DNA of 61,062 nucleotides, filler included, from Dugesia japonica (Eukaryota), in assembly GCA_001938525.1 (NCBI GenBank). It is 6 parts of 6 records of this genome, joined end to end, with 100 filler letters (N's around TTAATTAATTAA, not from the genome) between each part and the next. Parts side by side here need not be neighbours in the genome. Positions count along the whole stretch, not along the records: positions 17,635 to 25,972 come from MQRL01632850.1; positions 26,073 to 37,085 come from MQRL01647376.1; positions 37,186 to 51,483 come from MQRL01587072.1; positions 51,584 to 61,062 come from MQRL01580320.1; 2 more parts are not named here. The stretch is one strand, 5' to 3'. The translations under genes were made by a program, and so were the position numbers. This document shows positions 1 to 61,062 of this stretch, one piece after another. The notes below the pieces were generated by a model that made no database searches, had not been told where the DNA came from, and saw nothing but the letters and a program-made list of their open reading frames with translations. The first letter of the stretch is position 1. The number at the start of each line of letters is the position of its first letter.

Positions 1-116
1 TTAAATATTAGATAATCATAATTGATTTTCGTAATCACTATTTCTTTTTAAAATCGATGTTCTTTTTCTAGTACAATACTTTTTATTTCACTTTATTTAA
101 AATTAATATTTTTTAG

Positions 117-431
117 GATTTTTTGAAGAATGAAGGTCGACGACCACGTATTTTAATTGCAAAATTGGGCCAAGATGGTCATGATAGGGGAGGGAAAGTA
201 ATAGCCACAGGATTTTCTGATCTAGGCTTTGATGTTGACGTTGGTCCACTTTTTTCGGTAAGTTTATTTAATGAAACTTTAATATATTAACTTTTTTTTA
301 TAGACTCCAAAAGAAGCTGTTGAGCAAGCTGTTGATGCAGATGTTCATGTAATTGGAGTAAGTTCTTTAGCAGCAGGGCATATGACTTTAGTTCCTCAAT
401 TAATCGATGAATTGAAAAAAGCAGGGCGAAG
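117..431 (+). CDS. MMUT: Methylmalonyl-CoA mutase, two internal exons (117-257, 304-431) of the C-terminal cobalamin-binding domain
   Basis: Spliced translation [89 protein letters not shown] contains the DxHxxG B12-binding motif. 46-nt GT-AG intron at 258-303; next donor gtaatt at 432. The next exon (GGVIP motif) was not found in the window. Confidence 0.95.
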
Positions 432-1036
432 GTAATTGTTTGGACAAAATAAATTTTTTTTTTAATAAATTGAAATGAGAAATAATGTATCTTTAATAAT
501 GACGAAACTTCAATGTTTACTAGTACAATTTAGATGAAACCTTACGCAAAATAAGTATTCACGTAATCTTTTATGTGTTATTTATTTCAGTTTTTAAGAT
601 TAGATTTATAAGCACTTTATTAATGAATATTAAGTAAATAAATATGCTAATTAACATAAAACATAATTNNNNNNNNNNNNNNNNNNNNNNNNNNNNNNNN
701 NNNNNNNNNNNNNNNNNNNNNNNNNNNNNNNNNNNNNNNNNNNNNNNNNNNNNNNNNNNNNNNNNNNNNNNNNNNNNNNNNNNNNNNNNNNNNNNNNNNN
801 NNNNNNNNNNNNNNNTTATATTATATTATAATTATAATTATTTGGTGTTAAATTAATTTCTTCTAATAATTAAGTAATATTTTTGGAAGGACGAAACTAA
901 AAGTAAGTTATATATCCATCATAATTTAGTAAAATTAAAACCAAAATTAACTTAAAACAAGCAATTTTGGTTTGAAAAATATGTAACTCAAAAGTCAGCT
1001 TTTTCGACAAATAGTATCCTTCTGCACTATTTTAAT

Positions 1037-1267
1037 ATGAAAAAAACTTTAAATGATGATTATCGTATACTATCGGAGACCTATGATAATTATGTTCCAT
1101 TAGAAAAAACGTGCAGGGAATGGTCTCTGCGATTCAGAAGTAGCAATGTTAACGATGTTAATGATAAATCACTCCCAGGTCAGTCTAGAAAGTTTAATGA
1201 TGTCGTTTTGGAAGCATTATTGGATGTAGACTCTATTCTAGCTTTAATGAATAATCAAAAGTATTAA
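1037..1267 (+). pseudogene. Mariner transposase N-terminal HTH relic
   Basis: YRILSETY..KTCREW..RFRS..DVNDK..PGQSRKF.D..LEALLD matches the Mos1-type N-terminus. Confidence 0.8.
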
Positions 1268-1813
1268 ATGTCTCTCATGTTACAATTTAAATGATTTGTG
1301 TAAGATGTAAGATCAAAAGGAAAGCAATTATTATTTAAATTTTTTAAATTGTTTAAATTATTAAGTTCATTATTTTAAAGTTTAAATCATCTTATCAAGA
1401 AAATTTTTTTTAGAAAATATTCTTCTGAGAAATGCTCCTTAACTTAATGTGGATTGAAGAAATAAAAGCTTAGAAAATTAAACATATTTTTAATAAATTT
1501 TGTTTGTTAGTAAATATATAGTACCCCATTAAACCAATGTAAAAATCTTATATTTCANNNTTTTCATGACGAATTGTGTATCGTTGAACGCATAATCAGA
1601 TGAGGGATATTACTGTTCAGTCAAAACATTTAATAAAAAGTGCAATTGAGAACCCCTTCAATGCCTTGTCATCATCGCTTCACATAAACACTATAAGAGT
1701 TTTCTGTAGTAAATAATAACAGAGGATAAAACAATCCATAACGCAAACATCTATGGGTGGGTCATCTAGTAGAATCGACTCTAAAACACAATATTCACNN
1801 NNNNNNNNNNNNN

Positions 1814-2260
1814 TTCTGTATTTGATTGGATGGTGTAATCTATTATAAGCTTTTATCGTGAAATGACATTATCATAGGAAATCGATACAAACAATAATTA
1901 ATTAAATTGAATACCGAAACAATGTAAAAGTGACATACAAAAGTCAGTAATATGTGCAAAGACATTCCGTTTCAAGATAATGCTTGGTCACATGTCGCAA
2001 AGTGTATAGAAGAAACATTGGGATGTTGTCATGAGTTCTTCCGAACTCAACCTATTAACCAGACTTGGCCTATTCTAATTACCACCTTTTCAGAGCATAG
2101 CAACATATGCTGGGAAATACACAGTTCTCTAATTACGAAAAAGTACAAAAATGGGATTTGTTCCTGGACAAAATTTTTATCACTAAGGAATTTGGCTATT
2201 ACCAGAATTATAATTAAAAGTAATGGAAAATGAAGAAATGCATTTTGTCTAACTTATCTA
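1814..2260 (+). pseudogene. Mariner transposase catalytic/C-terminal relic
   Basis: GVIYYKLL, QDNAWSHVAK (HDNARPH) and frameshifted Y*PDLAYSNYHLFR (YSPDLAPSDYHLF) motifs. Confidence 0.8.
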
Positions 2261-4979
2261 TTGAAAATGTAAAAATAAATAATTTTTGTTCAAAAAACGG
2301 CGGCAATTAATTAAAACCCCTTATTAATTAGTATTGATTATTTGAACTTTTAACCATTTTAAATTTGAATATTAGTAGTATTTTATATTTTTTGTAGTGT
2401 AATGTAAACTGATAAATATGGTTATTTGATTTTTCAATATTTAATTTTGAATGCATTGCAATCTTTCAACAATTATTTAATGCGATGTTTTATCCATTTT
2501 GATTTTATATTATTTTAGGAAAAAATAAGTTATTTATTTAATCAAATTATTTAATTTAACAGTAAGATTCATATTATATAGATTATATATCATAATTATT
2601 GTGATTTATTAATGCATGTATGTCGTGGTAGATATTTTCATGTATCAGTAATATTCAATCGTTTTAGAGCATAATAAATATTTGAAATTATATTTGAAGT
2701 ATACTATAATATTTTAAAAATGTTTATTAAACTTTTAAAATTTATTCTTAAAATGTGTTTTTATAACAAATTAAATTAATATTAAAAAAGAATTCATTAT
2801 GCATTCATTTAAATAGAAATTAACACACAAGTAACTAATAAATAAATAAATAAAATTTTTTTNNNNNNNNNNNNNNNNNNNNNNNNNNNNNNNNNNNNNN
2901 NNNNNNNNNNNNNNNNNNNNNNNNNNNNNNNNNNNNNNNNNNNNNNNNNNNNNNNNNNNNNNNNNNNNNNNNNNNNNNNNNNNNNNNNNNNNNNNNNNNN
3001 NNNNNNNNNNNNNNNNNNNNNNNNNNNNNNNNNNNNNNNNNNNNNNNGCCGAAGAAAATTATTATATATTGGGATATTATAAAAATAATATTTTTAATAA
3101 TTTAATAAAAATAAATTATTAAACTAATTGCTTGAAGGTAATTTCGATTCTAGAAAATATTGTTACATAACAAAAAATTCATGTTCTATCATCTAAACAG
3201 ACCTTTACCTGATCATGAAATCAATTCAATTTATCAAAAATTATCGTTGAAATTATTAATATGAGCTTTTTTGTTTGGAACCCTAACGATAATTTTAAAA
3301 AAGATCTAACAGTATCCTTTTAATTTCAATAGTTGATTAATGTTGCAAATTGTTTTAATTAGGTGAGTTATATAATACTGTAAAATAATAGATAAGTTAA
3401 ATAGAATACTGCTTCTAAATTCTACATATTGTATTAGTTTTTTAAGGTATTTGCTGCAAAGTTCCTAAACATGAAAGTGTGTCAATTTTAGAAAAAAATT
3501 AAAATTAATAATTTGAAAATAATTACTAAAAAGTCATTCTTATTTTTAAATTTTTACATAAACAAATCATTATTGTATGAAATTATTAAATATTCTTAAT
3601 TTTTTTGTAAACGCAGAAATAATTTTATTTCCAACAATTAAGATATACGATAAAAATTGTTGTTGAGATTATAATGTAATTTTATTTAACAGTTTAAAAT
3701 TAGTAATATAAATTAAGGTATAAATAGATTCTATGGAAGTTCTTAATTAGTTTTCTTTTATAAATTTAGATATGTTGCCCTTTTCTAAACGTCAACCAAG
3801 TTATTTACGTGTATTTTAAATTATACAATTACAATTATTTCTAGAAAAATTGTGGATCTTAATCATTGATTGCATTTTTAAGTTTCATTAAATATTAAAA
3901 ATGTAGATCAAAATGCTTTCTTTAATTTCTTGTTAAAGATTCAAATTTTGATAATTGTCTTCATGGATAATATTTTCAATTACGCTTTTTATTTTCTTGA
4001 AATATTTAAAATTAGATACGATTAATCACGCCCATATACAATACTTGTCAGTTAAATATTGCCTTGCAAACTTTCTTAATTAAGTTAGATTTTATATTAA
4101 TTTTAATTTAAGTTAAATTTTTTATTTTATTAAAGAACATTTAATTTTACAAGTTTTTAAAATTTTAATATTCTTATAAAGCCGATTTTTAATAATTTCG
4201 TGCAATTTTATTTGTATTTTCAATTTATTTAATGGATGAAAACGTTTCGGTGTAATCATTTTCAAATTTCAGATTGGTTATGTAAATTAGTTTGTTAAAA
4301 ATTGTTATAGGTAGATTAATTGTTGTGCATACGAAATATTCAATGTAATATTAATTTTTTAAAAATTATATTTCAATGTGATGCCCAAATTAATTTTTAC
4401 AAAGAATGACGCTTCTTTCCAATTTATTGATTATATATTTATTTTTATAAATATCATATTTGCACATCATTATGTTTAATATTTAGTTATTTACATCTTC
4501 ACCAAGTCATCTTATTTAATTAAATTTATAGTAGATTAATTGAAACCAAATATTAATAAAAAGGTAATTATAATTTATTTCGCTTCATTCTTAATTAGAG
4601 TTAATATCTAATACCTAATACTTTAACACTAAAATTTTAATTGAAGTTTTATTATTACATTAATTTCTAAAAATATTGCTGTTTAGAGTTAGTATTATTG
4701 TACTCTTTATTATAATGATTTAGTTCACCTTGCATTAAACTTCAAATGTGTGTACATAGTCATAATTTGCTTAAAGTTAATTTTTATAGTTAAAATTTTA
4801 TTTTAATTATTAACCGATGTAAATATCTTTATTTATTTGTTACATTGTCTTCATCAAAACACTGAAAAATTAGAAATGTTTGCTTAAATAATATTCTAAA
4901 AATGAAGCCTCTGTGGGGCTTCTAGGTTTTTTGATGTTATTTATCTATTCAATTATCTTTCTTTTTTGAGTATTTTCGC

Positions 4980-6818
4980 TAGGTTAGATATCCAAAAGCC
5001 GGCAGAAATTTGATCAACACCGCTTGTGTTGAGATCATAGACCCCGTGGTTCAAGCGTATTTTAGAAAGTCTTGGATCTTCTGGATCCAATTTATTGTTT
5101 TAATATTTTCAGTGTTAACAAAGAGAACGTCTTCAACATTTATAAATTTACTAATACACCATTTATGGAGATCCAAAAATGGTCTCCGTTTTCACACAGT
5201 CTGATTCACAGATCTTTTTACCGTCATATTCGTGCCACACGACCTTCACGTTGGCCAGCACCGAAGCCTCCCGATCATCATATGATTTTACTATCTTGGC
5301 GAGCATTCTGTTATTACTAATTAGTGAAATCTCCCGTCTGCGACTGACTGTCAATCATTCCCTGAGTGTCGCTAACTTCCGCTTTACCGTTTGATTTTCT
5401 TCTTTCCATTCTCGGTTCTCTTTTCATAATTTCTTTAGTTTGGCCGGCACATTATGTTGTTCCAATGATAATTGTTCCCGGGATGGTTGAGAAATTTGAA
5501 CTTACATTTCGTAGATTAAATAAATCATTTAATTTCTCATAGTCAATGTCTCAAAAGATGAATAAGAGTTTAATCATGGTTATCAGATTTTATTTAATTT
5601 CTGTAGGATATTGCATTTTATCGTCAAACATAGTTATTTCGGTGAGATACATTTTAATTGATTTTGTTATATTTTTTCACTTTTATTAGGGCGATTGCCA
5701 TCTATGATTATTCATTATTTGCTTTCTGTGCTTTACAATGACGAATAAATTATCAAGACAGACTACAACGATTTGGAAAATATATTCATCAGATATCGGT
5801 TTATTCACGAGATATATTTACAAGCATATCCGTAATAAAATTCGATAGTACAATTGTTTCCTCGACGAGCGATAACATTACGCGTTTAATTCCATTTTCC
5901 AAACGTTTCTTGGCCTGGTAGTCTTCCAGTAGTCCGCGTTCGAAAACTGTGTTTGTGTGATGGTCGGTGATTTCCTGAGATGATTAGAGATTCTGCTTAA
6001 TAGATCTATTGGGGATTGATTCTGTTGAGCTTGATCCTCTTCTAATGCTACGCGCTCTTGTTCTAGATAGCTGATCCGTTGTCTCATTCCTTCAATGATC
6101 TTGGCTTGTTCTTGATTCTCGATATCTCTATCTCTTAGCTTGGTTTGTTCGACCCTCCGCGGATCTCTATCTGTTCCGACATTATTTCATGAGTTGAAGA
6201 GTACCGGCATATTGTTTGGCAGCGGAGCAGAAAAACTCCATCCATGTAACTATTTTATTGCCTTGAGGTTTGATATTTTCCTGGACATTTATTATAATAG
6301 CGTATTGATATCCATTTTTTCAAAACAAGATTAATTATAATCCATCAAGTATATGATACATGTTACATTGCCTATTTTAGGTTATCAGTTATGTGTGTAA
6401 GAAGGTGAGAGCCCGCTGTAAGAACTTAGTCCCTTTTTGTTCTCAGGAGCTGACAGTTCCCGACTCGTGAGTGAATATTGGATATTATTCGATTTTGAGT
6501 CGTACTTATTCGAAATTCTAATGTATGATATTCCATGTCAATATTTATATGTAAAATAGTAAATTCAATGAAGTACCGTAATGAATTAACTGTAAAAACG
6601 TGATAATGAAGTACTAACATTATGTTATCCAATTTAAACATTAACACAGCTGATACGTTTTATTCATTAGGAGAGACGAAAGAAACTGGAAAAGGATTTA
6701 TCTCGTTAACATTAAGAACTCCTTATATCAGTCAAACAAAATATAATTCTATCATAAATATATTGCAACTATCTGTCAACTTGTGCACTTTGGTGATTAA
6801 GAAAAGAAATTGATAACA
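4980..6818 (-). mobile_element. 5' part of a decayed LTR retrotransposon: LTR about 6245-6818, PBS, coiled-coil gag-like ORF from ATG 6210
   Basis: Segment bounded by TGTAAC...ATAACA. On the minus strand it is followed directly by TGGATGGAG (PBS-like), then a GC-richer, stop-interrupted coiled-coil frame (MPVLFNS*...EQAKIIEGMRQRISYLEQER). No pol motifs seen. Confidence 0.5.
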
Positions 6819-7150
6819 CGTTTACATAACCATAAAATTAACTTCAATTGGGGAATTTAGATGCTCCTAGCGTCATTATAATAGTTTAAAATTGATAGAG
6901 CCCAAGTAAATCAATATACAACTTATAATTGTTTTAAATATTAAATAGTTGAAAATTATGTGGTCTATACATGATAATCATAATACTAAAGCGAAGTAAT
7001 CAATAAATATAATTATTCATAACAAGTTACAAGAATATAACATTTAACTAAAATTACTTATTAAACATTCTAATCATAAACCTTACGGTACCGTATTCTT
7101 GCAGAAAATTAAAGTATAAATAACGATCATCACCAAATTACCAGTACACT

Positions 7151-8870
7151 CAGTGGTGGCTCAAATTTTTTAACCATTGCGCCCTAGGTAGATGTAATTT
7201 ATGCCTCCACTCTACTTTTCCTTTGTATCGAAAAAACATTTTACATTAAAAAATTGTTTTTATATTAAAAATACATTACATTAATTAAATTTTAAGAATT
7301 ACATATATTGCTGTAAATAAAAAATTAAACAATTACTTCAACTCATTTTGCTAAATCCAAAAATATTTATTAATTTTATGTTTTGCTTTAAACTTACTAT
7401 ATTTAGATTGTTGTTTTTTCCTACTTTATGTAAAAAACAATAATTAATTATTTTATAACTTTTCTTCTTTTACTTACATTTTTATTTTTAAAAAAGTTTA
7501 AGTTTTCTAGCCTTTTGTTTAGTAAAGTCAGCAACGTAATCTTCAACATTAATGCTTTGGACTATTTCATCTTCAATTGACAGTGTCGCCAATTATACAA
7601 GCCGTTCTTGAGTCATTGTTGAACAAAGATAAGTTTTTATTAATTTAAGTTTTAAAAACTTCTTTCGCAACTTAAAAGGATAAAGAGTTAAAAGTATCCT
7701 TAAACTAATAAAAACATTGAACAGATAAATATTGAACAATTTGTTTTCACAAATAAAATGTAGGAAATCTTTCGGTGACGAATTTTGTTCAACGTGTTTT
7801 GAAATAGATTGTAGCTCATTACACAAATCCACTGCTTCAATGTCCTTGGAGCCATTGTGGCTTAATGTTGATTCAAGCTTAGTACACGACGCATACAATT
7901 CCCGTGTTGTTGTTTTCTTTAGGTTGTGAATGTCAAAAATAAATCCAAAACTGATTCAAGATTTTGCATCTGTTCAAAATTGATCGTTAACAGAGTTAAT
8001 TGCTGTATCAAGGACACCAAAATAAAAATCAACTTTAAAATTTTCCTGAGGGTCTTGGATAACATTATCTTGCGGTTCATATGAAAATTGTCTCTTCTTA
8101 ACCGATTGTGAGCAGGTTCTCGCTCAAATTCTGTTGGAAAGTCATTTTCCTTAGCAAGCTCAGAAGCATCTGCTAAAATACTGTTAAATTCAATATCTCT
8201 TAAATTTTTCAAAAAAAAATTTCGTATTCTTTAATTTTTGGGTAGCTAATTGAACATTTAATTTTTTCTTGAACTATTTTGCTGGTTATGTTAACTTCAA
8301 ACAATATTTTTTACCATATTGTAAGTTGAACAACAAATGTAAATTTCGAAATTTTTGTTGCTAAACCCTGTTCTTCTGAACGGGTTGATGCTCCAATAGT
8401 ACCAACCAAAGTTTTATCCTCAGAAATATCCATAAGGGCATCGTATATATTTCCCAATTCGTAACGCAATGGCTTCAAAACATCAATTCAACTTTTCCAT
8501 CTTGTATTATTTAGTGGTTTAACAGTCAACGTCTTAATGTACTGCACCAAAACGTCCCATTTACGTGTTGAACCCGAAAAGAAGTATATATTCTTTGTAC
8601 TATATCAAAAAGTTTTGCAACTTCTACACAACTCTTATCAGCGTCATTAACAACCAAATTTAATGAATGTGAATAGCAAAATTTTTATCTGTACTCCATT
8701 CTCTTTCCCTTTCATGTTACTTGCTTTATCATAAGATTGTCGATGTTGCTGTTGTACATCCATAGACAAATCTTTCTTTTCTTTTCTATTATTAGAGTCA
8801 CTTGGATATGAANTATCATGAATTGTTTGCGACCAATTTCGAATAATCATGCAGCTTACTGTGCCACTTC
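7151..8870 (-). mobile_element. hAT transposon relic (ZMYM1-like/Ac-type transposase fragments)
   Basis: Minus-strand motifs SYDKASNMKGKENGVQ, HSLNLVV, KPLNNTRW and C-terminal dimerisation LKLIKTYLCSTMTQERL..LATLSIE. Terminus CAGTGGTGG at 7151. Confidence 0.85.
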
Positions 8871-9041
8871 ATTTTGTTGGCCATGTACCAGGATCCGTGT
8901 AGTCGTATTCTAATGTTAATTTATTTTCACATTCCTTATTATTTTCATTTAAAGGGGCTTCAGCATCCATAAAAGATTCCCGATTCTCTGTAATGCANNN
9001 NNNNNNNNNNNNNNNNNNNNNNNNNNNNNNNNNNNNNNNNN

Positions 9042-9053
9042 TTAATTAATTAA
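9042..9053. other. Artificial contig-joining linker TTAATTAATTAA in a 100-nt N spacer (also 17579-17590, 26017-26028, 37130-37141, 51528-51539)
   Basis: Identical 12-mer with stops in all six frames, flanked by about 44 N on each side, five times. Confidence 0.95.
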
Positions 9054-9099
9054 NNNNNNNNNNNNNNNNNNNNNNNNNNNNNNNNNNNNNNNNNNNNGA

Positions 9100-9215
9100 T
9101 TTTATTTTGTTTGGAATTTAAAGATAAATATTTCGATATAATTTTATTTGGATAGCCATTATTTAAAAATTGTTTTTTAATCAACTTGAGAGAGATCAAT
9201 TTCATTTCTTCATTT
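9100..9215 (-). pseudogene. Penelope-like/GIY-YIG retroelement RT C-terminal fragment
   Basis: EEMKLISLKLIKKQFLNNGYPNKIISKY carries the NGYP motif typical of PLE RT thumb regions. Confidence 0.55.
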
Positions 9216-9419
9216 GAAGATAGTCTCTACCAACTCGGCGATGCTCTTGAATTCTTGCACAGAGATGAAACATACTAAATCTTTACTTTCACAACAATTT
9301 CCAGAAAAATCGATAAAAAATTGATAACTTTTTTCAAAATATTTTTTCTCTCTAAAATTGTTTAAAACAAAAATAATTTAAATCACGTAAAAACAGAGTG
9401 CGTAAATTCAAATTCGCGT

Positions 9420-9860
9420 AAAAACAACATCAGATGTACCTTACTTTTAATTGATTCTTGGAGAAGATATACGGATTGATGTATTTATGACATTGAATAC
9501 TCTAATCAAAGTATTATTAATGCTGCAGTAATTCCATCGAAAACAACAAGTTTTGTTCAGCCATTTGATATATATTTTCTAAGAGAATGGAAATTTTTCT
9601 TTCAAAAAAATTATGGTAGAGTGATGGTTGATAAACTAGCAATTGATTTAAAAGAAAGAAACAGCATTATTATTATTCAAGTATTTATTCACAATCAATT
9701 ACAATAAAATTATCAAATATGCTTTGATATAAATTTGATATTATTGATAAAACCGAAAAATATGAAAACGTATCTCAAATTAATTTTCGATTGAATTTAA
9801 AAATTGTGATTATTATGATGAAAATTGGGAAATTTCTACATTGTTATAAAATACTTTCTT
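9420..9860 (+). pseudogene. pogo/Tigger-type (DDE_1) transposase relic
   Basis: LLLIDSW ... VIPSKTTSFVQPFDIYFLREWK matches the LDxxxxH / P.xTTSxxQPxD signature. Confidence 0.7.
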
Positions 9861-10536
9861 TCAGACAATTTTATTTAAAAAAAATGTTTCCACAATATTT
9901 AATTCAATTTGAATCAAAATAATTAAATTTAATACATTCTTTTCAAAGAGATTTAACTTTTTTCCTATCTCAAAAGAGAACGTAATATTTTACAGATATC
10001 GTATACTAACTGCATACCAAATTTCATTTCAGATTTACAGATTNNNNNAGATTTACAGATTTTAACGAAAATCACACGAAAAATTTCTTATATAAATACA
10101 ATTATTAAACATGTTGAAATTATTCCATATAATCAAATGAATTCAAATTTACAATAAGTTAAAATAAAAATTGAAACATTCTTTACTACAGTTAAAAACA
10201 ATCTAATATTATTCAAATTTTTTAAAATTTGGACTCCATTTAAGTAACAATAAAACTCGAAAAATTTTATTCTGATTTAAATTCAGATTATTTGTTAATC
10301 TTTTTTTACTTTAAATTTATATTATTTCTATAATATTTTATATTTATATAGTTCATTAACTACGATATTTTAATTTATCATTTTTAAATAACGGTCAAAA
10401 ACACAATACGTATTGATACGCTGAGACAAACACAAGCTCTCTTCAAGCCAGCAAGTCCGCACTAAATAGCAAAGTCTTTGTGAGGCCAGCAGAATAATAA
10501 AAATAATACATAAAAATAATTAATGTAGTATAACAA

Positions 10537-10750
10537 GGATAAATGGTAAATGTTCCCGTATTTTAGTAAATTTTCACTTATTTTAGTAAAATTTACCTTA
10601 ATTTAGTAAGTTTTCCATTAGTTTAGTAAGATTTCCCATATTTCTGTTAACTAAACTAAGGGAAAATTTCTCTTTTTATAGTAAAATAAGGAAAATTATA
10701 CTAAATTTAGGGAAAACTTACTAAAATAAGGGACAATTTACTAATTGTCC
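10537..10750. mobile_element. Foldback/Mutator-like MITE, 214 bp
   Basis: 9-bp TSD GTATAACAA (10528-10536, 10751-10759). Long imperfect TIRs beginning GGA, built from about 21-bp TTTTAGTAA subrepeats. Confidence 0.85.
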
Positions 10751-11315
10751 GTATAACAAGGTAAACAAATGAAAAATTCAAAATAAACAAGAACTAAATA
10801 ATTACATGGTCATTAAGTAGGCTGCATTTCTCCTTTCGATTTAGTTTTATCAAACCATTCAAGCGGATTGCATTGTCTACACATAATATTTAAATTTAAC
10901 AAACTTTTAAAAAAAAAATAATAAAAAAATATTTAATTAAATAAAATATTCTATAAGAAAATCTGTTTCTTTTCTTTTATAATAATAATTGAATAATTAA
11001 TATTCGATTGGGAAATCAGCTTGTAAAAAATGTAAACAAAATTTCTTAATCAATTGTAATAAAAATAAAATTATTTTTTCAAAAATCTAATGATTTTATT
11101 AGATTTTAGATTTTTTTTATTTTTTGAATTTTCATAATTGATGTGTTGATTGAATTCGTTTTTTAATATAGTAAAAAAAAATATTTTCGAAACAATTTTT
11201 AGTAAACATTCTCAATTAAATTGAATTGGATAAATCATTTTTTATTAATTTTTCTTAGTACAACAATAATAAGATTCAGTACAGAAATTAATTTTTTGGA
11301 TTGTATAATGTACAG

Positions 11316-11917
11316 CAGTGATGTCTAAACTAAGGCCCACGTGCCAAATCTGGCCCGCCAGCTTGAAAAGCTTGGCCAGCGGCACTCCAAAAACGATTGA
11401 AAAAAATTATAAAAAAAACTATAACAAGAAAAATATTGTTAACGAAAAATATTTTAAATTTCTTTTGTTTTTTATAATTATTTGGAAAAATTTTGTCAGT
11501 TACCAATTTTTTAAAAATGATATTTTTCTTCTGAAATTATATTAATAATTACACTACAGCTATTCTAAAAATAATAATAATGGAAATAAATTATTGGATA
11601 GTCATTTGCAGGACATTTTAAGAATTTCCACTTCGAAAATTGAACCAAAAATAACGGAATTGGCTTAATCCCTTCAACATCATCCATCACATTGATAACT
11701 TAAATCAATGTAAAATTTACAATAAATTTATATATATATATATATATATATAAATTTATTGTTCAACTGAATTTATTAATAAAAGTTTTTAATTTTCAAT
11801 AATTTTCAACATAAAGTTTATGTATTTCCTTTTTTATATTTTTAAAAAAATTTGGCCCGCCAAGTTCTGTAAAAATAATTTTTTTGGCCCACGGAAAAAT
11901 AAGTTTGGGCATCGCTG
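11316..11917 (+). mobile_element. Internally deleted hAT (Charlie/Buster-like) element, 602 bp
   Basis: 8-bp TSD ATGTACAG on both sides; TIRs CAGTGATGTCTAAACT / CAGCGATGCCCAAACT; GGCCC subterminal motifs; residual transposase C-terminus LLDSHLQDILRISTSKIEP..H.SH*. Confidence 0.9.
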
Positions 11918-11949
11918 ATGTACAGCTTAAAACAATTCAGAATACGTAG

Positions 11950-12640
11950 CCCAGCATTGAATGACTCTATTTCTATATGGATTTTGCTTCAATTCCGTTA
12001 TTCCAACAAACAAAATTGTTTTTCTTCCATTGTCAGTTACGGTAATAGGGTAAGAATGTAAACATCTATTTTATCTCTCAATCTTAGTAAAGTAAAGTAC
12101 AATTTAAAGTAAATTTAATCTTATCCATCTGAAATTTTCTGTTCAAGACAAAATATTGTTTCCTCATTATTACCATAATTGGAAAATTATTTCCTAATCT
12201 TTCTTATTCATTGTTTCTTTCATTGTTATTAGTGAGATGATATAATCATATAATCTATTTCTCAACATTTATTAAACAAATATTTGAATATAGAGAAGAA
12301 GATCTGTTTACCAATAATCTTTGATGTTTCATTTTGAAAGCATGCCGGTCCGCATAATAAAACTGAGTAAGTGATAAGTTTCAAAAACATTTGTATTTTC
12401 CCTTTTTTCATTCCTTTTTTATTCTTCGGTAATTAACATTGTATAAATTAGTATAATGTAAATTGTTTTGGACTATGTGTACGTCATAAAGCTTTCAAAT
12501 ATCTCGATGGTCTGTAATTTTGGTCTTCAAATAAATGGATTTATTATTGAATCTATATCGACTTGATTTCAACTTTCTTCGATGCTGAATTCATCACGGA
12601 TAAGTTATCCTCTGAATCTGTTTTTATGTCTGATCCTGTG
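11950..12640 (-). pseudogene. piggyBac transposase N-terminal relic
   Basis: Acidic N-terminus followed by IMRTGMLSK*NIKDYW*TDLLLYIQIF..MLRNR, matching the IxDYWSTD..MSRNRF motif. Confidence 0.65.
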
Positions 12641-13129
12641 ACTGAATCTTTAATATCAAATTTTCTCGTGAAGTTATCTACAATGAAAGATTATATAACA
12701 CAAAATAACGATTTTTTTCACAATATACTGTAACTATTATTCACTATTCAACTTATGATAACGAAGTTCCATTTGCTTATATATGAAATTTGAATTTCCA
12801 GAGTATTACAGAAAATGCTCTACAAATCTTTTCGTTTTATCGAAATTAAGCACAAGTGTTTTCTTGATTTTCCTGGAAAATTCTCACATCTTTNNNNNNN
12901 NNNNNNNNNNNNNNNNNNTTATTTTAATAATCAGATTCCATAATTTTCTGAGAGATTTCCTAATTATTAATAGAGTGTTTTAAAAGGTTCTAGAAAAATT
13001 AAAGAATTATCATTTTCCATTTTATAATCAGTGCATGATTTGTTGATGATTTGTTTATTATGAATAAAATTTCTATTTTACAATCAATTTTTATAATTTT
13101 TAAATTATTAAAAGTAAAATGGATCTGAT

Positions 13130-13242
13130 TCGAGTTTCCAATCCGAAATTACCGGATAAAAATTGATGCTGGAAATAACGGTACTTCTAACAAGCAATAC
13201 CGATATTGGTTTAATTCCAAAATACAGGTATTGGAAACTCTA
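13130..13242. mobile_element. Small hAT-like MITE
   Basis: TIRs TCGAGTTTCCAAT / ATTGGAAACTCTA, internal ATACCG/CGGTA motifs, near-TSD ATCTGAT / ATCTGGAT. Confidence 0.5.
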
Positions 13243-13694
13243 ATCTGGATATATCTTTTAATATTTCAAAAAATCGAACAAAACAAATTAGTTAGGCTGG
13301 CATCGAAAAGATTAAGAATTTAATTGGAGCTGTTTTTAAATTCACGAATTGATTAATTGACATGAATTTTATTTAATAAGAATATTATAATCTTGATATT
13401 TACTTTGCCAATCAATCCACGGAATCTATAAAATTTAATATAAAATAAAAATCTCTATCAAATCAAACCTTGATACTTTTTTCTATTTCAATTGCCAATA
13501 ATTCCATGAAATAAGTTTACAAAGAAAAATGATATCAACACTAATTAATGTGTAGTACTAGATGATGTTCCATGTCAAAATTAACTATGTTAAAAACCTT
13601 TTGTTGAATTAGTTAAAGAAACTAAAATGTATTCACACTGGAAACGTAAAAAGAATAATTTAAAATGACTTCTTTTTAATAGCTATCTTGCGTA

Positions 13695-13937
13695 TTAGTC
13701 GCTGTCGATGAATCATGTCAAAAATTTTCATTCAACTTTAACCATCCCCCTTTTGTCAACAACTATGAAATGTCCAGCCCTCAACAAATTAACAATATTT
13801 TAACTAATTTTTTTGATTTATTAAATTTATCGTAAAAAAATTATCGACATCATATAATCTTGGACCTCCTTCTCCCACTTNTCAACAATTATCAAACTTT
13901 TTCCAATGCCCTCCCAAATTTAATGGACGGCACCTAA
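13695..13937. mobile_element. Possible PIF/Harbinger-like MITE relic
   Basis: Right end ATGGACGGCACC-TAA, degenerate left end TTA-GTCGCTGTCGAT, internal CCCC-rich motifs. Confidence 0.4.
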
Positions 13938-14290
13938 TCTCTATCTTCTGATAAGAAATGTAGTTCAAATAAACTCATTGAAAGCAACGATAGGTCAGAT
14001 TTTTTTTTTGAGTCTTCAAATTTCGAATATTATTTTCAAAATAAGAAGATGAATTTTTTTTTATTAGATTGTCTATTATTTTGAATTTTAATTACAACTG
14101 TTTCGATGAATAACTTATCCTTAGAGATGTTAACATATATTAAAATTAAAAAATTAAAATGATCTAAATATTTGGATTTAATACTTCCAATAGGTGAAGT
14201 ACAAATGAATATGATTATTGAATTAACTGTTGACAGTTTATGGGAAAAAATAAATGTTCAGCAGTAAATAATTGGTTTTATGTTTTATTA

Positions 14291-14328
<38 letters not shown>

Positions 14329-14329
<1 letters not shown>

Positions 14330-14768
14330 TAAAAAATCGATATTTGACTCTTGGAAGAGCTTTACGACAATATGAAGATTTCAGATACAAATCTTGGTAT
14401 AAAACCATTCTGGTATCACTGTCTCCTATGCTTTCACAGCCAATTTTAGCAAAAGAAATCAAACCGAATCCTGCTTATTACGTTTTGAAGAAATCTGAAC
14501 AAAAAACTGAAACAATCGACACATTTTCTCACAGTAAATCTTAAGGTTTTTATTAAATATTTAAGTACAGTTCAATGTAGTATTTCCAAAGTATATAATT
14601 AATTTTAATGAAAAACTTTGGGCAGCTATAGCAGAGTCAAAACTGATGGAATTATTAAATTTACAAATTCCTGAATTGTCGAGAATTATTGGTTTGCAGG
14701 TAAGTAAAAAATACAAATTTCTTATTACGTTTATGTTTGTTTTAATTTACAGGTAAAATATTAAATTT

Positions 14769-14834
<66 letters not shown>

Positions 14835-17047
14835 NNNNNNNNNNNNNNNNNNNNNNNNNNNNNNNNNNNNNNNNNNNNNNNNNNNNNNNNNNNNNNNNNN
14901 NNNAATAACAATAATAACGAAGTTAAAGTTTGATTGCCAATTCAGTTTAAAAAGGATTTGAAATAAAATACATTTTTGTCAAATTTTATTTGAATTAATT
15001 TCATTAATTCAATTATATAAACTTTACTCTTGGTTTTACTTTACTCTGTCCTAATTATACAAATAGTTTTGTCAAATGATATTAATAAATTTTTCTTTAA
15101 TAACTGATTTCATGAAAAGTATCAATTCATTTTAAGTAATTGTGATCATTCAAACAAAATTTTGATTAACACTTTTGCGAAAAATGATTTTACATACACA
15201 AATAATTTAGGGTTTTACGGACTCCAGTAATAAATAAATATCAGTATTTATAATTTATTTGTAATTTTTACATATAACAGATAAATGATCATTACAAAGC
15301 TTACAGAATTTCAATTATAAATATATTGTGGATTGCAATATGAAATATTTCTGGAATTTACAAGACCCAATTTTCGTACACAGTACCGAAAATATTTCCA
15401 GTAAATTTTACTTCATTGACCTTCAATCAATTAGATTTTACCTGTATAGATTTTAATCGATCAATTAGTAATTATATTGTATCAATAAACTAAATGATGT
15501 TTGAATTATATCTGCATAGATATATTCTCCATGGAAACCTTTTATTAATCGATAAAAATATATAAAAAACGCAATAGAAATTATTACAACCAGACATTCC
15601 TCAAAGATTAAGAACTAATTAAATTCAGTAAATTCTTACGATGTTTACATCCTCTTGAGTGATAATAGGTCATGAAAATTAATGACTGTAAGAAATGAGA
15701 CTGCAATTATGATTTTTTTTTGGAGAATTTAAATTAATGTCGATTTTTTAAAAAGGTTTGAATTTTAAAACATTAAAATATTTTAAAATAAATGAAATAA
15801 AATTTTAGAATAATATTTAAATATAAAAAAGCAAAAAATGAACAAAATACATGGAAGTTAAATCTAAAACAATAAATTTTAAAATAGGATTTTGAAATTT
15901 TTCAAGGTTGTGTTTCAAATTTTTTAGCTTAATTATCTTTTTCTGAAAAAAACAAATTTAAATCTTTATTTCAATAATCGAAGACAAATGACAATTTTTT
16001 GATAAAAACTTTGAAACGCCATTTAAATATATATTTTTGTATAACATGTTTCAACAATATAACTGTCATCTTCGGATANNNNNNNNNNNNNNNNNNNNNN
16101 NNNNNNNNNNNNNNNNNNNNNNNNNNNNNNNNNNNNNNNNNNNNNNNNNNNNNNNNNNNNNNNNNNNNNNNNNNNNNNNNNNNNNNNAATAAAACAAATT
16201 AATTAAAAACATTCAATAAAGATTTAGAAAGACCAGTTTGAACAATAATTTTTGGATCAATTGATTATCGATGCACGAAATTTTAAAATTATTTTTAATG
16301 ATAACTGATTTACAATTAATATTATGTTCACCAATATTGCTTCTTTAAATTGTTAACTCTTCATCTTTTATTTTTTAAAAAAATATTTCATGGATTCAAA
16401 AACTTTTTAAAATTCAACGGTGAGTATCTTAGACTCATCTAACAGCGACTATAAAAATAGCTAACAAATGTAATCATACAGTATTTTTACAACATTTCCT
16501 GTTGATGTTTTGAATTTCAGTTAATATTGAACTATTTCTACTATGATCCCAATATTATTATTTACTAATTATCCTCACATAAAATAATTTCAATAAAAAT
16601 ATTGCATTTTCATTCTACGAATCACTCAAAATTATTAATAATTTTAATAATCTCAATGATTTAGTCAACACTTTCCGTTATTTTCTATAATTTATTCTTT
16701 ATATTTTATTTTAAAAAAATATCAAAAACGATGTTTAAATTTAATTATTCTTTGTATTTAGTTTTACAGGTTTTTGTTTTTCATCTTTCTAATTTAGGAA
16801 TCTCATTTCGCAAAAACAATTTTATCTCTTGAAACAATTCTCGAACGCTATGACAAAATACGGTCTTCAATAAACAGTTTAAGTGTAATTTGTGTAATAC
16901 TAATAAATAATTTTTTTATTTTGTTTATTATAGATTGTGATGTTAGAAGATTCATTGGAAATATTACTTACTATTCTCGATAGAGGAACATTTATGTTGA
17001 ACTGGGACAGTTTACCATTTGATGAATATATCTCACTTTGCGATACA
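14329..17047 (+). CDS. Axonemal dynein heavy chain (DNAH10-like) N-terminal tail, internal exons about 14329-14533, 14581-14699, 16798-16884, 16934-17047
   Basis: VKNRYLTLGRALRQYEDFRYKSW...YIINFNEKLWAAIAESKLMELLNLQIPELSRIIGLQ/ESHF...LERYDK.../IVMLEDSLEILL..LDRG..MLNWDSL..DEYI follows the DHC_N1 pattern (xPELARxxxLQE, LNWxSL). GT-AG introns of 47, about 2100 and 49 nt keep the frame. A possible further exon lies at about 14194-14255. Confidence 0.8.
14771..14918. repeat. (AAT)n microsatellite within the dynein intron
   Basis: Direct inspection; partly gapped. Confidence 0.95.
16041..16078 (-). ncRNA. Degenerate minimal hammerhead ribozyme motif (PLE-type)
   Basis: Minus strand UAU-CCGAAGA-UGACA-loop-UGUU-GAAA-CAU-GUU-AUA: palindromic stem III ACAUGU, U4C core mutation, 5' end runs into a gap. 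Confidence 0.45.
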
Positions 17048-17827
17048 GTTGAGATTTTATATTTAATAATATATTAACATAGTATATAATTTATGATTTA
17101 ATCTCATATAGATTTAAAATTTTAATTTTTGATGTAAATATGGAATTGTAAATGTCTATAATTTTGTTTTCTAATAATCTTTAAGATATTTATTGGGTTG
17201 TCTGGAAATTTCGTTTCGATTTGTAATGAAAATTCCAAAGTAACAGATTTACAGAGTTTTACATTTTTATATTAACAATTTTGCATTTTAATATTAACAA
17301 TTTTATAGATTAAAATATTATCAATTATTTTATTTTATTACCACATCCATATGACAAGAAAACAAAGAAAGGAAATTACTAAAAAAAACTTATGATTAAT
17401 ATCAAACGAAAAATGACTTCAGGAGTGTTAGACTTGGAAAACGAATTAAGCATAAAATATATATTCTAAACACAAAATGACATTGTAACAAATATTTATA
17501 GCTTTTGAAGAATCAGTTATGCAATAATGTCTGANNNNNNNNNNNNNNNNNNNNNNNNNNNNNNNNNNNNNNNNNNNNTTAATTAATTAANNNNNNNNNN
17601 NNNNNNNNNNNNNNNNNNNNNNNNNNNNNNNNNNCTTTATTTCTTTAATAATTTTGTTTTCATTACTTAAAAAATATTATTATTAAATTATTATTATTTA
17701 TTAAAAAATAAAAATCATTAAAATTTAAAATTAAAAGTATAAAAAAATTAACCAATAAAATTTCGATGAAATTTGAAGAATTAAGTAACAAAGATCTATT
17801 GTATTGAATATCTCAAGAAGCCAACAT

Positions 17828-17862
17828 GTTCCTGAAGAAGACCTTTTTCGAAAAATTTGAAC
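17828..17862 (+). ncRNA. Minimal hammerhead ribozyme motif (degenerate stem II)
   Basis: GUUC-CUGAAGA-AGACCUUUUUC-GAAA-AAUUU-GAAC, followed by the family motif TTTTGATCGAAGC at about 17883. Confidence 0.55.
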
Positions 17863-20800
17863 CTTGTTACAAATAAATTTTATTTTGATCGAAGCCTTTT
17901 CTTATTTTTATGAAACATTTATACAAATTATAAATAATAATAGATATTCCTTGTTTTATTGACATTCTTCATTTCGATCACTTTGACTTATTTGCTGAGC
18001 ACATTTTACCTTAGCCATCTAATTCTTAATTATCTTCAATTATTGTATATTTTAATATTTAATCCATTTTTCGTTTTCTCGACAGCTTTTTACAACTTTA
18101 TTTTCTTTTTATTGTTTTATCCTAGATTTTGTTCGATATTTCTTACANTTTTAACTTCAGTTATTATTATTTTATAATCATTTCCTGATTATTTCATAGA
18201 TTAATATTTCTTTTATTTCTTATTATTTTCTTATTCATTTTCTTATTAACCTTTAATTTATTTCCTTCACTGTTTTTCATATTTCACAAAAGGCTGTTTC
18301 AGCCCAACAGGCTTGTTAATATTTATAATTAGTTAATTTACATTATTTATATTTTCAATACTAAATATGAGATTAATTGCTGATGTAATTGAATAAGTGA
18401 TATCTATATTCATATCAAATGGTTCATAATTATCTAAATTAATGTAAAATAATGTTTTGTTTTCGACTTTATAATAATATTTCTTTTTTATTTTTAAAAA
18501 GTTTTACAAGAGTATTTTCAATTAATGGGGGTTTAGTTGTTATTACTGTTTTATGTATGTTTTTTAAGACTTTTAATGTAAGAATTGTAGTTGAGTTAAT
18601 GTGTTGGGGTGAAACACCTGCTCTGAGAAGAAAAACAATGCGAATTGTTCAAACCAGAGAAATAACGAAGGGCGGGAGTAGAAAAGAAGGTTAATTAGAA
18701 ATATGTGACAAACATACCAAATAAAAAGAATAAAAAGAGTGGAAGAAAGGTAAACGCCAAATGAATCAAACCCTGACCAATAACAATAATTAAATAAAAT
18801 TAAAATTTAGTTAGAAGAAACAAGAAAATAATTGTTTGGAAAATAATTAATTAGACCAAAAATATTAATTAATTTTGAACAAAAAATAAATTAAAATTAG
18901 ACAATAAACTGTTTTTGGAAGATAGCGATGCTCAGGGAGATCACATAGACTTGCGATAAGAAAATTCGAAAACGTAAGGATCAGGGGCAATAAGATCTCA
19001 CAATTAGGAAACGTTAACATCATCAGGAAAGCCTGGGGAAGGTTTCGAAGATTAAGCCAATCATACCAGAAAAAGAAAATCAAACAAAGCTACAAAAATC
19101 ACATGGCGATTTAAAAATAGGTACCAATGAAAACTCTAAAACTCTCTGAAAAAATCTGAAAATTGGCACCATCGCAAATCAGAAGCAAGAAGTTTGAATT
19201 AAAAATAGAAATCTAATGGCGATGATGCCGAGTTGAATCGGCAAATCATATATAAACCCCCCAAATTTTAGATGTAATTACCCTCAAATTGTGAGAATTG
19301 TTAGTTATTATAACAACGTGATATTAATTTTCTCGAAAAAACGTTTGTGAAAAAACTCTCAGCAATTCACTATCACGATAAAAAGTGTAAGGCAGAAATC
19401 TCTGTCAATTATTTTTCATTTTGAACTTACTATGTAATTGTAGAAGAAAAATACTTTGTCGGTAAAACAGACAAAACTAATCGAAAAGCAGAAATCCCCA
19501 TTAAATTTAGTTGGAATTGATTCGTATTTTGTTTAAGCCCATTGCAGAAAGAATTAAGAAAAAGTGAGTAGCAGTTTATTTCTGATTATGTTATGTGATG
19601 ATTGGATCAATTAATAAAATTTGTTCAATATAAAATTGTCAATTAAACTTTATTTACAGGAAATTAGTGCTGTAATTTCAGTGAATCGATACCCAGTTAA
19701 TTTTGTCAACCTTATCAATGATTTTTATCATGAATCAGCCCATAATAATTGACATACCTTTACGTTAAGAAACTATTCACCATTCTCATAAGAAAATACC
19801 CTCTTTAATCAATGCCAAAATACACCTACAGCAAACCCATATTTTTAAACAGTGACTAATGCATTACTTTGAATTATGTGACAAACACTCCAACTCGCTA
19901 ACAGAAGTTATAAACACTCCAGTTAGTATGTACCTGTTATGCAATCCGTCAGCAACATCATGAGTAGCACTCGATGCATGTCTACAAGTGACTGTTTCCC
20001 TAATATAATGTTAATCAGGTAAAATGTGACCCGAACGGTATCGATAAAGGAATATAGTATCAGTATTACAACACCACATATACAAGCAATTGGATGATGA
20101 TTTGTTAATAATTATTGTTGGCATTACTGACCCACTCTCTAATAGTACTCAACTTGAATATTGCACTTTTGACGCTTTAATTGACTAATTGATCTTACTT
20201 TCACGTTGAATTTCGTGTTATTTTCCAATCAAGAATTCAACGATGATAAGTAGTACTGCTAACCTTACCATTACTATTATTATCATTATTCAGNTACTAC
20301 GATCGTTATCATCGCGGATATTAAAACTAGTATAATCGTTAATAACCTAATTAATATTGTTTTATTTATTATTCATTATTATTATCAATCGTAACATTAG
20401 TATCATCAAAATTCACAGCTAACATTATTATAATTATTAACACCCGCAATATCATTACGATCGCTAATCATTAACATTATTATTTTTATAAAAAATTTAC
20501 TAATGACATCGTTATTGTCCTATTTGGTATTAGCATTTTCATTATTATTAGCAATCGTTATCATTATTACTATTAATTTTATTATAGTTATCACTAAATA
20601 TTATTATTATTACTACTCGTATCATTATTAAAATTGTCGTTATGGTTAGGGTTAAAATAATTATCATTATTCTTATTAATATCACTGTTATTACTTTTAT
20701 TATTATTGTTATTTTTAATAAAATTATTAATTCTTTGTTACTACGAATTGTCGTTAGCTATACCGTCATTTCTAGTCGTGCTAATACATTAAGTTTTCTT

Positions 20801-20875
20801 TTGATCAGCGGTTTAAATATTTCAAGTGACAGCCGCAATTTTGTATTGTGATTTAGAATTCCAGTTTCAGTTGCG

Positions 20876-21060
20876 ATGATTGATCTCTTGATAAGGACTT
20901 TAAGATTGATTCGCAGAGAGAAGCGAAAGGCTCGACGGAAGCAACTCCTAGCCCACGTTCTCTCCAGGGGTGCCATTGAACACCATGACTAAACAGATTT
21001 GCGGTGTTTCGTTGAGATTTCCCCTTGGAGTATCCAGTTTATATAGACGGTGAGAAATGA
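20876..21060 (+). pseudogene. LTR cassette A (copy 1): small basic protein
   Basis: MIDLLIRTLRLIRREKRKARRKQLLAHVL....HD*TDLRCF aligns with the 52356 ORF MSDILSQTLKFICSERERVRRKQLIGPIL....PDKTDLRWF. Confidence 0.7.
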
Positions 21061-21174
21061 TCGCTAACTTTGTCACACTGTGTTTTGAATTAAATATATA
21101 TTATTTGACTGCTCTTTTACTTTTATGGATATTAACATATTACCGTTATGATTTTTCTTTATTTCAGTAGGCAA

Positions 21175-21580
21175 ATGGAATAGAAGTGGAAAACACTTCT
21201 TGATCGGCGCACGAGTAGGGTGATATTTAAAAGGTATCGAAATCCCATGATCGAAATGCTGGAGTACTGACAGACTACTCTAACTTGTCTAAGGAAGATG
21301 GGACGCTGCCGAATGCAGGGCCTTCTATGAATGGAATGGACCCGACCGGTCACAAGATGTGCTCTACACGGCTATCGCGTTTTCCCCAATTAATAATGAA
21401 GAGATCAGTACGACCAGTGAATGCAGATAAGGCCCTTCCGTGATTCTCATCTCGGCGGCTCATCTACCACCCTTCTCTAGATTGAGAGCCTTCATCAGTG
21501 ACACTCTTTGGGAGTTACGAAATACAGCGGGCGTTAGTAATAGCGAGAATGCCGACACCGCAACTGATAATAATTACTGA
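21175..21580 (+). pseudogene. LTR cassette B (copy 1)
   Basis: WKTLLDRRTSRVIF..HDRNAGVLTDYSNLS...RAFISDTLWELR aligns with the 52660 frame ERVLDRRTRRMIF..HNKDAGILADRTNLS...REFVTNLLWGIR. Acceptor tttcag ends 21167; AATAAA at 21623. Confidence 0.7.
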
Positions 21581-21784
21581 TTCTGTATATGGACTCCAGG
21601 ATTTTGTGTGTCGCTTAGTAATAATAAATTATAGGCATCTTATTTGTTGTAATTTTAAATTTTAGTCCAATCTTTCTTAATTAATTAATGTAACCAATTT
21701 TCGGCATAATGTTTTTCATAAGATCTTTTTGTTGGTATTTTTCACATTTCTTAATCTAAAGTTCAGTAATGTCTCTCTTTACAG

Positions 21785-22143
21785 TGCATTCTTTGCTAAA
21801 TAGACTAGCAGCTCTGACCAAGAAGGTAAGGGAAACCAGTGAAGACATCGAGATGTCTTGGAAACTCTATAGGTTAGCGAAGCGCAGATGGGAAGCTGAA
21901 ACGGCCTCAGCAAACGCTAAGGTAAAAAGGTACAAAGCCCAGTGCATCTCCTTTAAAAAAGAAGCTGAAGTGTCCCACTCACAAGAGAGATTTTAAAAAT
22001 CACAAGTCGAATCCATCGCCAAAATCATCCGGTCCCTGCATGACCCTCAAAATAAACTGGTCGCCGATGTTTTGACCTTGAGGAAGGCAATACCCCTCAA
22101 ACCCGTGATGGTTGACAAGGGTACCCAAACATCACGCCTTTGA
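21785..22143 (+). pseudogene. LTR cassette C (copy 1): coiled-coil protein ending in DKGTQT
   Basis: 44/70 identical residues to ORF 53265 by hand alignment; one in-frame TAA where copy 2 has TGG; acceptor tttacag|TG; AATAAA at 22167. Confidence 0.8.
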
Positions 22144-22281
22144 ATGATTAGAACTTGTAAATTATAAATAAAATTCTCTAATTAATTAGTCTTGTTTCAT
22201 GTGCTTATGTTTGTTATAAGAATTCCTTATGTAATCATTACTTGTAGCAATCCGATTATTGCTTAATCTCACTTTATTTCA

Positions 22282-22647
22282 ATGCCACATATCCGGTTCC
22301 TCTCTAGTCTGCGCAGATCCCATAGACTTATCCAGAAACTCCTGCTGGAACGCCATCTAAAACAACAAACTGAACGCGCTTTGCTTCATCACTTGGCGCA
22401 ACGTAATCGATTAATTAAAAAGCTTGATTTGATCGTAAAGAAACAAGAAGAGTCAAATAAACGCACCCAAAAGATTCTCACCAATAAGATCGTTTTCCTC
22501 AAAATATACATCGCCGATCTAGCTACTTGCCTAGAAATTGAGCAATGGTCGCCTTGTCGCAGTGAAGATGATGAGGCAGCATTTGATATGATGGACGACG
22601 AACCCTCCTAATGGCTTGATTCGGGGGCAGTCGGTTTAATAGAATAA
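22282..22647 (+). CDS. LTR cassette D (copy 1): basic N-terminus, coiled coil, acidic tail
   Basis: 109-aa ORF to 22611, with homology continuing past the stop to 22647. Shares LIVKK..E...RT..IL.NKI.FL..YI.DL and DDEAAFD...EP with 53768-54130. Confidence 0.75.
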
Positions 22648-25049
22648 ATTTCTTTTAAAACAATGTTTTAAATTTTGTTTTGGTTTTAGCAAAGGAAAAC
22701 TAATGAACTCAAATATAAAAGTATGCGAGTGTGAACCTCAAATATAGGCTGGAGGTCAACCGTCCATACCGAAAACCTAATAAGGGACATTAGATAAATT
22801 CTTAAAAAGGTCCCCTGAGGGCTGTTTTTCCCCATCCGTGTTTTTATACCACAAACTCAGTTGGGACCCCAACAAATGCATCGGTTAATATTGAAGTTTC
22901 GTTTTTTCAGACAAGTCTTTATTATTGTATTTGTTCTGTTCTTTAGCTAATTGTTTTAATAAAGCTCTTCTATCATCGTACATTTTTAAGCAGTTATTTG
23001 TTTTAATATTTTAAACTAAACAACAATCTATTATGCAGGTCTCGTGTAAATGCCTATTCCATGTTTTGCTTCTTTTATTTTTAGTATTTTGTCTAATATT
23101 AATTTCCTTCCTATTTCATTAATAGCTAACTTTACTGAATTTGGTAAACATGATTTATTAATTAAATTATTTATAAAATCATAAACTATTTTGCTTTGAT
23201 AAGGATTTAAATAAATACCTTTGCATTTAAAAGGTTTTAAAGCTTAAGCATTTCAATTAGCTACCTATTTTAACTACCTTAATTCTTCTTCAATTGTTTT
23301 TCTTTCTAAATCTGTCTTTTTTGCTTTTTCAGCTTTTGAAACAGCACTTTCAACTCCAGCAGCAATACCAGCTACACTAGATAATCTCCCACTTATTGCA
23401 GGACTTAATGATAGTAATGACAATATTCCGCCTTCCTTAATCTCTTCATTGTTATTGTTTGTTTAACTTTTTACCTACCTAATATTTTTTTTGTTTATTA
23501 AAACTTATTTAGATTTATTAAAATGAATTAGTTCACTTAATTGTTCTTCAGTAAGAGAATGAGTAAGAAAATTAGTAACGAATTATTAATTTGAAATAAA
23601 AATAAAACACTATTTAATAATTAAGTTTTACCAAATATTTTTACATGATTATTTATGGAGTCATCTGGTATTGGAAAGAATTTATTATTAATGAAAATGT
23701 TATTAGATGATGATTTAATGGATTATAATAATTTAATATTTTATTCAACAGCTATAAACCAAATTGAATTACAAATAATTAAAAGAAGGAATTGAAAATG
23801 AGTTAACTAAGAAAGCAATTAGAAATATATTTAAGAAAAAAGATTGAATAACAGAAGAAAAAAATACTCCATACAATATTGCTGAATTGTATAAAGAAAA
23901 TATAAATGAATCTGATATTGAAGATAAAGATGAGTATGTTATATATGATTATGATAATAAAAGTAAAACTTGTTAGGTTTATTTATTGGTTTCATTAAAA
24001 TAAACTAAAATAAGACTTTTCATTCAATACTTTATTTAAAATACAAATAATTCTTCTTTGAAATTCTTCTTGCTTTTTGAACGCTTCTTTTCCACACTTG
24101 CCTTTCCCAATTTATATTTTTAAATAATAATAAACTTAAACAAATTTATTATATTTATCAAAAATATATTTTGCAAACATAAAACTTTCGAATTTAAAAT
24201 AATTTAAAAAGAAACCGATAAATAAATATTTTTATAAAGCTTTAAAATTACATTTCAAATTTACATTTAACAATTTAAATTAATAAACATTGATTTTAAT
24301 AAAAACCTAATTGCATTAAATTTTAAAAATATTAAAAAATTTACGAATTACTAAAATTATCTAAAATATTTATATTTATATTTAAGAATATATTTAAAAA
24401 TCAAGATAGAATAATAGAAGAAATAAATAATCCTTATAATATTGCTGAATGGTATAAAGAAAATATAAATGAATCTGATATTGAAAATAAATATGATTAT
24501 GTTATAGATGATCATGATAATGAAAATAAAATTAATAGTAGCTTTTCTAATAAACCAGAATATACTATCTATTGTGATAATCTATAATAAAAGAATCTAG
24601 TTATATCTGATCATGTAAATATTAAAAATCAAGATATACAGTAATCATATTTCACTAGAGGTAGATATAATAACTGTAATGTAATTTATATATCTCAAAC
24701 TTATTATGCTTTAGATAAAATTTCATTTAAAAAACAATTTTAATTGTTTTATATTTTTCAAATAGTGGAAATAAAGATATGGTTTATCAAGATTTAATTA
24801 GTAATTTAGAACCAGATAAATTGTCATAAGATAATTTTATTAGAAATGATTAAAAAGATAAATAAAATTACTAGGATAATCTTTTTTAACCTTAAAAAAA
24901 ACATTTGACTTTATCTGACCAATATCTTGACTTTATACTGGAAATTTTTAAATTTATGTTTCGTCTTATAAACAATTAAATCTGCTTAATAGTCTTAAAA
25001 TTTAAGAAAATTGTGCTTTGTAAATGCAAAATATATCAATTATAACTGA

Positions 25050-25880
25050 AACTCTGCCTCGATGATACTTTTGCTTACGAAAAAATAAGCTTTCGTTAAT
25101 TTGACATACAACATTTTCTCCTCCTCATAATTTTCAGAAAAAAGTTAAAGACATAGGTTACTCATTGTCACGACAAGCTGAGGAAATAATAAATACCACT
25201 CGCGATTATCTGCCCAGAAATAGGGTAGTTTCGCCAGTCTAAAAAATCTTTCTCGTGTCGTATGATATTTGCATTTGGAGTAGCGAAAACTCACATAATA
25301 CATTGCAAACGTGGCACTGTTTGATGTGGGTTTTGAGCTGGAATATTGGACAATTTTTTGGATAATTTTCACACTTTGTTGAAAATTATAACAATATCAT
25401 ATTTTCTGTTTTCAAGAGCAAGGTTTCGGTCTTTTGCTAAAAGTTTATTCAACATAGAAAAACTGGAGTAAGCTGACATTTCATTAAAAAATATTCCATT
25501 AGTGAAATTGATTCCTTTTTCATGTCCATTATTGTCATTAGTATGGCAATCTTTTCTAATAATATAAAAAAGAAAAATTTGACTCTTTGACCAATATTTA
25601 GAGTTAATAATGAGTGTTTTACTCATTATAACATTTTTTACGAGTTTTACTTCTATTTACCCTTTGAAATTAAAAGGATTTTCACTGAATTACAATTCAG
25701 AAAGTTCCTTTAAGACAGACTCGATTGTGTAATCTATACTCTCAGCTAGAATAATAATTTCAGCCAAAACCATATTGCGAGTATGTTTTGAAAAGCTACT
25801 TGAAATTTTTGTGTGGTTGGTTTTTAAAAATCTTTTATTTAGAAAAAGATTTAAATTATAGATGAAAATTTTAAATAACA
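25050..25880 (-). pseudogene. Probable MULE/MuDR transposase relic
   Basis: CHTNDNNGHE(K)GIN resembles the PSTNNGLExxN motif; C-terminal RK..HRGR tail; heavily decayed. Confidence 0.45.
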
Positions 25881-25947
25881 AAAATTATGTTTTAAATTAA
25901 TAAAAGCTTAGATCAAAATTTAGGTTTTAATTATTGATATTGGATAA

Positions 25948-25972
25948 CAATTCGATATTTCGACCTTGTCTT
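25948..25972 (-). ncRNA. 3' half of a minimal hammerhead ribozyme (5' half lost in gap)
   Basis: Minus strand AGAC-AAG-GUC-GAAA-UA-UC-GAAUUG: intact stem II, GAAA core, AUC cleavage triplet and stem I 3' strand. Confidence 0.6.
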
Positions 25973-26287
25973 NNNNNNNNNNNNNNNNNNNNNNNNNNNN
26001 NNNNNNNNNNNNNNNNTTAATTAATTAANNNNNNNNNNNNNNNNNNNNNNNNNNNNNNNNNNNNNNNNNNNNCAAATCACTTCTTATATTAATGTTAAAA
26101 CATAAAGTTAAAAACATAAAGTAAAAGTAAAGTTAAAACATTAAAAGAAAATTAATTTAATCAATAATTATTAATTATTATTTTAAATAAAAGTAAAACT
26201 CATGAAAAAAAAAAGTTTAATTATTATAATTTTCGTTAATTATAATAATTATTGATAATTTGCTAATTACGTAATCTCTAAAGCAGC

Positions 26288-27113
26288 AGGGTTCCANNNN
26301 NNNNNNNNNNNNNNTCCAGGAACACTTTGTAAATATATTTCCAAAAAAATCTTTATAAATATTTTTCGATTCTATTCGAATTCAATTTAAAATTATTTGT
26401 TGATTCCATTGATATTGACTTTAAAAAATGCATTTCCATTCTACTTTGTATGACTCAATTCCATTTCATTTTAATTAACTTTATCAGTACAAAGTATTGT
26501 TATACTACAGTTCTTATTAATATATAAAATTGGCAGGATATTCAAATTCTAAGATTTTAGTATTTGAGAGTTCCGTCAAAAATAGGTAAGATATCATCTC
26601 TACTTCGTCATGAAAGTTTTGAAATAAATCGTGGAAACTGTGCGTCTATAGCCTTAGACGGCTGGAAGAACACTGTTATTGGAGATAAGCACATTTCTAT
26701 AATTCTTTTTTTGTGATGAGCCTGTTTTCATTCAAAGCCATATCGTAGAGTAAGTCTCAGCAGAAAATATTTGTTTTCTTATTGAAGAAACATTAGAATT
26801 CCTTGATTAATATGGTATTATTGTTATTGGGGCAATAACTGATAATATCCGAAATATGATTTCCGCAGTGAACAAATTAAATAGTAAAAGGCCTACAATA
26901 CCGCCATTGAGATGTGTGTCTTATGTCTGCAATCAGATGGTTAAAGATCTTTATAGAAATATTATTTGTTTAAAAGTTACTTTCAAAATACTAAAAGAAT
27001 ATATAAATGAACGAAAAATTTCAAGATTTTTAGCCATTTTGATAAAATGAAAAAAAGAATATCCCAATAATGATCATCTCGGAAAAATCAACATGGCTGT
27101 TGTTTATCTAAAG
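26288..27113 (+). mobile_element. hAT (DUF659-type) transposase relic
   Basis: IALDGWKN..., IVIGAITDNIRNM (TDNAxNM) and LRCVSYVCNQMVKD (CxAHxLNL); CAGGGTTCC terminus at 26288. Confidence 0.75.
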
Positions 27114-30100
27114 NNNNNNNNNNNNNNNNNNNNNNNNNNNNNNNNNNNNNNNNNNNNNNNNNNNNNNNNNNNNNNNNNNNNNNNNNNNNNNNNNNNNNNN
27201 NNNNNNNNNNNNNNNNNNNNNNNNNNNNNNNNNNNNNNNNNNNNNNNNNNNNNNNNNNNNNNNNNNNNNNNNNNNNNNNNNNNNNNNNNNNNNNNNNNNN
27301 NNNNNNNNNNNNNNNNNNNNNNNNNNNAATTCTCTGTAAATGGTTTAGTGCATTAAAAATTGGAGCATTTGATGCTTGTATCCAATAAATATAATTTCTA
27401 AATTGTCAATAAATTTTAAAAAACTTCATAAATCTTTTACCCCAATCTATTGTAAGGTATTATTTTATACCTATCTATAAAACTCTTCATTTGACAAAAT
27501 AAACCGTTTTAATGAAACATAGTCTCACTTAATTCTTTGATTTTTACAAAACCTCACTTTTAATCAATTCCGGAAATCTTTACAATATATTGACTTGGAT
27601 TTTAAGAAACAAAGAATTTTGTTTGGTATTGAAAACCTACATATCAATATCAACCTGCACCCATCGAGGCCCGGAACCAGAATTTTTCAAACTCAGCCCG
27701 CTTTAGCACACCTCAGAATATAATTAATAATATTTCGTTTTTTAAGTTGAGAAATTGATTTGTATCATTAAAGACACTATTTTGCAAATAAATGATTGCG
27801 CTTTGTATGTCTTAGCTCACAAATATTTATCCTTTAAATGTGATTACAGTTTTAGTCAGTAAGTTTGTTGTTTCATAGTTTCTTTCAGTTCATACAATTC
27901 CAATATTTTAACAATGAGAATCATAGTTCTTCACAAATAAAGAAATTAGGACTACATTGGCAATTAAATCTTTTAGGATTGACAAAGACTCTGATATTTT
28001 AGCATGGCAACTGCACAATGTTATATTTATCAGATATTTTACTGGACAATATTCCTTTCATAAGATTTTTCTGATATTTCTCTCATGAAAGGTTATACAA
28101 AAATGTATTGATTCTGTAGATATTATCAGTATATTTCTAGACAGAAATGATACTGACATAAAATAAACTATTCCCTTGTTACTGATGATAATTTTTCATT
28201 TATCAATTATACAATAATATTTCATTTGATTTTTATTAGATTTTTATTTATAAATCAATTTTTATTGGCCAAGAGTTTACAACATTAAATTATTATTTTA
28301 CGTATTAATCATCGATCAGTAATTTGTCAAATGCTATTTTCAAGAAGATCAAAACGTTCATATTTTCAAATTAAGAAAGATTATTTTTAAAAAATTAATC
28401 ATTAAAATAACAAAGTTAATTAATTTATTAGAATTAATACTTTAAATACAAGTCTTTACATCAAATAAAAATGTAAAACCGACAATTATAAATGTCAGAA
28501 ATAATTTCCTAATGTGGATTTTATTAAATTTTTTTGTAAATTTATTTTATGTCATTTGTTTAAATATTGATTTAAATGTTGTATAGATTTTGGACTTTCT
28601 GAAACAAATAATTTTGGTATGATATTTTTTAATTAGTGTTGTAATTTTGATGAAATTTTCTATTAATATTATGGTAAATTTTAAGTTTTTAATTGTATTA
28701 TATTTATTTTTACATTATTTTTGTAACGAATGCATTCTATTCCAAGAAGATGTATAAATTGTTTTATTAATAAATTTTGTATTATGAATTCTGATTTATT
28801 TGCGAAAGAAAAGAGTTGAAAATTATTAAGTATTATTATAAAAACGTAAATTTTTAAAAATTTTTAAATTTCAAAATTTTAATTGTAAAGATGTCATTAA
28901 ATTTCAATGTTTATTAGCGTAAGTTTTGAATTGTAAAATTTAATTGTAGTGATTTTTAAAAATGTTTTCTTTTAAATGTAAATGTTTAGTGTTAAACGTT
29001 TTAATACAAATTTTTAATTTTACAATTTCTACAATGTAAATGTAAAATTTAATTACAGAATTTTTAATTTAAGATGTTTAATTTCTAGAGTTTTGAATAT
29101 AAATGTTTAGTGTAAAAATTATTAATAAAATTTTAATGGTTTTATTTTATTAAAATAATTGAATAATGTAAAATATATATTTTAATAAATATAATAGTTT
29201 GTTTAAATTAATTATAAGATATAAATTGCATAAGGTGATTTTGGAAGTAAACGTTTCAGAAATTCAAAAATTTTAAAGAAGCTAATTATATGTATTTCAA
29301 TAAAGTTTTGAAAATAAAGTATTTATTTGAAATTTAATTAAATGAAGAAAACGAATAAATCTAACAGAAACAATACATTTTATTTACTATAAAAAAAGTA
29401 TACAAATCAATTTAAATTAAAAATAAAGAAACTATTTTGTGTTTCCCTGAAACATTTTGCGAGTGTTCAATTTATTTTTAAGTTTAAATAATTCATTTTA
29501 TCGTTCAACTTACAAATTTTCGAAATGAAAACTTATTCAGAAAAATGGTAACGAAATTAGTCAAATAAATGTCTGATGAATTTCAGACTACTATCAACTG
29601 AAATTAATTCAGACAAAATTAAATTGAAAATCTAATTTTGAAATAAAATTCTATTAGACAGAAAATACTTACGGTTAAAAAATATTAATAATTTCTTTTA
29701 CAACTTTTATATATGAAATCTAAATTATATAGAAAGAAATGATAAATCGAAGCTTTCGACTATACAATATTATAGTTTGAAAAATGAAAACATCTGTTTC
29801 TGATTTACATAACTAAAAATTCAATAGAGATTGTTTCAGAGTTAAAGAAAACCTAAGGAAAAACATTATTGCTTTTTTTAAAAAAATTCATTTTTGTCAT
29901 AAAAATTTAATTATATTTTCTAACTAGTTAAATATGATTTAAATTTTGTTTTTATTTTAAATATAAATTTATTAAATTTTCATTTTATTTATTTTAGCAG
30001 AATATTAAAGAAGTATAAATTATTTACAATTTTTCTTTGATCAATAAATGAAATTTGAAACTTCTAAAATCAATTTGAAAAAGAGAAAATTAAAAAAATT

Positions 30101-30639
30101 TTTAAAAGAGGTTAACGTATTATGAATAAATTAAAGAGCCACAAAATCTCTTCGAATAATTTCTATTTGTTAACTTTTAAAATTCAATAATATAGAACAC
30201 GTGACCAGTTAAAATGGAATTTTTATTTTTATTTTCATTTCACATACTACAAAATTTTAACGTATTTTCACTTGCGTGTTAAGACGACAAATAGTTCGGT
30301 TACATAACCATTTAACTTAATTTTCTTATTTTCGGTAAAAAGTATTTACTATTTTACTTTCTTCAATAAAAAATTTACTCTGAAATAATAATAAAACAAA
30401 CGAGTTTACAATTTTGATGGGAGAGTAGCAATTGCCAACAATTTTTGTATATAAATAAATAATATAATATAAATAAAGTTTGTAATTTTCATATTATTAA
30501 TATTTTCTTCAAAATTACTTTTATACAAAACAACTGTACATATTAGGTGTATGTATTAATTTTAACGGGATTTTATACAACATTATCTTCAAAAAAAAAT
30601 GGATAAATACGTCTTCATTATAGAAAGTTATTGCAAATA

Positions 30640-31230
30640 CCTCATTCAAAATATTGTTCATTACTGTACACTACTTTTTCCCATCTTTCTAGTGAATGGT
30701 AGATTTCACGGCGAAATAAAACAACATCTTTTGAGTCTATCCACGATACGAAAATTTTTTGGTATCCTCATAGAAATGCAAGTGCTGCTCATATAAGGCA
30801 AGTGTGACACAATGTGTCATCGATCGGAATAGAGTGAAATCTGTAGGTGCAATATTTAGGAAATACGATGGATGTGGTTTAACTTCTTAGTTAAGTACTT
30901 CTAACGTGTTCTTGAAAATTTATTCAGTATGTGAACAAGCATTGTAGTACTGTAAAATTACTTTGTCTTGCCTTTTCTTGTAATCTGGCCGTTTCTCCTT
31001 TAATGATCTGCTTAATTGCATTAATTTATGTTTGTACAATTCCGCAATGATGGTTTTGTTAGGTTTGTGGAGTTCATAATATACTACCGAAACATAGTCC
31101 TACCGAATGTAAAGTATCAGTTTGGTACCATGAATATTTGGCTATACAATAGATTTTAATAGTTTGTCTGGCCTACTTTGTATTATGGAATAGTATCCTT
31201 TTCTTATCACCTGTTAATAATAGGCTGTTA
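30640..31230 (-). pseudogene. Mariner transposase relic
   Basis: TGDKKRILFHN, PNIHGTKL, VVYYELHKPNKTI, LKEKRP..KRQDKVILQYYNA, HPSYFLNIAPTDF.LFRSM. Confidence 0.85.
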
Positions 31231-32289
31231 TGTAGAGATGTAAAAAGTGTATTTTTGTCTCTTTAAAGAAGCAATTCACTAGTCATTTTACGTCTTTCAA
31301 CGTGTGATAATTTTTAAATATAAAACACTTTCAGTTTGTTATAATGCTAGAACCGCTTATAAATTATAGAAAAGAGTTTTATAGATATGTAAAAAATAAT
31401 ACCTTACAATAGATTGGAGTAAAAGATACTACACTATGAAGTTTTTTAAAATTTATAGACAATTTAGAAATTATGTTTATTGGATACAAACAATTTTCGA
31501 ATATTAAACATTAGTTTAAATTTTTATTTCAATTAAAACTGGAATAAACTTCCAGTTTGAATGCATAAGGCTTTCAAGATCAAACTTTAGATTTCAATTA
31601 CTAAAAATATTAAACCTCCTCTCTTTAATTTTTTCTCTCTATGTTTAATGGAGTAAAGCAAAACTAATCTGAAGAAGTTAGAAAATTTCATTTTTTATCC
31701 GAAATTCAAAAAACAAATATAATTACCTACTAACGCATTTGAAAAATTTATTACTAGCATTAAACACATAAATAATAATATATAGGTCTTTGAATTCAAC
31801 CCGTGGGGGGCCCACGGCTAAAAAATGGTCATTTCTTTTCGGGTTGAGGAAGCAGGTTTGAGTTGGACACACCCCAGTTTATAAGCACGCGAAGACTTAA
31901 ATTATGTATTTGCATCAATATCAATATTTTTTATTATTAAAAAAAGAAACATCGAATGATTGATAATTATATAATAAATTATTGACTGAAAATGAATATA
32001 AGATTACAGTTAACTTCGTCAGTAAATTTTAAGCAAACTCAATGAAAAACGAAACTTTTCTAAGATTTAATTAAAATATCGTATCCAATTATCGAATTAC
32101 CACAAATTAACCAATCAAAACTGTGGACGTTTTGATGGAAGAAACTAGAATAAAATATTTATTTTCCATTTGTGTTATGGGAATATTTCTGAATTATTGT
32201 CGGATTTAAATTATTGAGACTTGAGTGTTTATTGCAGACACTGATAATAAATTATTTATAACTAAATAATAGACTGTTTGATTATGTTA

Positions 32290-32454
32290 TAATAATAAAT
32301 ATAATTATAATAATAATAATAATAATAATTATTATTATTATTATTATTATTATTTTTAATATTTTTATAATTATTATTGTTATTTATTATTGTTATTAAT
32401 ATTATTATCATTAATGTTAATTATTAATTGTTATTATTAGTTTTATTGTTATTA

Positions 32455-32506
<52 letters not shown>

Positions 32507-32556
32507 NNNNNNNNNNNNNNNNNNNNNNNNNNNNNNNNNNNNNNNNNNNNNNNNNN

Positions 32557-32625
<69 letters not shown>
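32290..32625. repeat. (AAT)n/(ATT)n microsatellite; poly-N and poly-L ORFs here are artefacts
   Basis: Direct inspection. Confidence 0.95.
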
Positions 32626-32626
<1 letters not shown>

Positions 32627-34519
32627 AGATATTTTTTAATTACTATTTTTATTAATCATAGGCTTATTTTATTTTATTTTGAAAACGCTACTTACAAATA
32701 TGATATTTCTATCTCACTTTGATAATATGCACTATCTAAATCAATTGTAAAATATTTCGATTGATTTAAAACATCCAATGGTATACATTGGTATTATTAA
32801 TATTTTTACAATAATATTATGAGTTGTGAAATTAAAATTAATATTATTTTTACTTTTTTCTTGTCACAAACAATATAGTGATTCGTTGTTACTTTAATAA
32901 ATTCACTCAATTTCTTAGATTTGTTCATTTATTTTATCTATTAAATCTGTATATTGAAAATATCCTTTTCAAGTTGTCAAAAATAGTTTTATTTATCAAA
33001 ATTTCATTCGGAATCCATAAAATTATTGAAATATTATAATTTTATTTTTACTGTTTTATTGCACTTAAATATTCTATTTTGTTAAACTTCATTTCTAATT
33101 TTATATTAATTAAACATGATTTTTTCATCAATTAATCTCTGTGATCTTTCAGTTTGAATGTAAAATACGGCATTTTCGTTTTCACTTCTTTAACAAAAAC
33201 ATCGATTATTGAACTTAATCATTGATTTCATTTATAAATTTTCAATTTCGTTTTTTACTTTGTCAGATTTTGACTATTTTTCTGAATAATCGAAATAAAT
33301 GTCGAAAATTTAATTAACTAATAAGAGAAAATTTTTTTTTGTAAAACAAGACATTTAATATAACTTCATTTTTGAGAATACCTCTTCAATCGGGTTCATC
33401 ATTCGAGGATATGAATGTAAGATTTTGTTCAATTTTATTTAATATTCTTTCATCACGCTTTTTTTCAATCAAAACGTTTTTATCTTTTTTGAAATTTGAG
33501 AATAATTGATTCGGCTGAACTTTCATTAATTTCAGCAATCCTAGGTGATTCTTAGTTTGTTTTACCTTCTTCAAAACAATTTATCCACATTTTATTCCTA
33601 TCCAGGCTTATTTTGTTTCGCGGAGATCGAAAAAGTTTGAGAACCAGTATTATATATCAAATCTGCATTTTTCTATTTCTTCCTATTAATTTTCAAACTG
33701 CAAGCTTTCTGATCGTAATTCGATATGTTGAATAGTAATTTTGAGTGCAATAAAATAAGGTTCTGATTAATTAAACAAAACACAACATATGAACATTGTC
33801 TTATAGAAAACTTTAATAACTATTAATTTAAACACTTTAGTTAAATTTCGTTTATAATAATAACAACATAAACAATTTTAGTTATGTATGAAATCAGAAA
33901 TAGTGAATAATTAAAATAGTTATTCAAAACAAAGTTGGTGGTGAAATGTAAAAAGTTGTTATTGGGGTAAAATACATGTATAGTTAATTTATTTACTTAG
34001 TTATTTTGTAAACTTAATATAAAATATTAAATTAAATTCAAAGAAACTTTTCTCATAAAAATTCTCATATTTCTCTTATTTCTTTTCTTAAAGAAAGTTT
34101 TTTTTCTCAAAATCATTAATTTTAGTTTAATTTTTTCATTTATATATATGATCAGATATCTGAAATGCATTTAACTATCGATCTGTATACAATGAATATT
34201 TGAGGATTCTTGGTAACATCGACCAATCCTTCTGTTTTCTGAGGAATTGATGATCCTAAATCTAGTTGACTGACGTTTATCGTAATTCTCATTTGTTTTC
34301 TCCTTCATTATAATTATTAAAATTGTTGCTGTTAATTTGTCTTGAAACAACAAAAAATTGTTGTTTTTACCATAAGAAATTTCAATTAAAATTTTATTTC
34401 CAAAAACAAAGTTTTATAAGTAAAATAATTTGCAACTTATTAGCAAACAAGGGTTCAACGTTGGGTAATATTTAGGATCTCACTTGTGTACCAATCCGGG
34501 TGTTAAGAGTTGAACAAAA

Positions 34520-35330
34520 TGGTAAGGTTATTCTGAAGGTCTTCTATATTCTCCAAAGACCGCCCTCAAAGAAAGTATTCCATCACTCAAAACAGATTAA
34601 AATAAAGCGGCACAAGGTATGGTAAGTATGATGGATGCGGAAATATCTCAATTCCTTTAAGACAGTTTCCGTTGATTTTCGTAAGAAAATCTCTATTTCT
34701 AACAAAACTTTCTTTTGGTTGATTAAATGAAAATATTTTGCTTTCATAAATTTGTGAACTCTTTCTAACTGCGTTGTGAAAATATTGAAGCTTATACTTT
34801 GATCATAAAGTAGACGTTTGAAAACAAGGATACCATCATAATTCCAAAAAACAAAAATCATGTCATTTTTCAAATTGAATGACTTTAGTATAAAAAGTAA
34901 GTGATTCATTTGAGAATAGACATTACCTATTATTTGTTGAGATTGCTTAACAACATACAACTTTGTTTATTGCAATAACTCTTTCAAAATACCGTTTGTC
35001 CAATGGATTATTCAATAACATTTTACATATTTAAAGCTGTTTGGTCGCCTGAACTTCCTCCAGTCCAAAAATACATTCTAGGAGCTCTATATATTTTATC
35101 AATTGTTTGCAGATGGCAATGAATGGTTGATTTTGAAGATTTAAGGCTATTGCACTGTAGTCACAACTATTTGATGAAATTGCACACTAGTCGACTTGAC
35201 TTGTAGAGAAAGGTGAATCGGATTCTATATACTCTTGCTGCAGCTTCTTATAATTGAGACCGTTTATTAGAGTCTGGTTTGCATTTGAAGGTTGTGTCAT
35301 CGTTGTTTAACTTAACAAANNNNNNNNNNN
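34520..35330 (-). pseudogene. Mariner transposase relic
   Basis: VFWNYDGILVF..L, QLERVH..MKAKY.HLINQKKVLL, HPSYLPYLVP.YFNLF (HPPYSPDLAPSDFHLF). Confidence 0.75.
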
Positions 35331-36740
35331 NNNNNATTTTATTCATTTCGTTTGTGCTTTAAACATCTGTAATAGAAGGGTAGCTTTTAAAACATAGATC
35401 TTTCGATTTCAGATTATTGAAAACGAAAGATCTAATAAAACTATGTAATAAAACTATTTAATATTTTACTATTATCTGTGGCAATAGAACAAATTTCAGT
35501 AAAAATACAATTTACTTGTTTATTCAGAAAATCATAAAAATTATTAAACAATTATCAGTAATTTATATTATTTCAAACTAAACACGGTTATCTTTAATTT
35601 ACGTTATTTTACCAAAAACATTCTAATACTTTACATTCTTGATAAAATGTTTCTATTTACTGTAAATTTTGTGGATTTTAATTGGGTTTCTATTTATTTT
35701 ATTTTTGTTTTCTTTATCAAATATTGTATTTTAAAAAATATTTTACGAAAATCCATTCTTTGTTCTCATTCTATAACGTTAGTTTCTTTGTTCGGTAACT
35801 CGATTCGATAATGAATTCTTGTTTTGTTGCAACAGTCACGCAATTATCTTAATCTCAACCATTTCCGTTTTGTTTATCAGTATCAATAACCAAAACAAAT
35901 TTCTCAGTGTTTGTTGTTTAATTTTCTATTTAACACTCAAATTGACTAGGATAATAGAAAATCTGTCATTATTTTATTTATAGTGAAATATTTGGTAGAA
36001 TACTTTTGTGAAATACCGCTTTTATTTTTAGAATAATTGTGTATTCTGATTTTGGGCTTTACTATTTGAGTTAATATTATTATTTTAATAATCATTTTAC
36101 AATTACAATTATCGACTTAACCATTGATTGTATTTGAGATTTCATTAAATTAAAATCTTCGATCAAAATATTTGTAAGATAGATTTTAAAAGCAGATTTA
36201 ATTTTTTTGTATTCTGAAACGTAATTTATTAAAATCGAATTTGTTAAATATTTAAATTGAATCTTTAAAATAATTTGTAAAATAAATTTTAAAATTAACC
36301 GTTAGAAGCAAACAAATTTTNNNNNNNNNNNNNNNNNNNNNNNNNNNNNNNNNNNNNNNNNNNNNNNNNNNNNNNNNNNNNNTTATAATTTTTATAATTT
36401 TATAGTTATTTGTAAAATTATCAAATTTCTGATTTTCAATAAAGTATATTATTTATTGAGTTTTTGAATTATACGTTATTTATTAAAATGTAAAATAAAA
36501 TTTAAAACTGATTTAATAAAAACTCTTTCAAAAAGCTGATATTTTGTATTTTTCGTTTCGAATATAAAATTTTAAATTTGTTTGAAAAAAACAAATTTAT
36601 ATTCTTAGTTTTTGTTTTGTGAATAATTTTTTTATAAAAGCTAGTTGTGAGTTCAATTCTTCGTTGAGTTCTCCAAACTTATCTAACAATATTGTTTCTC
36701 TTTTTTTAAATTTATATTTTTAATTTTTGATAGTATTTTG

Positions 36741-36770
36741 AATTTTCGACTTTCGTCAGGAATTGACTTT
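36741..36770 (-). ncRNA. Degenerate hammerhead motif of the same repeat family
   Basis: Minus strand GUCAAUUC-CUGACGA-AAGUC-GAAA-AUUC; stem II shortened and stem I 3' strand lost. Confidence 0.45.
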
Positions 36771-36893
36771 TAGATTTAATCAATATTTTTTGTGAAAATA
36801 TAAATACTTTTAGAATTAATTTATTTTATTAAATTTTAATTGGTTAATGTATTTAATTATTATAAATTACATTGATTTTAGGTTTATCTTTAC

Positions 36894-37075
36894 CTCAGTA
36901 AATTTTCATGTGTTTTCCTGTGAAGTGTGGAAATGTAATCTGTTCCTAACATTTCCATGTTATATGTTGTTGTTTGATGAAATTTAATGTTTGAGTTGAA
37001 AGTATTTGAGAACTTTACTTTCTTTTTGTTTGAGATGTTCCTTAATTCTTGTTCGGATGATTCTGCATGTTTCAA
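36894..37075 (-). other. Possible host exon of an unidentified gene
   Basis: Open frame ending at a GAG|GTAAAG donor-like site; no recognisable motif. Confidence 0.25.
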
Positions 37076-37185
37076 ATATATATATNNNNNNNNNNNNNNN
37101 NNNNNNNNNNNNNNNNNNNNNNNNNNNNNTTAATTAATTAANNNNNNNNNNNNNNNNNNNNNNNNNNNNNNNNNNNNNNNNNNNN

Positions 37186-39695
37186 TTAAACCAGCTTCTT
37201 TTATACGTTTCAAAACATTGTCAATTCTCTTATAGTGTTCTTTAATAGTTTCGGAAAAACTAAAATATCATCTAAGTAAACCCCTGCTTCCTTCCAATTT
37301 AATGGACCTAAAACCTTATTCATCAATTTTTGAAAAGTAGCAGGGGCAGCTGCGATTCTAAAGGGCATTCTATTAAAATAATATTGTGCACCTTTTGTCG
37401 AAAATGCAGTTTTACATTTTGAGTCATCTGTTAATTCTACTTGATAGTAAGCATTACNNNNNNNNNNNNNNNNNNNNNNNNNNNNNNNNNNNNNNNNNNN
37501 NNNNATTTCTTCAGTGTTTGGAATAGGAAAAATTGGTCTTTCTGTAACTTCATTTAACAATCTATACTCTAAGCAAAGTCGTATTTCATCATTGTCTCCT
37601 TTTTTTACGCAAACCAAAGGAGCATTCCAAGGGAAGTCACATTTACTTATAATTCCATTTATTTCCATTTCTTTTATATTTATCTCAATTTTATCTATTA
37701 AATGATAAGGTTGACGCCTATGATTTATTGCAATTGGTTTACAATTTGTTAATATTGCATGTCTTACAATATTAGTTTTTCCAATATCCCATTTATGTTT
37801 CATTATAATGCTTTCATATTTTTCTAAATTCGTCAAAATCATTTTATCTTTAATATTTTTAATTTTTAATGTTTTCGGTTTAAATTTAATTACATTAACA
37901 GATTCTTTATTAATGGTGAGTTTTATATTAAATTTATTCAATAGATTAATTCCACAAATAACATGTGGTGAGATTTCTTTAGCAACATAAAAACAAATAT
38001 TCTCCATTTTTTCATTAAGCTTTACATTTAAATATACTTTTCCTACACTTTTTTAAAGAACTATTATTCGCACATTTGACATTTATATCAGAATCAATTA
38101 TTGAAACATTTCCTATTCTATTTAATAATTCATATTTAATTACACTAATTTTAGCTCCAGTATCAAGTAAACATGATGTAACAATATTATTAATNNNNNN
38201 NNNNNNNNNNNNNNNNNNNNNNNNNNNNNNNNNNNNNNNNNNNNNNNNNNNNNNNNNNNNNNNNNNNNNNNNNNNNNNNNNNNNNNNNNNNNNNNNNNNN
38301 NNNNNNNNNNNNNNTTACAAAGTTATTTTTATTATCAACAATTATATCAAGCATAACATCATCACACAAATTATTTTCAAGCAATTCAGTATCATACACA
38401 CATTTACAATCATTATCAATCATAAAATTATTGCTCAAATCAAATCTTACATTTTTAATGAATCGCCCCGACAATTTCCTCTCTTGGAAGGGCTTTGGCT
38501 TTTCGGAATTGATCTGTCATAGTTCTGTCATCATCTGTCATCAAATCATCTGAATGTTCATTGTATGCTGCAACATTTTATTGACGATAATCTCTTTTCA
38601 TATCCCGAATCTCATAGCATTGATGTTTAAAATGTCCAGTTCTGTTACACTGGAAACATTTTACATTTGGACAATTAATTCTGACATGTCCTTCTTCTTT
38701 GAATGCCCAACATCGTTTAGATCTTTGTGGAAAATTATTTTCTGTTCTCTTAAATCCTCTTCCGTCAAAACGATTAATGGGTGCATTTGAATTAAAATAT
38801 CTTCTGGAATTCGAATATCGGTTTCTGTTGTTTTCCACTAAATTGTTCCTTTTAAATGTGACTGGTCGATTTGGCTGAAAATCATTAAATTTGGCAGTTG
38901 TTGCATAATTCTTCTTTTCGATTTAACTGCTGCAACATTGACTTCTAGATTAAGCTCCTTCTTGATACTGTACATTTTTGAAATAATATTTTTCATTTCT
39001 TCATTTGTTCTTGATACTCGAATTTTTATTTCTTTTTTAACATCTATATCTTCAACAGCATTTTGTAAAAGAAAACTGACCAGATTTTCATTTGTCAAGT
39101 TATGCCTGATTACATTCTCTGCAAGACGATCAATTTTGTTAAAAAACAAATTTATGGATTCGTTTCCTTTTCGATAATTTAATGCAGATAATAAATCTTT
39201 ACCGATATTTGCTGGTTCTTCAAAAGCTTTTCGGCATCTTTGGGCATAATCTTCAATTGAACCATCCATGGATTCATATCTTTTAACAGCATTTGAGGAA
39301 AGAAATGCTTTTATAAATGTTCTTTGAACAGGTCCTTGAGCCATTGTAAGCTCATAAAATCTTGCTATCTCGATTAAAAATTCTTCCACGCAGTCTCCAA
39401 TATCGAATGTATTTGGAGTTGGAACAAAGGAATTGAGCATATGCCCTTGGGTGGTCGCCATATTAGAAGTCTGTTTCATAACCATAATATTTATTAATAT
39501 GACAATATAAAAGGAGGAATAAATATATATGTAACTATGATTTGAGCAATCAACATACCTCAATCAGCAAACAAACATTGATCTGTTATGCAACACACAA
39601 AATATTTGAACTCTTTGTCAAATATTAATTATGCAGCATACAGTTTTAATAAGCCTTTATAATAAATATAAGATATCCTCACAGTAATTATGACA
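37186..39695 (-). mobile_element. Gypsy/Ty3 LTR retrotransposon, 5' half (LTR about 39461-39695, PBS, gag, protease, RT), truncated by contig join
   Basis: PBS TGGCGACCA overlapping the gag ATG; two CCHC-type knuckles (first degenerate; second CFQCNRTGHFKHQC); protease LLDTGA at about 38160; RT motifs WNAPLVCVKK, KTAFST, MPF.IAAAPATFQ, YLDD; frameshifts. Confidence 0.92.
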
Positions 39696-40889
39696 TTTTT
39701 TATTACTAATTATTAAATGAAATTTCTTTCAAGGTCTTGCTAGGAAACTTTGCACCGGAGCCCGCTTTTGCTCTGCCTGGCCCTGTCTGTGTGTTAGGAC
39801 TGAGTAAAATTAAGATTTTTATTAAATTTTAAAATAAATTAAAATTTTTTAAATAATTTGAAATTTGAATTAAAATATGTATGTTCATTGTAGATAAACT
39901 TGTTTTATGTTTTATTCCTATTCTTCTGAATAGTGAGCAATATCTAAAAACAGAATTTAAAATAACTTAATTAATTAATTAAAAATTTAGGTGAAAAGTT
40001 GAAATAAAAATGAAATATTAAAAAGAAAAAAAGGGAGCAAAAAATTCAAGACTCTAATTAGAAAAAGACAGCTGTAATTGAAACAAGAAATGTGAGAGGT
40101 CAAAATAAACACGAGTGACGTTGGAATGGTGGAAAAATAGATAATTAAAAACTGTGAAATCTGACGAGAACAGAAAGTCAAAATTCTGCGCCAAATCACA
40201 GTCCATATAAAGAAAGAGATTCAGCAAAATTTCAGTCCACATGTTAAGCGGACTCGTGTTTTATTAAACCATATCTTAACGTGGTCCGATAGTATTATAT
40301 CATAATATAATTGCTTGTATGTCTGAATGATTATATAACTGTCATCAGGGTAAATTTAGTAATATCTATACTTGATTGCAATATAATCAGATAATCTTGA
40401 TATTTAATACACTTTTATACCAATTCTTTCATATTCTTAGTTTTATTTGACAAAAATCTAAATTTCCACTTAAAATATATAAATAAGTAAATACATTTTA
40501 TATTATTCGGATTGAAAATTTGCCAATGATAACAAATTAAATATATATACTTATATAATATATATTGCAATTAACATATCAAACTTCAATCTAAATTAGA
40601 TAATTATTTAACTTAATAGTAACATATTTAAATATCAAATATATAATCATTGAAAACCGTGAGGACGCATTTAGACCACCTCTTAAAATCACCGCTACAG
40701 GCGCCCGCCTGCTTTGCCTGTGCGTAATGCCGGCACTGGTCAGATTGAAATAAAATACAAAGTATTTCTTATTTGTTCCTCTAATTTATTTTTAAAAATA
40801 TACTGCCCATCAATTTATAAAAGTAATAGGGTTAGTATTTTTTGATATTTTTAAAAATTTTGGTGAGCAATACGTACACTTTGTGTTAG

Positions 40890-41016
40890 TAGATGTAAAA
40901 TGGCGTTTTCCGATCAATGTTGTATACTTTTATTAACCTTACGACGTGATCTGGGAAAAAATAGTGTATAGTAAAAATAAATAAACAATTTCTTGGCGAA
41001 CGCCATTTTACATCTA
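40890..41016. repeat. Perfect 18-bp inverted repeat at the left edge of the Polinton-like region
   Basis: TAGATGTAAAATGGCGTT (40890-40907) / AACGCCATTTTACATCTA (40999-41016), preceded by AG (AGTAGA). Confidence 0.85.
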
Positions 41017-41346
41017 TTTGGGTTATTGGTTGATTTTTTGTAGTTTGAAAAATAAAAAATAAAAGAATATACTTGTAATAATTATACAGTAAAATGGAAA
41101 AGTAAAGTAAAGGAAAGTAAAGTTAAGTAAAGTAAAGTATTTAATTTATTAATAAAATGCCTTCTAATATACAACCAGGTTCAACCGAAGAAGAATTTTT
41201 TAATTTATTATAAAGTTATAATTTTAAAGAAAATTCTGTTTTAGCTTTTGCAAAACAAAATAATGGAAATGAGAAAACAGTAAGAAAACATTTAATGGGA
41301 TTTTGAAAGGTAAAAAATGAAATTAACCAAGTTAAAAACTAACTAA

Positions 41347-42048
41347 ATGGTTTCAAATGATCTGTTGATTTGTCCAAATAATCTTTGTAAAAAGGTTTTT
41401 AAAAATAAATCAGGATTATCAAGTCATATTAGATCAAATTGTTATCGTTTAGATAGAACAAGAATTATGTCTTGTGAAATTTGTAAAATATTTTTTATGA
41501 GAGGAAATAAACGAAAAACCCATTTCTATTTAAAGAAAAATAAAAAAATGGCTATTAAATCATTATTCGATGAATTACCTGGTGAAGAAGCAATTGAATA
41601 TTATCCAGAAATTCAGCGTATTTTTAGAATTTATAAAAACTATGAAATTAAATATTTAAAAGAAAATAAAGTTGAATTAACTAGAAATATTGAAGAGTTA
41701 GAAAGACCAGTAAAAATGATTAATGAATTTCAATTTGAAATCTTGCAAATTGAAACAAAGTATTTTAATTATGGAAAAAGGGTTTTTATTCAAATGAGTG
41801 TAAATAGTAATTATAATAAAGAAGTTAAAGAAATTAGAATTGCAAGTGAAGTTGAAGAAAAAGTTAATGATATTTTAAATCAACTTCAAAGATTTATTGA
41901 AGCTGAATTTGGGTGGAATTTAAATTATATTGTTTATTTTAAAATTAAACTTTCAACTCATAAACAGATTAATGAATTAAAAACCGTTGGTAATAAAAAA
42001 TTATATTATCTTTATGATGATTTTATAGGACCCTTTTGGTTTGTTTGA
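41347..42048 (+). CDS. C2H2-zinc-finger protein with a C-terminal segment resembling the GSGW region of Polinton PolB N-termini
   Basis: CPNNLCKKVFKNKSGLSSHIR; FIEAEFGWNLNYIVYFKIKL. Confidence 0.55.
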   Translation: MVSNDLLICPNNLCKKVFKNKSGLSSHIRSNCYRLDRTRIMSCEICKIFFMRGNKRKTHFYLKKNKKMAIKSLFDELPGEEAIEYYPEIQRIFRIYKNYEIKYLKENKVELTRNIEELERPVKMINEFQFEILQIETKYFNYGKRVFIQMSVNSNYNKEVKEIRIASEVEEKVNDILNQLQRFIEAEFGWNLNYIVYFKIKLSTHKQINELKTVGNKKLYYLYDDFIGPFWFV

Positions 42049-42173
42049 ATTTTTATTTGAAGAGTATTTTATACTTGTTTTAAATTCTACGAACAACAGA
42101 ATATAGAAGTTTGAAGGATGAGTATAAAGAAACCTGTAAAGATTGGGGATTTTTTATTATTTATTATTAGAAA

Positions 42174-43180
42174 ATGGAAACAACAAAAATTAATCTTAAT
42201 AATAATATTAATTTTCAACATTTATTTTTGATAAATGATGTTTTGAGAATTTCACCCTCATCTGGAACAATTAATAATTTAATGTCTTCTGGAGATATAA
42301 CTTTTCAATCTTCAAATCCATTAGACATTTATAATTCAATGTTATATTTTAAAGTTAAATTAGAATTTGGTGCGGCTAACGCTCATAAAGATAAAATAAA
42401 TTTAGAAAATAATTGGTTTCCAAGTTTATTCAAAACAATGAGATTAACTTTAGGATCTTCAGATGAAGAAATAATTAATGATCCAGGAATTTCATCAACT
42501 GCTACTTTAAAATTAATGAATCTAGAACTACATATCCCAGAATGTAGATTAGTTAAAAAAATGGAAGTAAATCTTTTAGAAAGAATTAACACAAATAAAT
42601 CTATTCAAGTTTCATTTTTAAATAGAATTACNNNNAAAACAACTTTAGATTCAGGAAATTATTATTCAGTTAAACTGAGTAATTTAACTTATAAACCAAG
42701 ATATATATTTATTGAAATAAAAGATTCGGAAATTTCATATCAAAAGAATAATAATTTATTTATTCAACAAAATAGTAAAACTGTAAAAATAAAAGAAGGG
42801 ACTGTTGAAAAAGAAGTTACAACAAAACATTATCTTAAAAGTATTCAAGTACAATTAAACAATACATATTATTTTATAAATGAATGTAAATTTAATATTA
42901 ATAATAATGAAATGATTTTTCCATAGTTAAATTATGTAAATTGTTGTAAAGACTTTTTAACAGAACCACAATTATCTCTTTAAGAATTTTGGGATTTGTA
43001 TCCAATCTTTTGTTCTGATGTTAGTTCCCAGGATCATAAATTAAATATAAATACTGTAGATATAACTTTACATATAACTAAAGATACTGATTTTAAACGG
43101 TATTTATGTTAGTGTATTTTAGAAGAAAAACATATTGAAATGAAATTATCAAATAGTAAAATTGTAATGATTGAAAATAA
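42174..43180 (+). pseudogene. Double-jelly-roll major capsid protein (hexon-like), apparently internally deleted
   Basis: LENNWFPSLF..MRL, LELHIP, KPRYIFI, LKSIQVQLNNTYY and, past the stop at 42926, EFWDLYPIFCSDVSSQ, typical of Polinton/adintovirus MCP. Confidence 0.75.
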
Positions 43181-43243
43181 ACGAGGTGACACTTTTTATT
43201 TAGAGTTTAAGTTTAAAAATAAAATATTTAGATTTTAAATAAA

Positions 43244-44521
43244 ATGGATAAAAATAAATATATTTTTGAAAATTGTAAGAAAATATTACTTAGAAAAAAT
43301 AAAGCTAGACATTTAAGAATTTGTTTAAAGAAAACTGGAGGTGATTTACAATCTTCTAAATTAACTTCAACAATTTTAAAACCATTTACTTGGGAAAAGT
43401 ATCCAGGTGAAAGACATTTGTTTAAACATAATTATACTGGCCCCGGAACAAGATTAGATTCTGAAGGTAAACCAAAACCTGGAGAAGAACCAATCAATAG
43501 AGTAGATGAAGCAGCTTTTAAACATGATTTATCTTATAAAAATGAAAATATTAGAGATAGACATTTAGCTNNNNNNNNNNNNNNNNNNNNNNNNNNNNNN
43601 NNNCCTAATCCTAGTATTTCAGAAAAAATACAAAGAAGTTTAGTAAAATTAGCAATGAAAGGTAAAATCGTTTTAGGTGCTGGCCCTATTATTAAAAGCA
43701 AAGAAAGTAATTTTCAAAATAAAGAAATATTAGCAAACGAACTTCACAAAGAATATAGAAAACCAAAATATTTTCTAAAAGTAACAATAAAAGAAAACAA
43801 TAATACTTAGGGTTGTGATATTATTGATATGGTTAAAAAATCAACTGTGGGTTTTAGATATATTTTAGTTTGTATTGATTTATATTCTAGATTTGGTTTT
43901 TGCATACCAATGAAAAATAAAAACCAAGAATCATTAAAAGATGCTTATGAAAATATATTTGAAGAAAATAATCGAATTCCTGATTATATCTGGTTTGACA
44001 AAGAATCAGCTATTAGATCAAAGTACTTTGATAAATGTATTAAAGAAAATGAAAATAATTTGTATCATACTGAAAACGAAGGTAAATCAGTTTTTGCTGA
44101 AAGATTTATTAGAACTCTAAAAAATAAAATGTGGAAAGATTTTACATTAACAGGAAACCAAAAATGGAATAAAAACTTGTTAGATAAAATTGTAAATGAT
44201 TATAATAATACAATTCATAGTTCTATAAAAACAACCCCAAAAGAAGCTAGTGAAAATCCAGAAAAAATAAAAGAAATAATCGAAGATCATAACCATGAAA
44301 ATGATTCAATATAATTTAAACAGAAATTTAAAATTGAAGATAGAGTTAGATTATTTAAATATAAATTTGAAAAAGGTTTTACAGCTAAATGGACAAGTGA
44401 AATATTTGTTGTAACAAAAGTACATAAAACAAAACCATTTACTTATGAAATTAGTGATTTAGAAAACGAAAAGATCTTGGATAAATTTTATAATAATGAA
44501 CTTCAGAAAACTGTTTTATAA
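43244..44521 (+). pseudogene. Parvovirus-type phospholipase A2 domain fused in frame to rve (DDE) integrase
   Basis: HNYTGPGT (Ca loop), PINRVDEAAFKHDLSY (HD catalytic); same frame continues to ANELHK..NNT*GCDIIDM, CIDLYSRF, IWFDKES, AERFIRTLK, YNNTIHSSIK, FEKGFTAKWTSEIF; two nonsense codons (43808, 44312). Confidence 0.88.
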
Positions 44522-45018
44522 ATTTAAAATTAATAAATTAAAATGAGTGAGCCTGAAGGAACCCATTCTTTTGATTTTCTTTTTAAAGGTGTTTTAAATG
44601 AAGAAACAAAAAAAGCTTTAAAAGAAGATATTAAACAAGAATTAGAAGAAGAAATTAAACAAGAATTAAAAGAAGAAAATAAATACTTAAAGAAAACACT
44701 ATCACCCATCAATAAAAAAACTCCACCGGAATATTTTTGGAAGTGGATAATTGTATGTCATCTGAAGAAGGATATGAAGAAATAGCAATATTAACCAACT
44801 ATTTTAAAAATTTTGATTTTGCTAATATGGATCGATATAGTATAGGTATTTTTGATTTAATAGTAATTAAACTAAAAGATGAATGTATGAGGGGTTCTAT
44901 AGATCTCTTCGATGTAAAAGAATTCTTTGATAAAAAAATAANNNNNNNNNNNNNNNNNNNNNNNNNNNNNNNNNNNNNNNNNNNNNNNNNNAAATCTTAA
45001 TTTTTTTATTAAATAAAA

Positions 45019-45741
45019 ATGTCTCAATTAATCGGTAAAACTTCAACATTGTTAATTTGGAATAAAAATAAAATATCTTTAATAATAAAATCTTTCCCTC
45101 TAATTTTACATTATTAATAATTGGTTCTTCTGGATCTGGTAAAAATGTTTTATTAATGAAAATGTTATTAACTCCTAGTTTTTTAGATTATGATACTTTG
45201 ATAATTTATTCTACAACTATAAATCAATTTGAATTACAATTACTTTATCATGGTTTTGAAAATGGATTAACAAAAGAAGATATTATTTTTATTTTTGAAC
45301 ATCAAAATATAATTTCAAATTCTTTAATATTCCCATTAGAAAAATGTTTCCATAAAAATACTCAAGATAAATACTTGGGATAAATTATCTAAGGATAAAA
45401 AGAATTTTATAGTTTTCGATGATGTTGTTAATGAAAAAAATCAAGACGTTCAAACAAGTTATTTTACTAGAGGAAGACGTGTAAATTGCAACGTAATTTA
45501 TATTTCACAAACTTATTTCAGTTTGGATAAAAACTCTATTAGAAATAATTCCAACTGTTTTATATTTTTTAAATTAAATAAAACTGATAAAGATAATGCT
45601 TATTATGATTTATTTAGTAATATATTTTCAAGTAAAATGGAATATGATTATGAAGTTAATTTACATTGGAAAACAAAGTATAATTATTACTATTTAGATA
45701 GAGAAGCTGGAGTTTTAATGGAAGATTTATTTGAAGAGTGA
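45019..45741 (+). pseudogene. A32/FtsK-like genome packaging ATPase
   Basis: Walker A IIGSSGSGKN (about 45118), Walker B IVFDD, RGRRVNCNVIYISQTYF, SIRNNSN; frameshifts. Confidence 0.88.
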
Positions 45742-45858
45742 AAATATCCCACTGGGAAACTGTGGTATTCTACTTCAACTTCAACTTTATGTTAAAATCT
45801 TATATCATTTCTTTTTCTTAAATAATATAATTTTTGGTATATTATTTTTACAAATAAA

Positions 45859-46405
45859 ATGTCTTCAAGAATTAATTGATTTGATAAATTCAAAGAAATT
45901 TAAATCTGTAAAAATTAAAGGAAACAACTATTGGATTGGAAATAAAGTTAAAGAAGAACTAAAAAAGAAAATGACAACTAGTAAAGAACATGAAGGTGGA
46001 TTTGCTTTCCTCGCAGCAATACCAGCTATAATTGCTGGTTTAGCTTCTACAGCTGGAATTGCAACTGGAATTACATCAACTATTAATAATTCAAGAGATG
46101 CAATTAAAAAGCAAAAAGAAACCGAATTAGTAGAATTACAGAAAAAAGAATTTATTGACATTCATGACCAAAGGGAATTAGAAAATAAAATTAAAAAAGA
46201 AAATGAAATTGAATTATTAGATAAAGATATTGCTTAAAAGAAACAAGGAAGTGGACTTTACTTAAAACCTTATTAAGGAAGTTCAATTCATAAATATTTA
46301 AAAAATATTTTAGATAATTCAGAATTGAAAATGATAACTAAAAACTTTAAGAAAGGAGTACAAGTTAAAATAAAAGGTGATGGTTTATATTTAAAACCTT
46401 TTTAA
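45859..46405 (+). pseudogene. Polinton core/membrane-penetration-like protein
   Basis: EGG followed by amphipathic FAFLAAIPAIIAGLASTAGIATGI; downstream GSGLYLKPY and GDGLYLKPF repeats past stops. Confidence 0.65.
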
Positions 46406-47150
46406 AATGGATAGTGAACAAATAACAGAAAGAATAAAACTTTTGAAAGATTTAATTAAAGCTCAAGATAATTATGATAATTTATGTACTGGTAATGTAA
46501 TTGAATCAAGAACTTTACAAAATACTTGAACTATTCAACAACAACCTACTATTAAAGCAATTGAAAATCCCAGAGGGTCCCATACAAACTCATTTGAAAA
46601 AAGAATACCATTCTTTCCTAAAATTAATTTAAATATTAAAAATTTATCATCATTAATTACACCAACATTTGAAATAGAAAATATTGATAATAAAAACTTT
46701 CTAAAGATAAGTTATCNNNNNNNNNNNNTATATTTATTTGAAGAAGATGGAAAGAAATACTTTTTATCTAAAGAAGAAGTAATACCATATTCTAAAGAAG
46801 TAACGAATTTAATTTTGGGAAATGGAAGTAATGATTCAGAAGCAATTGATATTTATTTAAAAAAATTAAAGATTATATTTCCTACTAATTCTAAATATCG
46901 TGATTTATTAACTAGGAAAAAAGAAGTCAATTATTATTAAACCAAGAGTTAATTACTCAAGAAAAATATAATGTTTATAAAAATAAATACTAAAAATAAA
47001 TTTAATTTTACTAAAAAAGAATTATTTTATCTTTCAATAAATATTAACCAAATTTTAGAGAAACATAAACCAATAGAAAGAATTACTTTAATTTTACCAG
47101 CAAATATTTATATTGATAATATTACAATTTCAAATTAATCTTTTAAGAAA

Positions 47151-49964
47151 ATGTCTGAGTTTGAAGAGAATTAACTAACACAAACGAAGAGTGAGAATCA
47201 AAATCCCAAAGGGTCCCATAAATATCCTGATTTAAACGAATATATTTATTCATATTTTGAATATGCAATTAAAAATCAAAAAAACACTATAGAAGATTTA
47301 ACCCTTAACCGCCCAGAAAGCTTTTTATACCAAAACCACCCAGTAGTGTCTAACAGATACTACATAGAAAATCATTTAAATTATAAAAAAAAATAATAAA
47401 ATTTATTTTTATTACAGAGAAGAACACTGTTTGCATTGAATGTTTTTGTAGAATGTTCAAGACAAACATTTTGATTACATGTATTACAACATTGTTTTGA
47501 ATTCCTTGCAATTTTACACGGGCATATGTGACACCTTTTTTTTTACTGCGGATTCTTTTACGATTGAATCTTCAAACTGCTGTTGACTTGTACTTGCAAG
47601 CTGAACTCAGTTAACCCTTTTTTCTCTCGTCTCTGAATGTGAGGACTGACTAATTCGGCTGCTATTTATCGTAGAAAACGTTTTTTCTGTGCTCTTTTCT
47701 TTCCTTCTTTCCATCTAGGATACAATCGTTTTCATATTACAAAAGATGCAATCCTAACAATATCAAGCATATTTTGTAAAAACGCTACGGGCCATCTATT
47801 TGTTTTGTGGCGAGTTGAGTATTCATGTGCTAACTGATCCATTGTATCAACACCACCTTTTGTTTTATTATAATAAATATTAATTTCCGATATTTTTTTG
47901 TTGTTAGCATCAAATTGATTGCTATGGTGCATAGTAGATCATAAAATAACAGCTCTGTTCTTTTTTGGAACATTTGAAACTAAGGTTATTTTTTCAGAAT
48001 CCAAAGATATTAGTTTCAATATTCTGTCCTCTAATTGGCTGAAAATTGTATGGAATACAGCGTTTTTTTTTCTAAGAGTACCGACCATTGTCAGACCATT
48101 ATGAAGTAATGATTGTGCAATCTCAAAGCTTGTAAAATAGTTATCAAATGTAATATTTCTATGCGTTTCATAATATGGTTCACATAATGTAAGTACAACA
48201 TGATGAGATAAATTTTCTGTCTTACTCTGTTCAAGTTTTCCAAGGTATGGTAAACCAGCAAGAGGATAACTTGTTTCACTATCACAAATACACCATACCT
48301 TCATACCATACTTGTCAGGCTTAGATAGCAAGTATTGTTTAAATGATACTCTGCCTTTGAAAGAAATAAGTTGTTCGTCAATCGATAAGTTTTCACCAGG
48401 TAAATAGAACTTTTGAAGCTTAATATTGATATCGGTCAAAATATCTCTGATAGGCACCAATTTATCTTTTGATCTTCTTTGAGACTTTGTAGCTTTATTA
48501 TCAAATCTTAAAAAACGTTGGATATCCGCAAATCTATCTTTACCCATTGTAGCACGAAAAATAGGACAACCAAGCATTAAATCCCAATATTCTGTGAAAT
48601 CCACATTATTATGTTTGTTGACAGCACTAGCAATTAGTAAACCAAAAAATGCTTGCAGCTCAATGGCATCTATTTGNNNNNNNNNNNNNNNNNNNNNNNN
48701 NNNNNNNNNNNNNNNNNNNNNNNNNNNNNNNNNNNNNNNNNNNNNNNNNNNNNNNNNNNNNNNNNNNNNNNNNNNNNNNNNNNNNNNNNNNNNNNNNNNN
48801 NNNNNNNNNNNNNNNNNNNNNNNNNNNNNNNNNNNNNNNNNNNNNNNNNNNNNNNNNNNNNNNNNNNNNNNNNNNNNNNNNNNNNNTTACCTAAATATTG
48901 GACAATTGATTTTGAAACATGTTTCTCTTCTGTTGGGAAATATTCATTGTCACTGCATGTTTGTTCATCACTTTTCTCTGATCCAACCTCTGTAAAATTG
49001 TCTTCAATCTCACTTTCTACTTCTGGGATAAAATCTTGGTTGTCACTGTCAGAATTATCATCATGATTTAAGTCCTGTAATACAGTTAGCAGCTCCTTCT
49101 CAGTTACTACCATATTATTAATAATTTCTAAATGTCTAAATTATTTGATGTTAAGTAATAAGATTTGACTTACATTTTTTACAATATTTATTGAAATTAT
49201 ACTTATAGTTATTTGTGTAAGTAAATTACATCACCAAGATTATTTTATTACTGTTAACCTTATAACACTATATGTTGTGTCTATCAGACACACCTAGGTC
49301 TTTGTGTCACATTTATAACCTTTTAATAATTGCAAAAGTAATAATTTGATTTAAATGACTTCAATTAGTAATTTTGGTTGACAAGACTGTAGTAATAAAT
49401 TAGATGAAGTTTACTTTGTATACATTCAAAACTTTAGATGTACTATGAAAACGAAATTTAAAAAGTGCCTCTGAGTCACTACTGGTCGGTTAAGGGTTAA
49501 AAGAAAAATTATCAGACTTAAGAATTGTTGATTTTGAATCAGATCTTTATTTCATTGATGATAAAATTAACTATTATAAAAAGATTTATAAAAGATGGTC
49601 ACGATTAGATACCTCGATTAGATTTACTGAAATATTTATTGTAACAGTTGTTAGAATAACTGGCATTATATTAATTTCTTTAGAAACCTTTGATGTAGGA
49701 GGATTAATTCCAATTATTTTAACAAGTGTAGTTTCTTGTATTCTAGTAATTGGTACTTTGAATTCATCTTTAATAAAAGCAAAAAAGAATAACTATAAAA
49801 ATTTAATTCATGAATTAGAAACTGTTAAAAATAAGTTATTTTTATTCCAACAAAAAACTTTAAGTGATGGTCTTTTAACAGATGAAGAAATATCAATAAG
49901 CAAAAATATGGTAAAACAAGTAAAAGATTTAATTTCCCATGAAAAATTGAAAATGATTTATTAA
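47151..49964 (+). pseudogene. Two-TM Polinton/adintovirus protein (gasderminX-like), interrupted by piggyBac
   Basis: Removing 47302-49500 restores one frame: ...KYPDLNE..IEDLKEKLSDLR..YYKKIYKRW..TM-TM..KTLSDGLLTDEEI (one early stop near the start). Confidence 0.7.
47302..49496 (-). mobile_element. Full-length (2195-bp) but frameshifted piggyBac transposon
   Basis: TTAA TSDs at 47298-47301 and 49497-49500; 15-bp TIRs CCCTTAACCGCCCAG / CCCTTAACCGACCAG; transposase motifs IDEQL, KPDKYGMK, TFDNYFTS, YNKTKGGVDTMDQ, RWP and a Cys-rich tail. Confidence 0.96.
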
Positions 49965-50049
49965 AAAAACTTGAAGAACAAATCGAAAATCAACAGAAAA
50001 TAATAAATAAATTAAAGAGCTAACTCAAACGAAGAGGAAATGAATTGAT

Positions 50050-50358
50050 TGTGCCCACGGGCACAGGTTTTATATATTTACATTTTAGAAACTGGTGACT
50101 GCAGTAACCACTTTTAGAAATTAACTCAAGCGTTAACCGCTTTTGATTTAAAATTTTTAGATTTAAGAAACTGGTGACTGCAGTAACCACTTTATATTTT
50201 AAGATAAGAATTNGCGAACCANGGTTCGTTTTTTTAATTTTATATTAGAATAAGTAAGAAATAATTTCTATTTTGAATTCCTCATTTTTACCCTTTAAAA
50301 TCCCAGAGGGTTCCATCCTCACAAATTACAATTTAGAAACTGGTGACCGCGGTAACCA
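50050..50358. repeat. Cluster of short palindromes between convergent Polinton genes
   Basis: TGGTGACTGCAGTAACCA x2 (50093, 50172), TGGTGACCGCGGTAACCA (50341), TGTGCCC-AC-GGGCACA (50050), CGAACC-AN-GGTTCG, AAGCG-TTAAC-CGCTT. Confidence 0.85.
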
Positions 50359-50419
50359 CTTTTTTATTTTTATATTAAATTACAATTTAATTTTTGTTTT
50401 AATTTATCTAACCTTAAAT

Positions 50420-51483
50420 GCCACTCACTACAATTAAAACATTTAAATTTTTTTCCATAAGGCTAAGTTCTTACACCATTATCCTCAATTAATCTATTAT
50501 CATCATAAACAGTTAAAGCAATCTTTTTTTGCTCAACTAATTCTATTTCGTGTTTATTTGATTTTAAACTATAATTAGTTCCATAAATATTTTCTTTTGA
50601 GTTTAAAGCTTTATCGAATTCTTTCATACCTATTTCATTAAACTTTGAAACTACTTTATGTCTTTTATCTAATTTATTGTCAAACTCATAAGCATAACTT
50701 TTAGCTTTTATAAAATCACATTTAACTATTTCGTTATTAGATTTTTCATCTTTCATTTGAAATAAATTATTTCCTAATAAACTTTCTACTTTTGTTAAAT
50801 TATTTCTACCTATTATTTCTATAAAAATTGAATCTGTGTCACTATAATGAATTTTATATTTATTTGGAATATTTACATCTAACTGATTATAAATAAAATC
50901 ATAAATAACTTCCTTTGCATATTCTAATATAGTAAAACCAATGTTGGGAAACTTGTTATATTTTAAATTTTATATTTTAGATTGTCTTAAATGAATAGCT
51001 GCTGTTTCTGCGATTCCAGTTTCTGTACATGTAAATATTTTAATAGATCTAAGTTTATTTTTAATGCAAATTTCTGATAATCTCTATCACTTCCAACTAT
51101 TTCTACATTAAACCTTTTCTAATATCTCCTACTGTCTTTCCATAAAAAGCATTATTTAATAATTTAAAGAAATAATCACCAAACACATCGTTTGTTCTTT
51201 TAGATGTGTTTTTTTGATCGATATTAAATTGAATATAATCCTTTAACCAAGGTTTTATTGGAAGAATCATTTTTTGTTGGATCCTTATATTCTTGAATGT
51301 ATTTTTTTAATTTTCATTCCTAGTTTTAAATATAAATCTAATGTACTTCCTAAAACTATATAATTTTCTTTATCAAATTGATTCAAGGTTAATTTAATAT
51401 TTTTCTTGAATAATTTCTTATTAAATGATAATTGATAAGGAGCTAACATTTCTTGAGTTATATTTATTCTATCTGGAGCTAAT
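50420..51483 (-). pseudogene. Protein-primed family B DNA polymerase, C-terminal half
   Basis: FKLLNNAFYGKT (motif B), GFTILEYAKEVIYDFIY, HYSDTDSIF (motif C), KAKSY, KIAL..YDDNR. Confidence 0.92.
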
Positions 51484-52355
51484 NNNNNNNNNNNNNNNNN
51501 NNNNNNNNNNNNNNNNNNNNNNNNNNNTTAATTAATTAANNNNNNNNNNNNNNNNNNNNNNNNNNNNNNNNNNNNNNNNNNNNCCCACAAGATCTAACAT
51601 AGATAACTCAAGAAATATAATTTTAAATGGCTGATTTTATTACAATAAAAACAGATAATACATCAGTGTTAAACCACTGTAATATTATCTCAACAAAATA
51701 ATTTTAATAAAGAAACAAATAATAATCTCAACAGATTTATATTTGTTCTAAACAAATCAAAAATAAATTTTCACATTTAACTACTAATAATTAGCTTTTT
51801 AAATTTTTATTGATGCTTGCTAGGCAACTGCTAATTTAGCTTAAAAATTTAAGTCTGCCAACTACTGATTTTCAATCAGTATTTATACTAAATTTATTGA
51901 GTATGTGTGTTAATACACAGAAAAGACTTTAAGAAAATATTCATTATTACCAAATATAGTAATTATTTATTTCTCGATTGAGAAATATGAGTGAGAAAAA
52001 TATTTATTAAATTGTTGTTATTTTTAGTTACTAAATTTAGTAATTTATAAAATTCTTTTTTTTATTAAATTGAATAATCTTGAATAAATTAATAAATTGA
52101 TAAATTTAAACAAATAGAAATTTTAATAAACTAATTAAAAATTTTATGAATGAATTTATAAACTAAATAAATTAATGTAAGCTTAGCTTACAACCCTAAC
52201 ATTATTCTCATTATTTTCCCAATTAACATCATTATCGCCTTGAGATGATTTATTTGAATATCAATTCCGCTTACTTTTATGAGGGCTCGTTTCCCGTGGT
52301 GGTTGATCTTTCATTATTAATTTACTATTGTAAATTGTTTTTTAGGTCGGAAGAC

Positions 52356-52541
52356 ATGTCAGACATCTTAAGTCAAACTTTAAAATTCATTTGTAGTGAA
52401 AGGGAACGGGTTCGGCGAAAGCAACTGATCGGTCCTATTTTAGCACCATATCGGATTCTGTCGCCTGACAAAACCGATCTGCGATGGTTTGAAGATTTAT
52501 TCCCACTCCAAACTAATGCTGACTTAGATCAGACATATTGA
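52356..52541 (+). CDS. LTR cassette A (copy 2)
   Basis: Acceptor ttttag ends 52345, ATG 52356, stop 52541, AATAAA 52562; homologous to 20876. Confidence 0.7.
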   Translation: MSDILSQTLKFICSERERVRRKQLIGPILAPYRILSPDKTDLRWFEDLFPLQTNADLDQTY

Positions 52542-52659
52542 TTTTCTAACTGTTAGTCTTAAATAAAAACATTAACTTAGCTAATTTTTTTTCTTTTTTG
52601 TATTGAATTTGTTCGAAAACTACCAATTTATAAATTTATATTTAAGTTTATGCTTTTAG

Positions 52660-52998
52660 TGAACGTAATCTGAGAAAGAGTTTTGGATAGGCGTACTCGA
52701 AGAATGATTTTCCGGCCCCATGTCAACCCCCACAATAAGGATGCTGGCATACTGGCCGATCGCACTAACCTATCTCCCGTAGAAGCCTGAGTGGATAGAA
52801 TTCAGGATTTCGGCGAACGTCAGCAGTACTATAACTGTAATGGCCGCCACAAAATTTGGCAACCCGGTTTACCTACCATACTTCCGATTCCCCCATGTAG
52901 TAAGAGAATTTGTCACCAACCTGCTTTGGGGTATTAGGGAGCCTGACACAAATGAAGATGTTGAGAATATGGAAAACGTGACACATGCAACAAACTGA
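52660..52998 (+). pseudogene. LTR cassette B (copy 2)
   Basis: Acceptor ttttag|TG, internal stops and a frameshift, AATAAA 53036; homologous to 21175. Confidence 0.7.
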
Positions 52999-53265
52999 AT
53001 TCAATGTATTTTACTCCATTGCTGTGTTTTCGTTTAATAAATGTCTTCTCGTATGATCGGTTAAAGGAAAATTTATCTTACTTGTCTTAAGTAGTTTATC
53101 TGATTCATCGTTTTATTCATAGGATATAATTATACAATTTTCTTTGTTTCGTCTAATTTATCAATCTTGAATTATAAAACGATGTTTATAATGATATATA
53201 TATTTTTGGTGTCTACATCAATCATCGTAACCACTAACTTGAATAACCTTTTAATTAACCTTCAG

Positions 53266-53615
53266 TGCATTCATCACTCAACCGTTTGGTTACCAGTACT
53301 AAGAATATTCGAGAAAGTAGTAAGGACGTCGAGATGTCCTGGGAATTGTATAAGTTGGCCAAGCGTAAGTCGGAGGCAAACACAGTCAGTGCTATAGCGA
53401 AAGTCAAGCGCTATTGTCCGAAATGCCAGACGTATCGACTCGAAGCGGAAGCTTCACATTCACAGGAACGACTCTGGAAAAAGCAACTAGAATCATTCAC
53501 AGAGGCTATCCAGTCCCTCCATGACCGTGAAAATAAACTGGTCACCGAACTACACAATCGATTGCCAATGGAACCCCTGATGATTGATAAATCCACACCA
53601 ACTTCGCGTTCATGA
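53266..53615 (+). CDS. LTR cassette C (copy 2): intact 116-aa coiled-coil protein
   Basis: Acceptor cttcag|TG, open to stop 53615, AATAAA 53644; ends DKSTPT. Confidence 0.8.
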
Positions 53616-53767
53616 CAGTATTTGTTAAATCGGTTTTGGTGTGAATAAAATTATTTAACTTGAGTAGACTGATCAGTGTTCCTTAACCAATTTTATTATA
53701 TTGATTTTATTGACTATTCAAAGTCATTTATATTTGTTTAACTCTTAAATTATCATTTCTATTTCAG

Positions 53768-54130
53768 TGCCTCGAATTCGTCTGCCAAATAATCCACGAC
53801 GATGCTCATCGGATAATTCAAAAGCTCTTACTTGGACGTCACTTTAAGAGACAAACCGAACGGGAGTAACTGCAACATTTAACCCAACGAAGTTGGTTAA
53901 TAAAAAAATTATATTTGATAGTAAAAAAGAAAGGAGAACTAGCGGAACGCACTAAACAGATCCTCGACAACAAAATCGAATTTTTACAACAATATATAGA
54001 CGACCTGTCCAATCGCTTCGAACAGGAGACGTGGGTCCGCTGGAACAATGATGACGACGAGGCCGCCTTCGATTTTGCGAATGGTGAGCCCACTCAGTGG
54101 TCAGACCCTTGTGCTCTAGATTTTATGTAA
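53768..54130 (+). pseudogene. LTR cassette D (copy 2)
   Basis: Acceptor tttcag|TG CCT (PRIRL vs MPHIRF), frameshift and stop near the start, acidic tail DDDEAAFDF..EPTQW; AATAAA about 54140. Confidence 0.75.
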
Positions 54131-55330
54131 ATAACAAAAAATAAATCTTAGTTCCAATTTATTGATCATTTGTTTTATAAATTAAAATACGGGGAAACAA
54201 TGAACCCAAAAATAAAGGTGTACGAGTGTGTTCTTCAAGTAAGCGCTGGAAGTCAACCACTATATACCGATGAACTAATTAGGGACATTAGGAAAATTCT
54301 TTGAGAGGTCCCCTGAGGGCTGATTTTTCCCCTAGCCAAAGTTTTTCCATCAACAACTAAGGCGGAACCCCAACAGTATTACAATATCAAATGGACATGA
54401 ATTTGCCTTTAGCTTGAATGATTTTATCTGATAAATAAGCTTAAGTGAATCACTATCAAATCTTTTCAAAGAAAGTCATTTCTATTATTTATTTGGATAT
54501 AATGAAATCATTATTAGTCCTCTTTTCGAATCTTTGTTCTTTAGAAAATGTGTGACGATGTTTGAACTTTTAATCGGTGATTATGAATTCAAATTAGAAC
54601 TAGCGCAATCCATTTTTTGTTTGATTGCGAAGAATTGACCAAATTATTAATATTTAGGTAAAACGTTCTGAATTCTCAGTGCTCTCTTCATTCTGATCTG
54701 ATTTATTGACTAGTGAATAATTTCTAATTAAAAAATTTAAAAATTTTCAAAATGTAAAAGCGTACAAACTTTTATGTAACAATCAACATTATTAAATAAA
54801 ACCAATTATATAAAATTAATTAAATTGTGATTATTAAACAAAAAATGAAAATATAAATTATAGTAATCAAACTAATTATCAAATGGCAATGAAATTCTGT
54901 ATAGAGAGAAAAAATTCAAAATCAGAACAATTTCAGAACCAAGTTATTAACAGAATAATTTTTTATTTGAGTTTGAACTATTCAAACCATCCTGTCATTT
55001 CACCCTAACACTCTCGATTCAAAACTGTAAAACTTAGGAGAAGTCTAAATTCAAGAATGTCTTATCAACTATAATTGTAGTCTTCTACTAAACAAAACTA
55101 GCAATTATTATTCAATTAAAATTAAATGAAAAATANNNNNNNNNNNNNNNNNNNNNNNNNNNNNNNNNNNNNNNNNNNNNNNNNNAAAAATAAGAACAAA
55201 ATTTCTAATTGCTTTACAATTACAATTATTGAGAGAATAATTGTTGGACATAACCATTGGTCGTTTTCCAGAATGCATTAAAATAAAAGCTTCGATCAAA
55301 ATTGTGTTTTTTTGGTTTTTGATAATTATT

Positions 55331-55365
55331 ATATATTTCGAATTTGTCTTCGTCAGGAATTGACT
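55331..55365 (-). ncRNA. Minimal hammerhead motif, both core boxes intact
   Basis: Minus strand GUCAAUUC-CUGACGA-AGAC-AAA-UUC-GAAA-UA-UA; stem I 3' strand decayed. Confidence 0.55.
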
Positions 55366-55929
55366 TTTTCTAAAATNNNNNNNNNNGAAATTTATTGATA
55401 TTAAAAATATTTTTTGAATTTCATGACCAGTTATTGAAAAATATTTTGTAAATTCTATCGAAAATTAATGAATTAAATTAATTTTTAAACTAGCTCTGAA
55501 AGTTAATTAGTTCTGAATTCCATACAGATTTAGCCAATTTAAGGAAATTGAATATTAGCTTGATTGGATATTAGTTTGACTATCAAATCGAATTTTAATA
55601 AATTTAACTTACACAATAATGAAAAATTACTCCACAAAAGAAAACTTCACAACAATCAGTGTCAAATTCTAACAGTACTACATTGTTTACGGATTATTAA
55701 GTGTATTTTAAAGTTTAGTAATGACATTATTCGTGTTTTAATTTCAAAGTGTTTTGAACCAAAATTGATGTAATTCAATGTAAAAGTAAAATTAATTAAT
55801 TAATTCTAATAACTCTTATACTGCAAATTTAGAGTACTAAGTTAGTTTAGGGTAATTTTTCACTCCAATATAAAAACATACATTTTTGTTAATGTATTAT
55901 TTTATCAAGAAATTTTAGGAAATTATTCA

Positions 55930-56491
55930 TTTTAAAACACAAATATATTTACACAATTATGCTTGTTATAGCATTCAATATGAACTTCAACTAGGTGCTT
56001 TCTTACATAAATTACAGCTGCATGGAGTTTTAGTTTCTCTCTTTGCATATCAAACATCTAATTGATCTATTTGTATTTTTCTTTCTCACCGTATTTGTAG
56101 TTATATCAATTGGTTCTGTATATGTTTCAGATATTTTCTTGGTGAAGTCATGCGTGAATCTCCTCTTAACTCTCTTTTTCTGGGTCTGAAAGTAATCGAC
56201 ATAAACCTGTGTAAATAAAACGAGACATTTGTATCTTTTAATGTCAAAGATATTATAGAAAACGATTGAATGTAGTCTAAGTGTCATTTTCATGATGCTG
56301 TAGAATCTAATCAATTGTTCTAAACTTTTCAAAGTAAGAAATCTTTCTCTAATAGTTGAAGAACTCTTAGTGCCGNNNNNNNNNNNNNNNNNNNNNNNNN
56401 NNNNNNNNNNNNNNNNNNNNTTTTTTTGCTGATTTTTAGGAAGAGTTATTAATATATGTCCTAGTGCAAACATATTAGCATAGAAAATCAA
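55930..56491 (-). pseudogene. piggyBac transposase C-terminal relic
   Basis: EQLIRFYS....R....VFYNIFDI and RCLICKERN Cys-rich tail. Confidence 0.65.
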
Positions 56492-57889
56492 ATTGTTTTT
56501 AATAATATAACTGATTCAGAAAATTAATTTAGGAAAATAGGAAATTGATAAGTGACAATAAAGAATAAAAATAATAAAATCATTACTAAGGATTAAAATA
56601 AAATAACGATTTCAATAAATCGATAAATTAAAGAGTATGGAAATCAGAGCATCGAAGAGGAAATAATAATCGGAATAAAAGAAACAGATAAAGAGTGATC
56701 ATCGAAAAAAATTAAAAGTTTGAAATATTGCATAAATTTAATTATTATGAAAGAATTAAATAAAATAAAGAACAAGTGATTATTAAATTAAATATAATGA
56801 AAGAAGAAATGAATAATTGAAACCAGATAGTGCTCAAGAAGATGATGAACCGATTAAAGAAAGTTTAAATAATAAATGAAGATCGCGAAATAAAATGAAT
56901 AATAATTAAATAATAAACGAGCAGATTAAATAATTATCGAAATGAATATATTATACCAGAAATATTAAAGAAAGAAAGTAAATAAATCACAAGAAACGAG
57001 ATAATGCTCATAGAAAATAATAATCAATGTATTAAAGAACGAAAGCTCAAATGATATAAATATGGCTCACGAAATAAAAGGAAAGCTCGAATAAACCAAA
57101 ATTAAATGTATAAATTATGTCAGGAAATGGTAAATAAGAAATAAGAAATAAAATGAAATCGAAAATGGAATTGGAATATGTTATATATTATTATTTATAA
57201 TTATATGCATGCTATAAAAATAGAGATTTAATAAAAGGATATTTTGAATATACTAAAATAATTAATTTATAAAGTAGAATTAAAACAAAAGTAATTTATT
57301 AAAAGATTTTAATAAAATCAAACGGAATTACGAGAAAATAGATATGAAACAAATCAGTATTATTATTATAGTTAAAAACATTAATGAAATTATTATAATG
57401 TCGTTAGGAACAATCATATCATTATAATAAAGTATTTAAATAGATAGAATGTAATAGTATTATTATTTTAGTTAAATATTATTAATTATGAAGAAGGAAT
57501 TGGAATTAAAAGACCAGAACTATATGTAATAAAAGATAATTAAAAGTTAAATTAAGATTTTGAAGCATATTAAATTAGTTACATTTATTCATGTTTAAAT
57601 CCCTATCTATAATATAGAAACAAACTATCTAAAATATTATTATTTTACAATAAATATTAATTTAATTATTATCACTTTAATATTATTATTTATAGAGAAA
57701 GAATTTGAATTTAAAGATCAGAGTCGCATGAGAAGAAAGATAATGAAAAGATACATTAGAATTATATATTACAGGAGAATTATTTATATTCCTGCTAGTA
57801 ATTATTCGTATTTATAAGCCAAAAACAAACTTATTTTAAATAATAAATATTATTTTTTCAAAATCATTTGTGCTGGTCCAATGAACACA

Positions 57890-58230
57890 GATTTCATTGG
57901 CACCGTTGCACGTTTGGATAGATCAATTATAGTTAAAATTAGGTATCGGGTGAGCACCGCACAATGAATGCAAAAAAAATTATGTGTATTGAGTGAGCAC
58001 CAATCACACTCATTGAATTTAATAAATAATCTGTGTATCGGATGAGCACCGTGAAAACACTATCAAGCAAAACTCTATGATGCCGATTCAGCACCGGTAC
58101 TCATATGCATGATAAAACATTATGTACAAATGAACGAGCATAATCTGAAAAAAATATAAATGACTAAATATAGGTATTATGAACGAATCTGCCAGTGAGC
58201 ATCGCACAATTCAGTGAATTTTTAGAAAAA
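57890..58230. repeat. Degenerate spaced repeat array, core GTATCGGRTGAGCACCG, period about 43-50 bp
   Basis: (TG)AGCACC/AGCATC recurs about 5-6 times with dissimilar AT-rich spacers. Confidence 0.65.
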
Positions 58231-58554
58231 CTGAAGTGGGTGCATAATCGGTCAAAATTGACGATAAAAAATTGGTATAAAAGGAATATCAGATTTCACA
58301 AAAATCATCTCTTAAAATTTATTACTGATACGCTTATTAAATTATCTTTAAAAGATATAAGGTGTTTTACTATCACATCTTAAAGGAAAAATATCTCGAA
58401 GCAAAAGTAATTATATTGATTGTTATTTAATAATTGGCAAATGAAACGATGAATTAGAAGACTGAGGTGAGAACCAGCATTATCTAGCTTTGCTGATAAT
58501 GATGATCGTCATCACTCAGATATCCACGAGATTATCTTCTCATGTTAATGTTTA

Positions 58555-58880
58555 TAAAAGATATGAATACGGATGAAAGATGCTAATGTTTATGAAAGAA
58601 ATTAATACTTATGAAAGATGTTAATACTTTTGAAAGATGCGAATACTGATGAAAGATGTTAATGTTTATGAAAGATGTTAATACTTATGAAAGATGTTAA
58701 TACTTATGATAGTTATTAGCGATCACGAGGTATGAAATGATTATGAGATATTAAATGATTATAAGGTAATACGAGATGATTATGAGATATTAAATGATTA
58801 TGAAGCCATGCGAGATATGAAATTGTTATGAGATACTAAATGATTATGAAGTGGTACGAGATATAAAATGATTAAGGTGA
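58555..58880. repeat. Two adjacent minisatellites: 19-bp GAAAGATGTTAATACTTAT (about 8 units) and a GAGATATTAAATGATTAT-based array
   Basis: Direct inspection. Confidence 0.85.
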
Positions 58881-59969
58881 CAAAATGTGAAACCCTTATG
58901 AGGGTTAAAGACGAGGAAGTAAAGAAGTGAATGTGAATGCAAATAAATTAGATATGTGGTGGTTGAATTCTATCTGTCGGTTATTTAGTTAACTGCTTGT
59001 TGTACTGTGCTATTATGATTGTACTTCTAGTGTAAAAAAAATAAAATCGACACATCAATAGCGGACATTCGGAAAAAGTAAGCTTCTTTACAGAAAAAAC
59101 TACAGAACGACATAGCCGAGTTACAACGAAAGAATGCTTTGCTACGGGATACAAATGCCAAACTGAAAGAAAGAGATCTGACCTTATCACAGTCCTGTCA
59201 GGCGATGGCTGACATCATCAAGGCGATGGCCGACATGTTGACAGAGACGGAGTATTGATATTCATCGAAAGAACATTGGCACGGAGAAAGAGATCACAAA
59301 GTAAACGGTCAAGGAAATCATCAACCTGGACGAGTAATCATCATTGTTTGAGAAATAAATTTTTACTTACCAAGAGTTGTTATCATTTATACCACCGGCA
59401 TGTAATAAAGAATGACATGAGAATAACGAGAGCCGAATAAATTAGAAATTGAACACATAAGACGGGATACAGCATAGTCCCGCTGAATCCAGGAATGGGG
59501 GATCGTGGTACAAGAGAAAGCATCAAAAATTTCTGTGGTTACTAGGTATCATCCCCCAAGACAGAAATGATAATCAAGAGAATGAAGAAATGCTAAATCT
59601 AGAGAATACGAAAAATGAAATTAGAAAAGTAATAACATCAAAAAGCCTAATATCCCAACATATATAAAAATTAAAAAATTTCCCATATATATTTAATTTA
59701 TGAATCACTCTTACACAGATAATACAAGGAAATAAGAAGAAAAAAAGGTCTATCATTTTATCCAATACTTACTGTGCCAAGAGATTACGAAATATTAGGG
59801 GCCTACAAAAAAATAAAATTTTTGTTATTGGTGATTAAAAATATAGAAATAAAGACAAAAGAATTCAAATTCAAAGTTCTAAATCAATCATTTTTATAAA
59901 TAGAAACTGTTTAAGAATTCATTTAAAATAAAAGCTTCGATCAAAAGTTTTTTTTGTTTTTTGAGATTG

Positions 59970-60006
59970 ATTCGATATTTTGACTTCATCTTCGTCAGGA
60001 ATTGAC
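59970..60006 (-). ncRNA. Hammerhead motif with GAAA->AAAA core mutation
   Basis: Minus strand GUCAAUUC-CUGACGA-AGAU-GAA-GUC-AAAA-UA-UC-GAAU. Confidence 0.5.
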
Positions 60007-61062
60007 TTTTTTAGCTAAGATTTTATTCACAGTAGACTAAACTATATAAACGTGTGTATTTTAAATTTTTATATTTTATTAGTGCAGAATTTAAATTTTA
60101 ATCAATTTGAGGCTTATTACAAATTCAGATATGCAAAAGTGCCTAGGGTCTACGAAGATTTAAAAACCGCTCTGGTTAAGGAAGACATGAAAGCTATTTC
60201 TAATGAATCAGTAAAANNNNNNNNNNNNNNNNNNNNNNNNNNNNNNNNNNNNNNNNNNNNNNNNNNNNNNNNNNNNNNNNNNNNNNNNNNNNNNNNNNTA
60301 TTAGCAAACTTTTAATCTCAAAAGACAATTTTAAAGTCTTTCAGAGATGGTTCAAGGGGTTTTTAATTTTTATCTATAAAAATGAATTAACAACATTTTC
60401 TATTAATAATCAGATAAAAATAAAATAGTTGCTCATATGGGATTCTACAAGTGCTCATTATATCATTGAAATGAAGGACTTCCTAAAATGCAGAAAAGTT
60501 GACAATGTCATGATCCCATCACGGATGACACTTTATTTACAATTATTAAATCTGATAATCAATAAACCATTTAACGGTTTCATGAGATAAGAGATGAATA
60601 ATTTAATCTAAAATCGGATAGTACGAAATGAAACAGTTAAATTTTCTTATGCTCAAAAATATGGAAATAACCACGCGGGTTAAGAATTTCTGGGATTGAG
60701 TCACTTAGAGTATAAGTTACTTACACATGATGAGAAAATTTGAGGACGAATTTATTGCCAATCACGAGAGATTGGTAAAAGAGATCCACAAAACAATCTC
60801 ACAATTACACCATTATGAAGAAATATTTATTCAATCAACATTTTCAAATATTTTTGATGAGAATGAGATATACATAAATGAACAAACTCATTGTTAGGTA
60901 ATTCTTCAATTGGTAATTCATTTTGCAAATCACTACTAATATTTTGAGACATTATTTTTTTTACTACTTCAAACCATGTTTCATACTATAAATAATATTG
61001 AATATAAGAATTTCAATGTTAATATTTATATAACTCAATTTCTATTGGGTGAAATTATTAAT

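Follow-up and report, generated by a model that had tools for sequence, protein, structure and literature searches.

The present analysis of a 61,062-nucleotide window of Dugesia japonica DNA (the whole stretch that was analysed; assembly GCA_001938525.1) identifies an element with LTR-like ends that carries four separately terminated coding cassettes, A to D (Table 1), and comparison with a diverged second copy in the same window supports that these cassettes have been under purifying selection. We regard the element as probably an undescribed variant of an accessory-gene-bearing LTR retroelement, with a mechanism that we infer. The chances appear somewhat better than even that it represents a solo LTR, now decayed, from an old and large Gypsy-like family of high copy number, with four accessory genes used as alternative last exons.

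Table 1. Features of the element and its diverged second copy (copy 2), in positions of the window; a slash marks an exon boundary.
Feature	Position	Strand	Remarks
Left target-site duplication	18598..18601	+	AATG
Element, probable solo LTR	18602..22874	+	4273 bp, TG...CA
Block common to many copies, candidate promoter (putative)	19055..19256	+	66 contigs at 19176, then TATA-like TATATAAA at 19249
Candidate common donor	19564..19569	+	GTGAGT after a run of A; ranks third among the 194 GT of the element
Second candidate donor	20019..20024	+	CAG/GTAAAA; rank 5 of 194
Decayed (ATT)n tract	20350..20729	.	between candidate leader and cassettes
Cassette A	20865..21094	+	acceptor 20864 or 20870, own ATG 20876, stop 21044-21046, ATTAAA 21089
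Cassette B	21168..21628	+	acceptor 21167, stop 21578-21580, AATAAA 21623
Cassette C	21785..22172	+	AG/TG acceptor 21784, ~118 codons, stop 22141-22143, AATAAA 22167
Cassette D	22283..22648	+	open frame of 108 codons, stop 22609-22611, AATAAA 22643
Most conserved block	22694..22874	+	77% to copy 2; 117 contigs at 22808
Right target-site duplication	22875..22878	+	AATG
Copy 2, right half only	52346..54375	+	ends CCCCAACA
Copy 2 acceptors	52345, 52659, 53265, 53767	+	
Copy 2 stops	52539, 52996, 53613, 54128	+	
Copy 2 AATAAA	52562, 53036, 53644, 54140	+	

At its edges the element reads AATG/TGTTGGGGT...ACCCCAACA/AATG, and the TG..CA 9-bp inverted termini with a 4-bp target-site duplication (TSD) of the original prediction are present as claimed, exact at both ends (18602-18610 and 22866-22874). 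The inverted repeat extends no further, with matches at 17 of the 51 positions that follow. TG-starting 9-bp inverted pairs with a 4-bp TSD, 0.2-15 kb apart, occur five times in the window, the four others being AT-rich; taken alone, such a combination is not rare. Copy 2 independently defines the right end, as its last 181 nt are 77% identical and close with the same terminal CCCCAACA. At the left end there is a matching 13-mer, of which 7e-5 are expected in 15 kb, and both junctions are bridged, with 3 and 1 differences, by contigs of run X1, which may be the source sample and behaves as DNA. In the excerpts of the literature to which our comparisons refer, TGTNR is the end pattern stated for Gypsy LTRs (PMC2836005); the termini (TG...CA, short inverted repeats) match it, and the TSD, seen in the one copy having both ends (1/1), falls within the 4-6 bp of such LTRs, which bears out the proposed Gypsy-type character of the ends. 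In self-BLAST and end comparison the element showed neither a long inverted repeat nor a direct repeat in its interior. A LARD or TRIM, i.e., a non-autonomous LTR element, was rejected as self-BLAST gave no two direct terminal repeats end to end. Scans of viral and metagenome contigs by DNA pattern and protein returned no element loci. From our point of view, 18602-22874 is quite probably an LTR; its solo status is deduced, and no full-length element, and no PBS, PPT or gag-pol beside a copy, was seen.

One could alternatively imagine a complete non-autonomous element of an integrase-type transposase (Ginger-like or undescribed) that carries four cargo genes and is not an LTR, since Ginger1 and Ginger2 DNA transposons share the TGTNR ends and the 4-bp TSD according to the excerpt available (PMC2836005), a paired copy was not seen and the body of the element resembles a small gene cluster. 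None of the features described there, namely extended inverted repeats, a preferred target and an integrase-like transposase, is present here, however: the Ginger repeats measure about 40-270 bp vs 9 bp in the element (PMC2836005), the TSD, AATG, differs from CCGG/CCGT, and the insertion site does not fit RTATAY. Moreover, the ends are asymmetric, a poly(A) signal with a GT-rich block lying 160 nt before the right end as in an LTR, the cassette frames scanned gave no Pfam match at E<=0.001, and no long frame for such a transposase occurs in the left half. We therefore rate this alternative as rather improbable.

That the element is dispersed in many copies, as expected of a Gypsy LTR and as proposed for a high-copy mobile element, is indicated by copy 2 together with the 117 X1 contigs at 22808, compared with a single-copy flank depth of about 5, a summed depth that gives no exact copy number. 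Across the element the contigs number 117 on the last 180 nt, 66 on 19055-19225 and 1-4 on 19646-20180. The left part of copy 2 does not align with the element (z 1.0) and ends at the assembly gap 51484-51583, and consequently its TSD cannot be checked. Within the conserved 3' block (22694-22874), TATAAA at 22714 aligns with AATAAA at 54211, followed by a GT-rich stretch, and this block may represent U5 preceded by the terminal poly(A) signal. The TATA-like motif at 19249 and the poly(A)-type motif (22714/54211) are candidates for the promoter and the terminal poly(A) signal of a putative U3-R-U5 order; no RNA ends were seen in the three sparsely covered RNA runs. A hammerhead-like reading of the block was discarded (Rfam: 0 matches at E<=1; GAAA half not conserved in copy 2). 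A GGGAC/GTCCC stem within it is invariant in both copies (2/2) and hence uninformative.

The four islands are indeed richer in GC than their AT-rich spacers (43-46% vs 24-27%), and their recurrence in the same order in the diverged copy (52356-54130) likewise stood up. Amino-acid identity to copy 2 amounts to 43% for A, 58% for C and 58% for D, far above 300 shuffles, and in all three the plus-strand frame scores best of the six; B matches copy 2 in patches only, and the spacers are unalignable between the copies (z 0.1, 0.2 and 0.9). Over 300 pooled aligned codons, in which codon positions 1/2/3 differ 107/72/181 times, synonymous differences (pS 0.83) lie far above non-synonymous ones (pN 0.27; Fisher p 1e-47), and the islands can hence be regarded as having been real genes; that all four cassettes were once coding is, in our view, nearly certain. 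A poly(A) hexamer, predicted within about 50 nt of each stop, follows 8/8 stops of the two copies at 10-43 nt (seven are AATAAA), the background in the window being 0.29 per 50 nt. The alignments thus support that acceptors and poly(A) signals have been retained within spacers that no longer align. The islands could also be the decayed remnants of insertions unrelated to one another, with signals arising by chance in the AT-rich surroundings, or an assembly artefact, given that hexamers at this background and short inverted pairs (the four others) are common in the window. Two copies, however, keep order and codon-level selection, and independent contigs span both junctions; the codon-level comparison has already largely refuted this explanation, which we consider extremely unlikely.

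The cassettes are now in part decayed. A and C contain internal stops here (20990 and 21994) and are open in copy 2 (61 aa for A), whereas B is broken in both copies by stops and frame changes, with in-frame stops at 21181 and 21428 plus frame changes in the 18602-22874 copy. Frames are thus open in D here and in A and C of copy 2, and the proposed ORF of B from ATG 21175 meets its stop at 21181. Of the pyrimidine-AG tracts described before each island, those at A, B and C carry an acceptor AG, whereas the tttcaATG of D is private to the 18602-22874 copy: AA stands there in place of the acceptor AG, which is found in copy 2 and in 7/7 contigs at 22282. With A, B and C broken and the D acceptor lost, the idea that every solo LTR stays an expression unit does not apply to this copy.

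At B (copy 2), C (both copies) and D (copy 2 and 7/7 contigs), the exon starts at AG/TG with TG completing an in-frame codon; this pattern was spotted post hoc, after looking, and an acceptor-like YAG is followed by TG at only 24 of 329 sites in the window. None of B (copy 2), C and D has an early ATG at these starts, the first in-frame Met being residue 23 in C and lying beyond residue 100 in D, with conservation from residue 1. As conserved coding sequence without an early ATG begins at the acceptor, C and D need an upstream exon. The acceptors of B in copy 2, C in both copies and D in copy 2 as well as both A acceptors in the 18602-22874 copy are in phase 1, those of B in the latter and of A in copy 2 in phase 2; the second A acceptor is absent in 2/2 contigs at 20869. 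We consider it likely that the four cassettes are cis-spliced alternative last exons. By a matrix of splice-site frequencies, the 19564 donor scores best upstream of cassette A, and two donors within or just past cassettes outscore it. It was seen in one copy only, and the A at its position -1 is uncommon. As its exon side ends in A, splicing to AG/TG could create the start codon A/TG, and we see slightly less than an even chance that the start codon is made at this junction.

In the mechanism that we propose, transcription would start behind the TATA-like box at 19249, and a non-coding leader would run to the 19564 donor, with A as its last base, where splicing to the AG/TG acceptor of B, C or D would yield an in-frame A/TG, with cassette A using its own ATG. 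Cleavage at the hexamer after the chosen cassette would give one short mRNA per protein, and the full-length RNA would end at the hexamer of the conserved terminal 180 nt. Such an RNA would have to read through the poly(A) signals of all four cassettes before reaching the LTR end, a problem for the retroelement cycle, and R would possibly be several kilobases long.

In an alternative with the same LTR and last exons, the ATG would be supplied by a coding first exon of phase 1, located in the LTR (e.g., at donor 20019) or in the internal region; the cassettes would then be expressed from the 3' LTR, as in MMTV sag, and a solo LTR need not be an expression unit. The phase-1 acceptors named above would suit any phase-1 exon, most donors end in G and CAG/GTAAAA at 20019 is a good donor. 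This leaves the TG at the exon starts unexplained, however, and the left half contains no long frame, the longest stop-free stretch (87 codons) lying in the ATT tract. In addition, in-frame ATGs upstream of 20019 end in phase 2, and no other stretch of the element is shared by so few contigs as 19646-20180 (1-4), so that we regard a coding first exon as unlikely. An operon-like unit of four cassettes resolved by spliced-leader trans-splicing would fit the distances of 78-229 nt from hexamer to next acceptor, which resemble operon spacing. Against it, an early ATG is missing in D, conservation in C reaches upstream of the first Met, and flatworm leaders, which end in AUG in the excerpt consulted (PMC12582326), would need phase 0 and not the phase 1 of the cassette exons; we hold this option to be very unlikely.

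In three RNA runs, 46, 181 and 33 of 10.5, 13.6 and 11.6 million reads match the element, and 91-96% of these run on into unlike sequence, leaving almost no specific reads. Runs X2, X3 and X6, in which the element is barely covered, gave no junction from 19563 or 20018 to an acceptor among the 15 joints listed of 19, and no pile of read ends marking poly(A) sites. One X1 joint that skips 21610-21766 with GT..AG ends (1 contig) was not counted as splicing, given the DNA-like behaviour of X1.

Protein C is predicted to form a single long helix with a tail ending DKGTQT, and D a single long helix with an acidic tail. An env-like or sORF2/FAST-like protein can be dismissed as there is neither a signal nor a membrane segment, hydropathy reaching at most 1.32 (19-residue window; eight frames, the middle and head of B left out). 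In the databases searched, which for cassette A were Pfam and PHROGs only, A-D have no relatives. C and D had no homologue of near length in 5.8 billion proteins, their profile gave 0 hits at E<=0.001 against 1.84 billion representatives, and an alignment search with the B tail found no homologue; the ESM Atlas returned three rows at 0.92-0.93 for C, with a low recognition score, and none for D. For the cassette frames, Pfam and PHROGs gave only matches at E 0.04-0.06 (none at E<=0.001 in Pfam), PDB sequences a best E of 0.57 and viral structures nothing at E<=0.001, a search for which a lone helix is an uninformative query. A TQT motif after a long helix is, in the passage available, the layout through which partners are dimerised by LC8, among them Panoramix, a piRNA silencing factor (PMC7861614), and by analogy protein C could act on host silencing or transport. 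As the predicted proteins are soluble, and C and D helical, they most likely work inside the cell, as regulators or host-interaction factors that the element encodes, and not as an envelope or fusogen.

Coding sequence within an LTR is known from MMTV sag and the HIV nef overlap, in both cases a single ORF in the U3 of a ~1-kb vertebrate retroviral LTR with nothing like the array of alternative last exons proposed here. Burro, the giant Gypsy-like elements of planarians, resemble the present case in very long LTR-sized units, an AT-rich animal-like genome, thousands of copies and accessory coding capacity, but in the excerpt their extra domains belong to the polyprotein or to an accessory ORF of the internal region and not to the LTR (PMC6431247); this comparison is by description and not by sequence, and the BIR, RING, MATH, ankyrin and BCL2 domains were not found in A-D. 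The env gene of Drosophila gypsy likewise is a Gypsy-element accessory gene with a start codon assembled by splicing, AT to G (PMC2585583). As far as described there, it is one internal gene for a membrane glycoprotein, in contrast to three to four soluble ORFs in a terminal unit with a putative A/TG and their own poly(A) signals. The MDG1 group shares tandem small accessory ORFs, located near its 5' end, and its short transcript stops at an alternative poly(A) site past sORF1, with no splicing seen in the part cited (PMC11952523); it has two ORFs with a transmembrane sORF2, whereas A-D lack a hydrophobic segment. Additional ORFs of plant LTR elements (PMC7264820), rotifers (PMC5408684) and C. 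elegans Cer1 (PMC10309623) are, from the excerpts, similar as family-wide orphan ORFs under selection, some being spliced, coiled-coil or regulatory (CERV).

Overall, we tentatively suggest, at less than even confidence, that the LTR acts as a four-gene switchboard, in which one promoter and an A-ending leader serve mutually exclusive TG-starting last exons and the splice writes the start codon, while solo LTRs scatter such units without gag-pol and C may touch host silencing or transport. If so, no cassette would be translatable unless chosen by splicing and, as the unit lies wholly inside the LTR and would need no gag-pol, recombination would scatter hundreds to thousands of accessory-gene units. 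Solo LTRs are usually regarded as remnants without coding function that supply promoters; with four selected genes in the LTR itself, they would become gene-bearing units. Repeat masking would then hide families of small orphan proteins, and the element would offer a natural case of start-codon assembly as the selector among tandem genes.

The inverted ends and short flanking duplication that the original prediction had claimed for the element, a probable solo LTR of a Gypsy-like retrotransposon, were found in full, the ends matching exactly over 9 bp and the duplication reading AATG. Comparable end pairs arise by chance in the window (five in total, four of them AT-rich). The right end is set independently by the diverged copy 2, which shares 77% identity over the final 181 nt and runs to the same last base (54375), and a matching 13-mer lies at the left end (expectation 7e-5 in 15 kb). 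The gap at 51484 removes the left part of copy 2. Since the inverted repeat does not extend past 9 bp and the element holds no internal direct repeat, a Ginger element (as defined in the consulted part of PMC2836005) and a LARD/TRIM structure, respectively, are ruled out. In sequencing run X1, which looks like genomic DNA and may derive from the sample that was assembled, contigs cross both junctions of the element with 3 and 1 differences at a depth of about 5. Three features of Gypsy LTRs are present, and no copy beside a PBS or PPT, which would prove an LTR, was seen among the X1 loose ends listed (784 further).

The element belongs to a large and unevenly conserved family. X1 contigs number 117 on its last 180 nt (summed depth 40,842 at 22808), 66 on 19055-19225 (3,155 at 19176) and 7-28 at the positions listed on the cassettes (bins 165-1,367), and coverage is lowest at 19397-20251 (bins 35-49); summed depth is not copy number and served solely to infer the size and uneven conservation of the family. 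The most repeated part contains an invariant GGGAC/GTCCC stem followed by CTGAGGGCTG (22783-22818 and 54281-54316), for which no Rfam match was obtained.

The four small coding islands, cassettes A to D, were genes. In both copies their GC content is 40-46% as compared to 19-27% in the spacers, and protein identity between the copies reaches 43% in A (49 codons), 58% in C (113) and 58% in D (96, plus an 11-codon head), and the alignment of B consists of two short blocks plus a tail of weak similarity. Over 300 codons the differences at positions 1/2/3 amount to 107/72/181 (pS 0.83, pN 0.27, p 1e-47), which means that synonymous sites are saturated and the proteins retained; in A, C and D the plus-strand frame scores highest of the six. 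Spacers align between the copies no better than shuffles (z 0.1-0.9). Given this constraint at the codon level and the unalignable spacers, the copies represent two old subfamilies in which all four proteins, and their order, were retained; the recurrence of the four islands in that order had been noted from the sequence. Decay since insertion has put stops into A, B and C here, D being open, and has broken B and D in copy 2, where A and C are open.

A poly(A) hexamer had been noted within about 50 nt of each stop, and A(A/T)TAAA indeed follows 8/8 stops by 10-43 nt (AATAAA in 7/8); the background is 0.29 per 50-nt window, and shuffled spacers give 0.08-0.46. The conserved terminal block holds a fifth signal, TATAAA at 22714 aligning with AATAAA at 54211, and a GT-rich stretch follows. 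An LTR would be expected to have its own poly(A) signal at this place. A pyrimidine-rich acceptor opens each cassette at the corresponding place in both copies. Plain pyrimidine scores do not single these sites out in either copy (of 112 YAG sites here, B ranks 4 and C ranks 6; of 60 in copy 2, the ranks are 3 for D, 5 for A, 9 for C and 12 for B), and the weight of these putative acceptors rests on where they lie, at the border of the conserved protein sequence. The ATG start originally read at D (tttcaATG) turned out to be private to this copy, as copy 2 and 7/7 contigs carry an acceptor AG at 22282.

Because C and D are conserved from their first codon and lack an early Met (C has its first at residue 23, D past residue 100), they must take their start from an upstream sequence. 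AG/TG, the slash marking the junction, opens B and D in copy 2 as well as C in either copy, and in all four cases the TG completes a codon in the conserved reading frame (phase 1). TG follows 24/329 acceptor-like sites in the window, and the chance of AG/TG together with the frame at three independent cassettes is about 1e-5, a post hoc figure. Exceptions are A, which has its own ATG and is in phase 1 here and phase 2 in copy 2, and B of this copy (AG/TA, phase 2). Upstream of the cassettes, GTGAGT at 19564, known from one copy only, is the top-scoring donor on a matrix of general donor-site frequencies; it lies 315 nt behind a TATA-like box (19249) and is preceded by a run of A. Both ATGs in between run immediately into a stop. 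A small intron may lie between a donor at 19387 and an acceptor at 19547, followed by a 16-nt exon just before the 19564 donor; it would take the ATG-stop at 19432 out of the leader. A leader ending in A at 19564 and spliced to an AG/TG acceptor would create the start codon A/TG, and the cassettes would then serve as alternative last exons carried by the LTR. In Drosophila gypsy, the env start codon is assembled by splicing AT to G according to part of PMC2585583, whereas A would be joined to TG here. A flatworm-type leader, which ends in AUG in the consulted part of PMC12582326, would not join these cassettes in frame.

A listing of sequencing runs that contain this sequence named no RNA run. 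Three RNA runs (4/24 listed runs were used) that carry X1's species label, their sole tie to the host, were read to 6-25% and placed at 82% likeness. They yielded 46 reads out of 10.5 million, 181 out of 13.6 million and 33 out of 11.6 million; 91-96% of these reads run on unlike, mostly at an ATT tract. Depth in the cassette bins is 0-1.4, no pile of RNA ends occurs on the element, and no leader-to-cassette joint was found among the 15 joints listed (4 further). Bulk expression of close relatives is thus disfavoured for these samples. The runs are a weak test of the splicing model, given the label-only tie, the divergence of subfamilies like copy 2 (about 60-66% alike in the cassettes), which would escape placement, and silencing, which is frequent for planarian LTR elements (PMC8532177, in part).

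No homologue of C, D or the B tail emerged from any protein, profile or structure search, and no membrane segment was found in any cassette frame checked. From two-sequence alignments, AlphaFold predicts one long helix each for C (residues 2-98) and D (2-86), with a mean pLDDT of 85 and pTM of 0.39 and 0.44; such models are typical of coiled coils and uninformative on function. C ends in DKGTQT here, the sole [KR]xTQT among the window's 122,120 six-frame codons, and LC8 binds TQT motifs in disordered tails adjoining coiled coils (PMC7861614, in part). As copy 2 has DKSTPT instead, the putative LC8 site is a lead only.

The window is 74% AT and crowded with decayed mobile elements. Scans of 19 + 111 frames revealed no recognisable host gene, and the host was taken to be a eukaryote, probably an animal. 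The separate Gypsy fragment has flanks without similarity to the element. The Maverick/Polinton run comprises a zinc-finger ORF, a phospholipase-A2-like domain, an rve integrase and an A32-like ATPase, probably along with capsid and polymerase pieces. A palindromic motif (GAAACTGGTGAC..GTAACCAC) occurs three times between two of its ORFs (50068-50114, 50147-50193, about 50335-50360).

Coordinates of the element, its cassettes and neighbouring features
Feature	Position	Strand	Content
Element	18602-22874		probable solo LTR
Cassette A	20865-21094		
Cassette B	21168-21628		
Cassette C	21785-22172		
Cassette D	22283-22648		
Copy 2	52346-54375		right half
Gypsy fragment	37210-39563	-	gag-like ORF, CCHC knuckle, protease, RT
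Maverick/Polinton (adintovirus-like) gene run	41347-46940 and 49494-50969	+ (first part)	
piggyBac-like transposase	47939-48886	-	interrupts Maverick/Polinton-like run
Mariner/Tc1 transposase fragments	956-1267, 30923-31099, 34583-34966		
DUF659-like piece	26811-27047		hAT-associated
Five gaps	8998-9097, 17535-17634, 25973-26072, 37086-37185, 51484-51583		44 N + 12-base spacer + 44 N

Coding sequence inside an LTR is exemplified by MMTV sag and HIV nef. Many LTR retrotransposons have accessory ORFs; in the consulted parts of PMC7264820, PMC5408684, PMC10309623, PMC11952523 and PMC6431247 these are placed in the internal region, whereas those of the element would lie within the LTR. No description of a multi-gene LTR was found among the listings and abstract openings covered by full-text searches; since Burro supplements and Repbase/Dfam entries could contain one, we call this LTR type undescribed provisionally. 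Overall, the observation stands on firmer ground than the original prediction could provide, and the most likely reading, which we hold at slightly better than even, is that the element works as a set of LTR-borne alternative last exons whose start codon would be made by splicing.

Follow-up and report, generated by a model that had tools for sequence, protein, structure and literature searches.

Organization of the repeat and its cassettes

The window, i.e. the whole stretch of 61,062 nucleotides of Dugesia japonica DNA that was analysed (filler included), contains, on the plus strand, two decayed and deeply diverged members of a 4.3-kb repeat family with many copies. Copy 1 is a full, solo-LTR-like element of 4,273 bp (18602..22874) with the termini TGTTGGGG…CCCCAACA. 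Its TG…CA ends are of the TGTNR type (TGTTGGGGT at 18602, the inverse at 22874 and also at 54375), its terminal inverted repeat is perfect over 9 bp, and a target duplication of 4 bp borders it on both sides (18598-18601 and 22875-22878; the chance of a 4-mer flank match is about 1%). Copy 2 closes with CCCCAACA at its right end (54375); its 5' end was looked for and not found, and an assembly gap lies upstream (51484-51583). No third copy was found in the window. In one run, 3071 contigs aligned to copy 1, most of them 80-95% alike, and one of these 3071 ran beyond the ends of the copy 1 stretch; at the right end, the contig depth drops from 575 to 4.6.

No gag-pol genes, primer-binding site or polypurine tract were found attached to either copy; gypsy gag/RT sequences at 36.9-39.6 kb are on the opposite strand and detached from both. 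A search of Rfam with copy 1 returned 0 matches, and a Pfam search of the window ORFs of at least 62 amino acids (n = 128) yielded no match for the cassettes described below and no integrase-like transposase in the element. Because of the termini and the target duplication, identity as an LTR is well supported, and the repeat, judged from sequence features, probably represents the LTR of a Gypsy-type retroelement. The term 'LTR copies' in the preliminary description thus has good support, without an internal gag-pol having been found attached. The reading of both copies as the LTR pair of a single 35-kb element was ruled out by the synonymous saturation between them and by copy 1 having its own target duplication.

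Each copy carries four cassettes (A to D) on the plus strand, each with an acceptor-like site before and a stop after it. Cassette A (20857..21060 in copy 1, arginine-rich; 52346..52541 in copy 2) has an acceptor-like site (52345 in copy 2) and its own ATG (20876 and 52356); copy 1 is broken by an in-frame stop (20990-20992) through which copy 2 reads, with 61 codons open and AATAAA at 52562. Cassette B is damaged in both copies: copy 1 (21168..21611; acceptor-like site 21167, AATAAA 21623) has a broken frame, and copy 2 (52660..53024; acceptor AG|TG, phase 1, AATAAA 53036) has several stops in frame. Cassette C (21785..22143, AATAAA 22167; 53266..53615, AATAAA 53644) follows an AG|TG acceptor in phase 1 in both copies; an in-frame stop (21994-21996) breaks copy 1, and copy 2 reads through with 115 codons open. 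Cassette D of copy 1 (22283..22647, AATAAA 22643) has a degenerate acceptor followed by TG in phase 1 and is open to 22608, an earlier end than in copy 2; copy 2 (53768..54127; acceptor AG|TG, phase 1, AATAAA 54140) loses its frame close to the 5' end and has a stop at 53867-53869. The stops in A and C of copy 1 agree with the earlier observation that inactivating stops are copy-specific. One extra AG|TG (19681) has just 22 codons open and is without a partner.

The dinucleotide TG follows the acceptor position in five of six cases for B, C and D (B2, C1, C2, D1 and D2; TA in B1), compared with 25 of the 333 acceptor-like sites in the window as background; the acceptors of A and D are different or degenerate in one copy. 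An AATAAA hexamer is found within the first 45 nt of 7/8 spacers (0 of 5000 shuffles); the eight spacers form four homologous pairs rather than eight separate observations, and where each begins was chosen by eye. AATAAA occurs inside cassettes C and D as well.

Upstream of the cassettes, copy 1 contains a TATA-like box (19249..19256, +), a candidate promoter, and a candidate 5' splice donor, GTGAGT (19564..19569, +), at which a putative leader exon would end in A; donor and leader are present in copy 1 only. The block directly upstream of this TATA-like box is common to many copies (contig depth summed over 19138-19284 is 2710, and only 71 over the bin that follows). The 3' end (22691..22874, +, in copy 1; 54191..54375, +, in copy 2, terminating in CCCCAACA) is not coding-like and appears to be a cis-acting LTR end. 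These last ~185 bp are the most conserved non-coding block (74% nucleotide identity between the copies) with the peak contig depth (5500-8700), and contain a TATA-like or AATAAA hexamer, so that there are two candidate promoter positions, 19249 and near 22711. The possibility that this block holds a fifth cassette was rejected (omega 0.80, p 0.73).

Conservation and purifying selection

The preliminary description had proposed that the cassette proteins were kept under purifying selection, on the grounds of synonymous saturation between the copies. Its count of 44/70 identical residues for cassette C was reproduced when the Val codon spanning the acceptor (21784-21786) was taken as the first; 43/70 codons are identical from 21787, and 66/114 over the entire cassette. 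In the AKVKRY block (21916-21933 and 53397-53414), all six residues are identical and none of the six third positions, as had been reported. Synonymous sites are saturated (pS 0.72 in A, 0.81 in C and 0.92 in D), with pN values of 0.34, 0.26 and 0.24, respectively; identity per codon position (first/second/third) amounts to 0.66/0.78/0.39 for C and 0.69/0.78/0.39 for D. Column shuffles of protein-guided, nearly gap-free alignments reached the observed pN/pS in 3/2000 (A), 0/2000 (C) and 0/2000 (D) cases. The cassettes align far better than shuffled sequences (z 7.6, 3.9, 13.2 and 12.3 for A to D); the spacers, described earlier as barely alignable, do no better than shuffles in three of four cases (z -0.4, 0.5 and -0.3), and the alignment of the C-D spacer is marginal (z 2.0; 6/200 shuffles). 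In copy 1, GC content is 17-24% in the spacers and 42-48% in the cassettes; GC3 of the cassettes (0.34-0.51) is higher than that of host exons (0.23-0.25) and mostly higher than that of the window's other elements (0.13-0.25).

Pairwise dN/dS was estimated for copy 1 against copy 2 with a GY94 codon model and a likelihood-ratio test (LRT) against omega = 1; the variant tables of the two read sets, with 40 of 632 and 40 of 131 rows shown, did not enter these estimates. Omega is well below 1 in the plus frame for A (0.21; p 0.0012, upper limit ~0.6), C (0.009; p 2e-18, upper limit ~0.1) and D (0.078; p 7e-14, upper limit ~0.2), and is 0.068 over 284 pooled codons (LRT 157). For cassette B, two 5' blocks (21187-21231 and 21240-21287; 31 codons) show codon-type conservation (omega 0.054), and the 3' two-thirds could not be aligned reliably between the copies. 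The last ~185 bp of the element gave an omega of 0.80. The 22 codons of cassette C that precede its first ATG are equally constrained (omega 0.008, p 6e-8), which places the start of translation at the acceptor or ahead of it; in D, an omega of 0.20 (p 0.09) was obtained for the first 12 codons. A minus-strand frame is excluded as the explanation by the in-register antisense omega (1.14 in C, 2.6 in D), and RNA structure by the folding z-scores of cassette C against shuffles (-0.13 and -0.48).

The ORFs of A, C and D are thus real coding sequence under purifying selection, as had been claimed; of the claim that all four proteins were functional, the part on B stands for the first 31 codons. 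The term 'real genes' is appropriate as to coding, and the cassettes resemble spliced last exons more than free-standing ORFs. The view of two old subfamilies with active lineages is supported too, with the qualification that selection operated along the lineages that connect the copies, while the subfamilies replicated, and not on the present copies, which are both broken and have decayed after insertion.

RNA evidence

Among the 15 and 2 joints listed for two read sets of thin coverage, none was a spliced joint to a cassette acceptor. In run X17, whose RNA nature is a guess, four contigs span the acceptors of B, C and D colinear with the DNA; unspliced genomic RNA is also expected. RNA reads cover the cassettes in both directions at a mean depth below 4 (X10) or below 1 (X9 and X13), and among the best-supported rows listed there was no pile of RNA starts or ends, including at the acceptors. 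A contig joint with GT..AG ends (21609-21767) was discounted; it misses the acceptor of C, has unknown letters between its ends, and comes from a run of unclear kind.

Predicted proteins

Cassettes C and D are predicted to encode long, basic, soluble helices, and A is predicted to bear an arginine-rich patch. AlphaFold2 models C of copy 2 as a single helix (residues 2-98, pLDDT 85) and D of copy 1 as a helix of residues 3-87 (pLDDT 80). The D homodimer model scored 0.38 in three runs (best control 0.00), with a contact agreement of at least 79% and a pLDDT of 76; the mark for this score was passed by 21/30 solved pairs and 0/23 single chains of microbes, and by 17/29 pairs of eukaryotes (animals, 7/16; without a solved relative, just 1/7). 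At the interface, 15 of 20 chosen positions are identical between the copies, compared with 44/71 overall, and a heptad bias is significant in just one of four sequences (3, 40, 48 and 48 of 300 shuffles). By prediction, D forms a parallel coiled-coil dimer whose tail is acidic and aromatic.

Deep homology searches covered C and D, and A and B were searched by Pfam. For C, a word search (0/2 candidates), a profile search against 1.84 billion representatives (0 matches), metagenome contigs (0 of 318 pattern matches held up) and phage records yielded no homolog; its best Atlas match (0.93), to unnamed clusters with low recognition, was set aside. For D, 0/96 homology candidates held, Atlas scores were below 0.8, and a viral fold search gave 0 matches at E<=0.001. 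Atlas recognition values were low (1485 and 1371), and C and D show no detectable kinship to each other (probability 0.2%).

Proposed expression and alternative explanations

We favour, at a rough probability of 0.55, the reading that the cassettes are selected LTR exons, likely alternative last exons on one upstream leader, each with its own poly(A) signal. For B, C and D, alternative last exons on one leader are likely because of their common TG start in the same phase. An upstream donor of one transcript would probably be spliced to any one of the four cassette acceptors to generate four short mRNAs, each cut off at the poly(A) signal of its exon. A leader ending in A, possibly from the donor at 19564, could complete the start codons of B, C and D at the junction, a tentative proposal for which a short upstream peptide exon would be the alternative; A would use its own ATG. 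This layout predicts one donor, four acceptors and four poly(A) ends. By analogy with the accessory genes of complex retroviruses, the cassette proteins may, tentatively, be trans-acting regulatory accessory proteins that act on the element's transcription or RNA handling.

A stronger version, in which the LTR is a complete multi-gene unit (promoter and leader, four alternative last exons, three junction-made start codons and own poly(A) sites) and solo LTRs are free-standing expression cassettes for four new regulatory proteins, is somewhat doubtful. If true, solo LTRs would scatter protein genes, acceptors and poly(A) signals across the host genome, and the cassette proteins would represent new families, unmatched in the libraries searched.

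It is unlikely that the same genes lie within U3 and that only the 3' LTR of a full-length element expresses them, through a short in-frame peptide exon in the element's 5' or internal part, with solo LTRs silent. The true promoter and R may indeed sit in the last 185 bp, the most conserved and deepest non-coding block; phase 1 would suit any upstream exon that ends one base into a codon; sag and nef occupy the 5' part of the LTR (PMC2664473, in the part available); and three iERV subclades have env joined by splicing to Gag peptides or short upstream ones, according to the available portion of the work on iERVs. However, the LTR itself contains, upstream of the array, the TATA-like box as well as a strong donor whose exon would end in A, the block before this box is shared among many copies, and a junction-made ATG is the simpler account of the common TG start.

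Distinctly improbable is a trans-spliced operon, in which a polycistronic RNA is cut at the poly(A) signals and the downstream cassettes receive a spliced leader. The order of stop, AATAAA, 100-240-nt AT-rich spacer and acceptor resembles that of operon spacers, and a cis donor would be unnecessary. The flatworm spliced leader, however, ends in a complete AUG and would impose a frame other than the conserved one; cassette C is constrained up to its acceptor in phase 1 without an ATG of its own there, and the best-supported rows listed show no pile of loose ends at acceptors.

Very improbable is a non-LTR origin, either as a Ginger-like, non-autonomous DNA transposon whose ends resemble those of Gypsy or as another unit with captured host or viral exons as cargo. 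Ginger ends are TGTNR with 4-bp duplications (PMC2836005, in its accessible part), the copies lack internal retro-domains, and the elevated GC3 of the cassettes points to a foreign origin. On the other hand, the perfect repeat is 9 bp long, compared with 40-270 bp in Ginger1 and 50-180 bp in Ginger2 (accessible text of the same source), and the target is neither CCGG/CCGT nor RTATAY; passive cargo would not hold omega below 0.1 to synonymous saturation, and no host or viral homolog was found in the searches.

Chance frames, conserved through a minus-strand gene or RNA structure, are refuted for A, C and D by the six-frame test with shuffles, GY94 in sense and antisense, folding z-scores near 0 and 0 Rfam matches (copy 1), even though no homolog or Pfam family, low Atlas recognition and hardly any RNA would suit them.

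Comparison with known systems

LTRs are treated as non-coding, and the exceptions in the cited literature carry one ORF. No multi-exon array within an LTR was described in the titles and abstract openings searched, a scope that left subscription papers and Repbase outside, and the available parts of PMC8532177, PMC13238120, PMC10787394 and PMC11410931 contain nothing on LTR-encoded ORFs.

Ginger1 and Ginger2 likewise have TGT…ACA ends and a 4-bp target duplication, but they depend on inverted repeats of 40-270 bp and on an integrase-like transposase, and the repeat described here was found to have neither (PMC2836005, as far as its available text goes). The giant Gypsy elements Burro and Ogre (PMC6431247) share multi-kb LTRs (Ogre, 1.9-6.5 kb), extra ORFs without assigned function and, for Burro, an AT-rich invertebrate host; in the available text, their accessory ORFs are described as internal or upstream and not as an LTR exon array.

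MDG1-group Gypsy elements (10.1101/2025.03.14.642691, available part) likewise have small accessory ORFs (sORF1 and sORF2) close to the 5' end, and an alternative poly(A) site yields a short transcript. Both sORFs precede gag in unspliced RNA, and sORF2 specifies a membrane protein, whereas C and D follow splice acceptors and are predicted to form soluble helices. In springer-subclade insect ERVs of Drosophila (10.1101/2023.08.03.551782, available part), the start codon of env is split across a splice junction, or a short peptide exon is attached to an ORF further downstream; that env is one ORF downstream of pol with an AU|G split, whereas an A|UG split would apply here to at most three exons inside the LTR.

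The MMTV sag and lentiviral nef genes (PMC2664473, PMC11998498, in the parts available) are likewise selected protein-coding sequence within a long LTR. They are single ORFs of vertebrate retroviruses, whereas here, in a 4.3-kb repeat of invertebrate type to which no sequence similarity was found, there are four unrelated exons, each with an acceptor and a poly(A)-like signal. Kept to synonymous saturation in a single LTR, these four exons would lend an invertebrate retroelement the accessory-gene logic of complex retroviruses.

Purifying selection on the cassettes

The regions at about 20.9–22.9 kb and 52.3–54.4 kb of the window are homologous and identically oriented, and each carries in the same order four small coding segments, cassettes A to D (copy 1: A 20857–21060, B 21168–21611, C 21785–22143, D 22283–22647; copy 2: A 52346–52541, B 52660–53024, C 53266–53615, D 53768–54127). 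Over the whole of cassette C 66 of 114 residues are identical between the copies, 56 of 96 in D, 20 of 47 in A, and 8 of 15 and 7 of 16 in two 5' blocks of B. Codons differ at many of the identical residues other than Met and Trp (39/63 in C, 38/55 in D, 11/19 in A). The preliminary description had reported 44 of 70 identical residues in C, an AKVKRY block with synonymous differences in every codon, barely alignable spacers and copy-specific inactivating stops. All of this is confirmed: the 44/70 count starts at the codon straddling 21785, the block has 6/6 residues and no third position identical, three of the four AT-rich spacers align no better than shuffled sequence, and the stops are copy-specific; both copies carry further breaks beyond the stops named there.

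Pairwise GY94 fits of copy 1 against copy 2 gave dN/dS (omega) values of 0.21 for A, 0.054 for the 5' part of B, 0.009 for C and 0.078 for D, and a pooled value of 0.068 (284 codons), with omega = 1 rejected for each cassette and for the pool. These point values are loose, since dS is saturated, and the useful numbers are the upper limits (A, 0.6; B 5' part, 0.25; C, 0.1; D, 0.2; pooled, 0.15). In a comparison of six frames, pN/pS was lowest and stops were fewest in the plus-strand frame, with a tie for the antisense frame in A. Conservation through a minus-strand frame had been named as an alternative cause, and in simple counts the in-register antisense frame does mirror the plus frame (0.49, 0.40); under the codon model it yields omega values of 1.14 and 2.6, and this explanation is not borne out. 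For RNA structure, C of either copy folds no better than shuffled sequences, and Rfam gave no match on copy 1. GC3 of the cassettes is 0.34–0.51, versus 0.13–0.25 in four other element ORFs and 0.23–0.25 in dynein exons of the window. The earlier claim of real genes under purifying selection thus holds for A, C and D, and for B in part (the 5' blocks); we put the probability that the cassettes are real genes under past selection at about 0.97.

Proposed exon layout and transcripts

Upstream of each cassette lies a pyrimidine-rich stretch closing with an acceptor-like AG (degenerate for D of copy 1), and every cassette terminates at a stop. AATAAA occurs within the first 45 nt of seven of the eight spacers (0 of 5000 shuffles), which is support rather than proof, because the spacer pairs are homologous and the hexamer is also present within C and D. 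The 22 codons of C preceding its first ATG are constrained like the remainder (omega 0.008, p 6e-8); translation of C therefore reads in across the acceptor. In the first 12 codons of D, omega was 0.20 (p 0.09). Taken together, the cassettes are predicted, with fair confidence, to be alternative last exons.

Cassette A has its own ATG downstream of its acceptor. For B of copy 2 and for C and D of both copies, TG directly follows the acceptor, two bases ahead of the conserved frame; the background rate of TG behind acceptor-like sites is 25/333 in the window. Upstream of the cassettes, copy 1 carries a TATA-like sequence (19249, +) and the candidate donor GTGAGT (19564, +), the latter preceded by a run of A. 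If the leader exon has A as its last base, each such junction would yield an ATG, and the start codon may be made there. A GC-richer stretch of copy 1 (19660–20017, +; acceptor-like sites at 19659 and 19681, donor-like site at 20019) may be a decayed fifth exon; it has many stops, low copy depth and no counterpart in copy 2.

Seven different sequencing runs were mapped: three of raw RNA, three assembled as contigs and presumed to be RNA, and a further contig set of unknown type. Raw RNA reads over the cassettes are sparse (mean depth below 4, in both directions). In one of two mappings most reads fall on a low-complexity TTA tract. At this thin coverage, no donor-to-cassette-acceptor joint was among the 15 and 2 joints listed in the two mappings. 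Four contigs of X17, a run guessed to be RNA, span cassette acceptors unspliced.

Predicted proteins

The products of C (115 aa) and D (108–122 aa) are basic and each is predicted as a single long helix; the tail of D is acidic and aromatic, and A bears an arginine-rich patch. No homologs were found with Pfam for the cassettes or in deep searches for C and D, and C and D are not detectably related to each other. D is predicted to form an in-register parallel homodimer (0.38 versus 0.00 for the best control; contact agreement at least 79%; pLDDT 76). The dimer mark was reached by 21/30 solved pairs and 0/23 single chains of a microbial benchmark, and by 17/29 pairs of a eukaryotic one, but by 1/7 of those without a solved relative. 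The best reading, by analogy with retroviral accessory proteins, is that the products may be dimerising regulators of the element's transcription or RNA, with a probability somewhat below even.

The element and its surroundings

Copy 1 (18602–22874, +; 4,273 bp) starts with TGTTGGGG and ends with CCCCAACA, and is flanked on both sides by a 4-bp duplication. Copy 2 has the same end, at 54375 (+); a search for its left end found none. Copy 1 is matched by 3071 contigs of one run, most of them less than 95% alike and one crossing the stretch ends, and at its right end depth drops from 575 to 4.6 in a different run; these features fit a solo LTR belonging to a family with many copies. The terminal pattern is common to Ginger transposons as described in PMC2836005, whose inverted repeats are 40–270 bp and which require a transposase; the perfect inverted repeat of copy 1, in contrast, is only 9 bp. 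From ends, duplication and copy number, the 4.3-kb element is very probably an LTR; no gag-pol was found attached to either copy.

Between the copies, DNA conservation is highest in the final 185 bp (74%), yet omega there is 0.80, which marks this block as cis-acting and not as a fifth gene. AAAAAC is found 30 bases in from each of the three element ends (18631–18636, 22840–22845, 54341–54346), outside the inverted repeat, and is possibly a sub-terminal integrase site.

The window has a GC content of about 25% and abundant decayed mobile elements (mariner, hAT-like, gypsy, Polinton-like, piggyBac); order and distance are uncertain across its 100-base gaps (44 N, 12-base spacer, 44 N; 8998–9097, 17535–17634, 25973–26072, 37086–37185, 51484–51583). 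Host-gene exons of a DNAH10-like axonemal dynein heavy chain lie at 14329–14535 and 14571–14699 (+; 67% and 81% identity to P0001), with a donor after 14699; they point to a ciliated eukaryote, most likely an animal, as the host. A gypsy gag with zinc knuckle and a reverse transcriptase (36893–39563, –) are interrupted by gaps and unattached to the LTR-like copies. Polinton-like pieces (41347–51482: integrase, A32-like ATPase, phospholipase A2-like domain, DNA polymerase B, zinc finger), with related fragments at 23582–24808, enclose a piggyBac-type transposase (47735–49140, –). Two GC-richer stretches with ends CCCCACA and CCCAACA (about 4912–6460, –; 58900–59660, +) have in common a 52-nt terminal block (73%); their broken ORFs are coiled-coil-like by eye and unrelated in sequence to A–D. 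They may represent a second family of LTRs whose ends are coding.

Comparison with known systems

Four separately terminated exons within one LTR had no match in the literature searched; the original Burro description, which may bear on this point, lay outside its scope. Individual features have parallels: known ORFs internal to LTRs include sag and nef as well as several HML ORFs (PMC2664473; PMC11998498), and giant Gypsy elements are known to combine multi-kb LTRs with accessory ORFs (PMC6431247). In insect ERVs of the springer subclade, a split env start codon has been described (10.1101/2023.08.03.551782), and in MDG1 elements a short transcript terminating after sORF1 (10.1101/2025.03.14.642691).

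Follow-up and report, generated by a model that had tools for sequence, protein, structure and literature searches.

A probable solo LTR of Dugesia japonica with four accessory cassettes, one of which ends in a candidate LC8-binding motif

The window analysed here, a stretch of 61,062 nucleotides from Dugesia japonica (GCA_001938525.1), consists of short, AT-rich scaffolds of eukaryotic origin with 100-base linkers of N's between them. These linkers are identical, with the form N44-TTAATTAATTAA-N44 (8998–9097, 17535–17634, 25973–26072, 37086–37185 and 51484–51583), and since they are scaffold joins, neighbourhood across them is meaningless. On one scaffold lies, on the plus strand, a 4,273-bp element (copy 1, 18602–22874) that starts with TGTTGGGGT and ends with ACCCCAACA, carries TG...CA ends with a 9-bp inverted repeat, and is flanked on the left (18598–18601) and on the right (22875–22878) by the target-site duplication AATG. 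A second copy on the same strand (copy 2, 51584–54375) belongs to a distant subfamily; its 5' part and left end are lost at a scaffold edge, and it likewise ends with ACCCCAACA. The window contains TGTTGGGG at one place and CCCCAACA at two, all of them ends of copies 1 and 2. DNA identity between the copies is 77% over the last 180 bases, a conserved terminal box (22694–22874 in copy 1, 54192–54375 in copy 2), and 55–60% over the cassettes described below, B not exceeding shuffled sequence, whereas the spacers, among them an ATT-rich low-complexity stretch of 23% GC at 20251–20860, align at shuffle level. Within the terminal box, a 16-base box is the same in both copies (22809–22824 and 54307–54322) and could form a short hairpin.

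The element family is dispersed, old and high-copy. In sequencing run X1, 3,071 contigs fall on the element, many of them on the ATT repeat, with 112 at least 99% alike and 1,608 below 90%; one contig crosses the element's ends. Depth is present in 30 of 30 bins and peaks over the terminal box, where it is deepest, and over 18844–19284, with the provision that these depths are not copy numbers. As X1 coverage is deepest at 22804–22835, the ATT repeat excepted, the 16-base box is common to many more elements than the cassettes are. RNA is scarce: three runs, of which 6%, 25% and 25% were read, gave 48, 178 and 37 reads on the element, mostly on the ATT repeat.

Each of the two copies holds four cassettes, A to D, with a pyrimidine-rich, acceptor-like site ahead of each and a GC content of 43–47% as against 24–30% in the spacers. 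A poly(A) signal stands within 43 bases of the cassette end in all eight cases (AATAAA in seven, ATTAAA in one); in shuffled sequence such a signal turns up at 5–27% per site, a figure from which any joint probability is optimistic because the cassette ends were picked by eye. Cassette A of copy 1 (20871–21094, plus strand as for all that follow) has its acceptor, a basic helical ORF from an ATG at 20876, a stop at 20990 and ATTAAA at 21089–21094, while that of copy 2 (52356–52541) is open over 61 codons from its ATG, and the ratio pN/pS between the two is 0.50 (49 codons). Both encode a short basic helix (20876–21046; 52356–52541) with RRKQL, and this helix could carry a segment for nuclear localisation or RNA binding. 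Cassette B is broken in copy 1 (21168–21628, acceptor present, AATAAA at 21623–21628) as well as in copy 2 (52660–52998), and the copies share 0.47 identity versus 0.46 after shuffling, with similarity in short blocks only, one of 17 residues reaching an E value of 0.005.

Constraint is strongest in cassette D, whose pN/pS is 0.27 over 92 codons. In copy 1 (22283–22648, AATAAA at 22643–22648) it is an open, helical frame with an acidic tail whose acceptor has been lost, and seven of seven X1 contigs differ from copy 1 at this acceptor site; in copy 2 (53768–54145, AATAAA at 54140–54145) the phase-1 acceptor is preserved and the frame carries one frameshift and one stop. At its end (22330–22608; 53816–54094) it displays a conserved acidic-aromatic motif, W...DDEAAFD, possibly another host-binding motif. 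A search for homologues of cassette D yielded 14 candidates, none of which scored. In both copies, the frames of cassettes C and D start in one and the same phase. Upstream, a candidate TATA box lies at 19249–19256 (plus strand), in a stretch that, by its depth in run X1, is common to many related contigs, and a few RNA reads of run X12 cover 18991–19284. Candidate splice donors near 19387, 19564 and 20019 may mark a leader; as an alternative, the terminal box of copy 2 contains a donor-like site.

Cassette C of copy 1 (21785–22143) consists of a phase-1 acceptor, a long helix and a tail with an LC8-type motif, and its frame is broken by an in-frame stop at 21994–21996, 40 codons 5' of the motif, at a codon that is open in copy 2. 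The segment 22105–22143 translates on the plus strand as VMVDKGTQTSRL followed by a stop and contains the 8-mer VDKGTQTS (22111–22134, positions −5 to +2), with DKGTQT at 22114–22131; an AATAAA 24 bases past the stop (22167–22172) aligns with that of copy 2. Cassette C of copy 2 (53266–53615), also behind a phase-1 acceptor, is open over 115 codons up to a final TSRS and stop at 53615, and its homologous hexamer, DKSTPT (53586–53603), has a proline at the centre of the anchor. The two proteins are 57% identical, with ends that are homologous and in register. The TQT anchor (−1 to +1) is present in one of the two copies; the other has TPT in its place. With a stop ahead of the motif in copy 1 and a proline within it in copy 2, neither assembled copy encodes a TQT protein, and both copies are dead at the LC8 site. 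The proline of copy 2 reflects either decay after insertion or loss in the subfamily to which copy 2 belongs.

The sequence-only reading had described copy 1 as ending in DKGTQT, which is true of the letters and fails for the protein on account of the upstream stop; its DKSTPT at the end of copy 2 is reproduced by translation, and the ancestral DKSTQT that it deduced is an extrapolation from two copies and no observation. The Pro-rich linker that it placed ahead of the motif shrinks to two prolines, at −11 and −8, in both copies. The coiled coil that it proposed corresponds to a predicted long helix: AlphaFold2, run on the copy 2 protein with a two-sequence alignment, predicts a helix from residue 2 to 98 and a non-helical tail from 99 to 115 (pLDDT of 61, then 54, over the two final blocks), and the best heptad register of the helix places hydrophobic residues at 64% of the a and d positions. 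A homodimer prediction for the same protein scored 0.01, which counts neither for nor against dimerisation. The predicted succession of a helix and a non-helical, accessible tail is the usual layout of an LC8 client.

An altered genetic code as the cause of the stop in copy 1 was rejected, since the codon in question also terminates cassette D, in copy 1 as in copy 2, and at the position of the stop copy 2 has an open frame. A weak tblastn match of the tail at 59477–59521 (E value 0.26) was likewise discarded, as it lies in a region without homology to either copy.

Synonymous sites are saturated between the copies, and against this background the pN/pS of cassette C is 0.33 (114 codons). Selection is detectable behind the stop of copy 1 (45 codons; Fisher p = 0.002), as it is over the final 16 codons of the cassette (p = 0.003), and in the motif both copies have D, K, T, T, S and R, each encoded with a changed third base. 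Hence, the tail was once translated and constrained in both lineages, and the stop in copy 1 is later decay. Ahead of the first methionine, 13 of 22 residues are identical, seven of them via synonymous changes; since these 22 codons are conserved and the opening phase is shared, cassette C requires an upstream exon. Judged by its pattern of substitution, cassette C is a formerly constrained coding exon.

In run X1, depth falls from 1510 over the helix of cassette C to 376 over the bin with the motif (80% alignment threshold), and many relatives thus part from it within the tail or beyond. At the stop codon of copy 1, one X1 contig has an open frame, and the 40 variant rows listed, out of 632, include none in the motif codons or the stop codon, where a missing row proves nothing. 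RNA over the cassette C helix appears in one of the three runs, X12, at a depth below two per direction; in the 6–25% read of each of the three runs, depth over the motif bin was zero and no spliced reads joining cassettes were seen.

How good an LC8 site is the tail of copy 1? According to the rules as summarised by Jespersen 2019 (PMC6607443), a T-Q-T anchor is accompanied by a polar residue at −4, a large basic one at −3, a non-bulky one at −2 and, at +2, preferably a strand-breaking P, D or E rather than a hydrophobic residue, without internal proline. VDKGTQTS agrees with them at −4 (D), −3 (K), −2 (G), −1, 0 and +1 and has no internal proline; the serine at +2, outside the favoured P, D and E, is the sole departure. 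Counted by eye in Table S4 of that paper, serine at +2 occurs in 9 of 79 binders and 3 of 32 non-binders, KxTQT in 15 of 79 binders and none of the 32 non-binders, DKxTQT in 7 of 79 binders, and proline at position 0, as in copy 2, in 0 of 79. The same count finds the full TQT in 17 of 32 non-binders, so that the anchor alone is insufficient.

Among the KxTQT-type clients in that table are SLC9A2 (REKGTQTS, a listed binder two positions off the 8-mer of copy 1), NEK9 (HSKGTQTA), Bim (CDKSTQTP), rabies P (EDKSTQTT) and HPV E4 (PMC6607443 Table S4). Copy 1 shares with this type the anchor, the lysine at −3, the acid at −4 and a tail that is predicted to be non-helical; unlike here, where a predicted site lies behind a stop and the sister copy has a proline at position 0, the table's clients are expressed and shown by experiment. 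With assumed priors of 0.2–5%, the rough odds that the tail is an LC8 site come to 0.44–0.95 if it is scored as DKxTQT and 0.09–0.71 if scored as KxTQT. CCL2 and CCL7 are secreted proteins. Their peptides are listed as LC8 binders all the same (PMC6607443), and a competent peptide therefore need not be a client.

The most serious competitor of the LC8 reading holds that cassette C is a real exon whose TQT is incidental, a Thr/Ser-rich tail having come to spell the LC8 consensus in one decayed copy without any involvement of LC8, and we consider this quite conceivable, if short of probable. It is favoured by the occurrence of TQT in one copy out of two, and by a motif conservation that equals the cassette average (6 of 8 residues identical as against 57% cassette-wide; binomial p = 0.26). 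Moreover, the stops in the cassettes imply roughly 5–7% decay per site per copy, corresponding to a chance replacement in roughly 12–15% of codons, which is enough for one lost glutamine or, less probably, one gained glutamine. In 100 block shuffles of the window, read in six frames, KxTQT arose in 34, yet DKxTQT arose in one, and when the eight cassette frames of both copies (728 residues) were shuffled by residue 100,000 times, the respective numbers were 568 and 33. DKxTQT within the last 20 residues of any cassette was obtained in 6 of 100,000 shuffles, which speaks against coincidence, as does the retention of D, K and both threonines in the other subfamily across a saturated synonymous distance. 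KxTQT is thus ordinary at the scale of the window and DKxTQT at a coding tail is not, though the motif was chosen from many windows. Among the points against the LC8 reading are that neither copy is intact, that motif conservation is average, that +2 is a serine and that no gag-pol is attached to the element.

As to the element itself, the TG...CA ends with a short inverted repeat, a 4-bp duplication around copy 1 (4–6 bp being expected) and a dispersed multicopy family are what an LTR would present. Within the window, neither copy has a gag, pol, gag-pol, primer-binding site or polypurine tract joined to it, and inspection by eye found no primer-binding site 3' of copy 2. In our judgement the element is very probably the solo LTR of a high-copy animal LTR retrotransposon, decayed and probably of Gypsy type, its class and orientation being read from the ends alone; it may already be in Repbase or in the earlier literature. 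We regard it as unlikely that the unit is instead a non-autonomous cut-and-paste element with Ginger-like ends or a multicopy host gene cluster, with the LC8 motif then belonging to a passenger gene. The lack of an attached gag, pol and primer-binding site in the window is in keeping with such an origin, and TGT...ACA ends with 4-bp duplications are also known from Ginger transposons; however, the terminal inverted repeats of DNA transposons of Ginger type exceed the mere 9 bp present here, and a host cluster does not sit well with the perfect duplication that flanks a unit of 4.3 kb, nor with relatives that number in the hundreds, diverged and in decay.

Starting from the solo LTR, we propose that the four accessory exons inside it would serve as alternative last exons behind a shared leader, a layout that is visible in the sequence and from which splicing would follow, each exon bringing its own splice acceptor and poly(A) signal. 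Intact members would splice the leader to exon C, whose product would be a helix of about 97 residues that runs into a short disordered tail. Where members of the copy 1 subfamily are intact, the DKxTQT of this tail would be bound by host LC8, and since an LC8 dimer holds two tails in parallel, a weak coiled coil would be clamped as a dimer, which is the usual role of LC8. That members of the family with an intact cassette produce an accessory coiled coil which LC8 clamps as a dimer in this manner is, in our estimate, an evenly balanced proposition; once the LTR nature of the element is granted, LC8 binding of the tail and the dimer clamp become slightly favoured. The weakest step, drawn by analogy, concerns purpose: the likeliest task of the dimer lies in the life cycle of the element itself, where it would regulate or scaffold element RNA or particles, and we give this less than even chances. 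The LC8-binding accessory protein of the sequence-only reading hence stays reasonable for the family, at about even chances, and falls for the two copies as assembled, with their stop and proline. Its suggestions of dynein recruitment, apoptosis and piRNA silencing were borrowed from other LC8 clients and find no support here.

Rather improbable, finally, is that C acts as a decoy or adaptor which draws LC8 away from pro-apoptotic clients or a PIWI co-transcriptional silencing complex, or which tethers particles to dynein, since a single site per chain and scarce RNA fit a clamp better than a sponge, LC8 is an abundant hub, a client in its groove competes with the dynein intermediate chain and does not bridge to it, and Panoramix is, to our knowledge, confined to flies; for it speak the dimerisation of the fly PICTS complex by LC8 via the TQT sites of Panoramix (PMC7861614), the use of LC8 by foamy virus Gag in capsid traffic (PMC3705263) and the anti-apoptotic domains carried by planarian Burro elements (PMC6431247, PMC13465017), as far as these sources were accessible.

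The proposed clamp has its model in Panoramix, whose dimer is stabilised by LC8 (PMC7861614, in the part consulted). Foamy virus Gag is likewise a retroelement protein that binds LC8; unlike cassette C with its candidate TQT site, it requires a coiled coil for this, and the available portion of the text states no TQT site (PMC3705263). Cer1 CERV of C. elegans also is a novel accessory protein made from a spliced mRNA of an LTR retrotransposon, with the difference that the abstract names it neither as an LC8 client nor as LTR-encoded (PMC10309623). Both are likened to cassette C by description, not by homology. Extra ORFs of LTR retrotransposons mostly sit between pol and the 3' LTR, according to the section seen (PMC7264820). 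Accessory coding sequence within the LTR is found in MMTV (sag/naf), a betaretrovirus with one ORF region as opposed to the four acceptor and poly(A) units here, and no kinship in sequence or fold is claimed (PMC9412291, as excerpted).

Comparable in setting are the giant planarian Gypsy elements Burro and GYPSM1 together with GLT2, a planarian element named in Repbase, which, in the passages available, likewise have multi-kb LTRs and accessory ORFs and reside in AT-rich animal genomes rich in Maverick and Gypsy elements (PMC6431247, PMC8532177). Inspected by eye on its opposite strand, the GLT2 probe (PMC8532177 Table S1) resembles cassettes C and D in having an AT-rich spacer, a same-phase acceptor and a helical frame that is open; neither of the two 20-base GLT2 primers matches the window at up to three mismatches. 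The extra domains described for Burro, namely BIR, BCL2, MATH and Env, are internal (PMC6431247, as far as seen), in contrast to the cassettes, in which a Pfam scan detected none of these four. The domain scan of the window covered 14 plus 78 frames, the latter picked among 128 open frames of at least 62 codons.

Better supported than the LC8 site is the 4.3-kb LTR-like unit, which houses four orphan accessory exons that all bring an acceptor and a poly(A) signal of their own and of which three are under clear purifying selection between distant subfamilies. If this is right, any solo LTR of the family could in principle code for protein, and transcription of the element from its 5' LTR has to get past four poly(A) signals. 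LC8-binding viral proteins are common, and one more would be unremarkable. A bolder version, in which a giant LTR stores four accessory genes as mutually exclusive last exons and its TQT coiled coil enters the LC8 hub, blunting PIWI-type silencing or cell death in stem cells, is a long shot; were it true, thousands of solo LTRs would each be a small accessory-gene operon, with a transposon-encoded LC8 client as counter-defence. Flies need LC8 for silencing guided by piRNAs, and for this reason the link deserves attention. In the portions of the literature on LC8 and retrotransposons that were at hand we found no transposon-encoded TQT client of LC8, and in the literature compared, outside of which lie the likeliest descriptions and Repbase, no report of LTRs, whether giant or solo, that contain ORFs or alternative last exons.

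Homologues of cassette C were sought by several routes. Word-index protein searches returned 3 candidates of near length and 2,030 among longer proteins, of which none scored; phmmer against 1.84 billion representatives gave no match, and 72 pattern matches in viral contigs and 318 in metagenome contigs were not confirmed. Pfam gave at best an E value of 0.06, PDB sequences nothing meaningful, and recognition in the ESM Atlas (1485) was under the level at which matches count. Because these collections are mostly prokaryotic, such empty searches do not amount to novelty.

The remainder of the window is strewn with transposon debris of mariner, hAT, piggyBac, Gypsy reverse transcriptase and Polinton-like origin, and searches for Rfam families and tRNAs gave 0 matches in each case. 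A stretch at 56400–59660 is A-rich (50–55% A), contains tandem arrays at 58542–58869 and a decayed coiled-coil frame at 59043–59255, and ends in CCCAACA at 59660; it is perhaps another large LTR-type repeat, and blastn and tblastx detected no homology between it and copies 1 and 2. Decayed gag and reverse transcriptase of Gypsy type occupy 37210–39563 on the minus strand of a separate scaffold, and nothing ties them to the LTR family. Transposase fragments of mariner, hAT (DUF659) and piggyBac are found at 956–1264, 26811–27047, 34586–34966 and 47735–48676. Polinton- or adintovirus-like debris extends over 23034–24900, 41347–47400 and 49494–51480, with two Pfam matches; beyond these two, we take its frames to represent an integrase, a PLA2-like domain, a capsid-like and a polymerase-like protein.

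Follow-up and report, generated by a model that had tools for sequence, protein, structure and literature searches.

Several small open reading frames at this planarian locus begin, in genomic DNA, with a TG placed directly behind an apparent splice acceptor, which raises the question of what supplies the first base of their start codon and what kind of unit carries them. The window, by which we mean the whole stretch of 61,062 nucleotides of Dugesia japonica DNA that was analysed, holds two copies of this arrangement, each with four GC-richer blocks (cassettes A to D, numbered here by copy) and AT-rich spacers between them. The earlier note on this DNA had recognised the cassettes but missed the LTR-like repeat that encloses them. 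The cassettes are listed below, with a slash marking an acceptor junction.

20876..21046, + strand: cassette A1; own ATG 5 nt past the acceptor; one premature stop
21175..21600, + strand: cassette B1; acceptor G at 21167, own ATG 7 nt on; a stop and a frameshift; 3' end approximate
21783..22143, + strand: cassette C1; AG/TG acceptor; one premature stop
22282..22647, + strand: cassette D1; AA-TG; one late premature stop
52344..52541, + strand: cassette A2; acceptor, 10 nt, then ATG at 52356 and a 61-aa open ORF; AATAAA at 52562
52658..52937, + strand: cassette B2; AG/TG; two premature stops; AATAAA at 53036
53264..53615, + strand: cassette C2; AG/TG followed by 115 open codons; AATAAA at 53644
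53766..54130, + strand: cassette D2; AG/TG; one premature stop; AATAAA at 54140

Four acceptors, as read from the sequence, have TG next.

52658-9, + strand: acceptor AG of B2, TG next
53264-5, + strand: acceptor AG of C2, TG next
53766-7, + strand: acceptor AG of D2, TG next
21783-4, + strand: acceptor AG of C1, TG next

All four of these sites lie where the earlier note had placed them, as do the genomic ATGs of copy 1 in cassettes B (21175) and D (22282), and each AG/TG site reads as an in-frame GTG in genomic DNA. The accompanying claim that the conserved frame opens two bases past the AG was borne out for cassette C by a BLOSUM score of 332, compared with 70 and 58 for the other frames; for B and D, the phase came from copy-to-copy codon alignment and frame analysis. 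In the window outside both copies, 13 of 227 acceptor-like sites have TG next, and against this background the chance of AG/TG in three non-homologous cassettes among five is about 2e-3, with the frame requirement not yet added. BLASTP produced zero alignment between cassettes C and D, and tblastn with cassette B produced zero matches in C or D. Since C and D do not align, AG/TG recurs in non-homologous cassettes, and this recurrence is beyond chance.

The two genomic ATGs of copy 1 had been offered as homologues with a real start codon, a claim that held for B1, which is independent, and less well for D1. The B1 ATG aligns codon for codon with the xTG of B2, and a separate acceptor lies 7 nt ahead of this ATG. 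D1 differs from D2 by a single base at the acceptor G (TTTC-AA-TG versus TTTC-AG-TG, with 11 of the 12 surrounding bases identical), and because the base that creates the D1 ATG also destroys the acceptor, this ATG is not independent evidence. The AA-TG of D1 may have arisen by decay, or D1 may have switched to the AG at 22246-7, and two copies allow either direction of change.

Conservation between the copies makes it very probable that translation starts at the xTG codon of the junction. That position, already proposed as the initiator, was corroborated by constraint on the N terminus of C, by the lack of a usable Met in D2, and by the B1 ATG. In cassette C, an in-frame ATG first appears at codon 23 in either copy; codons 2-23 have a pN/pS of 0.21 versus 0.30 for the remainder, and 15 of their 27 differences fall at third positions (p=0.014). 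From -3 to +7 around the C acceptor, the copies are identical at 10 of 10 positions, compared with 42-46% identity in spacers and introns and approximately 60% in coding sequence. The body of D2 has no in-frame Met before its last residue (107 of 107), and the first codons of D are constrained in the A/TG frame (pN/pS 0.46, 9 codons). When B and D were each considered alone, the N-terminal selection signal was not significant (p about 0.15 each). The tracts ahead of the acceptors are rich in pyrimidines, and no AG occurs over 141 nt in C2 or over 42 nt in D2.

Comparison of copy 1 with copy 2 gave pN/pS values of 0.47 for A, 0.44 for B, 0.28 for C, and 0.27 for D, at a pS of 0.73-0.93 across A-D (0.86, near-saturated, in C). 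Low pN/pS at such a high pS indicates that selection acted on the encoded proteins during a long divergence, and by this sequence comparison A-D are four orphan ORFs, 61-120 codons in size, under purifying selection. Stops and indels, at positions that differ between the copies, show both to be decayed; among them is a 1-nt indel near 53800 in D2 relative to copy 1. A nuclear code in which TGA specifies Trp, suggested by TGA at Trp positions in B2, was rejected, as neighbouring ORFs use TGG and 5 of 5 sister contigs differ from copy 2 at the B2 stop. Between each stop and the next acceptor, an A(A/T)TAAA hexamer is present in 8 of 8 cassettes. AATAAA occurs 12 and 14 times in the two copies, about the chance level for AT-rich spacers, and since it is so common here, a hexamer after the stop is only suggestive of a polyA signal.

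The cassettes are enclosed in a longer repeat with the following features.

18598..18601, no strand: left target-site duplication, 4 bp; identical 4-mer at 22875-22878
22875..22878, no strand: right target-site duplication, 4 bp; matches the left copy
18602..22874, + strand: copy 1, a 4,273-bp solo-LTR-like unit with TG..CA ends and 9-bp inverted termini
51584..54375, + strand: copy 2, same family as copy 1 by the shared terminal 9-mer at 54375 and contig depth
22703..22874, + strand: conserved LTR end 'E' of copy 1; pS 0.28; 130 of 176 positions identical to copy 2
54200..54375, + strand: conserved end of copy 2, counterpart of 'E'; donor-like site preceded by A at 54239, absent from copy 1

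The left terminal 8-mer of copy 1 (at 18602) occurs once in the window, its reverse complement lies at 22867-22874, and terminus and target-site duplication together have a chance expectation of about 7e-4. Ginger-like DNA transposons also have TG..CA ends and a 4-bp target-site duplication, together with long TIRs and a DDE transposase. In copy 1 the inverted termini match at 9 of 9 positions and beyond that at 11 of 20; a match ending after 9 bp is what an LTR would show and a long-TIR DNA transposon would not, and a Ginger-like element was rejected on this short match and on the lack of a Pfam family in A2, C2, D1, and E2. The 5' end of copy 2 is beyond reach, a gap at 51484-51583 adjoining it, and 51584-52200 is only tentatively included in the copy.

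In run X1, 2,377 contigs aligned on copy 2, and because they cover introns and flank, X1 is DNA. Depth was 867-1169 over the last 350 bp of copy 2 (up to 54392), stepped from 1169 to 9.6 at its 3' end, and past the copy was 6-30 in five of six flank bins and 320 in the other; 111 contigs lay over 53512, inside cassette C. One sister contig aligns from 52657 onward, i.e., from the B2 acceptor. The unit thus belongs to a large dispersed high-copy family. The unit shows TG...CA ends with a short inverted repeat, a 4-bp target-site duplication (within the 4-6 bp range), multiple dispersed copies, and a sharp boundary, all marks of a solo LTR, and the preferred reading of copy 1 is a 4.3-kb solo LTR. 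Its parent was probably a Gypsy-type retrotransposon of an AT-rich animal; no gag-pol was linked to either copy.

Because its synonymous sites are conserved (pS 0.28 versus 0.73-0.93 in A-D), we rejected the conserved end 'E' as a fifth gene, and it is probably a cis-acting end. Folding of the LTR end was no better than that of shuffles (z 0.59 and 1.66), and the two copies did not align above shuffles in their upstream regions (5 of 100 shuffles in the best case, one of nine settings).

Searches for relatives of the encoded proteins and of the locus were negative within their scope. A word-index homologue search gave 0 of 3 candidates for C2 and 0 of 5 for D1, and a profile of C found 0 matches among 1.84 billion representatives. 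Pfam gave none for the four proteins scanned (A2, C2, D1, and E2, with B outside the scan), and an atlas search gave low-recognition matches only for C, which were left unused, and none for D. Related loci numbered 0 of 11 stretches in viral contigs and 0 of 318 in metagenome contigs, the LTR-end DNA motif occurred 0 times in the viral and metagenome contig collections, and Rfam had 0 matches in the window. The AlphaFold model of C (2-sequence input) is one 97-residue helix with a pTM of 0.39, and a single-helix model indicates no function.

The reading that we favor, with a probability of about 0.6, is a giant LTR of a Gypsy-type element with four alternative 3'-terminal exons, onto which splicing of an A-ending leader would create A/UG. 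The LTR would encode four small accessory proteins (A-D) as these exons, a single non-coding leader would be cis-spliced to any of the four acceptors, and each product would terminate at the polyA signal of its own cassette. If the leader ends in A, an acceptor inside the start codon (AG/TG) would restore AUG after splicing; the completing base was arrived at by elimination and is rather likely to be A. We infer splicing, polyA use, the donor, the last base of the leader, and the parent element as parts of this model. In one possible layout, the promoter would lie at 19249 with the cassettes downstream within the same LTR; in another, promoter and donor would lie in the conserved 3' end (54239, copy 2 only), and the cassettes would be in U3, reached across the internal region. 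That the LTR is a self-contained multi-gene unit, with one promoter, an A-ending leader, four orphan-protein terminal exons, and repeated A/UG, is a more tentative proposal that we hold at somewhat under even odds.

With an A-ending leader, YCA-ATG and YC-AG/TG would interconvert by one base change at no cost, and this interchange would allow either form in homologous cassettes without a regulatory purpose. Switching between the forms would then probably be neutral drift more than a regulatory lock. The earlier note had held that unspliced RNA could not translate the cassettes, but A1, A2, and B1 retain an ordinary ATG. Other ATGs precede every cassette in unspliced RNA. Given the ordinary ATGs of A1, A2, and B1, a regulatory lock on unspliced RNA is a weak proposition.

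Two upstream features bear on the leader.

19249..19256, + strand: TATA-like box TATATAAA, candidate promoter from sequence only
19564..19569, + strand: candidate donor A/GTGAGT, the only GTRAGT among those listed in copy 1

The box had been claimed at about 19250, and it and the A/GT donor-like sites at 19564, 51901, and 51991 are all present. The support once drawn from an A preceding these donors dissolved, as A precedes GTRAGT in 14 of 38 cases in the window, a chance level, and the upstream regions of the copies are without detectable homology. Two ATGs lie between the TATA box and the 19564 donor, each with a stop immediately after it; these immediate-stop ATGs, along with the position of 19564 as the only listed GTRAGT in copy 1, speak slightly in favor of 19564 as a candidate donor. 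Acceptor-like AGs were also noted at 19659 and 19681, about 95 and 117 nt past this candidate, and the one at 19681 is again AG/TG, with a 23-codon frame by eye. At 51709-51752, in what may be part of the LTR, a motif of about 40 nt is common to many contigs and to X6 oligo-dT reads of relatives.

In runs X2, X3, and X6 aligned to copy 2, RNA depth was zero at all three acceptor bins, with 6, 60, and 19 reads placed, respectively, from approximately 6, 25, and 25 per 100 of the runs read. No RNA splice joint was present among the joints listed for these runs, and no GT..AG ends were present among the 15 of 27 DNA-contig joints listed on copy 2, which were set aside. The 40 of 547 substitution rows and 14 of 613 loose ends that were listed include no change at the acceptors, and this absence was given no weight. 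The oligo-dT run X3 had 26-32 reads of diverged relatives over cassette C; at 53512, first mates were minus in 26 and plus in 6, which is the sense orientation if the library was dUTP-stranded, and the loose ends, among those listed, read by eye as an open C frame. Diverged relatives of cassette C are transcribed.

Most spliceosomal exons end in G, and such an end would give GUG here. The same splicing with a G-ending leader, with the cassettes starting at near-cognate GUG and yielding low protein levels, is the alternative that survives best, although we consider it unlikely. GTG is in frame at all four genomic sites, no junction reads cover the acceptors, and the A before candidate donors is at chance level, all of which this alternative accommodates. 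However, it needs AUG-to-GUG to have been fixed in three non-homologous cassettes, each exactly at the acceptor, GUG would have to persist in C despite a pS of 0.86, and the homologous B1 has ATG.

We consider it less probable that the start comes from a short leader exon that is coding and in phase 1, as in env of the ZAM/Beagle subclade, leaving xTG as an internal codon. Env of insect endogenous retroviruses offers a precedent in the accessible part of its source (bioRxiv 10.1101/2023.08.03.551782), an ATG one base upstream of the 51991 candidate donor is in frame with C, B, and D, and A1 is likewise in phase 1. However, the phase is a different one in A2 (10 nt) and B1 (7 or 4 nt). Acceptor-to-ATG distances of 5 nt in A1, 7 nt in B1, and 10 nt in A2 are of mixed phase, so that a common coding leader fits poorly. 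Such a leader also leaves TG at +1/+2 in three unrelated cassettes unexplained, at a background of 13 of 227.

Slightly less probable again is the view that the AGs are unused and that GTG is a decayed ATG (A-to-G) in dead copies. Stops and indels in both copies, the D copies differing by exactly that base, and zero reads over the acceptors are all consistent with decay. It sits poorly with the 10-nt C junction block kept in two deeply diverged copies, with the pyrimidine-rich tracts and the AG-free zones of C2 and D2, and with the sister contig that aligns from the B2 acceptor onward. Trans-splicing of a spliced leader onto these acceptors to bring the start codon is barely credible: flatworm leaders do end in ATG, according to the accessible part of the source (PMC12582326), but an AUG-ending leader, as the earlier note had argued, gives the wrong frame in B2 (a stop after Met), C1 (a stop after 5 aa), and C2 (an unconserved 44-aa frame), and while D2 as it stands departs from that argument by being in frame with such a leader, it is so through its 1-nt indel, and the first codons of D are conserved in the A/TG frame.

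The proposed A-ending leader and its A/UG junctions have a close counterpart in the springer subclade of insect endogenous retroviruses, whose env is described in the accessible part of the source as spliced 'to an AU dinucleotide' within the start codon (bioRxiv 10.1101/2023.08.03.551782). As described there, the likeness is an initiator completed at a splice junction on the subgenomic RNA of an LTR retroelement. In springer, the junction is AU/G, a single env gene lies downstream of pol, and the junctions were mapped, whereas here it would be A/UG and would occur within the LTR, in three out of four orphan ORFs that are unrelated to one another. Membership in the springer-type split-start env group, whose AU/G junction precedes an F-type envelope ORF, was rejected on the x/TG phase, the ORF sizes of 61-120 codons, and the lack of a family match among the proteins scanned. 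The split start works like that of springer env without membership in that group. A split start is in itself already known; the apparent novelty is a multi-gene LTR with A/UG in three unrelated cassettes, and this LTR is of no less interest than the split codon.

LTRs are usually taken as non-coding, and solo LTRs as regulatory debris. Coding sequence in an LTR is nevertheless known from MMTV sag, HIV nef, and foamy bel, and the adenovirus major late unit splices one leader to several acceptors with alternative polyA sites. Our locus differs from these in having four cassettes wholly within a 4.3-kb repeat, and we claim no sequence similarity to them. Among elements likened to it by description, the giant Gypsy elements of planarians called Burro exceed 30 kb overall with internal regions of up to 25 kb (PMC6431247), and plant Ogre LTRs span 1.9-6.5 kb (PMC11410931). 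As far as the accessible parts of these sources go, the likeness includes very long LTRs, thousands of copies, an AT-rich host, and accessory ORFs, but those extra ORFs lie in the internal region and the terminal repeats are called non-coding, whereas here the ORFs lie within the LTR. The accessible parts of four other sources (PMC8532177, PMC13465017, PMC8797187, and 10.64898/2026.01.28.702291) added nothing on LTR structure. By title or abstract, no LTR with several spliced ORFs is described in the accessible literature, which excludes most subscription papers.

If the proposed A-ending leader and four terminal exons are correct, four selected ORFs per LTR would mean that a high-copy family scatters unknown small proteins across the host genome, and recombination, wherever it left a solo LTR, would leave a four-gene expression cassette, dispersed in very many copies independently of gag-pol. 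Gene finders would miss or truncate the ORFs because three lack a genomic ATG. The repeated A/UG junctions, if true, would provide an uncomplicated natural example of an acceptor moving into a start codon.

AT-rich eukaryotic DNA makes up the window as a whole, and remnants of Polinton, piggyBac, and Gypsy-like elements are present in it. It contains 100-base gaps at 8998-9097, 17535-17634, 25973-26072, 37086-37185, and 51484-51583, each consisting of N runs on both sides of a 12-base spacer; the three spacers that were read are an all-frame-stop 12-mer. As these gaps are linkers, adjacency across them is uncertain, for example, from the Polinton to copy 2. At approximately 4750-7160, AT-rich spacers alternate with small ORF blocks of higher GC content (minus strand, 5878-6186 and about 4950-5430) behind a TG-like end at about 4748; this stretch could represent another LTR family built along similar lines, and tblastn gave it no similarity to A-E. 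It is followed at about 7160-9000 (minus strand) by fragments of a hAT-like transposase and, near 7160, a TIR-like end, both seen by eye. Gypsy-like gag/protease/RT remnants (RVT_1 match) occupy 37210-39563 (minus strand), and no link between them and the giant LTR family was seen. A decayed Polinton/Maverick-like element extends over 41347-51500, with an integrase (PF00665), an A32-like ATPase, and a phospholipase A2-like domain (PF08398) by Pfam; this region also has a PolB-like ORF by eye at 50463-50969 (minus strand) and a piggyBac-type transposase (PF13843, E 4e-51) at 47939-49140 (minus strand). Downstream of copy 1, short fragments at 23582-24808 and 29167-29366 are 71-75% identical to the Polinton ATPase region and to another repeat.
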